Source: Nitrososphaera viennensis EN76 (GTDB taxonomy: Archaea > Thermoproteota > Nitrososphaeria > Nitrososphaerales > Nitrososphaeraceae). From it: a stretch of DNA of 32,000 bases. Below the pieces are notes generated by a model. The model saw nothing but the letters and a program-made list of their open reading frames with translations, was not told where the DNA came from and searched no databases. The stretch's first letter is position 1; every line of letters begins with the position of its first letter. A program made the translations under genes and the position numbers. The stretch is from assembly GCF_000698785.1 (NCBI RefSeq), contig NZ_CP007536.1, positions 330,001 through 362,000 on the forward strand. Direction: 5' to 3'. This document shows, one piece after another, positions 1 through 32,000 of the stretch.

Positions 1-1
1 A

Positions 2-109
2 ATTCCTTCCAAAATAGAGGCCAGAGTAGTAAATGGGGTATTGAATATCAGTATGCCAAAGAAAACGCCTTCAAAAACAGACGAAGAAACAAAAGTGGAG
101 GTAAAGTAA
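2..109 (+). CDS. Small heat-shock protein (Hsp20/alpha-crystallin family), C-terminal fragment; 5' end lies outside the window
   Basis: Frame 2 reads IPSKIEARVVNGVLNISMPKKTPSKTDEETKVEVK, then TAA at 107-109. The A-x-x-x-NGVL-x-I-x-x-PK pattern is typical of the end of the alpha-crystallin domain. It is absent from the ORF track because it is truncated. Confidence 0.65.
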   Translation: MPSKIEARVVNGVLNISMPKKTPSKTDEETKVEVK

Positions 110-112
110 GAT

Positions 113-949
113 ATGAAAAATCGACTTGTTTTCTTTGGATTGATAGCCTTGGCGGCTGTGCTTGCAACAACTTCATCCATTGCAGCAATAATACCTAACG
201 CGGCGGCATTCCATACCTTTGGCGGAACATATGTCGTAAACATAATACCTGGCGCCGCTCAACAAGAAAGCCTCTATCATTACTACCCGCCTTCAATTGC
301 GGTCCCAAAAGAAACTGAGGTGGCTTGGTTCAACGGTGATCCAGAGCAGCCACATACCGTAACCAGCGGTAATCCCGGAGGCCAGGATTCAGGAATGATA
401 TTCAACTCCGGAGTCATGTCATATCAGTACTTCTTTCAGTACGAATTCCATCAAGCCGGAGACTATCCGTACTACTGCATGATTCACCCCTGGAGGTTAG
501 GTACGATCCATGTAAGTGACGAAGTCGTACAGGGAAATAACTTTGAATTCTCCACTGGAACGGGCAGCACGTGGAATTTATTGGAATTTGACAGGAACTT
601 GCTGAAATTCGAGCCAACTACCGTGTCGCTTGAGGAAACAACTCCTGCAAGCTATTACGTATCAATAGTCGATAATACGACAAAGCAGACAGTTCACAAT
701 GGATTCTTCCCGTCGACAAACAACCTGCTGATCGAGCTGATATCCAATGACAGCAACGCCAACCAGACAATCACGTATGGCCCAGACAGGGCATCCACCA
801 TACACTCGACTCCCGGAGCATATCATGTTCAAGGCAACTTCGTCAAGACTGGCGCCACGTATGCCATCAACGTAGTCCTATATTCGGTCGATGGAAAACC
901 CTTGGAGTCACCGCCAATGGATCGGTTCCAGCTCAAAGTGGCAGGATAG
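113..949 (+). CDS. Exported or membrane-anchored blue (type 1) copper protein: plastocyanin/amicyanin-like N-terminal domain plus a ~150-aa C-terminal domain of unknown function
   Basis: 278-aa ORF with a hydrophobic N-terminus (MKNRLVFFGLIALAAVLA). Cupredoxin ligand pattern PHTV ... YYCMIHPWRLGTIHV has His, Cys and His, but no Met in the residues after the second His. Confidence 0.75.
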   Translation: MKNRLVFFGLIALAAVLATTSSIAAIIPNAAAFHTFGGTYVVNIIPGAAQQESLYHYYPPSIAVPKETEVAWFNGDPEQPHTVTSGNPGGQDSGMIFNSGVMSYQYFFQYEFHQAGDYPYYCMIHPWRLGTIHVSDEVVQGNNFEFSTGTGSTWNLLEFDRNLLKFEPTTVSLEETTPASYYVSIVDNTTKQTVHNGFFPSTNNLLIELISNDSNANQTITYGPDRASTIHSTPGAYHVQGNFVKTGATYAINVVLYSVDGKPLESPPMDRFQLKVAG

Positions 950-1021
950 GAAACAGTACCAGAAGATGGGTCCCCGGTACTGCAAGATGTTGACATCTGC
1001 GCTACCTGTCACCATCTTCCA

Positions 1022-1028
1022 TTTTTTT
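1022..1028 (+). terminator. Oligo-T (T7) tract, possible archaeal terminator downstream of the copper protein gene
   Basis: atttttttga lies 73 nt after the stop at 949. It is preceded by the inverted repeat cagtacc...ggtactg. Confidence 0.35.
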
Positions 1029-1088
1029 GATCCTGTTCCATGCATGCTCTCTATCTTGAAGTCAGCATGCAGTACTTTGCAACAAGCG

Positions 1089-1433
1089 TTAGAGGGCGCT
1101 ATCTCCCTTCTCCCTAGTGCCCAAGTCGTAGGCCTCTGCCACGTCATAAACGAATATCTTGCCAATCGCAGAAGTGCCGACGCCAAAAGTCTTAAGGACA
1201 TCTTCTATAATCTCTCTACTCAGGGCGTCAGATACAAGCACCTGTACTTTGGTCCGGAACCCAAACTCTGGTACATACGTCATGACCCCTCTCCCAATCG
1301 TTATTGGTTTTTGTCTTGTGCGTCCTCTTCCCTTGATATCATAAAACGACATTCCTCCAACCTTGTGCTTGTGTAGTAGTTCATTCAGCTGTGGCAGATG
1401 CTCCTGGGGAATAATTATTTCGAGCTTTCTCAT
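1089..1433 (-). CDS. P-II family (GlnB-like) signal-transduction protein
   Basis: MRKLEIIIPQEHLPQLNELLHKHKVGGMSFYDIKGRGRTRQ...IGKIFVYDVAEAYDLGTREKGDSAL aligns along its length with the P-II fold pattern (MKKIEAII...GMTV..V.G.G.Q.......GKIFV....). I chose the ATG at 1433 because the longer track ORF (to 1484) would run through the promoter motif. Confidence 0.85.
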   Translation of the reverse strand: MRKLEIIIPQEHLPQLNELLHKHKVGGMSFYDIKGRGRTRQKPITIGRGVMTYVPEFGFRTKVQVLVSDALSREIIEDVLKTFGVGTSAIGKIFVYDVAEAYDLGTREKGDSAL

Positions 1434-1469
1434 GTATGTTATTTCAAGGTCCAGATATGATAAACTAGT

Positions 1470-1493
1470 TGCATTGCACTGCACTATGCTGCA
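1470..1493. promoter_or_regulatory. TGCA-array motif (5 units), upstream of the P-II gene
   Basis: tgcattgcactgcactatgctgca. A TATA-like tttatcatat (minus strand, 1455-1464) lies between the motif and the ATG at 1433. Confidence 0.6.
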
Positions 1494-1494
1494 A

Positions 1495-1932
1495 TCATGA
1501 ATCTTCCAACATCTTGATTGAATCTCCGATCGATTTCTTGACCTCGCTTAGAATCTGAAGTACTTCTTTCTCATTGCTGTCTCCATTCTGCTTCTGTTCA
1601 AGCTCATTGTTGTAGTACTTCATCCACGAGTATGTATGTTGCAGGTTCTGAAAAAGTGGAAACGGCAGCAGGATCTGTTTCCCTCCAAGTATTGTTGCAT
1701 CCCACATGTCTGTAAAAAATGGCTTGAAGTCGCTGTACTTGACCGACTCTTCAATAAACCGTAGCTTGTTGTTAAGGTCGTTTTTGACAAAGTGGACTAT
1801 CTGCTGCCTGTTCCTATCTTCCTCTTTCCTGATCTTGCGCTTGTCGACTAAAGCTTCCACGTAAATGGCGCCGTATATTATAGCTGCAAGAAGCATCATT
1901 TCAACTAGGAGGGAATCCCACTGTATTGCCAA
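1495..1932 (-). CDS. Hypothetical protein with an N-terminal transmembrane helix
   Basis: 145-aa ORF with a TTG start at 1932 (alternative ATG at 1899). Hydrophobic segment LLVEMMLLAAIIYGAIYV. TATA-like ttaattataatc (minus strand, ~1955-1966) lies upstream. I recognise no family. Confidence 0.5.
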   Translation of the reverse strand: MAIQWDSLLVEMMLLAAIIYGAIYVEALVDKRKIRKEEDRNRQQIVHFVKNDLNNKLRFIEESVKYSDFKPFFTDMWDATILGGKQILLPFPLFQNLQHTYSWMKYYNNELEQKQNGDSNEKEVLQILSEVKKSIGDSIKMLEDS

Positions 1933-1975
1933 CGGTGCAAATATCCACAGGTTTGATTATAATTAACATAGGGTA

Positions 1976-1994
1976 CGCAGTGTATTGCTCTGCA
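1976..1994. promoter_or_regulatory. Degenerate TGCA-array motif in the divergent 1932(-)/2035(+) intergenic region
   Basis: cgcagtgtattgctctgca: four units in 5-bp phase (CGCA, TGTA, TGCT, TGCA). Confidence 0.4.
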
Positions 1995-2034
1995 AACATA
2001 TCCATTAAGAAGAAGATATTGTCATGCATGAGGC

Positions 2035-2472
2035 ATGAGTGCAGTAAGCGAAATAATGTGCTCCAAGGTTGTAACCATCGACGGCAACTCTGACCCTTCA
2101 GTGCTTGATGTTGTTGGAGAAATGGTCAAGAACAAGACGGGTGCCATCATAATCCTTGAAAATGGGAAGCCGTCGGGCATCATCACGGAGAGAGATATTC
2201 TCAAAAAGGTCTCTGCTCACAACAAAAAGCCGAAGGATGTGCAGGCCAAAAACATCATGTCATCGCCCTTGATAACCGTCAAGGCGTATGATTCTGTCGA
2301 TACAGCTGCCAAAGCTATGACAAAAAACAAAATAAAGAGGCTCCCAATCTTGGAGACCGACGGCTCGCTTGTAGGTATGATCTCTGCGACAGACATTGCC
2401 AAGAAGCTGGCCAAAATACTGGCAGACGACTATAACCGCTACCGCTCATTAAAGGGCGCCCTTGAACTCTAG
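2035..2472 (+). CDS. CBS-domain pair (Bateman module) protein
   Basis: 145 aa with two CBS repeats: IMCSKVVTID...GAIIILENGKPSGIITERDILKKV and IMSSPLITVKAYDSVDTAAKAMTKNKIKRLPILETDGSLVGMISATDI. Confidence 0.9.
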   Translation: MSAVSEIMCSKVVTIDGNSDPSVLDVVGEMVKNKTGAIIILENGKPSGIITERDILKKVSAHNKKPKDVQAKNIMSSPLITVKAYDSVDTAAKAMTKNKIKRLPILETDGSLVGMISATDIAKKLAKILADDYNRYRSLKGALEL

Positions 2473-2619
2473 TCAATAGCGCTCTCTCTTGGTGCCGGTA
2501 TGGCACGCTTGACATGCCCCGCACCACTCGCAGACTTTTGGAGTTTCTGCGCCACACTTGATACACATGGCCTCGGGGCTGTGCACCTTTACTTCATGAA
2601 AGCTGTGGGGCTGTCGCAT
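2473..2619 (-). CDS. Small Cys-rich (zinc-ribbon-like) protein, 48 aa, below the ORF-track size cut-off
   Basis: My translation is MRQPHSFHEVKVHSPEAMCIKCGAETPKVCEWCGACQACHTGTKRERY*, from ATG 2619-2617 to stop 2475-2473. It contains a CxxC...CxxCxxCxxC cluster. It sits 5 nt downstream of ORF 2625..2855 in a different frame. Confidence 0.4.
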   Translation of the reverse strand: MRQPHSFHEVKVHSPEAMCIKCGAETPKVCEWCGACQACHTGTKRERY

Positions 2620-2624
2620 TCTGG

Positions 2625-2855
2625 TCAAAATGAGTGCCTCCTCATCGTGCCCTTTGATTTTGCCTCAACTTTTTTCGGCAGGCTCCTTGCCAAGACCCTG
2701 TCTGTTACTCTTGTCTTTTGAAATTCACCGTTGTGACACCTGTTGGATTGCTCCATGAGCAGTTTTGGAGGCGTGTGATATTTCAAAGCCCGGTACACAG
2801 TGCATGGCAATGTGTTCCTCAGCCGTAAATAATCAGAAAAGGCAATCCCGGACAT
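2625..2855 (-). CDS. Hypothetical basic protein (76 aa)
   Basis: ORF on the same strand as its two neighbouring small genes. No recognisable domain. It could be the N-terminal part of a frameshifted gene continued by 2473..2619. Confidence 0.3.
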   Translation of the reverse strand: MSGIAFSDYLRLRNTLPCTVYRALKYHTPPKLLMEQSNRCHNGEFQKTRVTDRVLARSLPKKVEAKSKGTMRRHSF

Positions 2856-2887
2856 GGAGATGCCAGATCAAAGACGAGTAGTCCTAT

Positions 2888-3193
2888 TCATCGAAGCGGA
2901 AGCGTTCTGACAAAGCGGAGCGTGATGCCGCGTTTTTCATCCTTTTCAAGTATGCATGTTTCGTCCATAGTCATTGGAATTCTTGAAGTCCGCCTTCCGC
3001 ATGCAGGACAAGTTACCTGCATCCGTTTTCCATTCATGCAGGTTGCACACCAGTGGCAGTTGTCGCAAATTTCAAGTACAACATCGGGAAAGTTTTCGCC
3101 GGTAATCTTTCCTTGTCTTGCATTCAGATCCTCGTGGGGTAGAATCTGGCTTTCTGGCGATTCCTCTGCTCTTCGTTCTTTTCTAGGGGGCAT
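2888..3193 (-). CDS. Hypothetical zinc-ribbon protein
   Basis: 101 aa with CDNCHWCATC...TCPACGRR (paired CxxC motifs). It is divergent from the USP gene at 3285 and shares the motif at 3232-3246. Confidence 0.55.
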   Translation of the reverse strand: MPPRKERRAEESPESQILPHEDLNARQGKITGENFPDVVLEICDNCHWCATCMNGKRMQVTCPACGRRTSRIPMTMDETCILEKDEKRGITLRFVRTLPLR

Positions 3194-3231
3194 GATACTA
3201 ACTGCAACTCGTCATAGTTAAGCTTCAGGTA

Positions 3232-3246
3232 TGCAGTGCATTGCAG
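3232..3246. promoter_or_regulatory. TGCA-array motif (canonical 15-mer) between divergent genes 3193(-) and 3285(+)
   Basis: tgcagtgcattgcag, identical to 4201-4215, followed by A/T-rich gtaaatacta (3261-3270). Confidence 0.7.
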
Positions 3247-3284
3247 TATAGCCGTTTCTTGTAAATACTACTCTCTGTCAGATT

Positions 3285-3746
3285 ATGATCATGGTTTCAA
3301 GAATTCTCGTCCCTCACGACGGAACTGAAATGTCAGACAGGGCCCTCTCAAAGGCAACCGAGTTTGCCAAGGCGATGAAGTCGGAGATGGTAATAGTGCA
3401 TATTGTCGACAGCAGGTTCGTGCCGCCGAGTGCCACTCTTGGCTTCATAAGCGATAGAACATCGCTTGAGGGAGCCAAGACTGAGCTTGTCAGAATTCTA
3501 AAGTCCGGCGCAGAGCAAATGCTCAAGGAAAAAATGGCAAAGGTAAAGGCGGATGGCATAAGCGTTGACTTTATCCTAGGAGTGGGTTCTCCTGCTGAAG
3601 AGATAGTCACAATCGCGCGTAGCACCGGGTCAGACTTGATAGTGATGGGGAGCAGACAGCTGTCAAAAGCGGGTCTAGGGACTCTTGGCAGCGTTGCAAG
3701 AAAGGTGTCAGAGACTGCAGATTGCCCTGTGATGATAATACGTTGA
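3285..3746 (+). CDS. Universal stress protein (UspA family)
   Basis: RILVPHDGTEMSDRAL...VIVHIV...DLIVMGSRQLSKAGLGTLGSVARKVSETADCPVMII, the typical USP ATP-binding pattern G-x2-G-x9-GS. The start may be the second ATG at 3291. Confidence 0.9.
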   Translation: MIMVSRILVPHDGTEMSDRALSKATEFAKAMKSEMVIVHIVDSRFVPPSATLGFISDRTSLEGAKTELVRILKSGAEQMLKEKMAKVKADGISVDFILGVGSPAEEIVTIARSTGSDLIVMGSRQLSKAGLGTLGSVARKVSETADCPVMIIR

Positions 3747-3755
3747 TTTTTCTTA

Positions 3756-4145
3756 TTATGTCATGAACTTGATGTCGAGGGTCTTTATCTTCCATCCTTT
3801 CTTTTCGTCCGGCTTCAGGTCAAACGTAAAGCGGCCCTTTACCCTGTCGCCACGTTCAAAGGTAACAAGAGCAGTCAATTGGCCCTCCTCTTGACCATGC
3901 TTGGCCTTCAATATCTTGATCTTGCGGTGCATGTTTCTGTTTGCCATCATGGCTACTTTGAGAAATGGCTCGATTAATGACCTGCCATGCAGTCCCTGAG
4001 CTTTACTGAAGGGCTCATAAACTGTCGCGTCGTAGTCGAACAGGTCAAGAAGGCCATCCACGTCTTTGTCCTCTATCAGCTTGAAGAACCTGTACACGAT
4101 GTTCTCCCGGCTGTCGGGACCTTTGACGTTGCCTTTAGGCATCAC
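3756..4145 (-). CDS. NTF2/SnoaL-like fold protein
   Basis: 129 aa. ENIVYRFFKLIEDKDVDGLLDLFDYDATVYEPF... resembles the N-terminal pattern of SnoaL-like/NTF2 domain proteins. Confidence 0.65.
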   Translation of the reverse strand: MMPKGNVKGPDSRENIVYRFFKLIEDKDVDGLLDLFDYDATVYEPFSKAQGLHGRSLIEPFLKVAMMANRNMHRKIKILKAKHGQEEGQLTALVTFERGDRVKGRFTFDLKPDEKKGWKIKTLDIKFMT

Positions 4146-4200
4146 GGCATGCGTTCACCTTTGCAAACAATATGGCATATTGATAGATAACCTGTCGGAT

Positions 4201-4215
4201 TGCAGTGCATTGCAG
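4201..4215. promoter_or_regulatory. TGCA-array motif (canonical 15-mer) upstream of the NTF2-like gene
   Basis: tgcagtgcattgcag. A TATA-like ttatctatcaatat (minus strand, 4177-4190) lies between the motif and the start at 4145. Confidence 0.7.
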
Positions 4216-4228
4216 TTTATCTGAATGC

Positions 4229-4837
4229 CTATCTCAATACGACCTCTGCGATAGTGGTATTCGGCGTGACGTGTATCTCTGCCCTTACCTTTGCGAGGTT
4301 CTGAAATATCAAGGTGAGCAGTTCCTTTGTAAAGAGCGACCAGTTCTCGCCAAGCTCGTGCTGAACTACAAAGACATGCTTGCTTGAACCTTCTATCCTA
4401 TGATCGGCCTTTATGCCGGAGACCTTCATGTATTCTTCAAGAACCGAGAGCACCACCCATAGGTTGTAATGCTTTTTCATGAAAAGCACAGAGTCTTTCA
4501 TCAGATTAAAGGCGATCTGAGCAGCCTCTTTCACAATCAAGTCTCGGTACGTTTCTACTTCCTTTATGCCTCCTGCCTTTGCAGAAGCTATTGCCTTGTC
4601 AATGAGTGTCGAGAGCATCAGTTTTGGCACTGGCATCATGCCAATCTTGCTCTCGTACCTGTCCCACTCAGCATAGCGCTTGAGCACCTGGTTGACAAGG
4701 ACGTTGAGTGAAATTTCGCGCGTATCAGCCTCGCCCTGGAGCTCGTCTATTACCGACGAGTCGATCCTGAACGTGACGCTGCGAGTCTTTTTTGATTGGT
4801 AGGGAGAAGCTCCTTGGCCTTCAGAATCCGCAGACAT
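4229..4837 (-). CDS. Putative transcription regulator: N-terminal ribbon-helix-helix (CopG/Arc-like) domain plus an uncharacterised C-terminal domain
   Basis: RSVTFRIDSSVIDELQGEADTREISLNVLVNQVLKRY fits a beta-strand/helix/helix RHH pattern. The remaining ~130 aa are not recognised. Confidence 0.65.
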   Translation of the reverse strand: MSADSEGQGASPYQSKKTRSVTFRIDSSVIDELQGEADTREISLNVLVNQVLKRYAEWDRYESKIGMMPVPKLMLSTLIDKAIASAKAGGIKEVETYRDLIVKEAAQIAFNLMKDSVLFMKKHYNLWVVLSVLEEYMKVSGIKADHRIEGSSKHVFVVQHELGENWSLFTKELLTLIFQNLAKVRAEIHVTPNTTIAEVVLR

Positions 4838-4881
4838 ATGTATACAGTGCCAGCTGTGAAATTCGCCTTAAAAAGGCTTTT

Positions 4882-5337
4882 TCAATGCACCAAGAGGACA
4901 GGACATCTGGAAAGCTCGGCGACTTTGCGTGCAACACTTCCAAGCACCTTGAGTTTCGATATTCCTTTGAGCCCCTTGCTACCCATTACTATGAGGTCAG
5001 TCTCTTCCTTTCTTGCCGTCTCAAGTATCAGCAAAGCAGGGTCGCCCACAGAGTGCACAAGCTTCACGTCCAGGCCCTGTTTTTTGCAGTTTTCTACAAG
5101 CGATTCTAATGATCTGACAACATGTCCTTCAGACGACTTGACAAGAAGTTCTGCTGCCTCGTTTATAGCTGCATTCGCTGCCTCACTGTATGTATAGATG
5201 AGCGAAGGAAGGGCCGTGACAGTCAGAAACGTCACCCTTGAGCCTGACAACTTGGCAATATACACTGCATGTTCGGCCGCCCTTTCAGAGAACTGTGAGC
5301 CGTCGTATGGGACGAGTATTCTGTGGTACGTGTTCAA
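4882..5337 (-). CDS. Universal stress protein (UspA family)
   Basis: HRILVPYDGSQFSERAAEHAVYIAK...DLIVMGSKGLKGISKLKVLGSVARKVAELSRCPVLLV. The TTG start at 5337 overlaps the TGA of the upstream CBS gene. Confidence 0.9.
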   Translation of the reverse strand: MNTYHRILVPYDGSQFSERAAEHAVYIAKLSGSRVTFLTVTALPSLIYTYSEAANAAINEAAELLVKSSEGHVVRSLESLVENCKKQGLDVKLVHSVGDPALLILETARKEETDLIVMGSKGLKGISKLKVLGSVARKVAELSRCPVLLVH

Positions 5338-5891
5338 ATCTGTCTCAGGTCACCTTCCAAAAGGCCGCTTCCAATGTGCAGCCTGTCGACGTGCTTTGAG
5401 AGATCCTGTTTGCTCTCAAAGCCTGAACCACAGTACGGGCAGGTTATGTTGGCGCCCACACCTGTTTCGATCAGTCCTGCCTCGATACTCTTGCCCGGCA
5501 TGTTCCCCACAATTGACATGAGCGTTAGCAGGCCTATTATCTCTCCTTTTCTCTTGACTGGAAGTCTTCTGATTCCCTTATTCCTCATGATAAGAGTTGC
5601 TTCCAATACAGTTGCGGACTCGTCTACTGTAATGAGGGGAGTGCTCATGATCTCTTTGAGAGTTGTCTTGAAAGGTCCTTTGTTTTCCGCCACTACCTTG
5701 TAGAGAATGTCCCTCTCCGTGATAATCCCTACAAGTTCCTTTGTTCCCTTGTGAGAGACCAACACGCTTGAAAAGTCCTTTTTCTTCATTGCTTTTACAG
5801 CTTCTGCCACGCAGGATGTTTCGTCCATCACAAGCATGTCAGGAGTGGCCAATTCCCCAACTTTCCTTCCAAGATCTGCTTGCATGAGCAT
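5334..5891 (-). CDS. CBS-domain pair fused to a C-terminal C2H2-type zinc finger
   Basis: The start is set at ATG 5891 (MLMQADLG...). Two CBS repeats are followed by ITCPYCGSGFESKQDLSKHVDRLH (C-x2-C-x12-H-x4-H). Confidence 0.85.
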   Translation of the reverse strand: MLMQADLGRKVGELATPDMLVMDETSCVAEAVKAMKKKDFSSVLVSHKGTKELVGIITERDILYKVVAENKGPFKTTLKEIMSTPLITVDESATVLEATLIMRNKGIRRLPVKRKGEIIGLLTLMSIVGNMPGKSIEAGLIETGVGANITCPYCGSGFESKQDLSKHVDRLHIGSGLLEGDLRQI

Positions 5892-5916
5892 GGTACGACG
5901 AGGGAACGATATATCG

Positions 5917-5938
5917 TGCATGTATGCAGTGCAATGCA
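5917..5938. promoter_or_regulatory. TGCA-array motif between divergent CBS genes 5891(-) and 5985(+)
   Basis: tgcatgtatgcagtgcaatgca. It is flanked by TATA-like gatatatc (5908-5915, for the minus gene) and taaaatatt (5954-5962, for the plus gene). Confidence 0.65.
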
Positions 5939-5984
5939 CAATATTCCTAGATGTAAAATATTGCCGAAGGCCAAGCGTTCCTAT

Positions 5985-6485
5985 ATGGGTATAGAGTCAA
6001 TTCCAGTTTCAAGTATCATGACCAAGGGGGTCAGGACAGCAGGGGAGGATCAGACAATTAGGGCTGTGGCAGAGATGATGGACAAACACGGAATTGGGAG
6101 CGTAGTGATTACAGACAGCAAGGGCTTGCCATCGGGCATAATCACGGAGCGTGATATAGTCCGACTCGTGGGCTCTCCCAAAACCTCTCTTGCAGCCCTT
6201 GCAAAAAGCGTCATGAAAAAACCTGTCATAACGGCTGATGCCATGATGTCGCTAAAGGATGCACTGCAGACGATGCAGGCCAAGGACATACGAAGGCTGC
6301 CTGTCGTTGAAAAGGGTAAGATGATTGGTATTGTAACTGACAAGGATATTTTCCGGGCGATATTAAAGAACCAGGCATTGGTATCAAGCATAGTCAGCGA
6401 CAGCGTTCTTGTAGAGAACAGGCCAGTCTACGAAAGGCTTTCCGAATTCATGCTGAACGAGATATATCAGCCGGGTGGTAGATAA
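5985..6485 (+). CDS. CBS-domain pair protein
   Basis: The start is set at ATG 5985 (MGIESIPVSSIMTKGV...). Repeats are GIGSVVITDSKGLPSGIITERDIV and DIRRLPVVEKGKMIGIVTDKDIF. Confidence 0.85.
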   Translation: MGIESIPVSSIMTKGVRTAGEDQTIRAVAEMMDKHGIGSVVITDSKGLPSGIITERDIVRLVGSPKTSLAALAKSVMKKPVITADAMMSLKDALQTMQAKDIRRLPVVEKGKMIGIVTDKDIFRAILKNQALVSSIVSDSVLVENRPVYERLSEFMLNEIYQPGGR

Positions 6486-6909
6486 AGTGTATTCAAAGGT
6501 ACTTGTTGCGACAGATGGATCAGAGTGTGCAAGAAGGGCATTAGAATCTGCCATAAAGATGGTCAAGGCTCCTGATGGAACTCTGACAATTATGCATGTT
6601 CTTCAGCTTTCACCTGCAGTTGGCTTTGGAAAAAAACTCACAGAGGAGATAGAGTCGTTATTTCTAAAGGATGCAACTGCATTTCTAGAGGATCAAAAAC
6701 GAGAAGTCGAGGCAAGAGGGGTAAAGACAGACACCATACTGGTAAAGGGCAATCCCGCTCAAGCTATACTACATGCTGCAGAGGAAATGAATGCAGACCT
6801 GATAGTTATTGGAAGCCGGGGCCTTGGAGGAGTCAAGGGGCTCTTCCTTGGAAGCGTTTCAAATGCAGTGGTGCACGGCTCTAAAATTCCAGTTCTGGTC
6901 ACGAAATGA
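6475..6909 (+). CDS. Universal stress protein (UspA family)
   Basis: KVLVATDGSECARRALESAIKM...DLIVIGSRGLGGVKGLFLGSVSNAVVHGSKIPVLV. The GTG start at 6475 overlaps the end of the CBS gene; an alternative GTG is at 6487. Confidence 0.85.
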   Translation: MVDKVYSKVLVATDGSECARRALESAIKMVKAPDGTLTIMHVLQLSPAVGFGKKLTEEIESLFLKDATAFLEDQKREVEARGVKTDTILVKGNPAQAILHAAEEMNADLIVIGSRGLGGVKGLFLGSVSNAVVHGSKIPVLVTK

Positions 6910-8243
6910 AAGGAAATGCATTGAAGGCCAAAGAACCTGGACTTAAACAGAGCATAAGCCTTTTTCAGGCGATTATGTATGGCACTGGCCTGATCCTGGG
7001 TGCCGGCATATACGTTCTGATAGGTGACGTCGCAGGAATCGCGGGCAACGCAGTGTGGATATCATTTGCTCTGGCCGCAGCGATCGCTACGTTTACCGGC
7101 CTGAGCTATGCCGAGCTGGCTTCAATCTTTCCAAAAAGCGCCGCTGAATACGTGTTTGTCAAGAATACCTTTGGCAACAATTTGTTTGCGTTCATTTCTG
7201 GATGGCTCATCATATTTGTTGCAGTAGTGTCCGCAGCTGCAGTAGCCATTGGCTTTTCCGGCTATCTTGCCGCCTTTTTGCCAGGGCTTGACCAGTCTGT
7301 CTCTGCAATGTTACTTGTTGCAGTGCTTTCTGTTGTGAACTTTATCGGCATTCGTGAGTCGATGTGGACGAATACTGCATTCACGCTCATAGAGATCGCA
7401 GGTCTCGCGATAATCATATGTGCTGGCCTGCTGTTTACCGCCTCTTCCCCTGCTGCGACGAACTACTTTGAGATGCCGTCAGACGTGACCTCCTTTCCAC
7501 TTGCTTTTGGTGCTATAGTTGGCGCGGCCAGTCTTGCGTTCTTTGCTTATTTTGGATTTGAGAATCTGGCAAATATATCTGAGGAAACCAAGAATGCTCG
7601 CAAAGCGATTCCGCTTGCACTTGTTGCATCCATTGCAATTACGACGGGTATTTACATGCTGGTGGCAGTGTCGGCAGTTGCACTTGTCGGATGGGAGGTG
7701 CTTTCGTCGTCGAATGCTCCCCTCACACTTGCGGCCGAAAAGGTGTTTGGCAAGGCTGGCATTGTTATTCTATCATCTATAGCGCTTTTCGCGACTAGCA
7801 ATACTGTGTTGATGATGCTTGTGTCCGGCTCACGTATAATATTTGGAATGTCGACTGACAAGGCACTTCCCTCATTGCTGTCTTCTGTTCATCTAAAGAC
7901 CAAAACCCCGCTCTATGCTGTGCTCGCCATTATGATGCTGGTGATAGGAGTCGTGGCGGCATCTTCAGCAAGGATAGACGCCATGGTTAGGGTTGCCGTC
8001 TTTGGGATTTTCATAGTCTACATGTTTGTCAATCTTTCACTAATATGGCTCAGGTACAAAAAACCAGATATGGAGCGGCCTTTTCGTTCACCCTTGAATA
8101 TAGGGCGGTTTCCTATGTTTGCAGGTCTTGGCCTCGTAACCTCAATTGCAATGCTTACCCAGTTTGACTTGGCTACTGTTGTGGCTGGTATGGCAGCAGC
8201 CGCATCAGGGGTGGTGGCATATGCAATACTGAAAAGAATTTAG
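6906..8243 (+). CDS. Amino acid/polyamine/organocation (APC) superfamily permease
   Basis: 445 aa and about 12 hydrophobic segments. N-terminal pattern LFQAIMYGTGLILGAGIYVLIGDVAG...SYAELASIFPKSAAEYVF is typical of APC transporters. Its ATG overlaps the USP stop (ATGA). Confidence 0.9.
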   Translation: MKGNALKAKEPGLKQSISLFQAIMYGTGLILGAGIYVLIGDVAGIAGNAVWISFALAAAIATFTGLSYAELASIFPKSAAEYVFVKNTFGNNLFAFISGWLIIFVAVVSAAAVAIGFSGYLAAFLPGLDQSVSAMLLVAVLSVVNFIGIRESMWTNTAFTLIEIAGLAIIICAGLLFTASSPAATNYFEMPSDVTSFPLAFGAIVGAASLAFFAYFGFENLANISEETKNARKAIPLALVASIAITTGIYMLVAVSAVALVGWEVLSSSNAPLTLAAEKVFGKAGIVILSSIALFATSNTVLMMLVSGSRIIFGMSTDKALPSLLSSVHLKTKTPLYAVLAIMMLVIGVVAASSARIDAMVRVAVFGIFIVYMFVNLSLIWLRYKKPDMERPFRSPLNIGRFPMFAGLGLVTSIAMLTQFDLATVVAGMAAAASGVVAYAILKRI

Positions 8244-8245
8244 AA

Positions 8246-8250
8246 TTTTT
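8246..8250 (+). terminator. Oligo-T tract directly after the permease stop
   Basis: tagaatttttc: a T5 run 3 nt after TAG 8241-8243. Confidence 0.35.
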
Positions 8251-8389
8251 CTTGGCATATTGGTGGGGACTCAAACATCATGTGTTCTATGCACTACTGC
8301 TGGCTTTTTAGTTTCACAGCAATCGCGTACATTGTGGACCTTGCGGAATAATCTGCCGCTAATGGGGAGTTCATTATTTGTCTCTCGAG

Positions 8390-8403
8390 TGCACTGCCGT
8401 GCA
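8390..8403. promoter_or_regulatory. TGCA-array motif variant upstream of the HTH gene
   Basis: tgcactgccgtgca (TGCA, TGCC, TGCA in 5-bp phase). TATA-like actttattcc is at 8416-8425 and the ATG at 8445. Confidence 0.5.
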
Positions 8404-8444
8404 CTGGAATCTTGTACTTTATTCCATTGACTTCTCCATGTAAC

Positions 8445-8618
8445 ATGATGGCTAGCGAAAATAAAGAAGTCGTCAACGTTGATCCGTGGATACTAAAGCG
8501 GCTCGCAAGGATGTACGAGTCCGGCCTTTCAATAAAAGAGATTTCAGAACAGCTTGACATTGGCGCAAGGTCTGTGAAGAGGATCCTGGGACTACTAGGG
8601 TACGTTGTTGCGGACTAG
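8445..8618 (+). CDS. Small helix-turn-helix DNA-binding protein (57 aa)
   Basis: MMASENKEVVNVDPWILKRLARMYESGLSIKEISEQLDIGARSVKRIL. GLSIKEISEQLDIGARSVKRIL is a classic HTH (resolvase/sigma70-region-4-like). The start is set at ATG 8445 downstream of the TATA-like box. Confidence 0.65.
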   Translation: MMASENKEVVNVDPWILKRLARMYESGLSIKEISEQLDIGARSVKRILGLLGYVVAD

Positions 8619-8624
8619 ATAGAG

Positions 8625-9428
8625 GTGTTCAAGTTGCAAGACATCTCCATAAGGGAAGCGGCGCCTCACATTTTTAGACGGCCGTTACTGTATGTGAGCC
8701 CTTTTGATTCGATGCTTCAGGTGGCCACCTTTATCGCTACAGGGCCTCAGATCTACGTTGATGGTCTAGTTGTGCTGGAAGAAAACAAGCTTGCAGGCAG
8801 AATAGGGGGGTATGCCCTTGCCAACCACATTTTGAAAACTAGGGAAAGGTGGCTTGATGGCAAGGCTTTACAAATTATGGAAGCTCTTGAGCATGCGTTG
8901 CGGGAAGACGACTCCATTACAAAGGCGCTACGGGTCTTCATGGAGACTAGATTTGCATTCATGCCTGTGTCATCTAATGGCAAAATAGTAGCTTCTCTAT
9001 CTCTCAGGGACCTGATAAATTATGCCATGGGGTTGAAAGTTGAGGTACAAGGGTTGACATCTCCATTGCTAACTATCGATAATGACACAAGCGTATTGGA
9101 CGCACTTGAGTTCATGGTTGAAAAGGGTGTCCGAAATATTGTCTTTTTGAAGCAAGATGGCCCCTATGTCATCAACGACAGAAAGATCCTTGCATATCTG
9201 CTCCATTCTCAAACGCGAGATCTTATATCGCGCAGGGGCTTTGAAGTACTTGCAACTATAAAGGTGATAGGCATTGGCGCGCTCAAGGGAACATCTGTAG
9301 ACCTGAGGAGCGAGGCAGGTTCTGTGGCACATCTCTTTTCTAACATCGAAACATCGTGCCTGTTTGTGGGTAACAGGATACTAACGCCTTGGGATCTGGT
9401 GATGAAAGGTTCTGGTTTCATTAGTTAG
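8625..9428 (+). CDS. Divergent CBS-domain protein (about four degenerate CBS repeats)
   Basis: GTG start 6 nt after the HTH gene. Repeats include LRVFMETRFAFMPVSSNGKIVASLSLRDLINY and LDALEFMVEKGVRNIVFLKQDGPYVINDRKIL. Confidence 0.6.
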   Translation: MFKLQDISIREAAPHIFRRPLLYVSPFDSMLQVATFIATGPQIYVDGLVVLEENKLAGRIGGYALANHILKTRERWLDGKALQIMEALEHALREDDSITKALRVFMETRFAFMPVSSNGKIVASLSLRDLINYAMGLKVEVQGLTSPLLTIDNDTSVLDALEFMVEKGVRNIVFLKQDGPYVINDRKILAYLLHSQTRDLISRRGFEVLATIKVIGIGALKGTSVDLRSEAGSVAHLFSNIETSCLFVGNRILTPWDLVMKGSGFIS

Positions 9429-10482
9429 GCGTGATCACTGCTCTTCCTGTTATCTGGCCGCTCTTCAGTAGGTTGATTGCATCGTTGATGTCTTCGAGAC
9501 TGAATGTCTGAATCGTATGCTTTACTTTGCCTTGCCTTGCCAGCTCTATGACCTCACAAAGTTCGTTGTAGTTGCCCCATAGCGAGCCGGTTATCTGATA
9601 CTCGTTTATTACGGTAGGCATCAATGGCACACACACTTGGGCGCCAAAAAGGCCGACTACTGCAAGCACGCCTCCCTTTGAAAGCAGGCCTACTGATACG
9701 GAAATAGTATTTTCTGCGCCGACACAATCGACAATGACGTCGACGCCGCGGCCTTGCGTTATTTCCTTCACCTCTTTTCTTGTGCTCCCGGATAGTCTGA
9801 TTGCATGGTCGGCGCCGAGCTTCCTCGCAAACTCTAGCTTTTTGTCATTTCTGTCGATGGCTATTGTTGTTGAATTTGGCGCAAGCATCCGCGCATACTG
9901 AATTCCATACGATCCTAGCCCTCCAATACCCACTACTGCAATTGTAGTCCCAGGCACAAGCATGTGACGAAATCTCCTGATGGCGCGGTATGGAGTCAGA
10001 CCTGCGTCTGTCAGCGGCGCAAGCTCTTCCGGCTTCAGCCTTGTACCTGCTGCCACTTTTATCAAGAACCTGTAGGAAGGAACTGCAATGTATTGCGAGT
10101 ACCCGCCGTCGTATTGTGACAGCCCCGGCCATTTGGCAATAGGGCACATTTGCTCGTCGCCTCTTTTGCATATCTGACAGGAACCACAACCCCATCCGCC
10201 AAACACCGCCACTAGATCGCCTCTTTCAAACATCCCCTTTGGGACCGAGTCTCCTATCTCCTCTACCCAGCCTGCAACTTCGTGCCCCGGTATCTTTGGC
10301 AGCGCAAGCGGTATGGCTTCTTTCCATTCGCCGTTCATCAAGTGGAGGTCGCTATGGCACAGTCCGGCGCCGCCTACTTTTACTATTATTCCTTCACCTC
10401 TTGGGCTTGGCATCTTGACGGGTTCAACCACCAAGGGTCTTTGATACTCGTGGATTCTTGCTGAGAGCATGGTTTGAGCCAT
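9421..10482 (-). CDS. Zinc-dependent alcohol dehydrogenase (medium-chain dehydrogenase/reductase family)
   Basis: GAGLCHSDLHL (catalytic Zn Cys/His), PGHEVAG, the structural Zn cluster CGSCQICKRGDEQMC, and the Rossmann motif VVGIGGLG. Confidence 0.9.
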   Translation of the reverse strand: MAQTMLSARIHEYQRPLVVEPVKMPSPRGEGIIVKVGGAGLCHSDLHLMNGEWKEAIPLALPKIPGHEVAGWVEEIGDSVPKGMFERGDLVAVFGGWGCGSCQICKRGDEQMCPIAKWPGLSQYDGGYSQYIAVPSYRFLIKVAAGTRLKPEELAPLTDAGLTPYRAIRRFRHMLVPGTTIAVVGIGGLGSYGIQYARMLAPNSTTIAIDRNDKKLEFARKLGADHAIRLSGSTRKEVKEITQGRGVDVIVDCVGAENTISVSVGLLSKGGVLAVVGLFGAQVCVPLMPTVINEYQITGSLWGNYNELCEVIELARQGKVKHTIQTFSLEDINDAINLLKSGQITGRAVITPN

Positions 10483-10523
10483 ATATGATCCTGCGAGGCC
10501 ACATCATATTTCAAGAAATGGAT

Positions 10524-10542
10524 TGCAGTGCAACGCAATGTA
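10524..10542. promoter_or_regulatory. TGCA-array motif between the ADH gene (start 10482, minus) and small ORF 10588(+)
   Basis: tgcagtgcaacgcaatgta. It is flanked by TATA-like ttgaaatatgatg (minus strand, 10504-10516) and gaaataaaatt (10554-10564). Confidence 0.6.
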
Positions 10543-10587
10543 CTCTCTAGCTTGAAATAAAATTGCCAAGAACAGCTTGTGAGATCA

Positions 10588-10752
10588 ATGTCTGAAAATG
10601 TAGACGCGGCATCGGATTGGCTGGCAAGGATGGGTGTTAACGTAGAAAAGTTGAGAGTGATGGGGGGACTTACAGATTCTGACGTAATTTCACTTTACCA
10701 TTTCTTGCGAAAATTACTAGAGGTTCGCAGCGGGCATTCCACATCGTCGTAG
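10588..10752 (+). CDS. Small hypothetical ORF (54 aa), below the track cut-off
   Basis: MSENVDAASDWLARMGVNVEKLRVMGGLTDSDVISLYHFLRKLLEVRSGHSTSS*. Promoter geometry is good (motif, TATA-like box, ATG). However, it lies next to a decayed ADH fragment and may not be real. Confidence 0.3.
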   Translation: MSENVDAASDWLARMGVNVEKLRVMGGLTDSDVISLYHFLRKLLEVRSGHSTSS

Positions 10753-10764
10753 TTTGCATTTTGA

Positions 10765-10811
10765 AAGTGGAGGTCGCTGTGGCACAGCCCGGCCCCACTT
10801 TTATTATTACC
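10765..10811 (-). repeat. Relic of a second alcohol dehydrogenase gene (degenerate copy of ADH codons around the catalytic-zinc motif)
   Basis: aagtggaggtcgctgtggcacagcccggccccacttttattattacc matches 10340-10392 of the intact ADH (aagtggaggtcgctatggcacagtccggcgccgcctacttttactattattcc) with a few substitutions and a 6-nt gap. The minus-strand reading still gives GAGLCHSDLH. Confidence 0.6.
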
Positions 10812-10856
10812 ATTTCCAAGACATCCTGCATTAGATATTGTGTCTAAATTTCTGCA

Positions 10857-11314
10857 CTATCTGGTCACCAAGACAAGACAATGGGCGTGCGTGACTACTC
10901 CGCTAGCTACGTTTCCAAGCAAGGACTTCTTTATCCCTGTCTTCCCTTTTGTTCCGATTACGATCAAATCCGCTCTTTCTTTTGATGCATAATTTGCTAT
11001 GGTATCCGCCACGGATGCTACATCAAGAATAGTCTCTGCAGAGGCGATTTTGACGCCATCCTCCGCCGCCATGTCTCTTATCTTGTCATGCCATGCTTCT
11101 GCATATTTTTTGCCCGTTCTGTATAGCGAACAATCACAAGTCCTGCTGCTTTGTAATCGACGTATGGTGGGTTAACTACTGCATGCATGCAAATAATTTC
11201 TGCCATGGACATTTTGGCGATTTTGATGGCATACTTCGCAGCCTTGAAAGAAGAATCTGACCCATCTATTGGCATAAGTATCTTTTTCAACGGAATTTCT
11301 TCAGACAAATTCAC
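10857..11314 (-). pseudogene. Universal stress protein gene disrupted by a -1 frameshift in a homopolymer
   Basis: Two track ORFs together make one USP. ORF 11078..11314 gives ILMPIDGSDSSFKAAKYAIKIAK...; ORF 10857..11072 gives ...DLIVIGTKGKTGIKKSLLGNVASGVVTHAHCLVLV. The downstream frame already reads GKKYAEAWHDKIRDMAAEDG upstream of its first Met. The frames switch at the T6 run 11106-11111 (A6 on the coding strand). Confidence 0.75.
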
Positions 11315-12108
11315 TTCTCCTTTACGTACGCCTCAACCAAATCTCTGGCAGTGACCATTGCTACTATCTTTCCATACCTGGTGAGAGGTAGCCTCTTTAT
11401 CCTGTGTCTTAGCATGAGTTTGCCTGCTTCCTTGGCGCCTATTCCAAGTTTGGCGGTTATGACAGGAGTTGTGCAATAGCCTCCTACTTTCTCCAATCTG
11501 TCCACATTTTCTCCAAGAATCCTATTGAGCAAGTCACGCTCTGTAAACATCGCGTAAGGTGGTCCATTCACGCTTATGACTACGCTACCTATGCCTTTCT
11601 TCAGCATTGTTTTGACAGCACTCAATATTGTACTGTCGGGCTGCAGCGTGACTATCTTGTTTGCCATTGCACCCTCTATTGAGGGGTTAGACTTGCTCTT
11701 TAAAAGCGCCCTGACGATATCGGAGGCAGTTATTATACCGATCAGCCGGTCTGATACGCCGGTTCGCCTGTCCTTCTGAAAAACAAGCAACCTGGCTTTC
11801 TTTGATATCATGGTTCTCGCCGCTTCAAGCACTTCGGTACTGGGTGTCACTCTGGCAACCTTTTGAGTCAACACATACTTGATCTGCTTGTCCGGTATCG
11901 CCTTGTTCAGGGCCAGATGCAACAGCATTTCTCTTTCCGTTAAAATTCCTTCCACCTTTTCACCTTCCGTCACTACTATGTTGCCTATTCCCTTTAGCAA
12001 CATTGTCTGTACAGCATCCGAGAACCGAGTGTCAGGATGGGCTGTTATGACAGGAGAACTCATAAAATCGCCTACCTTTAACAGAGGGTAATCCGTTTGC
12101 AGCTTCAT
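11311..12108 (-). CDS. Tandem Bateman-module protein (four CBS domains)
   Basis: 265 aa with four repeats of the type GIGNIVVTEGEKVEGILTEREML, ARLLVFQKD...LIGIITASDIV, GIGSVVISVNGPPYAMFTERDLL and IKRLPLTRYGKIVAMVTARDLV. Its TGA overlaps the GTG start of the USP pseudogene. Confidence 0.9.
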   Translation of the reverse strand: MKLQTDYPLLKVGDFMSSPVITAHPDTRFSDAVQTMLLKGIGNIVVTEGEKVEGILTEREMLLHLALNKAIPDKQIKYVLTQKVARVTPSTEVLEAARTMISKKARLLVFQKDRRTGVSDRLIGIITASDIVRALLKSKSNPSIEGAMANKIVTLQPDSTILSAVKTMLKKGIGSVVISVNGPPYAMFTERDLLNRILGENVDRLEKVGGYCTTPVITAKLGIGAKEAGKLMLRHRIKRLPLTRYGKIVAMVTARDLVEAYVKEK

Positions 12109-12147
12109 GAACGAGTTTGCTTGTGCATCTTATTTAAGGACAGAGAG

Positions 12148-12161
12148 TGCAGTGCATGACA
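12148..12161. promoter_or_regulatory. TGCA-array motif upstream of the four-CBS gene
   Basis: tgcagtgcatgaca. TATA-like ttatttaa at 12130-12137 lies between the motif and the start at 12108. Confidence 0.55.
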
Positions 12162-12290
12162 TAGAATGCTACATCCAGACATCGCATTCAGTTTTCTTTG
12201 CTACCGAAGATTGATTGGTCGAGGGAGAGGGTAGTCCTTGATACGCTTTTTGCGTAGACTCTGAATGACAGAGGCAATCCGTAGATAAAG

Positions 12291-12313
12291 ATGCAATCTT
12301 TTTAAAGTTGCAT
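12291..12313. promoter_or_regulatory. Inverted repeat bracketing the TATA-like box of USP gene 12333
   Basis: atgcaa-tctttttaaag-ttgcat. The arms contain TGCA and the centre is the TATA-like ctttttaaag, 26-35 nt upstream of ATG 12333. Confidence 0.35.
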
Positions 12314-12332
12314 ATACAATCCTGCCAAGAAT

Positions 12333-12833
12333 ATGTTCAAGAAAATTCTGGTACCGTATGACAGCTCAAAGCCATCTGACAAGGCTGCTAAATATGCGGT
12401 AGATCTTGCCAAGCACATTCTACCTGATTCTGGCGGTGGCTGCGAGATCATTCTTCTTCATGTTGTACCTGAAATTCCAGCATCACCTGTTTTCCTTGAG
12501 CGTCCCGTCCGCACAAAGACTGGCGAAGTAATCCCATTGTCAGAGTATATCAAGCGTCTTTACGTCGAGATGAAAGCTCATGCAGCAGAGATGCTTGAGA
12601 AGAAAAAGAAAGATCTTGAACCCATTCTAAATGCCAAGGCAACAATTAGAACAATCGTATTAATTGGAGATCCTGTTTCAGACAAAATAGTAGAGCTAGC
12701 CGGGAACGAAAAAGTGGACATTGTTGTCATTGGAAATGTAGGCTTGAGTGGCATATCAAAGCTAAAGACCCTTGGCAGCGTGTCAAGAGGCGTTAGCGAA
12801 AGGGCGTCATGTCCAGTCTTGATAGTACACTAG
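12333..12833 (+). CDS. Universal stress protein (UspA family)
   Basis: KKILVPYDSSKPSDKAAKYAVDLAK...ILLHVV...DIVVIGNVGLSGISKLKTLGSVSRGVSERASCPVLIV. Confidence 0.9.
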   Translation: MFKKILVPYDSSKPSDKAAKYAVDLAKHILPDSGGGCEIILLHVVPEIPASPVFLERPVRTKTGEVIPLSEYIKRLYVEMKAHAAEMLEKKKKDLEPILNAKATIRTIVLIGDPVSDKIVELAGNEKVDIVVIGNVGLSGISKLKTLGSVSRGVSERASCPVLIVH

Positions 12834-12966
12834 AGACTGGTTTGCAGTAAAATCCCGCATGGAATGAAATTTCATTTCTAGTTGGAAGCGCTTGACTGTT
12901 AGAATCCATTGCGACAGATGCATCTGGATTTGGTGTATGTGACTGAGGCTAAAAGTACCGCTGCTT

Positions 12967-12981
12967 TGCAGTATAGTGCAG
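12967..12981. promoter_or_regulatory. TGCA-array motif variant upstream of USP gene 13035
   Basis: tgcagtatagtgcag (TGCA, TATA, TGCA in 5-bp phase). TATA-like ttttaactta is at 13001-13010. Confidence 0.5.
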
Positions 12982-13034
12982 AGTATCCATTCCATACTGC
13001 TTTTAACTTACTAACAAACTCTAAGTGTTACGAC

Positions 13035-13484
13035 ATGGTGGAGATAAGCAGATTCAAAAAGGTGCTTGCAGCCGTCGATGGTTCTTTGGAATCTATGAAA
13101 GCCGTAGATACTGCAATTTCGATATCAAAAAAATACGATTCCTGGTTAACGGCCCTTTACGTTTTACATACGCCTTTTGGTGGAGATCTCTATCCGCAGC
13201 GTGTATCGTACAAAGAATTCCTTGATGATGTCAACAAAGAAACACGCGTTTGGTTAGAGGAGATTCAGAAGAAGGGTAAAGAGAACAACCTAGAGATAGA
13301 GACAAAAATGATAGAGACTTCAAAATCGACGCCGTCTGAAATCGTACGATACACCCAAGTAGACAAGACTGACTTGATTGTAATTGGTTCAAGAGGGAGA
13401 TCTGGACTTAAGAAAATATTGCTTGGTAGCGTTGCATCGAGTGTCCTGACGTATGCGCCATGCCCTGTAATGGTTGTAAGATGA
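13035..13484 (+). CDS. Universal stress protein (UspA family)
   Basis: The start is set at ATG 13035 (MVEISRFKKVLAAVDGSLESMKAVDTAI...). C-terminal DLIVIGSRGRSGLKKILLGSVASSVLTYAPCPVMVV. The longer track ORF from 12909 would include the promoter motif. Confidence 0.85.
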   Translation: MVEISRFKKVLAAVDGSLESMKAVDTAISISKKYDSWLTALYVLHTPFGGDLYPQRVSYKEFLDDVNKETRVWLEEIQKKGKENNLEIETKMIETSKSTPSEIVRYTQVDKTDLIVIGSRGRSGLKKILLGSVASSVLTYAPCPVMVVR

Positions 13485-13647
13485 TGCGCATATTCTATAC
13501 CATTGTCGCTACTGTGATTTTGCAGCTACCTTATGCAAGGTATATTTGTCTTCATTGTGAGTACTCCACCTTGAAACTACAAATGAATTGACGATTTGAC
13601 ATTCAGATGTTTAATTATTGTCTTATCATCACGGGTGGTTTGATTTC

Positions 13648-13669
13648 TGCAATGCAGTGTACACATGCA
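13648..13669. promoter_or_regulatory. TGCA-array motif upstream of the small membrane protein gene
   Basis: tgcaatgcagtgtacacatgca, followed by TATA-like aataaataat (13671-13680) and ATG 13706. Confidence 0.55.
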
Positions 13670-13705
13670 CAATAAATAATCACGCTGGATTCCCTTTCTT
13701 TGGTA

Positions 13706-13906
13706 ATGAGCAAAATCAATGGAGAAAATGTTGCAGGCGCTGCGTTCCTATTCCTGGCTAGCCTTTTCTTGGCTGCTGGAACCATAAATCCTGTAATTGC
13801 TTCAGTCGCAGTGGTCTTTTACATCCTTGCCGCAGCTGGCGCCGCATTGGTGCTTTTAGGATATAGGACCTACCGAAATGAAGTCCGGCCTACAACTGTA
13901 ATCTGA
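13706..13906 (+). CDS. Small membrane protein (two predicted TM helices)
   Basis: MSKINGENVAGAAFLFLASLFLAAGTINPVIASVAVVFYILAAAGAALVLLGY... ATG 13706 is preferred over the TTG at 13700. Confidence 0.5.
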   Translation: MSKINGENVAGAAFLFLASLFLAAGTINPVIASVAVVFYILAAAGAALVLLGYRTYRNEVRPTTVI

Positions 13907-13934
13907 TGCAGCTGCGCACCTGTTCATTCATTTT

Positions 13935-13948
13935 TGCAATGCACTGTA
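13935..13948. promoter_or_regulatory. TGCA-array motif (distal copy) upstream of the wHTH gene
   Basis: tgcaatgcactgta, near-identical to 13648-13661 (tgcaatgcagtgta), followed by TATA-like ggaaatatagc (13956-13965). Confidence 0.5.
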
Positions 13949-13970
13949 CACCTAGGAAATATAGCAAAGA

Positions 13971-14034
13971 ATGCTGATAGTGTTGTAGCTCGAAAAGCGA
14001 GCTGTGTGCCCATCCCTGCCGCGATTATCAGCAT
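13971..14034. other. Nested inverted repeats between the two motif/TATA units
   Basis: The outer arms are atgctgata (13971-13979) and tatcagcat (14026-34). The inner hairpin is agctcg-aaaag-cgagct (13987-14003). Confidence 0.4.
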
Positions 14035-14070
14035 ATCAACTCCATCGATCGGTGGGGATGGGCCTGATTC

Positions 14071-14089
14071 CGCAATGCTGTGTAATGCA
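14071..14089. promoter_or_regulatory. Degenerate TGCA-array motif (proximal copy) upstream of the wHTH gene
   Basis: cgcaatgctgtgtaatgca (four units in 5-bp phase), followed by TATA-like tttataatttt (14095-14105). Confidence 0.45.
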
Positions 14090-14129
14090 CACTCTTTATA
14101 ATTTTCGATCACGATCTAATCGTACATTT

Positions 14130-14552
14130 GTGAGCAAGAAAACCCAAGATAAGCAGATAGATCAGCAAGAGATAATGAAACTCCTAAAAGACCCAATTAT
14201 AGTCAGGATAGTAACAGTTCTGGACATCGCCAACCTTTCAGTTCTCGAACTGTTTGAATACGGGCTGACTAGGGAGGATGTAAACCATGCCATAGTCAGC
14301 GGCGTAATAGAGTTAGACCAAGCAAGGCTGCCAAAAGGCGAGCTTGATACATATGCTGAAGGTTTGCATGCTATTGCAGGAGACGTTTATTTCCAGCAAT
14401 TTCTAAGAAGCAAGGCCCGGCTCACACGGTTGGGACTCTTCCTTCTGGATTGCATTAAGAGCTGCCAGACAGAGCAGGACATAATTGAGAAAGTTATGGG
14501 GAGATTTGGTACGGGAATGTTTAGACCGCCGGAGCACCCGCACAAACCATGA
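14130..14552 (+). CDS. Putative winged-helix (ArsR-like) DNA-binding protein
   Basis: LLKDPIIVRIVTVLDIANLSVLELFEYGLTREDVNHAIVSGVIEL resembles an ArsR/wHTH N-terminus. The GTG start at 14130 lies 25-35 nt after the TATA-like box; an alternative ATG is at 14175. Confidence 0.55.
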   Translation: MSKKTQDKQIDQQEIMKLLKDPIIVRIVTVLDIANLSVLELFEYGLTREDVNHAIVSGVIELDQARLPKGELDTYAEGLHAIAGDVYFQQFLRSKARLTRLGLFLLDCIKSCQTEQDIIEKVMGRFGTGMFRPPEHPHKP

Positions 14553-14671
14553 CGCTCTTTGACTCCCCGGTTCCCTGACTATTGTCCCTAGCTGTACCAC
14601 CTTTGATCAGCTTCGCGTATATCAAAAGTGGATTGATTGATGACTTGCTCCTCTTTGTATTGCCCGACATC

Positions 14672-14691
14672 TGCATCTGCACTGCATTGCA
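14672..14691. promoter_or_regulatory. TGCA-array motif (four units) upstream of the RDD operon
   Basis: tgcatctgcactgcattgca. An A/T-rich ttctaatagga (14706-14716) precedes ATG 14730. Confidence 0.65.
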
Positions 14692-14729
14692 GTGAAATCC
14701 TTGTGTTCTAATAGGATAAGCTGGTAAAA

Positions 14730-15311
14730 ATGCACATGCCTCCAGATCCGAGTAGTCGACCTGATGGAGCCGAAAGGGGTCAACATCCAGCGCAACAACC
14801 AGAGATAATTTTAGCAAGGTGGAGCACAAGATTCTGGGCGTGGCTTGTTGATTTCCTGATAGTAAATGCCGGTTTGGGAATTATTTTCGGCATACTGTCC
14901 ATGCCGATGTGGCTTTACGGATTCACGAATCCCGGGATGATGTCGCCGATGTATGGTAGCGAATGGTGGAATAACGGTTTTGGTGGGCCATTTAGTTTTG
15001 CTATAAGCAGCCTGGTATTTTTTGCGTATTGGACATACATGGAAGCAAATCACAATGGTCAGTCGATAGGAAAGATGCTTCTGCGCATCAAAACTACGGA
15101 TCTTGAAGGCAAGCAAGCGAATACGACAAGCATCGCAATCTCTAGCTTTGGAAAGGCCTTTCTGCTGCCAATAGACGTATTCTTTGGTTGGATATTCACA
15201 AATGACAAGAGGCAGAGATTGTTAAGCAGAGCTGCAAATACTATCGTGATAAGAGCTACGGATGACGACACCGGAAGAGCACGGAGTAGTGCTAGATATC
15301 AAAAGGAGTGA
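14730..15311 (+). CDS. RDD-family membrane protein
   Basis: ARWSTRFWAWLVDFLIVNAGLGIIFG ... GQSIGKMLLRIKT ... RQRLLSRAANTIVI. The pattern and the three TM segments are typical of the RDD domain. Confidence 0.8.
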   Translation: MHMPPDPSSRPDGAERGQHPAQQPEIILARWSTRFWAWLVDFLIVNAGLGIIFGILSMPMWLYGFTNPGMMSPMYGSEWWNNGFGGPFSFAISSLVFFAYWTYMEANHNGQSIGKMLLRIKTTDLEGKQANTTSIAISSFGKAFLLPIDVFFGWIFTNDKRQRLLSRAANTIVIRATDDDTGRARSSARYQKE

Positions 15312-15315
15312 GACA

Positions 15316-15963
15316 ATGAGGATGAAAAGAGGACACATTGTGCTTGTATCCGGCGCTGTCCTGCTAGTCTCAGGAATAGCGATTTCTGTAGTATGGGGCG
15401 TTTCCTTTGCTGGCTCTTTTCTCCGAGATAACACCATTGTAGCAAAGACCACTATAGACGCGGGAAAATCAGTGGATGCAAGAACGGAAGTCAATCAACT
15501 GGATAGGCCTATTTCTATAGCAATTAGTATCGACAGATCTGGAGCGTTGCTACAACAGACATCCTCCTCCTCTGACATCAGGCTGAAAGAAACAGTGACA
15601 GATCCTAATGGAAGAGTCGTAAACAGCAATGAATTTGGAGGCACCTTCTTTACAAGTTTCAAGCCGCAAGAACCCGGTGTCTACACTGTTACTGTGTCAA
15701 ACCTTGGATCCAAACCTGTCACCGTCAGTGGAGTATTTGGCTACATCTCGTTCATAGACTCCGACGGGCAGCCCAACATGGAGGCTCTGGAGGTAGAAGG
15801 AGGAGGACTCGGTCTTGTAATTGCAGGCGGAGGAATGGCCGCTGCGGGAGTTCTAATACTGATTGTGGGAGCCATAATCACGGCGATTGATGGCAGAAAA
15901 GAGAAGCAAAGTGGCACGACAGCTACCACCGGCGAAAACGGCATCAGGTACCGGAAAGATTAG
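15316..15963 (+). CDS. Hypothetical bitopic membrane protein (N- and C-terminal TM helices around a beta-rich extracytoplasmic domain)
   Basis: The start is set at ATG 15316, 5 nt after the RDD stop. TM segments are IVLVSGAVLLVSGIAISVVWG and GLGLVIAGGGMAAAGVLILIVGAIITAI. Confidence 0.6.
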   Translation: MRMKRGHIVLVSGAVLLVSGIAISVVWGVSFAGSFLRDNTIVAKTTIDAGKSVDARTEVNQLDRPISIAISIDRSGALLQQTSSSSDIRLKETVTDPNGRVVNSNEFGGTFFTSFKPQEPGVYTVTVSNLGSKPVTVSGVFGYISFIDSDGQPNMEALEVEGGGLGLVIAGGGMAAAGVLILIVGAIITAIDGRKEKQSGTTATTGENGIRYRKD

Positions 15964-15980
15964 GAGTGCGCGAGTAGTGC

Positions 15981-16502
15981 ATGAAAGCAATCGTCCTCTT
16001 TGACACGCTCTTTGGAAATACCGAGAAAATAGCCCACTCTGTCACAAAGGGCCTGCAAAAGGCAGGGGTTGAAGCCGAATGCGTTAACATCAGAGCAGCA
16101 AATGTAGAAAAGCTTCATGAGTACGACCTTCTGGCATTGGGCGCGCCAACTCAATACTTTACGGCCTCCAAATCCATGAAGGACTTCTTGGACCGAATGG
16201 TGGAACTGGATTTGAAGGGCAGATGTAGTTTTGCTTTTGATACCAAGCTAGATTCTTTCATGGCTGGAAGTGGCGCCAAGTTCATCGAAAAGAGGCTCCG
16301 GGAATCTGGGCTTGACATTATCCGTAAACGTGGCTCTGCCCTGGTTATTGGGCAAAAGCAAAAGGAAGCAAAGAAGGATACGCTGAGTAATGCCACTGGA
16401 AAAGTCGTGCTCAAGGAGGGAATGGAGAATCAGTTTGAGGCAATTGGGGAGGAGCTTGGCGAACTCTTGCAAACTAGCAAGAGAAAGGTGGTGGGAGTGT
16501 GA
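15981..16502 (+). CDS. Flavodoxin-like fold protein
   Basis: MKAIVLFDTLFGNTEKIAHSVTKGL...YDLLALGAPTQYF is the classic flavodoxin FMN-binding N-terminal loop (S/T-x-x-G-N-T-E). Confidence 0.8.
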   Translation: MKAIVLFDTLFGNTEKIAHSVTKGLQKAGVEAECVNIRAANVEKLHEYDLLALGAPTQYFTASKSMKDFLDRMVELDLKGRCSFAFDTKLDSFMAGSGAKFIEKRLRESGLDIIRKRGSALVIGQKQKEAKKDTLSNATGKVVLKEGMENQFEAIGEELGELLQTSKRKVVGV

Positions 16503-16503
16503 C

Positions 16504-17031
16504 ATGATAGAAGAACGCAATAACCAATTTTCCGGCTGGGCAGAAAAGGAGTTTAATAGAGATTACCTGAAGCGCTCAGAAAGAGGGGGAGAGCTTGTAG
16601 GAGTGGCTGCAGTCGGGCTAATCGCGCTCTTTTTTTACATGCACCAAGCGTGGTCTACAGGCTTTTTCACGTCTCGCTTTGGTCCGACTGAGGCCTTTTT
16701 CTTCTATGGCTCGATTATGGCTGGCATAGTCGGGCCGCTTTTCAGATCTGCGACTGGGAGGAGAAACCTCTCCCGGCTTCCAGAGATGATAGCTTCGGTT
16801 TTGTGGATGGTTGGCGCAGTGTGGTTGCTAATAGTCTTCCCGTTCAACTTCGCACATCTGGGTGACGTGGTGCCAACCGTTCTGCGCTTCCTGCTAGCAT
16901 GGATTACAAATGACATTGCAAGAGTTCTCTTTACTCTTGGTGCACTGGGAGGGGTAGTCTTTACAATCGTGAACGCCAGTCTCTATTGGAAGGTCGATAG
17001 GTTACTGCGTCAGCATGATGAAGCACACTAG
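16504..17031 (+). CDS. Hypothetical integral membrane protein (about four TM helices)
   Basis: ATG 16504 lies 2 nt after the flavodoxin stop. Hydrophobic segments are VGVAAVGLIALFFYM, FFFYGSIMAGIVGPLF, IASVLWMVGAVWLLIVFPF and VLFTLGALGGVVFTIV. Confidence 0.6.
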   Translation: MIEERNNQFSGWAEKEFNRDYLKRSERGGELVGVAAVGLIALFFYMHQAWSTGFFTSRFGPTEAFFFYGSIMAGIVGPLFRSATGRRNLSRLPEMIASVLWMVGAVWLLIVFPFNFAHLGDVVPTVLRFLLAWITNDIARVLFTLGALGGVVFTIVNASLYWKVDRLLRQHDEAH

Positions 17032-17081
17032 GAAGCATGGCATTCTTTTGAGCATGGGGCTAGGAAAAATTGACAGTGCCC

Positions 17082-17104
17082 GTCCTGCACTGCAGGACAG
17101 TGTA
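17082..17104. promoter_or_regulatory. Palindrome plus TGCA-array variant upstream of the cupredoxin-like gene
   Basis: gtcctgca-c-tgcaggac is a perfect 8-bp-arm palindrome (17082-17098). In 5-bp phase the region reads TGCA, TGCA, GACA, TGTA (17086-17104). It could also be the terminator hairpin of the preceding gene. Confidence 0.4.
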
Positions 17105-17153
17105 CTCTACTCGTTAATGAGCGCGTTAAGAGAAAAACAACTACTGATATAAT

Positions 17154-17615
17154 ATGTCCCACATCCTGCCGTATAGGGTCAGTGATGGTAAGCTGGTGTT
17201 GCTTGCATTAGTGGGAATGGTGGCTGCATTTGGCATACTGCTTGTCTTTGTGAGTGGCGGCGCGGTGAGGCACGTCTCCATATTCCTGCCTGAAAAGACA
17301 GAAGATACGATAGCCTTTAGGAATATCGACGGTGAAGTACAGGTGGTGGGCATCAAGGGGATTGCAGGCGTGAACCCAACCTTGCTCACAAGGACGGGCG
17401 ACTATGTACTGGAACTTACTGTCATAAACGAGGATGATAGAATTCATGTGCTCTATATCGACGGAGGCGCGCATACCAAAGTACTCCGACCGGGCGATAG
17501 CGATGTGATAACGTTCCACTCAAAAGAGGAAGCGACGTACAACTATTATGATTGGGGTTCGGGGAGAGGGCCACTCGGCCAGATTCAAGCAATCAAGGTA
17601 ACGATGTACGAATAG
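17154..17615 (+). CDS. Membrane-anchored cupredoxin-like protein lacking a type-1 copper site
   Basis: N-terminal TM helix (LVLLALVGMVAAFGILLVFV). NPTLLTRTGDYVLELTVINEDDRIHVLYIDG...LRPGDSDVITFHSKEEATYNYYD...GQIQAIKV follows the cupredoxin strand pattern. The protein contains no cysteine at all. Confidence 0.55.
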   Translation: MSHILPYRVSDGKLVLLALVGMVAAFGILLVFVSGGAVRHVSIFLPEKTEDTIAFRNIDGEVQVVGIKGIAGVNPTLLTRTGDYVLELTVINEDDRIHVLYIDGGAHTKVLRPGDSDVITFHSKEEATYNYYDWGSGRGPLGQIQAIKVTMYE

Positions 17616-17980
17616 CAGAAGTCCCGTTTGTTCGTCGTGATGTCCGCAATTGAAAAACTCTGCAATGCCATCCATCAAAACTAGACCAGTTTGTGTCCGG
17701 CTAGTTACATGATTTTGAACTGCATAAATTGTAGCTTTTTTTGATAAAATGTCCTCATCATTCTAGAATTTTACAAAAGTGAATCTTTGCCTTCCGATTG
17801 TTTCAAGCTATTGCGTCTTTCAGAGCTTGGTTAATCCGACTGATGGACAACAACTCCAGCTATGTAGCATACTAAGGCAGCTGTGTTTTTGAGCTTTTTA
17901 GTCCGAATTTTGCCATTATGTGAGAAGAATCAATTAAGAACTTATCGCCATGCTTGGCAAAAAGCTGAGGAAAAAAGGCC
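17616..17980. other. 365-bp AT-rich non-coding spacer at the compositional boundary
   Basis: I found no ORF longer than about 18 codons on either strand. It separates the AT-richer island from the GC-richer right-hand part. Confidence 0.6.
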
Positions 17981-18412
17981 TCATGCTATTCTTCTTTGCG
18001 GCTTGCTCGTTTTCCTGCCTGCATAGGCTATCAGGACTTCGCCATAGTCGTCCTCGGAATCCTCCGGCTCCACACACACGCCCTCTGACACTCCGGACCT
18101 TTTCTCGTAGGTGCCTGCAATGGGAAACTTGCAGTTGTTGCCGTCGACAACCGTCATCTTGAATTTGTACTTGCGCCAGTTTCCCCACTTGGGCGTTCCC
18201 ACCGGATCGCATGTGCAGCCTTCAGCGCACAGGTGGCCTTCTATCGGGGTGGTCCTGCTCTCGACGGACCTTTTTACAAAGTCGACGAGCTTCTGGTCGC
18301 CCTTCAGGGTCTTGTTGCAGTTTGCTCCGCCATTGACTGGAAACTTTGTCGTGAAGCGGATGTTTCTCACTTCGTATACCTTTACCTTGCATTCCTTGTT
18401 GCATGGAGGCAT
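17981..18412 (-). CDS. Hypothetical Cys-rich protein (143 aa)
   Basis: MPPCNKECKVKVYEV...GHLCAEGCTCDPVGTPKWGNWRKYKF...NNCKFPIAGTYEKRSGVSEGVCVEPEDSEDDYG. It has 9 Cys, no signal peptide and an acidic/basic C-terminal tail. I recognise no family. Confidence 0.55.
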   Translation of the reverse strand: MPPCNKECKVKVYEVRNIRFTTKFPVNGGANCNKTLKGDQKLVDFVKRSVESRTTPIEGHLCAEGCTCDPVGTPKWGNWRKYKFKMTVVDGNNCKFPIAGTYEKRSGVSEGVCVEPEDSEDDYGEVLIAYAGRKTSKPQRRIA

Positions 18413-18474
18413 ATTTTGTGTCTACCCGTGGATTGAACATGAATGTAATAAAGTTACTGTACATAGTACCTGTG

Positions 18475-19317
18475 TCAGCTTTTTGTCGTTGTTGCAGTCG
18501 CCACAAGGACGTCCCACGGGAACATTATCCTGCCGTCGTTTTTGACAAAGCACTGCGCCTTTTCCTCTGCTTCTTTTTTTATTTCTGCCACTATCTGCAA
18601 GCCTCCTGCCTCTATCTTTGGCCGTATGGCGGCCGCTGTCGTCGACATGTAGTCTGACCAGTACTCGGAAAAAGTCCCTGCCTCGTAATCGAATACAAAT
18701 TTCCTGACAGCCACGCCTGCAAAGCCTGCTGCTGTCAATACATTTTCAAGGTCCTTTGGGTCGCCAAAACGGTGCACCGTCGGCGCACCTTCCGGCCTGA
18801 TGTCCGGCATGCACTTTAGCACCGGCTCCATTATTGTGCTGAAATAGGGCACCCCCTGCGCCGTGCCATGCACCGCGACTGCAATCGTGCCTCCTTCTTT
18901 GAGGAGCAGGCGCAGTTCTTTCAGAACACGCACCGGCTCTGGAAAGAACATGAGAGCGTACTGGCACAGCACCCTGTCGAACCTGGCGCGCAGGCCAATG
19001 TTCTCCGCGTCCATCTCTACAAAATGGCCTGCCTGAACATTCTCTTTTGCTATCTTGAGCGCGCCTCTTGCAAAGTCAATCCCGACAAGCATCCCAGACG
19101 GCCCAAGGCGCAAAAATGCCTCTCTTGAAACGGCGCCAGTGCCGCATGCAACGTCCAGCACGAAATCGCTTTCCAAAATGCCTGCCGCATTTACGAGCTC
19201 TTTTGTCGACCGAAACGGCCCGCGTCCTGCGCCTGCCCAGCCATCGTGGTAATCGCGCGCACGGCTGTTCCAGTTGTCAATCGAGTCTTGCTTGTATTTC
19301 GTGGGGTCGTAGGCCAA
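18475..19317 (-). CDS. Class I SAM-dependent methyltransferase
   Basis: Motif I VLDVACGTGAVS, post-I LVGIDFA, then DRVLCQYALMFFPEP...LKEGGTIAVAV. TTG start at 19317. Confidence 0.85.
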   Translation of the reverse strand: MAYDPTKYKQDSIDNWNSRARDYHDGWAGAGRGPFRSTKELVNAAGILESDFVLDVACGTGAVSREAFLRLGPSGMLVGIDFARGALKIAKENVQAGHFVEMDAENIGLRARFDRVLCQYALMFFPEPVRVLKELRLLLKEGGTIAVAVHGTAQGVPYFSTIMEPVLKCMPDIRPEGAPTVHRFGDPKDLENVLTAAGFAGVAVRKFVFDYEAGTFSEYWSDYMSTTAAAIRPKIEAGGLQIVAEIKKEAEEKAQCFVKNDGRIMFPWDVLVATATTTKS

Positions 19318-19356
19318 GCGTCATAAAGTTTTAATGCCTTCTTATTTAATCATGGC

Positions 19357-19551
19357 ATGTTGAAAGAGTTTCGCGTTCTTTTGACCTGCAACGTCTGTGG
19401 CGAGACTTTTGACTCTGACTACAAGCTGATAAAGCATATGAGCAATAGCCACCCGCAACCAGAGAAGACCGGCTGGATGGGAGGCGAGGGCGAGCACAAC
19501 TGCAGCTGCGGCGGACAACACATGCACGGTCACCAGCACTACCACGAGTAA
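19357..19551 (+). CDS. Small C2H2 zinc-finger protein with a His/Cys-rich C-terminal tail
   Basis: LTCNVCGETFDSDYKLIKHMSNSH (C-x2-C-x12-H-x4-H), then HNCSCGGQHMHGHQHYHE. Confidence 0.7.
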   Translation: MLKEFRVLLTCNVCGETFDSDYKLIKHMSNSHPQPEKTGWMGGEGEHNCSCGGQHMHGHQHYHE

Positions 19552-19558
19552 CACGACC

Positions 19559-20149
19559 TTGAAAGCAGAGAAACTGTTCTTCATTTACGTTGCCCGCAAC
19601 GACGAATGGGTGCGCCTGCAGGCCGAGGACTGGGGCTACGTCTCTACGATGACGCGCTTTTTCAAGTGGTGGGTAAAGCGCTACTATGACTTTGAGATAG
19701 CCGTGGAGGCGGACATACTGCCGGTGATACCAGGCAAACTGTTTGACAGGATGTCGCTTGCGCTTTTCCTTCGCGACCACGAAAGCAGGGGCAAGGACGT
19801 CTACCACTTTTACCTGACGCCGTTCAAGCCGTTTTTCACAGACTGCAAGACTGAAGGCTACACCACCGACCACTTTGGCCTTGCGTTCTGGAACAGGCCA
19901 AAGGAAGGGTCGGAGGCCAAGCGCAACGCAATGTTTGCGGAGGAAAACTGCCCGCGCATTTCCCACGTGCTGTCGCACGAGATCCTGCGCATGCAGGGGC
20001 GCAAAAAGAAAGAGTACTTTGAAAACGTCCATGACCTGTGGAGGCAGCACAAGGAGAGGGGCAAGCCGTTCCTCTACTTTGACAGCCAGTTCAAGCGCAC
20101 TACAAGCGACGGCTGCAAGTATGCCACCATCGATGCGAGCGGCCTCTGA
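19559..20149 (+). CDS. Hypothetical protein (196 aa)
   Basis: TTG start 8 nt after the zinc-finger gene. The composition is protein-like (Trp/Tyr/Phe-rich: FFKWWVKRYYDFEIAVEADILPVIPGKLF...). No family recognised. Confidence 0.5.
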   Translation: MKAEKLFFIYVARNDEWVRLQAEDWGYVSTMTRFFKWWVKRYYDFEIAVEADILPVIPGKLFDRMSLALFLRDHESRGKDVYHFYLTPFKPFFTDCKTEGYTTDHFGLAFWNRPKEGSEAKRNAMFAEENCPRISHVLSHEILRMQGRKKKEYFENVHDLWRQHKERGKPFLYFDSQFKRTTSDGCKYATIDASGL

Positions 20150-20174
20150 CCGGAAATAGTTATGTGCTCCTTGA

Positions 20175-20468
20175 GTGCACAGGTTTGCGTTGGCGTCGGG
20201 CCTTGAAATCCTTGCCAAGTCGGGCGCAATAGTGTCTACGGCAGGCGTGGCGCTGCTCGTGGCGTTTATCGCCGTGCTCCTTGCGTTCCCCGTGGCCAAG
20301 ACCTGCGAGGAAGGGAGCAAGTGCGAATACGCATCATCTGCGCCAGAGCAGCTGCAGACTGTATTCAGCCAGGGGTTCTTTGCACTGTCGCTCATCGTAA
20401 TTGCGGCAGGGATACTGATGATCCGCTACAGCCGCTGGCGCGAGTCCAAGGCGGCTACGCAGGGCTAG
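20175..20468 (+). CDS. Hypothetical membrane protein (two TM helices)
   Basis: GTG start. TM segments are AIVSTAGVALLVAFIAVLLAFPV and FFALSLIVIAAGILMI. Confidence 0.45.
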   Translation: MHRFALASGLEILAKSGAIVSTAGVALLVAFIAVLLAFPVAKTCEEGSKCEYASSAPEQLQTVFSQGFFALSLIVIAAGILMIRYSRWRESKAATQG

Positions 20469-20521
20469 CTAGGTAGTCCGCCGGCTGCTATAAATACGAG
20501 GGAGCGCAAAATTCCCTGCAC

Positions 20522-20920
20522 TTGATCGCCTTTACCAAGGCTGAAAAAGAGTTCCTGCTTGCAAACGAGGCGTGCAGGGTTGCGACCTGCCACGACAACA
20601 TGCCGCACGTGGTTCCCGTGTCGTATGTGTTTGAGGGCGGCGCGTTCTACTTTGCCACCGACCTTGAAACCCGGAAGCTGGAGAACCTGAAGAAAAATGA
20701 CAGGGTCGCGCTTGCAGTTGACGTCTACGACAATTCGGCTGGCAACAAGGCAATATGCGTGCAGGGCAGGGCCGAGATAATCGAGGGCGGCAAGGAATTT
20801 GCGAGCCTCTACAGGATCTTCCATGACAAGTTCGCATGGGTCAGGCGCGACCCGTGGAAGGAGGGCGAGGCGCCCTTTGTGCGCGTAGTCCCGACAAACA
20901 AGGTCAGCTGGGGCCTATGA
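20522..20920 (+). CDS. Pyridoxamine 5'-phosphate oxidase (PNPOx)-like flavin/deazaflavin-binding split-barrel protein
   Basis: FLLANEACRVATCHDNMPHVVPVSYVFEGGAFYFATDLETRKLENLKKNDRVALAVD is the typical PNPOx-family pattern. The TTG start lies 26-35 nt after TATA-like ctataaatac. Confidence 0.75.
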   Translation: MIAFTKAEKEFLLANEACRVATCHDNMPHVVPVSYVFEGGAFYFATDLETRKLENLKKNDRVALAVDVYDNSAGNKAICVQGRAEIIEGGKEFASLYRIFHDKFAWVRRDPWKEGEAPFVRVVPTNKVSWGL

Positions 20921-21399
20921 CGCTTAGGAAAAAGTTTGACGACGCGGCGGGCAAGGTGTGCAAGGCTCTGATACCCGTCAGGCACGAGAGTTTTGGAGGC
21001 AGGGGCAGGGAAGTGGCGGTGTGCACCCTTGGCAGCATCGACCTGCTTGAGAGGATCTCCAAGTCTGAGATAATCATGGACAGGGTGGCAATAGCCGGCC
21101 GGCTCTTGTCGGAGAACAAGGGCATCGACGCCATCATCGATTACGTTTCTGCGCACCCTGACCTGAAGCGGATCGTGGTGTGCGGCAGGGAGGTCAAGGG
21201 GCACATGGCAGGCCAGGCATTGCTGGCGCTATACAAAAACGGCATCGACGGGCAGGGCAGGATAATCGGGGCTGCAGGCCCGTACCCGATACTTTTGTCA
21301 CCGCGGGAAAAGGTCGAGGCATTCAGGCGACAGGTGGCAATAGCCGACATGACTGGAATTACAGACCTTGAAAAGATAATGCCCCTACTAATAGCCTGA
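20917..21399 (+). CDS. MtrA-like protein (homologue of the corrinoid-binding subunit A of tetrahydromethanopterin S-methyltransferase), soluble form
   Basis: VAVCTLGSIDLL...IAGRLLSENKGIDAIIDYVSAHPDLKRIVVCGREVKGHMAGQALLALYKNGIDGQGRIIGAAGPYPIL...VEAFRRQV matches my memory of the MtrA pattern (TEN.GIE...NpnIR.lilcG.E..GH..GqsL.aL..NG.d). There is no C-terminal TM helix. Its ATG overlaps the upstream stop (ATGA). Confidence 0.7.
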   Translation: MTLRKKFDDAAGKVCKALIPVRHESFGGRGREVAVCTLGSIDLLERISKSEIIMDRVAIAGRLLSENKGIDAIIDYVSAHPDLKRIVVCGREVKGHMAGQALLALYKNGIDGQGRIIGAAGPYPILLSPREKVEAFRRQVAIADMTGITDLEKIMPLLIA

Positions 21400-21717
21400 C
21401 TTTTGCCTGTCGCGGTTTACCTTGTTTTTCTTCTTGTATTCGTCGAGAATGTCTGCCGGCGTCATGCCAAGTTCAAGCGACGCCTGCACCAAAAAGTGCC
21501 ATATGTCTATCAGCTCCTCCCTTGCAGCCGCCTCGTCAAAGCCGGAGGGCTTTTTCCACCACTTCCAGTTTGTCAGGCGCTGGAGCTCCACCGTCTCGTG
21601 GATTATCGCGGTGGAAAGCGCCGAGACCTTGCCCTCGGTCGTCGCTGGATATCTTGACAGATCCATCATGCCTGCAAGCTCTTTCTGCATGGAAAATATC
21701 GTCTCTAGCGTGTCCAT
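21388..21717 (-). CDS. All-alpha NTP pyrophosphohydrolase (dimeric dUTPase / MazG-like family)
   Basis: IIHETVELQRLTNWKWWKKP...REELIDIWHFLVQASLELGMTPADILDEYKKKNKVNRDR is the characteristic E-x2-E ... W-K-x-W ... E-x2-D-x2-H-F pattern. Confidence 0.65.
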   Translation of the reverse strand: MDTLETIFSMQKELAGMMDLSRYPATTEGKVSALSTAIIHETVELQRLTNWKWWKKPSGFDEAAAREELIDIWHFLVQASLELGMTPADILDEYKKKNKVNRDRQKSGY

Positions 21718-21826
21718 CAGGATGTCAGTTTTGGGTGGGCAGGTAAATAATTGCTGCTGATGATCATCCGACTAGTGTCGAGGTGTTGCGAAAGCTTTAA
21801 GGCATGTGGTGATAATAAAGCTCGCT

Positions 21827-22837
21827 ATGGCTTCTGGCAGGCAACCTGCTACTACCACCCCCCCAAGGCCCGAGGACTCCGCTTCGCTTGGAAACGTTCT
21901 TTCGTCATCGCTTGACATGCTAAAGATAGAGGATGCCGAGATCCGCAAAAAGGCAGTCGAGTTCGTGGGCAACGTGTCGCTTGCAACCGTCAACGCGTAC
22001 GGCAAGTGGATCGCCTCCATCAAGGCAGTAGCCGACGCCTGCACGGTGTCTGGCCATGCGTTCTCCCAGTCAGAGCTGTGCGACTTTTTGACAGTCGCCG
22101 CAAAGGGCATGGACTCTAAAAGGGCGGGGACAAAGGCCGTAAACGACGCCACGTTTTACATCTACATGGACATCATGGAGAACTACCAAAAAGCGTCTGC
22201 ACAATTGAAATTGCATTTCCCGAGGATAATAGTCGACGTCATCTCGATACTTGACAAGGGAGTGGACACTCGCGGCGAGGCAGTCGGCGTCTATGGCATC
22301 GAGCGCTACTACCAGGAGCATAAAGCCAGCGCGCCTCTCGAAGACCCTGTTGCCAGCTACATCGCAAGGTCCGTGACTGAGGGAAGAAGGTCATCATCAT
22401 CTTCTTCCTCTTCCTCTGCCAGCCAGCCAAGTCCGCCCGCAGTAACATTCAGCGACGACCTGGTCGACAACCTTGCAAGCATCACTGGCAGGTCAAAGAA
22501 GGAGCTTGAGGCATCGCTTGCAAGCCTGCCTGCTGCCGACATCAAAAAGATAACCGACCTTTCAGTCAACCACAAGCGCCTGCAAAAGTACAGCAAGCTG
22601 GCAAGGCCGGAAGACCTGAAGCGAGAAGTGGAAAAGGATCTTGGCCGCAAGCTCACAGACAACCAGCTGCAGCACGCCGCCAACTCGATACGCAAGGCCA
22701 AGACATACATCGAAAATGTCCTTGACGGCAAGTTCGTCCCGCATGGGACGCACGGCATCAACCACGTCAAGCACAACCTGGAATACGGCTACCAGCTGAT
22801 GGGCTTGATAGAGCCAAGAAAGCGCAGGTCCAACTAA
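21827..22837 (+). CDS. Hypothetical protein with an internal poly-Ser linker
   Basis: ATG 21827 lies 27-36 nt after TATA-like aaagctttaa; the track offers GTG 21806. A run of 9 Ser codons occupies 22391-22417. The C-terminus ends HGTHGINHVKHNLEYGYQLMGLIEPRKRRSN. Confidence 0.55.
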   Translation: MASGRQPATTTPPRPEDSASLGNVLSSSLDMLKIEDAEIRKKAVEFVGNVSLATVNAYGKWIASIKAVADACTVSGHAFSQSELCDFLTVAAKGMDSKRAGTKAVNDATFYIYMDIMENYQKASAQLKLHFPRIIVDVISILDKGVDTRGEAVGVYGIERYYQEHKASAPLEDPVASYIARSVTEGRRSSSSSSSSSASQPSPPAVTFSDDLVDNLASITGRSKKELEASLASLPAADIKKITDLSVNHKRLQKYSKLARPEDLKREVEKDLGRKLTDNQLQHAANSIRKAKTYIENVLDGKFVPHGTHGINHVKHNLEYGYQLMGLIEPRKRRSN

Positions 22838-22847
22838 TTATTTTTAG

Positions 22848-22955
22848 AAAAAAAAGTTGCAATAACGACAATAAAGCCTGTTAGATAGGGTCGTCCCCCT
22901 ATCAGAGGGCGGCCAATGCCGCGCTCGTGTGATACGGGGGGTCCCTATCTAGTTA
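22848..22955 (-). ncRNA. Candidate small structured RNA (long imperfect hairpin, then a T8 tract on the minus strand)
   Basis: The hairpin spans 22882-22951. Paired segments are tagataggg/ccctatcta, ccccc/ggggg, tatca/tgata, gag/ctc and gcggc/gccgc, with a caat loop. On the minus strand an A/T-rich aataatttat lies about 25 nt upstream and T8 (A8 at 22848-22855 on plus) lies downstream. No known RNA family recognised. Confidence 0.3.
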
Positions 22956-23121
22956 GTTTATTCCGTCGTTTGGAGTTAAGATCATAAATTATTAAGTCTT
23001 TCCAACATACAATTTTACAATTATGCTAATACATTAGAATTATAACATAAATTTCGTACAAAATACATCATTAAAAGTTATAATTTACATTAGGGGCCAA
23101 TATAAATAGTCAATTGCCGAA
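22956..23121. other. Very AT-rich spacer with short inverted and direct repeats, between convergent genes
   Basis: aattataac (23038-23046) is the inverted repeat of gttataatt (23078-23086). tacattag occurs at 23030-23037 and 23087-23094. Composition contrasts sharply with the GC-rich flanking genes. Confidence 0.5.
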
Positions 23122-24300
23122 CTAGCTCCAGACTTTTTCCTTGAACGTCCATTTTTTGTTCAAAAGAAAGTTGCTTATCGACGCGGTGGCGACAGCTAGG
23201 ACAAGCGCAAGCGGGTAGCTGACCTCGTTTGTCTCTACGAGCGCATACACCAGGCCTAGCTGCACCAGCGCGCCGAACGCGGAAAAGCCTGCAAACATGC
23301 CGTACTGCAATAGCGTCTTTCTGGCCGCAAAGTCCATGTCTTCAAACGTCCAGACCTTGTTGAGGATAAAGTTGGACGTTATCGAGAACATGATGCCTAC
23401 CACCGTTGCGTGCAGGTACCAAATTCCCGGGAAAAGCGCCGTGAGTATGAACGAGACAAGATAGTTGACCAGGAGGCCGCTTGACCCGACCGTGTAGAAC
23501 CTGCCCGCCTTTGAGAAAAAGCGCACGGACGTCCTGCGCTCGCTTGGCGCCGCCCTGCCGTAGCGGTACAGGCGCCACACCGCGCGTATATAGTCAAACA
23601 TCACTTTTGAGTCGAGCTTGCTTGCGCCGGCGCACCTGTTTGTAAACGTGTAGGGTATCTCTTTTATCCTCGCTCCTTTAACCTTGACCAGCATCTCAAG
23701 GAGCATCTTGTAGCCTATAGTGTCAAACTTTATTCCGTGGATGATGTGCCGGCGGAACGCGAAAAAGCCGGACATTGGGTCCTTTATCTTGATTCCGAGG
23801 CTGTACTTGGCTATCTTGGTCGCGCCCTTGCTCATGAGCTTGCGCTTGAAAGGCCAGCCTGATATCGCTCCTCCCTTGATGTACCTTGAAGCGACCACGA
23901 TGTCGCACCTTGACTGCCTTATCTCCTCAAGCATCTTGGGTATGGTGTGGGCAGGGTGGGAAAGGTCGCTGTCCATGACAACGACTACTTCGCCTGTCGC
24001 CTCATGCACGCCTGCAAGTATTGCCGAGCTGAGGCCCTGCTTTCCTGCCCTACGCACTACGCGTATGTGGAAGCGCTTGTCCTGCCTGCCGAGGTCTCTG
24101 GCGTGACTGGCCGCAATGTCTGCAGTCCCGTCGGGCGAATTGTCGTCGACTACAATGATTTCCGCAGGCGCATTATGTGGCAGCGCCTCTGCGATCGAGT
24201 CGATCATCTTGGTGATGTTTTGCGACTCGTTGTACGTGGGCAGGATCACTGAAAGCGGCATCTTGTCCTGCTTGACAAGCTCCTGCGACGAAACGTCCAC
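23122..24300 (-). CDS. Family 2 glycosyltransferase (dolichyl-phosphate mannose/glucose synthase-like) fused to a GtrA-like C-terminal membrane domain
   Basis: LSVILPTYNESQNITKMIDSI...IIVVDDNSPDGT...VVVMDSDLSHP is the GT2/Dpm1 pattern. The C-terminal ~130 aa have four TM helices ending NFLLNKKWTF, typical of GtrA. Confidence 0.9.
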   Translation of the reverse strand: MDVSSQELVKQDKMPLSVILPTYNESQNITKMIDSIAEALPHNAPAEIIVVDDNSPDGTADIAASHARDLGRQDKRFHIRVVRRAGKQGLSSAILAGVHEATGEVVVVMDSDLSHPAHTIPKMLEEIRQSRCDIVVASRYIKGGAISGWPFKRKLMSKGATKIAKYSLGIKIKDPMSGFFAFRRHIIHGIKFDTIGYKMLLEMLVKVKGARIKEIPYTFTNRCAGASKLDSKVMFDYIRAVWRLYRYGRAAPSERRTSVRFFSKAGRFYTVGSSGLLVNYLVSFILTALFPGIWYLHATVVGIMFSITSNFILNKVWTFEDMDFAARKTLLQYGMFAGFSAFGALVQLGLVYALVETNEVSYPLALVLAVATASISNFLLNKKWTFKEKVWS

Positions 24301-24332
24301 GGCTGCTTTTAAACTGCCGTTCTATAAAACGG

Positions 24333-24986
24333 TTAGTCCCTGTCCGACAGGCCCCGCGAGGTGATTGCAAACTGCGCGGTGCCGGCAGCCGGCTGCAAGA
24401 GCGCCGCGTGGAACCATCCTCTGGAAGGGTTCTCTATGGAGAGTTTCATCCTGACGTGAGAGTATATCGAAACCGAACTGCCGAGGTACTCTCGCTGGAT
24501 TGATTTGCCAGTCTCCGTGGGCGCGTTTCTCACCATGTTTGTCACGACGACTGCGCAGTCTGCGCCTATTGCAAAGGTCGCAAGGTCGTGCAGGTGAGAC
24601 ATGACTGCAAGGTGCCTTGCCGGGCCGGAATACTCTGCCGAAAAAAGAGAGGTCAGCGTGTCGACTATGAGGAGCCGGGCGTCAGCGTCACGAGCCCTTT
24701 CGACCGCGCTTACCTGGTCCTGAGTGTTGAGCGCCCGGATAAACGTTATCCTGTCCAGTGCTTCTTTTGTCCCTGCCATCTCTGAGACGCGCTCGGGCCG
24801 GAACGTGCCGGCCGTGTCCACGAAAAACGCGCGAAATCCTACCCTTGTGCAGCTGGCGCACAGCGAGAAACATAATTGCGACTTGCCCGATCCGCTCTCG
24901 CCGTACACGTCGGTGACCATCCCTGTCCTGACGCCTCCTCCCAAGAGCGCGTCAAGCGACTGCGAGCCGGTCTGGATGAACATCAT
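24333..24986 (-). CDS. RecA-superfamily ATPase, RadA paralogue of the RadB type (core domain only)
   Basis: SLDALLGGGVRTGMVTDVYGESGSGKSQLCFSLC (Walker A) ... ARLLIVDTLTSLF (Walker B). There is no N-terminal HhH domain. Confidence 0.8.
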   Translation of the reverse strand: MMFIQTGSQSLDALLGGGVRTGMVTDVYGESGSGKSQLCFSLCASCTRVGFRAFFVDTAGTFRPERVSEMAGTKEALDRITFIRALNTQDQVSAVERARDADARLLIVDTLTSLFSAEYSGPARHLAVMSHLHDLATFAIGADCAVVVTNMVRNAPTETGKSIQREYLGSSVSIYSHVRMKLSIENPSRGWFHAALLQPAAGTAQFAITSRGLSDRD

Positions 24987-25081
24987 TATGGTCTAGGATG
25001 CGGCCTTTTTATGAATTAAGAGAGCAAGGGAACCTTTTTATTTGCGGCGCGAACCTACGTCCTCCAAAGTGATTAACTAGC

Positions 25082-25333
25082 GTGTCTTCTCCGTCATCTC
25101 AACAGCCAAAACGCCCCCTGTCGATTCTGCAGAGGTCGCTAAACCGCAAGGTCGCCGTGCGCCTGAAGAGCGAGATAGAGTACAAGGGGAGGATGAATAA
25201 CGTCGATTCTTACATGAACCTGATACTTACCGACGCAGAAGAGTTCAACGGCGCCGACGTGATGGCAAACTACGGCAAGGTGGTCATCCGTGGCAACAAC
25301 GTTCTGTTCATCAGGCTTGAGAAAGACCTCTAG
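25082..25333 (+). CDS. Archaeal Sm-like (LSm/SmAP) RNA-binding protein
   Basis: Sm1 is VAVRLKSEIEYKGRMNNVDSYMNLILTDAEEF and Sm2 is VVIRGNNVLFI. GTG start. Confidence 0.85.
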   Translation: MSSPSSQQPKRPLSILQRSLNRKVAVRLKSEIEYKGRMNNVDSYMNLILTDAEEFNGADVMANYGKVVIRGNNVLFIRLEKDL

Positions 25334-25345
25334 CGTGGTGCCAAA

Positions 25346-26488
25346 ATGGTAAAGCGCTGGCTGTTTACTTCAGAGAGCGTTACAGAGGGCCACCCGGACA
25401 AGGTTTGCGACCAGATCTCTGATGCTCTTCTCGACGAGTTTCTCCGGCAGGACCCGGACTCTCGCGTCGCCGCCGAGTCGATGACTACTACCGGCATCGT
25501 CTTTGTGGCCGGCGAGGTGACGTCAAAGGGCAGGGTTGACGTGCAGAAAATAGTCCGCGACACCATCCGTGAGATTGGTTATGACAGGCCCGAGTATGGC
25601 TTTGACTGCGACTCGTGCTCGGTGCTTGCAGCGCTCCACGAGCAGAGCCCTGACATCTCGATGGGCGTGACTGCCACTGAAGCGAAGGAGCAGGGCGCCG
25701 GCGACCAGGGCCTCATGTTCGGCTACGCCACCAACGAAACCCCGCAGCTTATGCCTCTTCCGATAACCATGGCCCACCAGCTCTCTATGAAGCTCTCGCA
25801 GTCAAGAAAGAGCAAGGAGCTTGGGTGGCTCAGGCCTGACGGCAAGTCGCAGGTGTCCGTCGTCTACGAGGAAGGCATCCCAAAGCGCATCGACACCGTC
25901 GTCATGTCGACGCAACATGCGCCCGACATTGGCATGAACCAGCTGCGCGAGGAAGTGATAAGCAAGATAATCAAGCCCGTGTGCGGCGAATGGGTGGACG
26001 ACAAGACGAAATACCTCGTCAACCCGACCGGCAGGTTCGTAATCGGAGGTCCGCCCGGCGATACCGGCCTTACAGGCCGCAAGATTATAGCCGACACGTA
26101 CGGCGGCATGGGAAGGCACGGCGGGGGCGCGTTTTCTGGCAAGGACCCGTCCAAAGTCGACAGGTCTGCCTGCTACATGGCAAGGTACGTTGCCAAGAAC
26201 GTGGTGGCAGCCGGCCTTGCAGACAAGTGCGAGGTACAGGTCGCGTACGCAATCGGAGTCGCCGAGCCTGTATCCATAATGGTAGACACATTTGGCACTG
26301 GCAAGGCGCCTGAAGAGGAGATAGAGACCCGCGTGCGCAAGGTCTTTGACATGAAGCCTGCAGGCATCATCAAGACGCTTGACCTGAAACGCCCCGTCTA
26401 CCGCAATACCGCGGCATACGGTCACTTTGGAAGGAGCGAGCCAGGATTTACGTGGGAAAGGACCGACAAGGCCCCTCTGCTAAAGTAG
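25346..26488 (+). CDS. metK: S-adenosylmethionine synthetase (methionine adenosyltransferase), bacterial/eukaryotic-type MetK
   Basis: [57 protein letters not shown] and [17 protein letters not shown] are hallmark MetK motifs. Confidence 0.95.
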
Positions 26489-26557
26489 GCTAAAGACGCG
26501 CAAGAGAGAGCAGTCTAAAAAATAATAATGTCTCCCATCTACTACCATCTGTCATTG

Positions 26558-27325
26558 ATGAAAGGCAAAGTAGCAGTAATCACAGGCGCCACGCGGGGCA
26601 TCGGTTTTGAACTGGCCCGGGAATTTGCAAGCAGGGGCGCCACCGTCCTCGTGTGCTCCAGAGACATCAAAAGTGCAAGCGATGCCGCAAAGAGAGTCGG
26701 GAAAAATGCACACCCTTTTTCGCTTGACGTTTCAAACCCTGCAAGCGTCAGGGCTTTTGTAAAGGACGCAGTCGCAAAGCACGGCAGAATAGACATCCTT
26801 GTCAACAACGCCGGTTATCCCTTTGACAAAAAGACATGGTACAAGGAGATGCATGAAATTACAGATGAAGAGTTTGACCGCGTGCTTGAAGTCGACCTAA
26901 AGGGCACGTTCCGCTTGACGCGCGCGGTGCTTTCAGTGATGATAAAGAAAAAGAATCGTGGTGATGGTGGCGTAGGAGGAGTCATCATCAACATCTCGTC
27001 CACTCCTGCAATAGCGGGCCACGTTGAGGGCGCGCCTTATACCCTTGCCAAGGCAGGCATTATTGCCATGACCAAACATGTCGCGCTTGAATACGGGAAC
27101 AGGGGTGTTCGCGCCTACTCGCTTGCACTTGGCAACATTGCCACCGACGCCACCTTTGGCTCGATGGATGAAAAGGCGCGCATGCAGGCAGCACAGGAAA
27201 ACGCGATGAGGCGGTGGGGAAAACCAGAAGAGGTTGCAAGGGTCGCGGCAAGCCTTGCAGGCGACGACTTTTCCTTTGCAACCGGCAACACCTTCGTAAT
27301 CGACGGCGGGGCGGTGCTCTTGTGA
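26558..27325 (+). CDS. Short-chain dehydrogenase/reductase (FabG-like SDR)
   Basis: GKVAVITGATRGIGFELA (TGxxxGxG), NNAG, and catalytic S...YTLAKAG (YxxxK). The start may be ATG 26528 or 26558. Confidence 0.85.
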   Translation: MKGKVAVITGATRGIGFELAREFASRGATVLVCSRDIKSASDAAKRVGKNAHPFSLDVSNPASVRAFVKDAVAKHGRIDILVNNAGYPFDKKTWYKEMHEITDEEFDRVLEVDLKGTFRLTRAVLSVMIKKKNRGDGGVGGVIINISSTPAIAGHVEGAPYTLAKAGIIAMTKHVALEYGNRGVRAYSLALGNIATDATFGSMDEKARMQAAQENAMRRWGKPEEVARVAASLAGDDFSFATGNTFVIDGGAVLL

Positions 27326-28509
27326 CTACTACTGCCGATGATGATACTAACAAGGAAAACGACGACCTGGAGCTGGCAGAGCAGGAACAGGAACTGCCAC
27401 CCGAAGTGGAGGAAAAAAGGAAAAAAGGTATTCTGCGCACCGGCTACACAACAGGAACCACGGCAACGGCGGCGACCAAAGCCGCGCTCTTAGCGCTTGT
27501 AACCGGCAGACCTGTGGAGCAGGTCACGGTGTCGCTACCAAAGGGCAGGGCTGCGACGCTCAAGATCGCATGGACAAAGATTGAAGACGACAAAACTACA
27601 TGCGCCGCGATAAAGGACGGGGGCGACGACCCTGACGTCACGCATGGGGCAGAGATCTGCTCGACTGTTTCTTTTATTGATGGTAATCCCGGCGTGATAA
27701 ACATCGATGGCGGCAAGGGAGTTGGCAGGGTGACCAAGCCCGGCCTCGGGCTGGAAATGGGCCGGGCCGCGATAAACCCTACTCCGATGAAAATGCTCAT
27801 GCAGGTAGTAGATGAAGCGGCGCATGAGCAGTTAAAAACAAAGGGAGTCAAGGTCGTCATCTGGGTCCCAAAGGGAGAAGAGCTTGCAATAAAGACGGAC
27901 AACCCGCGCCTTGGGATAGTAGGCGGCATTTCGATACTTGGGACGACCGGCATAGTGCTACCTTACTCTACCGCGTCGTTTGCGGCAGCCATACGGCAGA
28001 GCCTCGATGTGGCTATTGCGATGGGGGCCGACACTGCGATCCTGACCACTGGCGGCAGGAGCGAGGATTTTGCCAGAGCGGTGTTTCCGGACCTTCCTGA
28101 GCACAGTTTTGTACAGATGGGAGACTTTGCCGGGTATTCTGTCGATCAGTGCGCTAGAAAGAACATCAAAAAGGCAGTCATCGCCGGCTTTATCGGAAAG
28201 CTGACCAAGATGGCAATGGGGATAAAGCAGACGCATGTGCGCGGCTCGCACGTCAGCCTGGACTTTATGGCTGGCCTTGCCGAGCAGTGCGGCGCACCCG
28301 CATCCGTCATCGCAGAGATCAGGCAGGCAAACACCGCACGGCATGCAGGCGAGATAGTGGCAAAAAACAATATCTCTGGCTTTTCTGACCTGCTGTGCAA
28401 AAAGGTATACGAGCAGATGCGCGAACATTCAAAGGGCCAGCTTGCGCTTGAAATCGTCATGTTTGACTTTGACGGCAAAGTCCTTGCGCGCTATTCTCCC
28501 TCTTCCTGA
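27322..28509 (+). CDS. cbiD: Cobalt-precorrin-5B (C1)-methyltransferase CbiD with an acidic N-terminal extension
   Basis: LRTGYTTGTTATAATKAALLAL...DGGDDPDVTHG...GGKGVGRVTKPGLG...AINPTPMKMLM...GGISILGTTGIVLPYS is the CbiD pattern. The GTG start overlaps the SDR stop (GTGA). The first ~35 aa are TTTADDDTNKENDDLELAEQEQELPPEVEEKRKK. Confidence 0.85.
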   Translation: MTTTADDDTNKENDDLELAEQEQELPPEVEEKRKKGILRTGYTTGTTATAATKAALLALVTGRPVEQVTVSLPKGRAATLKIAWTKIEDDKTTCAAIKDGGDDPDVTHGAEICSTVSFIDGNPGVINIDGGKGVGRVTKPGLGLEMGRAAINPTPMKMLMQVVDEAAHEQLKTKGVKVVIWVPKGEELAIKTDNPRLGIVGGISILGTTGIVLPYSTASFAAAIRQSLDVAIAMGADTAILTTGGRSEDFARAVFPDLPEHSFVQMGDFAGYSVDQCARKNIKKAVIAGFIGKLTKMAMGIKQTHVRGSHVSLDFMAGLAEQCGAPASVIAEIRQANTARHAGEIVAKNNISGFSDLLCKKVYEQMREHSKGQLALEIVMFDFDGKVLARYSPSS

Positions 28510-28934
28510 CTGCGCTTTAGCATCTCTATCCTTCCGCCGTACTTTTCCTTGTACGACGCCCTGCACTGCACGCAGCAAAAGAACCGCTCGAACCTTGCAA
28601 ACCTGAGCACCTTTGGCTTGCCGTGCACGGGCCCTCCGCAAAAGTCGCATTTCAGCTTTACTTTCAGGCCCTCGACATACACATGGAAGTGCTTTTTCTG
28701 CTTTTTAATGTTCTCGAGCGAGACAAGATCCTCGCGCGCCTTGTCTATCTTGGACAGGTCTATCTCCGGCCTCACAGCCTTGATGAGGCCGATGTTGATG
28801 AGGCGTTCGTACCTTGCCTTGACTGTCGGCGTGCTGACGCCTATTTCGCGCGACACTGCGCGAAAGGACTTGCGGCCATCCTCCATCAGTGATTTCAGTA
28901 TGGCGACATCAGTGTCGTCAAGCTCTACCGGCAC
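28491..28934 (-). CDS. Lrp/AsnC-type HTH regulator fused to a C-terminal TRASH (Cys-rich metal-binding) domain
   Basis: N-terminus is LDDTDVAILKSLMEDGRKSFRAVSREIGVSTPTVKARYERLINIGLI (AsnC HTH). C-terminus is CDFCGGPVHGKPKVLRFARFERFFCCVQC, which is C-x2-C-x20-C-x3-C. Confidence 0.8.
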   Translation of the reverse strand: MPVELDDTDVAILKSLMEDGRKSFRAVSREIGVSTPTVKARYERLINIGLIKAVRPEIDLSKIDKAREDLVSLENIKKQKKHFHVYVEGLKVKLKCDFCGGPVHGKPKVLRFARFERFFCCVQCRASYKEKYGGRIEMLKRSQEEGE

Positions 28935-28980
28935 GGTGTAAGATCTCTCTGGGCTGGCTTATTATGATAACGCGTGTCTG

Positions 28981-30441
28981 TCAGTTGCTGCTGGCCCTGA
29001 TGTCTATCGTCCTTCCCTCCCAGTTATAGTTCAGGGGGGTATACGGGTACGTTTGCGGCTTGCCCGGGTCGTTTTCAAACGTGGCAATGGTGCCACTCTT
29101 TTCGTACGCGTTGCGCAGCTTGTCGTAATCGTCTATGGCCGACATGAAGTGGCCTTCTGCGACAACTACGGTGTGGTCAGTCCTGACCGGGCTGTAAATG
29201 AGGTCGCGATAGTCGGAAAAGCCGTTCTTGTTCCCAAATGCGGATTTTAGGACCCATGCGTAGACAGGGTTTGCGACAAACGTAGTGTCGTCGTCTATCT
29301 TTGTGGCCAGAAACGCCATCGCGCTGTACTGCGCGGACGTGACGTTTGTAGTGACAAGGGCAAGCGTGGATGCAAGACCAAATGCCGCAACGACTGCAAC
29401 AGCCGCCGCAAGGATTTTCGGCCTTGATGATAACACCTTTGCAAAGAGTATCCCTGCGGCTACGCATAATGCTGGCAGGATTGGTATCCAGTAAAAGTAC
29501 TGCATGTAGCCAATGACTGCAAGGAACAGTACAAACGGCACTATCCAGAGCAGCACGAACCTGTCGCGCAGAACAGCGGCAAGCACCGCTCCGGCCGCCC
29601 CGAGGACCAGAAGGACCGGGTCAGTAGAAAACAGTATTTCAGTGATGTACAGCAGCCCGTTGCTTTCACGCTGCGCCTGCCACAGGACGCCCTCTTGCCA
29701 GTAGTCAAACTGCCCAAGCGACATGCTGTACGCCGGCCATATCATCGGTATCAGGACGACGGGCGCAAGCCAGAGCGCAAGGAGCCTTTTGCTCTTTGGC
29801 GTGTACACGAGCGACGCAACAAGGGGCATGAACACAAACACCGGCACCTTGGTAAAGATGGCTATGCCAAGAGCTGCGCCGGAAAGCAGGACGAGGGCTG
29901 TTCTTTTGCTGCTCTTCTCCTCTGCGTTTCTCGAATATAGTGCAAGCAGTATGGAAGACAGGAGGAACGGCAGCAGTATGTTGTCAAGAAGTATGCGCCG
30001 GGTAAGCCACATCGCAGGCATCACTGCAAACAGGATCGACGCAATTATGGCCACCTTTCTGCCATAGCGCACGTCTGCTATCTTGTAAATCAGAAAAGTG
30101 TCCGCAATCGCAAGTAGGCCCATGAGCACCCTTGGCACGGAGTAGAGCGCCTCCATTGATTGCGGGTCTGCAGTAGGGTTGAGGGAAGACGGGTACCCGA
30201 TGCTTCCAAGCACTGCGCCGAGGAATATCTGGCCAAAGTACGGGTGGTCGTAGAACGTGCCGCTGTCTTGCGGGCTCCCGGTGTCCAGCAGGTACATGGC
30301 CCTGCGCATGTATATTCCCTCGTCATAAAATATGTCCGGAAAGCCTGTGACATTTACGAGGTGAACGATGCCAGAAAGCGCAAGCACAGCAAGCAGCATC
30401 TTTTTCCCTCCAAGGGAACGCAATATTGTCGCTTGCTGCAT
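28981..30441 (-). CDS. GT-C fold glycosyltransferase (ArnT/PMT-like, family 39/83-type membrane protein)
   Basis: 486 aa with more than 10 TM helices. The first extracytoplasmic loop FPDIFYDEGIYMRRAMYLLDTGSP carries the DE motif typical of ArnT/PMT-like enzymes. There is a soluble C-terminal domain. Confidence 0.75.
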   Translation of the reverse strand: MQQATILRSLGGKKMLLAVLALSGIVHLVNVTGFPDIFYDEGIYMRRAMYLLDTGSPQDSGTFYDHPYFGQIFLGAVLGSIGYPSSLNPTADPQSMEALYSVPRVLMGLLAIADTFLIYKIADVRYGRKVAIIASILFAVMPAMWLTRRILLDNILLPFLLSSILLALYSRNAEEKSSKRTALVLLSGAALGIAIFTKVPVFVFMPLVASLVYTPKSKRLLALWLAPVVLIPMIWPAYSMSLGQFDYWQEGVLWQAQRESNGLLYITEILFSTDPVLLVLGAAGAVLAAVLRDRFVLLWIVPFVLFLAVIGYMQYFYWIPILPALCVAAGILFAKVLSSRPKILAAAVAVVAAFGLASTLALVTTNVTSAQYSAMAFLATKIDDDTTFVANPVYAWVLKSAFGNKNGFSDYRDLIYSPVRTDHTVVVAEGHFMSAIDDYDKLRNAYEKSGTIATFENDPGKPQTYPYTPLNYNWEGRTIDIRASSN

Positions 30442-30550
30442 GACGGAATTGATGCGTGTGCCACCTATTAGAACTGTATAGAAACTATCTTCATCATATG
30501 TGTGTGAAAGACATTAATTCTCAATCGGTTACGTAATTGCTCATATACAT

Positions 30551-31621
30551 ATGGCACGCACGGCAGTCGTGGCAATAACCAAGCACGGGATCGAGATAGC
30601 CAGAAAGATAAAGAACAGAATGCCGGAGGTGGAAATCTATGTCCCGGCAAAGCACAGCGACGGCGGCACAGACATTACTTGGTTTTCAGAGCAGAGCACG
30701 CAGCTTGTCGCCGGCCTGTTCAAGTCGCATGACGCGCTGGTATGCGTGTTTTCGCTTGGCGCCGTGATCCGCATGGTCGCGCCATATCTTGTGGACAAGA
30801 AAAGCGACCCCGCAGTGATTGTAATAGACGACAGGGCAAACTATGTCATCAGTGCGCTTTCAGGCCATCTTGGCGGCGCAAACGCTCTTGCACGGCTTGT
30901 CGCTTCGTTCTTGGGAGCAAAGCCCGTCATAACAACGGCCGCGGATGTCAACGAAACTATTGCAGTTGACCTTGTGGGCAGGGAATTTGGCTGGACTATA
31001 GAGAATTTTGACAACGTTACGCGTACAAGTGCCTTTATGGTAAACGAAGAAAAGATCGCCGTCTACCAGGATGCCGGCGAGCGCAACTGGTGGCAGGGCC
31101 AGCAGCTTCCAAAAAACGTCACTGTGGTCAATGACATCGACAAAGTCAAGTCGCCTGACTTTAAAGCGGCCCTTGTCATTACAGACAGGGCAATAGTCGA
31201 TCAGGACATCATGGCCAAGTCTGTCGTGTACAGGCCAAAGACGCTTGTAGTCGGGATCGGCCTGCACTGGGACACGAGCAAGGAAACCATAGAGTCTGGA
31301 GTAACTGCAGTCTTTAGGGAAAAGGGCCTGGCACTCAAGAGCATACGCAACATCGCAAGCGTCGACCGCGGGTCAAGGGTCAAGGGCCTCGACGAGTTTG
31401 CAGGCCAGTACGGGATGCCCGTTCAGATATACAAAAAGGAAGAACTTGCCAAGGTAGAGGTGCCAAACCCGTCGCCGGCCGTGCAAAAGTTCGAGGGGAC
31501 GGCAAGCGTGTCGGAGGCTTCGGCCATCCTGGACTCAAAGGGCGAGCTGATAGTGCAAAAGCAAAAGTTCCCGCCAAACCTCACCGTGGCCGTGTGCAGG
31601 GTTGCTGCAGCAGGTCAGTAA
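30551..31621 (+). CDS. cbiG: Cobalt-precorrin-5A hydrolase CbiG
   Basis: The N-terminal domain is AVVAITKHGIEIARKI...ALVCVFSLGAVIRMVAPYL and the middle is VIVIDDRANYVISALSGHLGGANALA. The C-terminal domain is LVVGIGLHWDTSKETIESGV...SIRNIASVDRGSRVKGLDEFAGQYGMPVQIYKKEELA. Confidence 0.85.
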   Translation: MARTAVVAITKHGIEIARKIKNRMPEVEIYVPAKHSDGGTDITWFSEQSTQLVAGLFKSHDALVCVFSLGAVIRMVAPYLVDKKSDPAVIVIDDRANYVISALSGHLGGANALARLVASFLGAKPVITTAADVNETIAVDLVGREFGWTIENFDNVTRTSAFMVNEEKIAVYQDAGERNWWQGQQLPKNVTVVNDIDKVKSPDFKAALVITDRAIVDQDIMAKSVVYRPKTLVVGIGLHWDTSKETIESGVTAVFREKGLALKSIRNIASVDRGSRVKGLDEFAGQYGMPVQIYKKEELAKVEVPNPSPAVQKFEGTASVSEASAILDSKGELIVQKQKFPPNLTVAVCRVAAAGQ

Positions 31622-31656
31622 GAAAGATATTTTATCCCAATGCATGCACACATTTT

Positions 31657-32000
31657 TTGCAGTTGAAGAAGAGGGCGCTTCTTATCGTCGACAGGGGCAG
31701 CAGGGAGCCGGAGGTCCGGCAGGAGATGCAAGAGATATGCACGCTTGCCAAGGGCAAGGCAGGATATGACTTTGCCGATTATTGCTTCCTTGAAGTGCTC
31801 CCGCCGTTCATCGACGAGGGCATAAGAAAGTGCGTTGACGCCGGCGCCGAGGCGATAACCGTGATGCCCTATTTCCTCTACCCCGGCATGAAGCTCAAAG
31901 ACACGGTAAAGCAGAGCGCCAGGATAGGCCGCGACATGAACCTGAATCTTGTCATCACAAGGCCGCTCAGCTACCATCCGATGATGCCCGAGCTTGTGTC
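31657..32000 (+). CDS. cbiX: Sirohydrochlorin cobaltochelatase CbiX (small type), 3' end outside the window
   Basis: My translation from TTG 31657 (or 31663) is (M)QLKKRALLIVDRGSREPEVRQEMQEI...FLEVLPPFIDEGIRKCVDAGAEAITVMPYFLYPGMKLKD...ITRPLSYHPMM, the CbiX pattern. It is not in the ORF track because it runs off the window. The listed minus ORF 31615..31977 is its shadow. Confidence 0.75.
   Translation, partial: MQLKKRALLIVDRGSREPEVRQEMQEICTLAKGKAGYDFADYCFLEVLPPFIDEGIRKCVDAGAEAITVMPYFLYPGMKLKDTVKQSARIGRDMNLNLVITRPLSYHPMMPELV

Follow-up and report, generated by a model that had tools for sequence, protein, structure and literature searches.

The DNA analysed here (the window, 32,000 nt) is from Nitrososphaera viennensis, with locus tags from NVIE_003910 on, and includes a low-GC island encoding six USPs, five CBS proteins, HSP20, P-II, cupredoxins, ADH and flavodoxin. 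Several candidate DNA-binding proteins are encoded in the island as well, i.e. the ribbon-helix-helix (RHH) protein NVIE_003980, a CBS-C2H2 protein, a 57-aa HTH protein, a wHTH protein and a Zn-ribbon protein. The intergenic regions carry arrays of the self-complementary tetramer TGCA (Table 1), and a first-pass annotation had listed 14 instances as tandem (TGCA-N)n repeats. All 14 sequences quoted there were found, letter for letter, where they had been placed, and all 14 lie in non-coding DNA in the gene model of this analysis.

Table 1. Phased TGCA arrays and associated features (window coordinates)
Feature	Position	Strand	Sequence	Context
Array	1470-1483	.	TGCATTGCACTGCA	Promoter of P-II-like gene (1089-1433, minus); ATG 36 nt from array end
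Degenerate 4-unit array	1976-1994	.	CGCAGTGTATTGCTCTGCA	Middle of divergent hyp145/CBS145 region; 43 and 40 nt from the respective start codons
Znf101 (Zn-ribbon protein) gene	2888-3193	minus		
Array	3232-3250	.	TGCAGTGCATTGCAGTATA	Middle of divergent Znf101/USP region
TATA-like box	3262-3267	plus	TAAATA	USP promoter; conserved; begins 29 nt before ATG 3291
USP gene	3285 or 3291-3746	plus		ATG at 3291 conserved
SnoaL/NTF2-like gene	3756-4145	minus		Downstream of RHH gene
Array	4201-4214	.	TGCAGTGCATTGCA	Directly past RHH gene stop codon, upstream of SnoaL-like gene; TATA-like TTATCTAT 10 nt after array
NVIE_003980 (RHH) gene	4229-4837	minus		Candidate regulator, 202 aa
CBS-C2H2 gene	5334-5885/5891	minus		
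Array	5925-5938	.	TGCAGTGCAATGCA	Middle of divergent CBS-C2H2/CBS region
CBS gene	5985-6485	plus		Divergent from CBS-C2H2
Array	8390-8408	.	TGCACTGCCGTGCACTGGA	Promoter of small HTH gene (8445-8618); ATG 36 nt away
adh1	9421-10482	minus		36 nt from array 10519-10542
5-unit array	10519-10542	.	TGGATTGCAGTGCAACGCAATGTA	Between adh1 and 54-codon ORF
54-codon ORF	starts 10588			45 nt from array 10519-10542
Degenerate array	12148-12161	.	TGCAGTGCATGACA	Promoter of 4xCBS gene (11311-12108, minus); ATG 39 nt away
Weak candidate	12967-12981	.	TGCAGTATAGTGCAG	Upstream of USP gene ending 13484; atypical geometry
Array	13648-13661	.	TGCAATGCAGTGTA	Promoter of small membrane protein gene (13700/13706-13906)
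Array	13935-13948	.	TGCAATGCACTGTA	Followed by TATA-like GGAAATATAGC
Degenerate array	14071-14089	.	CGCAATGCTGTGTAATGCA	40 nt upstream of GTG at ~14130
wHTH gene	~14130-14552			
Array	14678-14696	.	TGCACTGCATTGCAGTGAA	Promoter of RDD/flavodoxin operon (14730 onwards)
Degenerate array	17086-17104	.	TGCACTGCAGGACAGTGTA	Upstream of cupredoxin gene (17154-17615)

A strict array needed three or more units spaced in 5-bp phase, with no unit matching fewer than three of four positions and at least two units being perfect. Nine of the 14 instances meet this definition; the other five (at 1976, 12148, 12967, 14071 and 17086) are degenerate, and those at 1976, 12148 and 17086 show the correct promoter geometry and/or have arrays at orthologues in other species. 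The candidate at 12967-12981 received no support from cross-species comparison and remains weak. An additional strict array, absent from the earlier list, could be identified in the left flank upstream of hsp20-2 (L014:9432-9450). An extra TGCA at 1490-1493 is out of phase with the neighbouring array. The array at 13935-13948 possibly serves the wHTH gene as a distal site, or else an unannotated transcript, and the GTG at ~14130 is likely to be the true wHTH start.

Over 41.9 kb, comprising the window and 9.9 kb to its left, 10 strict arrays were observed against about 0.3 expected from first- and third-order Markov simulations. All 10 fall within the low-GC island and are fully intergenic, with an intergenic share of the sequence of only 12.6% (binomial probability ~1e-9). 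The pattern TGCANTGCANTGCA, with at most one mismatch, gave 11 matches against 0.22 expected from dinucleotide shuffles, a number reached in none of 100 shuffles. Distances from TGCA to TGCA have maxima of 17 pairs at 5 and 10 pairs at 10, and four words of the form GCAnTGCA head an unbiased intergenic 8-mer count. Lone TGCA is frequent throughout the window (8.3 per kb), and promoter-specificity is limited to the phased arrays. The claim that no comparable array occurs to the right of about 17.2 kb held for strict arrays, none being found in that part of the window by the strict-definition scan; a weak array-like string at 17661-17674 lies outside promoter position. The designation island-restricted rests on samples, since only about 62 kb of the 2.52-Mb genome was covered (the 41.9 kb around the window and the 20.6-kb L022 locus).

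The element is a dyad-symmetric site of 14-19 bp, [TGCA]-S-TGCA-W-TGCA-S-[TGCA], rather than the plain tandem repeat described initially. Its central A/T spacer is positioned at -49 from the start codon, and a TATA-like box follows at about -30 to -24, some 22 bp downstream of the element centre. In 73 promoters, the positions at which TGCA begins cluster at -58, -53, -48 and -43 relative to the ATG (15, 25, 24 and 13 promoters, respectively), and the AT content is maximal at -30 to -26. The spacing between array end and ATG has a mode of 39, with the bulk at 38-46. Of 32 perfect triple arrays, 31 combine one G/C with one A/T spacer; at -49 the spacer is A/T in 22 of 23 cases, and G/C is found in 12 of 16 at -44 and 8 of 12 at -54. 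This alternation, together with the -49 register, indicates sequence-specific reading. In divergent regions of 91-99 bp a single central array is shared by both promoters, in agreement with the claim that the arrays look the same from either strand and fit between divergent genes. The USP promoter, with its TAAATA box and ATG at 3291, exemplifies the array-to-TATA-to-ATG geometry; the SnoaL-like promoter has a longer leader. From the fixed geometry we infer that the mRNAs are leaderless, in which case -49 would also be the distance from the transcription start, and the site would stop 2-5 bp short of the BRE on its upstream side, facing the same side of the helix as TBP/TFB. The earlier label 'operator-like' presumes repression, but a location just upstream of BRE/TATA suits an activator site at least as well as a repressor site.

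The element is not unique to N. viennensis, but is conserved across Nitrososphaeraceae. Six other Nitrososphaera islands contain 66 arrays in 142 kb (7-13 per 20 kb), located at orthologous promoters, as had been anticipated for a functional site. No arrays were found in 83 kb of same-genus control DNA. Among the controls were L022, a paralogous CBS-USP-RDD cluster from the N. viennensis genome itself, and L029, a thermosome locus of housekeeping type. When orthologous promoters are aligned, 34 of 42 columns are invariant in arrays versus 90 of 360 elsewhere: the array is kept and little else, being invariant across species whose proteins share 64-93% identity, with unrelated flanks. The array at 3232-3250 is invariant in six species, that at 5925-5938 sits inside a 50-nt block kept in five, and the variant at 8390-8408 is also kept in two other loci (L023 and L026). 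Three of the degenerate arrays have counterparts too, i.e. a strict array upstream of the N. gargensis hyp145 orthologue (L020:3106), an array orthologous to that at 12148-12161 (L023:15951), and a strict array 38 nt from the ATG of a cupredoxin orthologue (L028). Arrayed gene families comprise USP, CBS, HSP20, P-II, ADH, cupredoxin, RDD, thermosome, PAC2, multicopper oxidase and M50 peptidase, thermosome and PAC2 being added to the target set in relatives. A longer block, TGCAcAAcATTCCTAG, is common to a subset of CBS promoters.

Every array-bearing island encodes a homologue of NVIE_003980, and 80 metagenomic loci encoding such a homologue contain 124 arrays in 425 kb (0.29 per kb). It is the best-conserved island protein, with 78-93% identity between islands versus 52-80% for its neighbours. 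The protein has an N-terminal RHH domain (about residues 17-65), assigned on the basis of Pfam matches over the family (CopG_antitoxin 29/72, HicB 14, BrnA, RHH_1 and FitA), followed by a 140-residue C-terminal domain with an H-NOX/V4R/Bet3-like fold; it contains an invariant His160 and no cysteine. AF2 models have pLDDT values of 91 and 93, and comparison of the C-domain with H-NOX, PoxR/MopR/DmpR V4R and Bet3 folds gave query-normalised TM scores of 0.49-0.61. No Pfam HNOB or V4R match was obtained for this domain, and the resemblance is limited to the fold level. In every case the SnoaL/NTF2-like gene lies next downstream of the RHH gene and has an array in front of it, and its product is possibly a partner or modulator of the RHH protein. 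The absence of an array in front of the RHH gene itself counts against NVIE_003980 as the factor. In published proteomes NVIE_003980 is constitutively abundant and HSP20-2 undetected (PMC12542715 supplement). The idea that an island-encoded DNA-binding protein acts on the arrays has thus gained a named candidate, although its identification is inferred, without binding, transcription-start or expression data, and we consider it as likely to be wrong as right.

We propose that a single sequence-specific regulator binds at the TGCA arrays and that these define a conserved stress regulon, a reading to which we assign a probability of roughly 0.8. Fixed position, conservation and absence from controls support the original suggestion of a shared cis-element of a single uncharacterised regulon; binding data are lacking. 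The regulon likely comprises some 12-15 promoters in the low-GC gene cluster NVIE_003900 to about NVIE_0042xx, and in relatives. By analogy with CopG, each RHH dimer would dock its two-fold beta-ribbon onto a single self-complementary TGCA box, adjacent dimers would bind cooperatively, and a small ligand in the C-terminal H-NOX/V4R-like domain may switch DNA binding. The bound factor may recruit TFB/TBP and so activate transcription, which we slightly favour; alternatively, and with marginally less confidence, it may spread over the BRE, blocking it and causing repression. Judging by its genes, the set may respond to energy, oxygen or proteotoxic stress, and it resembles a dormancy or stress regulon, an inference that leaves the signal and the direction of control unestablished. 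The expected co-regulation under copper stress did not appear: island genes do not move together under copper limitation, with log2 fold changes of -1.0 to +2.45. If true, this would be among the few regulons defined for ammonia-oxidising archaea of this (soil) kind.

The best-surviving alternative, to which we give rather less than even odds, is that the arrays bind a different factor: the CBS-C2H2, 57-aa HTH, wHTH or Zn-ribbon protein, or a regulator encoded elsewhere. The four genes are all in the island and all have arrays at their own promoters, which would allow autoregulation; the CBS-C2H2 protein is found in all array-bearing islands and the HTH protein is kept in four of five. A single zinc finger could read a 4-5-bp unit, as in the GAGA factor. 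Against this, arrays are nearly absent (0.02 per kb) from 12 AT-rich Nitrososphaeraceae loci with a CBS-C2H2 homologue and without the RHH gene, none occurring at the homologues' own promoters; some array-bearing islands lack the HTH, wHTH and Zn-ribbon genes; and all four candidates are less conserved (43-75% identity) than the RHH protein.

Secondly, the arrays could be an extended core-promoter element read by an alternative TFB or TBP paralogue, without a dedicated regulator. The array-to-TATA spacing is fixed, and ammonia-oxidising archaea carry 4-11 TFB copies (PMC7554672). This reading is unlikely: the TFB helix-turn-helix contacts the BRE, and an element at -40 to -62 falls beyond it; dyad symmetry and sharing by two divergent promoters are unexpected for a directional core element; and no TFB or TBP genes occur in any island examined. 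Still less plausible is the absence of any dedicated factor, the arrays being copies of an ancestral promoter spread by USP/CBS duplication, or flexible TG/CA-step-rich DNA aiding opening or bending. USP and CBS paralogues are abundant in the island, identical 15-mers occur at 3232 and 4201, and the shared TGCAcAAcATTCCTAG block favours inheritance of promoters. However, the unrelated families listed above, from HSP20 to M50 peptidase, are also array-preceded, the arrays are invariant where flanks are unrelated, spacer alternation and the -49 register point beyond mere flexibility, and the paralogous CBS-USP-RDD cluster has no arrays. Finally, action at the nucleic-acid level (hairpin, cruciform, RNA element or a cluster of TGCA restriction-modification sites) can be virtually dismissed: short stems can be drawn because TGCA is self-complementary, but single-strand folding of arrays is no better than that of shuffles (z +0.5 to -1.8), Rfam gave no matches in the window, transcription is inferred to start downstream of the arrays, and single TGCA sites are common window-wide.

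No description of the TGCA-array motif was found in the literature searched, consistent with the first-pass annotation, which knew of no archaeal site of such architecture. Two N. viennensis promoter motifs linked to copper limitation, TTCSGSMTTTGWACYANT and RATTTAAABATAGATTTAAATAATAAS (Reyes et al. 2020, PMC7785015), were likewise found by upstream-region analysis, at -35 to -70 from start codons, but their sequences and gene sets differ from those described here, and the island genes are not coherently copper-regulated.

Among bacterial systems, RHH operators similarly consist of short boxes that recur in fixed phase, in 2-5 copies: a 13-bp pseudosymmetric element with two TGCA motifs for CopG of pMV158, ACTC boxes with 4-bp spacers for ParG, tandem 8-bp met boxes for MetJ, and 7-bp heptads for omega of pSM19035. 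The CopG operator covers the same tetramer, and ParG forms a coat over arrays of 4-bp boxes (PMC3413123). A self-complementary box fits a two-fold symmetric RHH dimer, and an RHH protein of CopG-like Pfam families is encoded beside the Nitrososphaera sites. In contrast, the period here is 5 bp, which places adjacent boxes on opposite sides of the helix, versus 7-11 bp in any characterised RHH array; the host is archaeal, with the site upstream of BRE/TATA instead of over a -35/-10 promoter; CopG consists of nothing but a 45-residue RHH, to which NVIE_003980 adds a 140-residue H-NOX/V4R-like domain; and CopG-type proteins control mainly their own operon, unlike the multi-promoter regulon proposed here without binding data. 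The BzdR operators of the Azoarcus PN promoter, TGCA(N6)TGCA and TGCA-C-T(G/C)(C/G)A, also have TGCA boxes in 10-bp and 5-bp phase, to which several dimers of a ligand-responsive regulator bind cooperatively (PMC6678401). BzdR, however, is bacterial, belongs to the HTH-XRE proteins and carries a shikimate-kinase-like domain; its sites overlap the -35/-10 region and transcription start and repress one operon.

In gene content, the island is similar to the DosR dormancy regulon of Mycobacterium tuberculosis, which has several USPs, alpha-crystallin/HSP20, a CBS-pair protein and redox carriers; silence in normal growth is a further parallel. A haem-based sensor acts upstream of DosR, and the candidate factor in Nitrososphaera has an H-NOX-like fold. 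DosR itself belongs to the LuxR-type response regulators, recognises a different motif of 20 bp and responds to the DosS/DosT kinases; DosR proteins and island proteins are not homologous, and only by analogy could hypoxia or NO be suggested as inducers of the Nitrososphaera genes. Archaeal activators recruiting TBP or TFB, such as Ptr2 and TFB-RF1, usually sit just upstream of BRE/TATA. Although these belong to other protein families (Lrp/AsnC, wHTH) and recognise different motifs, the TGCA element resembles such upstream activating sites in being a palindromic site that lies just upstream of BRE/TATA at a fixed spacing.

The tandem TGCA element of the island is very likely (probability about 0.8) a real and conserved regulatory operator of a stress regulon in soil ammonia-oxidising archaea, for which a plausible regulator can be named, albeit without binding or transcription-start data. 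The analysis shows a conserved, sequence-specific and dyad-symmetric site that directly precedes the basal promoter, at constant spacing, in about 12–15 transcription units. Neither the motif nor an archaeal RHH-V4R/H-NOX regulator was found described in the literature searched, and the operator is apparently undescribed; this search was limited and is no proof of novelty.

All 14 arrays that the first-pass annotation had listed between 1470 and 17104, and had proposed to be the shared cis-element of one regulon, were found at their positions, in each case in non-coding DNA. Allowing at most one mismatch, TGCANTGCANTGCA has 11 matches compared with 0.22 expected, and none of 100 shuffles reached this number. 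Strict arrays, defined as at least three units in 5-bp phase, each matching at three or more of the four bases and at least two being perfect, occur ten times in 41.9 kb, compared with about 0.3 times in Markov simulations. All ten are fully intergenic, with an intergenic share of the DNA of 12.6%, and all ten lie in the low-GC segment (GC 0.47, versus 0.54 in the flanks). Four GCAnTGCA words lead the ranking when all 8-mers of intergenic DNA are counted without bias. As strict arrays the 14 instances held only in part, since five are degenerate; geometry or orthology rescues three of these and a re-annotated start codon a fourth, and the instance at 12967 remains weak. The additional four-unit array upstream of hsp20-2 (see table) implies that both the regulon and the low-GC segment start near VIT1/HSP20, some 0.5–3.5 kb before the left end of the window. 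The part of the 2.52 Mb N. viennensis genome that was examined amounts to about 62 kb, and sites outside the cluster are not excluded.

Positions of individual features of the island and its surroundings (window coordinates unless a locus is given)
Feature	Position	Strand	Remarks
Four-unit array TGCTTTGCAGTGCAGAGCA	L014:9432-9450		In the locus extending left of the window (438-456 nt before position 1 of the window); precedes hsp20-2 (NVIE_003900) by 40 nt
Region between CBS gene and Zn-ribbon gene	2473-2887		415 bp; no convincing gene; no array in N. viennensis
USP gene	3285-3746		Orthologues common in Nitrososphaera
SnoaL/NTF2-like gene	3756-4145		Forms a pair with the RHH gene, kept in all islands
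RHH gene NVIE_003980	4229-4837	minus	202 aa
W-TCC(T/A) continuations	5939-5950, 14697-14703, 10514-10518		Many more in L020 (N. gargensis) and L026-L028 (other Nitrososphaera islands)
...aTGTACTCTC endings	10537-10547, 17099-17108		As in the L031 motif
Split USP gene	10857-11314	minus	Two ORFs (78 aa, 71 aa) separated by 5 nt and not in the same frame, annotated NVIE_004090 and NVIE_004100; likely a frameshifted pseudogene
Strict array with own TATA-like box	13935-13948
wHTH long ORF	14004-14552		Overlaps degenerate array 14071-14089
Weak array-like string TGCAATGCCATCCA	17661-17674		Right island edge; downstream of two convergent genes, not in promoter position; possibly chance or a relic
Three-domain bacterial/eukaryotic-type S-adenosylmethionine synthetase and MtrA-like protein	25346-26488 and 20836-21399		Housekeeping flank; in a non-methanogenic archaeon

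The comparison drew on syntenic clusters of N. gargensis (L020) and of five further genomes or metagenome contigs. Strict arrays per approximately 20 kb number 12 in N. gargensis and 8, 7, 8, 13 and 8 in L023, L026, L027, L028 and L030, respectively. Together with N. viennensis, the seven islands contain 66 arrays in 142 kb, versus about one expected, and consist of three units in 39 cases, four in 25 and five in two. No strict array was present in 83 kb of control DNA, comprising both island flanks, the paralogous CBS-USP-RDD cluster L022 of N. viennensis, L025 as the orthologue of that cluster, and the housekeeping thermosome locus L029. The conserved blocks in three orthologous intergenic alignments are the array and the TATA boxes, with 34 of 42 array columns being invariant compared with 90 of the 360 others. 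Among the outcomes named in advance as refuting a shared element were an array frequency in coding or control DNA as high as at the promoters, and a lack of conservation at orthologous promoters. Neither was met, given the exclusively intergenic location, the empty controls and the retention of arrays at orthologous promoters.

In the relatives, arrays are also found upstream of an island-linked thermosome gene and of genes for PAC2, HSP20, a multicopper oxidase and an M50 peptidase-CBS protein. A thermosome paralogue and PAC2, a proteasome-assembly gene, adjoin the cluster with an array in N. gargensis (L020:1315), L023 (position 6810) and L030 (position 9943); the housekeeping thermosome-alpha locus has none (L029:9850-10000). 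The spacer equivalent to the gene-poor region between the CBS and Zn-ribbon genes carries an array in two relatives (L023:9505 and L026:9563), and a small ORF in L026. In more distant, AT-rich Nitrososphaeraceae (L001-L012) the promoters of CBS-zinc-finger homologues lack an array, and only three strict arrays occur in 153 kb, one of which spans two of the four one-mismatch matches. A very AT-rich relative (L031, GCA_050043595.1, 26% GC) has the same neighbourhood of P-II, CBS, an RHH homologue (53% identity), SnoaL-like, USP, PAC2 and VIT1. Several of its genes are preceded by recurring copies of a reduced motif, cATTGTACTC, and a CBS start has TGTAtTGCAtTACAaTGTA 40 nt ahead of it. The motif decays to TGTA-a-TACA-g-TGCA-t-TCC in genomes with higher AT content.

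With each array oriented to the gene it precedes, 33–46 nt separate array end and ATG in 14 of the 19 pairings in N. viennensis; across seven species this distance has a mode of 39 and its bulk at 38–46. In 73 array-bearing promoters TGCA starts peak at -58, -53, -48 and -43, and AT content peaks at -30 to -26. The latter points to a TATA-like box at -30 to -24, placed as for transcripts starting at or next to the ATG, and from this spacing the mRNAs are inferred to be leaderless, in the absence of transcription-start data. SnoaL promoters have a longer leader and yet keep the array-to-TATA spacing, which indicates that the array is tied to the TATA box and not to the ATG. Divergent intergenic regions (91–99 bp) have a single central array equidistant from both start codons.

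The spacers between units are not random. Perfect triple arrays combine one G/C and one A/T spacer in 31 of 32 cases; the spacer at -49 is A/T in 22 of 23, and those at -44 and -54 are mostly G/C. The element is thus dyad-symmetric, [TGCA]-S-TGCA-W-TGCA-S-[TGCA], and centred at -49. Its middle thus lies roughly two turns of the helix from the TATA centre, on the upstream side, and its end falls a few base pairs short of the BRE position. A spacer polarity that tracks gene direction was considered and rejected, as there is no orientation bias (15 WS versus 14 SW), and this absence led to the -49 register rule. On its promoter-proximal side the array often continues as W-TCC(T/A), e.g. TGCAtTCCT, TGAAaTCCT or TGCAaTCC, which might represent a degenerate extra unit, a BRE or the site of a second factor. 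A longer block, TGCAcAAcATTCCTAG, is common to a subset of CBS-gene promoters.

By exact-protein look-up the window corresponds to approximately 322.6–354.6 kb of Nitrososphaera viennensis CP103305.1, with genes from NVIE_003910 onwards. The gene list of the first-pass annotation was upheld by Pfam: the island encodes P-II, six USP (one frameshifted), five CBS proteins (one fused to a C2H2 finger), SnoaL-like protein, an amino-acid permease, a small HTH protein, ADH, RDD, flavodoxin and cupredoxins, and the right flank is of housekeeping type (SAM synthetase, CbiD/CbiG, glycosyltransferases). GC content steps near 17.9 kb, from about 0.46 (1–18000) to about 0.55 (18000–32000). For the wHTH gene a GTG at about 14130, some 40 nt past the overlapping degenerate array, fits the regulon geometry and is probably the true start; this choice leaves the preceding strict array without an obvious target.

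The candidate for the binding factor is NVIE_003980, with a ribbon-helix-helix (RHH) N-terminus. Every array-bearing island encodes it and array-free loci lack it; across islands it is 78–93% identical, versus 52–80% for its neighbours. A metagenome scan with the family alignment retrieved 80 loci (58–93% identity, GC 0.31–0.49) with 124 strict arrays in 425 kb, typically with an array right after the RHH stop codon. Array density is 0.256 per kb in AT-rich loci with the RHH gene, versus 0.02 in AT-rich Nitrososphaeraceae loci with a CBS-zinc-finger homologue but without RHH. The family is large, with 1419 word-indexed homologues in one search and 908 representative clusters in another, and unannotated, as none has a Pfam assignment; scanning 72 members singly gave RHH-family matches to CopG_antitoxin (29), HicB (14), BrnA (4), RHH_1 (2) and FitA (1). 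Sequence searches of the RHH protein and the wHTH protein against PDB and NCBIfam were uninformative apart from marginal matches to RHH antitoxins.

An AF2 model (pLDDT 91) predicts a strand-helix-helix N-terminus. The C-domain modelled alone (pLDDT 93, pTM 0.86) gave Foldseek matches to H-NOX, the V4R domains of PoxR/MopR/DmpR and TRAPP Bet3/TPC6 (query-normalised TM 0.49–0.61), with TM 0.49–0.61 and rmsd 4.2–5.0 to H-NOX structures and TM 0.50–0.58 to V4R. This predicted resemblance to H-NOX/V4R/Bet3 is at fold level only. None of the 72 members matched Pfam HNOB or V4R, NVIE_003980 has no cysteine to serve among the Cys/Glu zinc ligands of V4R, and the Y-x-S-x-R haem motif was not seen in the family alignment, of which H160 is the single invariant histidine. 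Proteomes contain NVIE_003980 at a constitutively high level and the USPs at about ten-fold lower levels, and lack detectable HSP20-2. As this evidence is circumstantial and includes no binding data, the case for NVIE_003980 as the array-binding factor is evenly balanced.

We propose that RHH dimers would occupy successive self-complementary TGCA boxes, with boxes 1 and 3 on one face and 2 and 4 on the opposite one, binding cooperatively through their C-domains, and that a ligand in the H-NOX/V4R-like pocket may switch DNA binding. A factor positioned upstream of the BRE may recruit TBP/TFB and thereby activate. Activation is slightly favoured because of this position, the strict spacing and the use of one array by divergent promoters. 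Repression by occlusion of the BRE is nearly as likely, since bacterial RHH proteins are mostly repressors, the factor is abundant with silent targets, and arrays often continue toward the BRE with a degenerate W-TCC unit. The SnoaL/NTF2-like protein could conceivably modulate the regulator; some ECF sigma factors likewise carry SnoaL_2 domains as regulatory extensions (a weak NCBIfam match).

The best-surviving rival is that another regulator binds the arrays, which we consider less probable than not without being able to dismiss it; the CBS-C2H2 protein is weakened in this role by the array-free promoters of its homologues in L001-L012. That the arrays are a core promoter element (BRE/TATA, present in most promoters at about -24 to -38 from the transcription start) is contradicted by their position at -40 to -62, their separate AT-rich box at -30 to -24 and their absence from the control DNA. 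The published copper motifs of N. viennensis differ in sequence, and the island genes are not coherently copper-regulated. A hairpin or cruciform is dismissed as DNA folds of four arrays were no better than shuffles, and a known RNA family as Rfam had no match in the window.

The signal may possibly be energy, oxygen, NO or proteotoxic stress, as suggested by gene content in the absence of informative expression data; copper limitation is not the signal, because fold changes of island genes are incoherent. A bolder reading, which we regard as unlikely, is that NVIE_003980 founds a family of archaeal one-component sensors, the H-NOX/V4R-like pocket with its invariant histidine sensing a gas or redox ligand (e.g. 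O2, NO or an energy-state metabolite) and the RHH domain turning a dormancy-type regulon on or off through 5-bp-phased TGCA operators. If true, soil ammonia oxidisers would have a functional counterpart of the mycobacterial DosR system, and a first handle would be gained on the survival of these obligate aerobes through anoxia or loss of substrate.

Ammonia-oxidising archaea drive soil nitrification, and almost no specific TF-operator pairs or regulons for them appeared in the literature searched. Their genetics is not yet routine. The gain is a sharply defined conserved cis-element with fixed geometry and defined target promoters, together with a candidate regulator with a putative ligand-binding domain, which makes the control signal of a large USP/CBS/HSP20 stress gene set in soil AOA directly testable. 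The array promoters also provide indirect evidence on transcript structure.

Several known systems resemble the island in part. Thaumarchaeal integrated mobile elements carry cargo families matching those of the island (UspA, CBS, Zn-ribbon, CopG/RHH, P-II and plastocyanin-like; Krupovic et al. 2019, PMC6563490), and the GC of the island is low. However, no tRNA, att site or, among the proteins scanned, integrase was seen at the island, and the cluster is conserved across the genus. DosR governs the mycobacterial dormancy regulon, which is similar in gene content alone; neither a LuxR-type response regulator nor the DosR 20-bp motif is present in the island. Closest are the box-array operators of RHH proteins (CopG/ParG/MetJ/omega), which likewise have short boxes in at least two repeats at fixed phase (here 3–5 units) and an RHH protein encoded with its sites (here in all islands and the 80 metagenome loci). 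Two TGCA motifs fall within the operator of the CopG co-crystal, and ParG dimers form a coat over arrays of 4-bp boxes (PMC3413123); BzdR operators, TGCA(N6)TGCA, are also similar. Characterised RHH periods are about 7–11 bp, whereas the present arrays have 5 bp, with boxes 1 and 3 being 10 bp apart. If confirmed, the RHH repertoire would be extended by a box period of 5 bp and by an effector domain resembling H-NOX/V4R; from the known RHH box arrays the TGCA arrays differ by this period, their archaeal UAS-like position, their multi-promoter regulon and the effector domain of the candidate.

Follow-up and report, generated by a model that had tools for sequence, protein, structure and literature searches.

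Gene content of the locus

The locus raises the question of whether its adjoining CBS and USP genes form a new stand-alone two-protein device or belong to a wider gene set. The window is the whole stretch analysed, 32,000 nt of the chromosome of Nitrososphaera viennensis, an archaeon that oxidises ammonia in soil. Pfam agreed with the initial annotation on five CBS genes (2035-2472(+), 5334-5891(-), 5985-6485(+), 8625-9428(+) and 11311-12108(-)) and six USP genes at the same coordinates, five intact (3285-3746(+), 4882-5337(-), 6475-6909(+), 12333-12833(+) and 13035-13484(+)) and the sixth frameshifted and split between two frames (10857-11314(-)). These make up 11 of the 17 genes of 2035-13484, and 13.5-32 kb of the window contains no CBS or USP gene. 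Identity between paralogues within the window is 28-36% throughout. The USPs had been assigned to the G-x2-G-x9-GS type; the strict G-x2-G-x9-G-[ST] motif was found in two of the six (6475 and 13035), and the other four carry variants, with x10 spacing in two, G-N in the pseudogene and the second Gly absent in 3285.

The explanation that we consider likely, taken as a whole, is that 2035-13484 forms the core of a stress-response island that is chromosomal and conserved in Nitrososphaera. Its CBS and USP genes would belong to one co-regulated stress gene set and not to a new stand-alone two-protein device, since a common signal is found at nearly every promoter of the stretch. The island covers ~16 kb; its left end is an HSP20 gene just outside the window and its right end an RDD gene at 15.3 kb.

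A shared promoter element

The shared cis-element TGCAnTGCAnTGCA is a stronger finding than the CBS-to-USP pairing. It was matched 39 times in the window (5.45 ± 2.65 in shuffles) and 195 times in 79 related Nitrososphaeraceae loci (3.1 ± 2.0 expected). One locus, L001, has 13 matches against 0.13 expected, including one 40 nt upstream of HSP20. In the island the element stands upstream of ~13 transcription units, headed by the cassette CBS genes, stand-alone USPs and the HSP20, PII, SnoaL-like, ADH and RDD genes; several of these sites have two mismatches. Distances to the start codon are 33-55 nt within the window, and for 72 of 131 sites in the related loci the gap between the 3' end of the element and the start codon is 40-49 nt. 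TTC follows, and then a TATA-like AT-rich box. This geometry fits leaderless or near-leaderless mRNAs with a putative transcription-factor site just upstream of BRE/TATA. Features outside the cassettes were as follows.

2035..2472, plus strand: CBS-pair protein, 145 aa, with its own promoter (Pfam CBS, E=1e-26)
3285..3746, plus strand: stand-alone USP with a degenerate ATP motif, without G-x2-G (Pfam Usp, E=9e-30)
2888-3193, minus strand: conserved 101-aa ORF, divergent from USP 3285
8625..9428, plus strand: divergent CBS protein (Pfam CBS, two stretches, E=7e-16) with homologues in 14 loci
12333..12833, plus strand: stand-alone USP, x10 motif variant (Pfam Usp, E=8e-26)
13035..13484, plus strand: stand-alone USP, canonical ATP motif (Pfam Usp, E=3e-29)
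3756..4145, minus strand: SnoaL-like protein, predicted regulon member (weak Pfam SnoaL_2 match; perfect motif at 4201-4214)
1089..1433, minus strand: PII-like protein, predicted regulon member (Pfam P-II, E=9e-15; perfect motif at 1470-1483, 36 nt upstream)
9421..10482, minus strand: Zn-dependent alcohol dehydrogenase (ADH), predicted regulon member (Pfam ADH_N, ADH_zinc_N)
14678..14696, unstranded: perfectly matching motif site that precedes the RDD-family gene 14730-15311 (Pfam RDD match) by 38 nt, at the right-hand end of the island

The site ahead of CBS gene 2035 is degenerate (1981-1994, 40 nt upstream). A perfect site at 3232-3245 is 39 nt from USP 3285 and 38 nt from the divergent ORF 2888-3193(-), upstream of both. 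CBS gene 8625 is probably co-transcribed with a 57-aa ORF (8445-8618) that has a site 41 nt upstream, at 8390-8403. Overlapping sites at 10519-10542 precede ADH gene 9421 by 36-46 nt, and those at 13648-13661 and 13935-13948 each lie 5' of a small ORF. USP 13035 has a weak TGCA site (12967-12980, 54 nt upstream); the TGCA motif was looked for upstream of USP 12333 and not found. USPs of the 12333 clade lie 3' of an APC permease gene in L010, L011, L012 and L014.

The 79 related loci were picked by the presence of a CBS gene, so the regulon composition that they give is skewed to CBS neighbours: 28% of CBS genes have the element in the 120 nt that precede them, as do 13.5% of USP genes, 4/16 APC genes, 2/2 fusion genes and 8% of the rest. 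Other families driven by it were SnoaL-like, plastocyanin/cupredoxin, multicopper oxidase, HSP20, PII, RDD and ADH. SnoaL-like proteins were the commonest family among motif-driven genes other than CBS and USP in relatives (8/40), where the element also occurs 5' of blue-copper protein genes. It was not found in the few CBS loci sampled outside Nitrososphaeraceae, and an unbiased metagenome scan gave chance-level matches only, among the matches listed.

Three CBS-USP cassettes

The three CBS-to-USP cassettes are probably operons within the proposed regulon, each with a motif promoter at the CBS gene and the USP as downstream cistron; the element lies upstream of the CBS gene in 3/3 and of the USP in 0/3. 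Cassette 1 and its surroundings comprise the following.

5334..5891, minus strand: CBS-pair protein with a classical C2H2 zinc finger at its C-terminus (CPYCGSGFESKQDLSKHVDRLH), first cistron (Pfam CBS, E=2.5e-22)
4882..5337, minus strand: USP, second cistron (Pfam Usp, E=1e-30)
5925..5938, unstranded: perfect copy of the motif, TGCAGTGCAATGCA, in the promoter region from which CBS genes 5334 and 5985 diverge
4229..4837, minus strand: highly conserved 202-aa protein, 3' of the CBS-zinc-finger gene in most species

At the junction, ATTTGAAC, the CBS-zinc-finger gene stops at a TGA that overlaps the TTG start of the USP. The Pfam zf-C2H2_4 match in the 5334 protein scored 21.8 bits, under the cut-off of 27; the finger is kept in 28/197 CBS proteins of the related loci, and the protein is a candidate nucleotide-sensing DNA-binding protein. 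A USP lies tightly 3' of the zinc-finger CBS gene in two of the 28 family members found (the window and L006), and a 4882-clade USP in L004 is divergent to a CBS gene. The distance from the motif at 5925-5938 is 33-39 nt to the start of the CBS-zinc-finger gene and 46 nt to that of 5985. The 4229 protein (1419 clusters, 75-92% identical among Nitrososphaera, with no recorded Pfam domain) gave a CopG_antitoxin match below threshold (E=0.0034) and a low-confidence AF2 model, and is a possible ribbon-helix-helix regulator.

Cassette 2 continues into a permease gene.

5985..6485, plus strand: CBS pair followed by a conserved tail at the C-terminus (RPVYERLSEFML..PGG); the CBS-USP-permease operon begins with this gene (Pfam CBS, E=6e-31)
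6475..6909, plus strand: USP with the canonical ATP motif GSRGLGGVKGLFLGS, second cistron (Pfam Usp, E=2.5e-37)
6906..8243, plus strand: APC-family amino-acid permease, third cistron (Pfam AA_permease_2, E=3e-54)

The 5985 protein has 989 homologues, for the most part in Nitrososphaera, and the motif site is kept 43-52 nt upstream in 16/16 orthologues checked. The true start of the USP is more likely the second GTG, at 6487, 1 nt after the CBS stop, because MYSKV... then aligns with MVSK... of orthologues, which start 0-4 nt after the stop. The ATGA overlap of USP and permease was seen at 6906 as annotated; NCBIfam matches of the permease are at subfamily level only. The CBS-USP-APC order is kept in close species, and orthologues of the 6475 type always stand between the CBS and APC genes. 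This USP is absent from more distant orthologous loci, and in more distant species CBS directly adjoins APC or a USP lies 3' of APC.

Cassette 3 has a decayed second gene.

11311..12108, minus strand: 4xCBS protein resembling MJ1225, first cistron (Pfam, four CBS stretches, E=6e-40)
10857..11314, minus strand: USP pseudogene with a frameshift, second cistron

MJ1225 is the best PDB match of the 11311 protein (E=1e-18). A motif with two mismatches lies 39 nt upstream of the gene (12148-12161), and the junction is GTGA at 11311-11314. The USP switches frame at or near an A6 run (11106-11111), scores 96.5 bits in Pfam when the frames are rejoined, and is split in both public N. viennensis assemblies. 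Its intact orthologue in L014 lies 3' of a 4xCBS gene after a 9-nt gap.

Order, descent and fusion of CBS-USP pairs

Three overlapping CBS-to-USP junctions, each with a non-ATG start, had been described. The TTG/TGA and GTGA overlaps were confirmed, and 6475 more likely abuts its CBS gene (GTG at 6487). The non-ATG starts are genome-specific; at orthologous junctions ATG is mostly used. Orthologous junctions are kept, with gaps of 0-19 nt, and the pairs are supported as genuine operon-type junctions. The local gene mix predicts 0.88 codirectional CBS-to-USP adjacencies in the window against three found (P(≥3)=0.03). Across the 79 loci CBS-to-USP order occurred 19 times (10 with gaps of ≤19 nt) and USP-to-CBS three times. 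With orthologues collapsed there are about 5-6 independent families against 1-3, and alone this bias is not significant. In these 79 loci, neighbourhood statistics of the kind proposed in the initial annotation returned a CBS-first order and a modest excess of adjacency (51 versus 39 ± 4.9 in a within-locus shuffle). USPs make up 19% of genes at distances up to 1 kb from the central CBS gene and 5% at 8-10 kb.

Duplication of the cassettes as units had been suggested for a phylogenetic check, and the answer was negative. The CBS architectures differ (CBS pair with C2H2 finger, CBS pair with conserved tail, 4xCBS), and in an NJ tree the partnered USPs fall into separate clades, mixed among unpartnered USPs. 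Copies of one duplicated unit are ruled out by the three architectures, the 28-36% identity and the tree; the cassettes appear to have arisen separately. USP partners were gained or lost between close species.

A natural CBS-pair-linker-USP fusion, in the order of the cassettes, was found in one Nitrososphaeraceae lineage (~44 clusters, mutual identity at least 73%); a single 50%-identity representative among 1.84 billion spans both halves. Since pairing recurs, is biased in order and is fused in one gene, it is taken that CBS and USP proteins, two kinds of regulator that bind adenine nucleotides, are used together. The fusion has the motif upstream, and its halves most resemble the 5334/2035 CBS genes and the 4882/3285 USPs. 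With the kept overlaps or short gaps, the CBS-first bias and the suggestion by others that CBS regulates UspA (PMC12974425), it favours a reading of each pair as a putative heteromeric sensor, a CBS dimer with a USP dimer, translationally coupled for equimolarity. This reading is unlikely: the three CBS architectures are unrelated and the USPs come from separate clades, the USP is dispensable (2/28 behind the zinc-finger gene; the 6475 type lost with distance; the 10857 partner a pseudogene), the fusion is limited to one narrow clade and has no glycine ATP motif in its USP half, and its AF2 model (pLDDT 55.6, pTM 0.41) has no confident inter-domain packing. Overlapping junctions are also ordinary operon features, found at USP-to-APC as well. 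The module as annotated therefore keeps its operon junctions, conservation, CBS-first bias and fusion, and loses joint duplication, stable partners and one intact USP.

It is very unlikely that the pairs are chance neighbours from families much expanded in Nitrososphaeraceae and gathered in the same variable regions. The ~43 USPs per species (an approximate figure from one table of PMC12159084), the only mild departure of the three adjacencies in the window from the 0.88 expected, the modest excess over the shuffle and the presence of all four CBS/USP orientations in the 79 loci point that way. USP density is nevertheless 5.2 per 10 kb here against ~0.17 per 10 kb from the counts in that table, the junctions are tight and kept across species, the order is asymmetric, a fusion exists, the common motif makes the co-location regulated and not passive, and distant Nitrosopumilus has similar, co-expressed CBS-USP operons (PMC12974425).

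It is highly improbable that the 18 kb of low GC came in by horizontal transfer as a stress-gene island carried by an integrated mobile element: by frequency, UspA (arCOG02053) ranks third and CBS (arCOG00606) fourth among the arCOGs of thaumarchaeal integrated elements (PMC6563490) and GC is ~47% in 1-18 kb against ~54% in 18-32 kb, but the window has no tRNA gene, the ORFs scanned have no integrase or transposase domain, and gene order is kept across at least eight Nitrososphaera species-level genomes.

Proposed regulation

As a co-regulated stress gene set, the island would be switched on en bloc under stress or energy limitation. Besides the shared motif, block induction is proposed because in other ammonia-oxidising archaea heat and hypoxia induce USP, CBS and HSP20, and hypoxia also PII. 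N. maritimus made HSP20 and the CBS and UspA proteins that share operons at 32 °C only (PMC12974425), and hypoxia upregulates UspA, HSP20, CBS and PII in sponge Thaumarchaeota (bioRxiv 10.1101/2023.02.27.530229). The CBS and USP proteins may read ATP, AMP or related ligands and pass the signal to targets. For the 5985-8243 operon the target would be the co-encoded APC permease; archaea have APC-USP fusions (PMC3673472). The regulator acting at the motif may be the CBS-C2H2 zinc-finger protein or the 202-aa RHH-like protein.

Comparison with known systems

The view that CBS-USP pairing is uncharacterised is weakened by two systems. A 2026 PNAS paper reports that CBS genes of N. maritimus share operons with uspA and that the two are synthesised together at high temperature; its authors suggest a possible regulation of UspA by CBS (PMC12974425). 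The SCM1 operons (Nmar_0673/0674 and Nmar_1271/1272/1274) likewise combine a CBS-only gene with uspA in an ammonia-oxidising archaeon, and the products appear with HSP20 under stress. The likeness to the window is by gene kind: SCM1 belongs to another archaeal order and has eight USPs in all against six in 11 kb here, and a cis-element, fusion or permease link is not described there.

In M. tuberculosis, Rv2626c (CBS) heads an operon that ends with Rv2624c (PMC3177182), named as a USP in the reference list of PMC11841059. The DosR/DevR regulon holds this Rv2626c-Rv2625c-Rv2624c operon, Rv2623 and hspX (PMC3177182), and thus unites a CBS-only protein with several USPs and a chaperone of the HSP20 family behind a repeated upstream box, with a CBS-first operon and the USP last. 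Sequence matches were obtained between the 5985 protein and Rv2626c (E=4e-15) and between the 6475 USP and Rv2623. The island regulon is, by analogy, functionally akin to this mycobacterial set. DosR/DevR is bacterial, with a two-component response regulator acting on Dev boxes and induction by hypoxia/NO/CO, whereas the window has TGCAnTGCAnTGCA at an archaeal TATA-type promoter; this is analogy and not homology of systems, and the window's side of it is known from sequence.

The teaD gene of Halomonas elongata is presumably within the teaABC operon. TeaD is a USP published as regulator of the TeaABC transporter, by a title cited in PMC12159084. Like the APC permease-USP-USP fusions (PMC3673472, PMC12159084), it places an ATP-motif USP with a transporter, and PDB relatives of the 6475 USP include TeaD, MJ0577 and Rv2623. 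Here the USP is directly 5' of the permease with an ATGA overlap, the operon begins with a CBS gene, and its predicted transporter is an APC permease instead of a TRAP system.

The microoxia (FixK2) regulon of Bradyrhizobium diazoefficiens has an adjoining USP (blr2761) and CBS gene (blr2762), low-oxygen induced, along with an alcohol dehydrogenase and further genes of both families; it is bacterial, under a CRP/FNR-type regulator, and its locus numbering suggests USP then CBS (PMC6515984).

CBS and USP genes of the window

Genes are named by their left coordinates. Every CBS and USP domain listed in the initial annotation was borne out by Pfam.

CBS, USP and permease genes of the window
CBS genes: 2035, 5334, 5985, 8625 (divergent), 11311 (four CBS domains)
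USP genes: 3285, 4882, 6475, 12333, 13035 and the frame-split 10857-11314
Cassette 1: CBS gene 5334, then USP gene 4882, minus strand
Cassette 2: CBS gene 5985, then USP gene 6475, plus strand, followed by the APC permease gene 6906-8243
Cassette 3: CBS gene 11311, then USP gene 10857, minus strand

All six USPs matched PF00582 over their full length at 92-129 bits (cut-off 24). PF00571 was found twice each in 2035, 5334 and 5985, four times in 11311 and twice, more weakly (58.7 bits), in 8625; the window CBS genes carry tandem domains above the gathering score and were classed as CBS pairs (Bateman modules). Their PDB relatives include MJ1225, MJ0100 and Rv2626c. The motif G-x2-G-x9-G-[ST], which had been attributed to these USPs, is strict in 6475 and 13035 but not in the other four: 4882 and 12333 have an x10 variant of this ATP motif, the frame-split 10857 has G-N, and 3285 is without it.

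The USP 10857-11314 (minus strand) is split across two frames at or near an A6 run and scored 96.5 bits once rejoined. The same split is present in both public assemblies (CP103305.1, CP104300.1), and the orthologue in the related locus L014 is intact. The split is either a real pseudogene in the strain or a homopolymer error common to both assemblies. The APC permease matched the AA_permease_2 profile at 185 bits over about 400 residues. Its NCBIfam matches all lay far under the equivalog cut-offs and point to no particular substrate.

Density and pairing

CBS or USP genes account for 11 of the 17 genes in 2035-13484, and none was found in 13.5-32 kb of the window. A 2025 review (PMC12159084; parsed from a garbled table) counts 7184 annotated USPs over 167 Nitrososphaeraceae species, which gives a mean of about 43; USPs are thus about thirty times denser here than in the average genome. 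Given the local density, three codirectional CBS-to-USP adjacencies were observed against 0.88 expected (P = 0.03), which is only mildly unusual. The anomaly is the gene cluster itself, more than the pairs.

Each cassette had been read as a pair of genes with overlapping stop and start codons and a non-ATG USP start. The junctions of cassette 1 (TTG over TGA), cassette 3 (GTGA) and the USP with the APC permease (ATGA) were confirmed in the sequence. In cassette 2 the USP does follow the CBS gene tightly, but the overlap is probably not real, as the start of the 6475 USP is more probably GTG 6487, 1 base after the CBS stop; from there, MYSK... aligns with orthologues starting MVSK... 0-4 nt after the stop. 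Non-ATG USP starts were seen in this genome but are peculiar to it.

Related loci and origin of the cassettes

Seventy-nine loci, almost all from Nitrososphaeraceae, were obtained from a one-genome-per-species scan with the 5985 family and annotated with HMMs made from the window paralogues. Over their 911 kb, 192 CBS genes, 89 USP genes and 2 CBS-USP fusion genes were counted. USPs make up 19% of the genes at 1 kb or less from the central CBS gene and 5% at a distance of 8-10 kb. Adjacent CBS/USP pairs numbered 51, against 39 ± 4.9 in within-locus shuffles. Nineteen codirectional pairs ran CBS to USP (10 with gaps of at most 19 nt) against 3 that ran USP to CBS; other adjacencies were divergent (12) or convergent (14). 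When orthologues were collapsed, about five independent tight CBS-to-USP families and the fusion were left. The proposed association was supported in part: adjacency modestly exceeds the shuffle and the CBS gene usually comes first, but the collapsed families are suggestive and not significant alone.

Duplication of the cassettes as units, raised in the initial annotation, was contradicted by their differing CBS architectures, by the 28-36% identity found among all paralogues and by the placement of the partnered USPs in separate clades. The three CBS partners are a pair with a putative classical C2H2 zinc finger, a pair with a conserved 40-residue tail, and a four-CBS protein like MJ1225. At 42% identity, single-linkage clustering put every paralogue into one group, and a neighbour-joining tree was used instead. 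In this tree, which comprised 85 USPs of the window and the related loci and is weak and unreliable at about 30% identity, the three partnered USPs fell in separate clades among unpartnered ones.

The USP partners of CBS genes are labile. The CBS-USP-APC triad is kept only in close Nitrososphaera; distant orthologues have the CBS gene directly followed by the APC gene, or the USP after the permease. A tight downstream USP was found in only 2 of 28 members of the zinc-finger CBS family, the place being usually taken by a conserved 202-aa protein. For six CBS-only proteins of other archaeal or unassigned lineages, a sample too small for statistics, no USP adjoined the queried CBS gene itself; the flanks contained a CBS-to-USP pair at one locus (L209) and none at the other five. 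On a Methanosalsum natronophilum contig (L084 2484-6731), five CBS-only genes lie head-to-tail and no USP is close by, so CBS genes can form tandem arrays without USPs.

CBS-USP fusion proteins

Proteins that join a CBS pair to a USP through a low-complexity linker are encoded at two loci of Nitrososphaeraceae MAGs.

CBS-USP fusion genes
L046, 260-1426, minus strand
L047, 8318-9415, minus strand

In a homology search, both Pfam domains occurred together in about 44 clusters, which share at least 73% identity. Among 1.84 billion representatives, an exhaustive profile search yielded one that spans both the CBS and USP halves and no other CBS-USP fusions, the ten multi-stretch matches being CBS-only. 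The CBS half most resembles the 5334/2035 CBS genes and the USP half the 4882/3285 USPs; this USP half is without the glycine motif (ASHR replaces G-x2-G). The fusion appears to be unrecorded in a 2025 review, which describes Thermoproteota USPs as only single or tandem. An AF2 single-chain model of the natural fusion was poor (pLDDT 55.6, pTM 0.41) and gave no reliable view of inter-domain packing; its alignment was shallow, with 12 sequences that share at least 76% identity.

A shared upstream element

A quasi-palindromic element, TGCAnTGCAnTGCA (TGCA motif), is common to the upstream regions of the island genes. Window matches to TGCAGTGCATTGCA with up to 3 mismatches numbered 39, against 5.45 ± 2.65 in shuffles, and nearly all lie in 1-15 kb. 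In the related locus L001, which reaches 3.5 kb left of the window, 13 matches with up to 1 mismatch were found against 0.13 expected; 3070-3088 is among its sites, and one site lies 40 nt upstream of an HSP20 gene. The 79 loci gave 195 matches at this stringency against 3.1 ± 2.0 expected, an enrichment of about 60-fold.

Motif sites in the window
1470-1483, upstream of PII
1981-1994, 1495/2035 divergent pair
3232-3245, 2888/3285 divergent pair
4201-4214, SnoaL-like gene
5925-5938, 5334/5985 divergent pair
8390-8403, 8445-8625 unit
10519-10542, ADH gene
12148-12161, 11311
12967-12980, 13035 (weak site)
13648-13661 and 13935-13948, two small ORFs
14678-14696, RDD gene

The 3' end of the motif lies 40-49 nt before the start codon in 72 of 131 cases, and the window sites are mostly 36-55 nt upstream of start codons. 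The motif is followed by TTC and an AT-rich, TATA-like box. Promoters of the leaderless type with a factor site directly 5' of BRE/TATA would have this layout.

Each of the three cassettes has the motif ahead of its CBS gene and none has it ahead of the USP; it is kept 43-52 nt upstream of the 5985 orthologues in 16 of 16 checked. Of the CBS genes in the 79 loci, 28% have the motif upstream; the share is 13.5% for USP genes and 8% for other genes, and 4 of 16 APC genes and both fusion genes have it as well. The other genes behind the motif include SnoaL-like, plastocyanin/cupredoxin, multicopper oxidase, HSP20, PII, RDD, radical-SAM and ADH genes. The motif is essentially absent from the nine non-Nitrososphaeraceae CBS loci sampled, with one 1-mismatch match. 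A metagenome scan with TGCANTGCANTGCANTC, which serves as a negative control only, gave none upstream of a CBS or USP gene among the at least 120 arbitrary matches listed. No mention of the motif for Nitrososphaera was found in the literature searched. A 2-mismatch site at 17086-17099 lies 54 nt upstream of a cupredoxin-like gene (17154-17615); the regulon may extend rightward to this gene, since plastocyanin/cupredoxin genes carry the motif in relatives.

Candidate readers of the motif

Two conserved island proteins are candidate regulators acting on the motif, and this gives two concrete candidates in a cultivable soil nitrifier.

Candidate regulators
5334-5891, minus strand, CBS pair with one putative C2H2 zinc finger of the classical type, CPYCGSGFESKQDLSKHVDRLH
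4229-4837, minus strand, hypothetical protein of 202 aa

The finger of the 5334-type protein is nearly invariant in 28 homologues from the related loci. The pattern C-x2-C-x3-F-x5-L-x2-H-x3-5-H is present in 5334, with Pfam scores of 18.5-21.8 bits, under the cut-offs of 25-27. This architecture is unusual for an archaeon, and the protein is possibly a ligand-gated DNA-binding protein.

The 202-aa protein is 75-92% identical across Nitrososphaera, far above its neighbours, and no Pfam domain was found for its family of 1419 clusters. Its N-terminus gave a sub-threshold match to CopG_antitoxin, a CopG-type RHH family (E = 0.0034, 18.5 bits, cut-off 28). AF2 placed two helices at 27-62 with pLDDT below 50, and a PDB profile search gave no match. 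The nearest natural structures to the C-terminal alpha/beta half, in a low-confidence model, were H-NOX and TRAPP Bet3/TPC6 (TM 0.40-0.47). An RHH protein is plausible as reader because the element contacted by CopG spans two TGCA motifs (PMC3413123); the predicted structure lends this weak support.

A fuller scheme, which we consider improbable as a whole, would be a Nitrososphaeraceae lineage-specific stress/energy regulon with TGCAnTGCAnTGCA as operator, read by an island-encoded ligand-sensing regulator. This would be either the CBS-pair and C2H2 protein, as an adenine-nucleotide-gated zinc-finger transcription factor, or the 202-aa RHH-like protein, with its weakly H-NOX/Bet3-like C-terminal half. 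CBS and USP proteins would be paired nucleotide sensors gating targets such as the APC permease.

Function and known systems

To our knowledge, hardly any gene regulation has been mapped in ammonia-oxidising archaea, and no roles have been established for the many USP and CBS proteins that they encode. Most likely, the island unites genes for small regulatory and protective proteins in one regulon. A stress regulon that is conserved and defined by the motif, with CBS-led operons in which a USP is frequent, is better supported than the stoichiometric two-gene sensor module proposed initially, and the focus moves from a new two-protein device to operons within a co-regulated stress island. A short, sharply positioned and highly enriched element ties CBS, USP, HSP20, PII, blue-copper and permease genes into a testable regulon. 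The pairing had also been thought uncharacterised, but the idea has been published for a related archaeon, with the suggestion that UspA is regulated by CBS (PMC12974425). UspA, HSP20, CBS and PII are all upregulated in hypoxia in sponge-associated Thaumarchaeota (bioRxiv 10.1101/2023.02.27.530229). These independent expression data of other ammonia oxidisers concern the same kinds of genes as the island.

By analogy, the closest functional counterpart of the island would be the mycobacterial DosR regulon, with its USPs, CBS-only Rv2626c, HspX and operon Rv2626c-Rv2625c-Rv2624c (PMC3177182). Both have USP, CBS and HSP20 units with one common upstream site, TGCAnTGCAnTGCA in the island, and the PDB relatives of window proteins include Rv2626c and Rv2623. 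The common site would support an island that works like a DosR-type regulon; since the island is archaeal, no membership is claimed. The DosR system has the response regulator DevR/DosR and the kinases DevS/DosT; among the scanned window ORFs, no response regulator or histidine kinase was found. Adjacent USP and CBS genes, as in the window, also occur in the Bradyrhizobium microoxia response (PMC6515984). In the 5985-8243 operon, the CBS and USP proteins would most likely act as cytoplasmic regulators of the permease, by analogy with TeaD/TeaABC and archaeal permease-USP fusions.

Other features of the window

An integrated mobile element was rejected as an explanation of the island, as no integrase domain was found in the scanned ORFs, no tRNA was found and synteny is conserved across species. 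No Rfam family was found in 1-16 kb of the window. Near 18000, roughly at the right-hand end of the island, the GC content rises from about 44-49% in 1-18 kb to about 52-58% in 18-32 kb; no integrase or tRNA was found in connection with this step. The gene at 25346-26488 (plus strand) encodes a three-domain S-adenosylmethionine synthetase (Pfam S-AdoMet_synt N, M and C), a set of domains that characterises the bacterial/eukaryotic-type enzyme and not the archaeal type. The gene at 113-949 (plus strand) encodes a secreted-looking protein of 278 aa with a type-1 copper-like C..H..M stretch (YYCMIHPW) and no Pfam match. Homologues of this protein were found in 14 related loci, some of them behind the TGCA motif.
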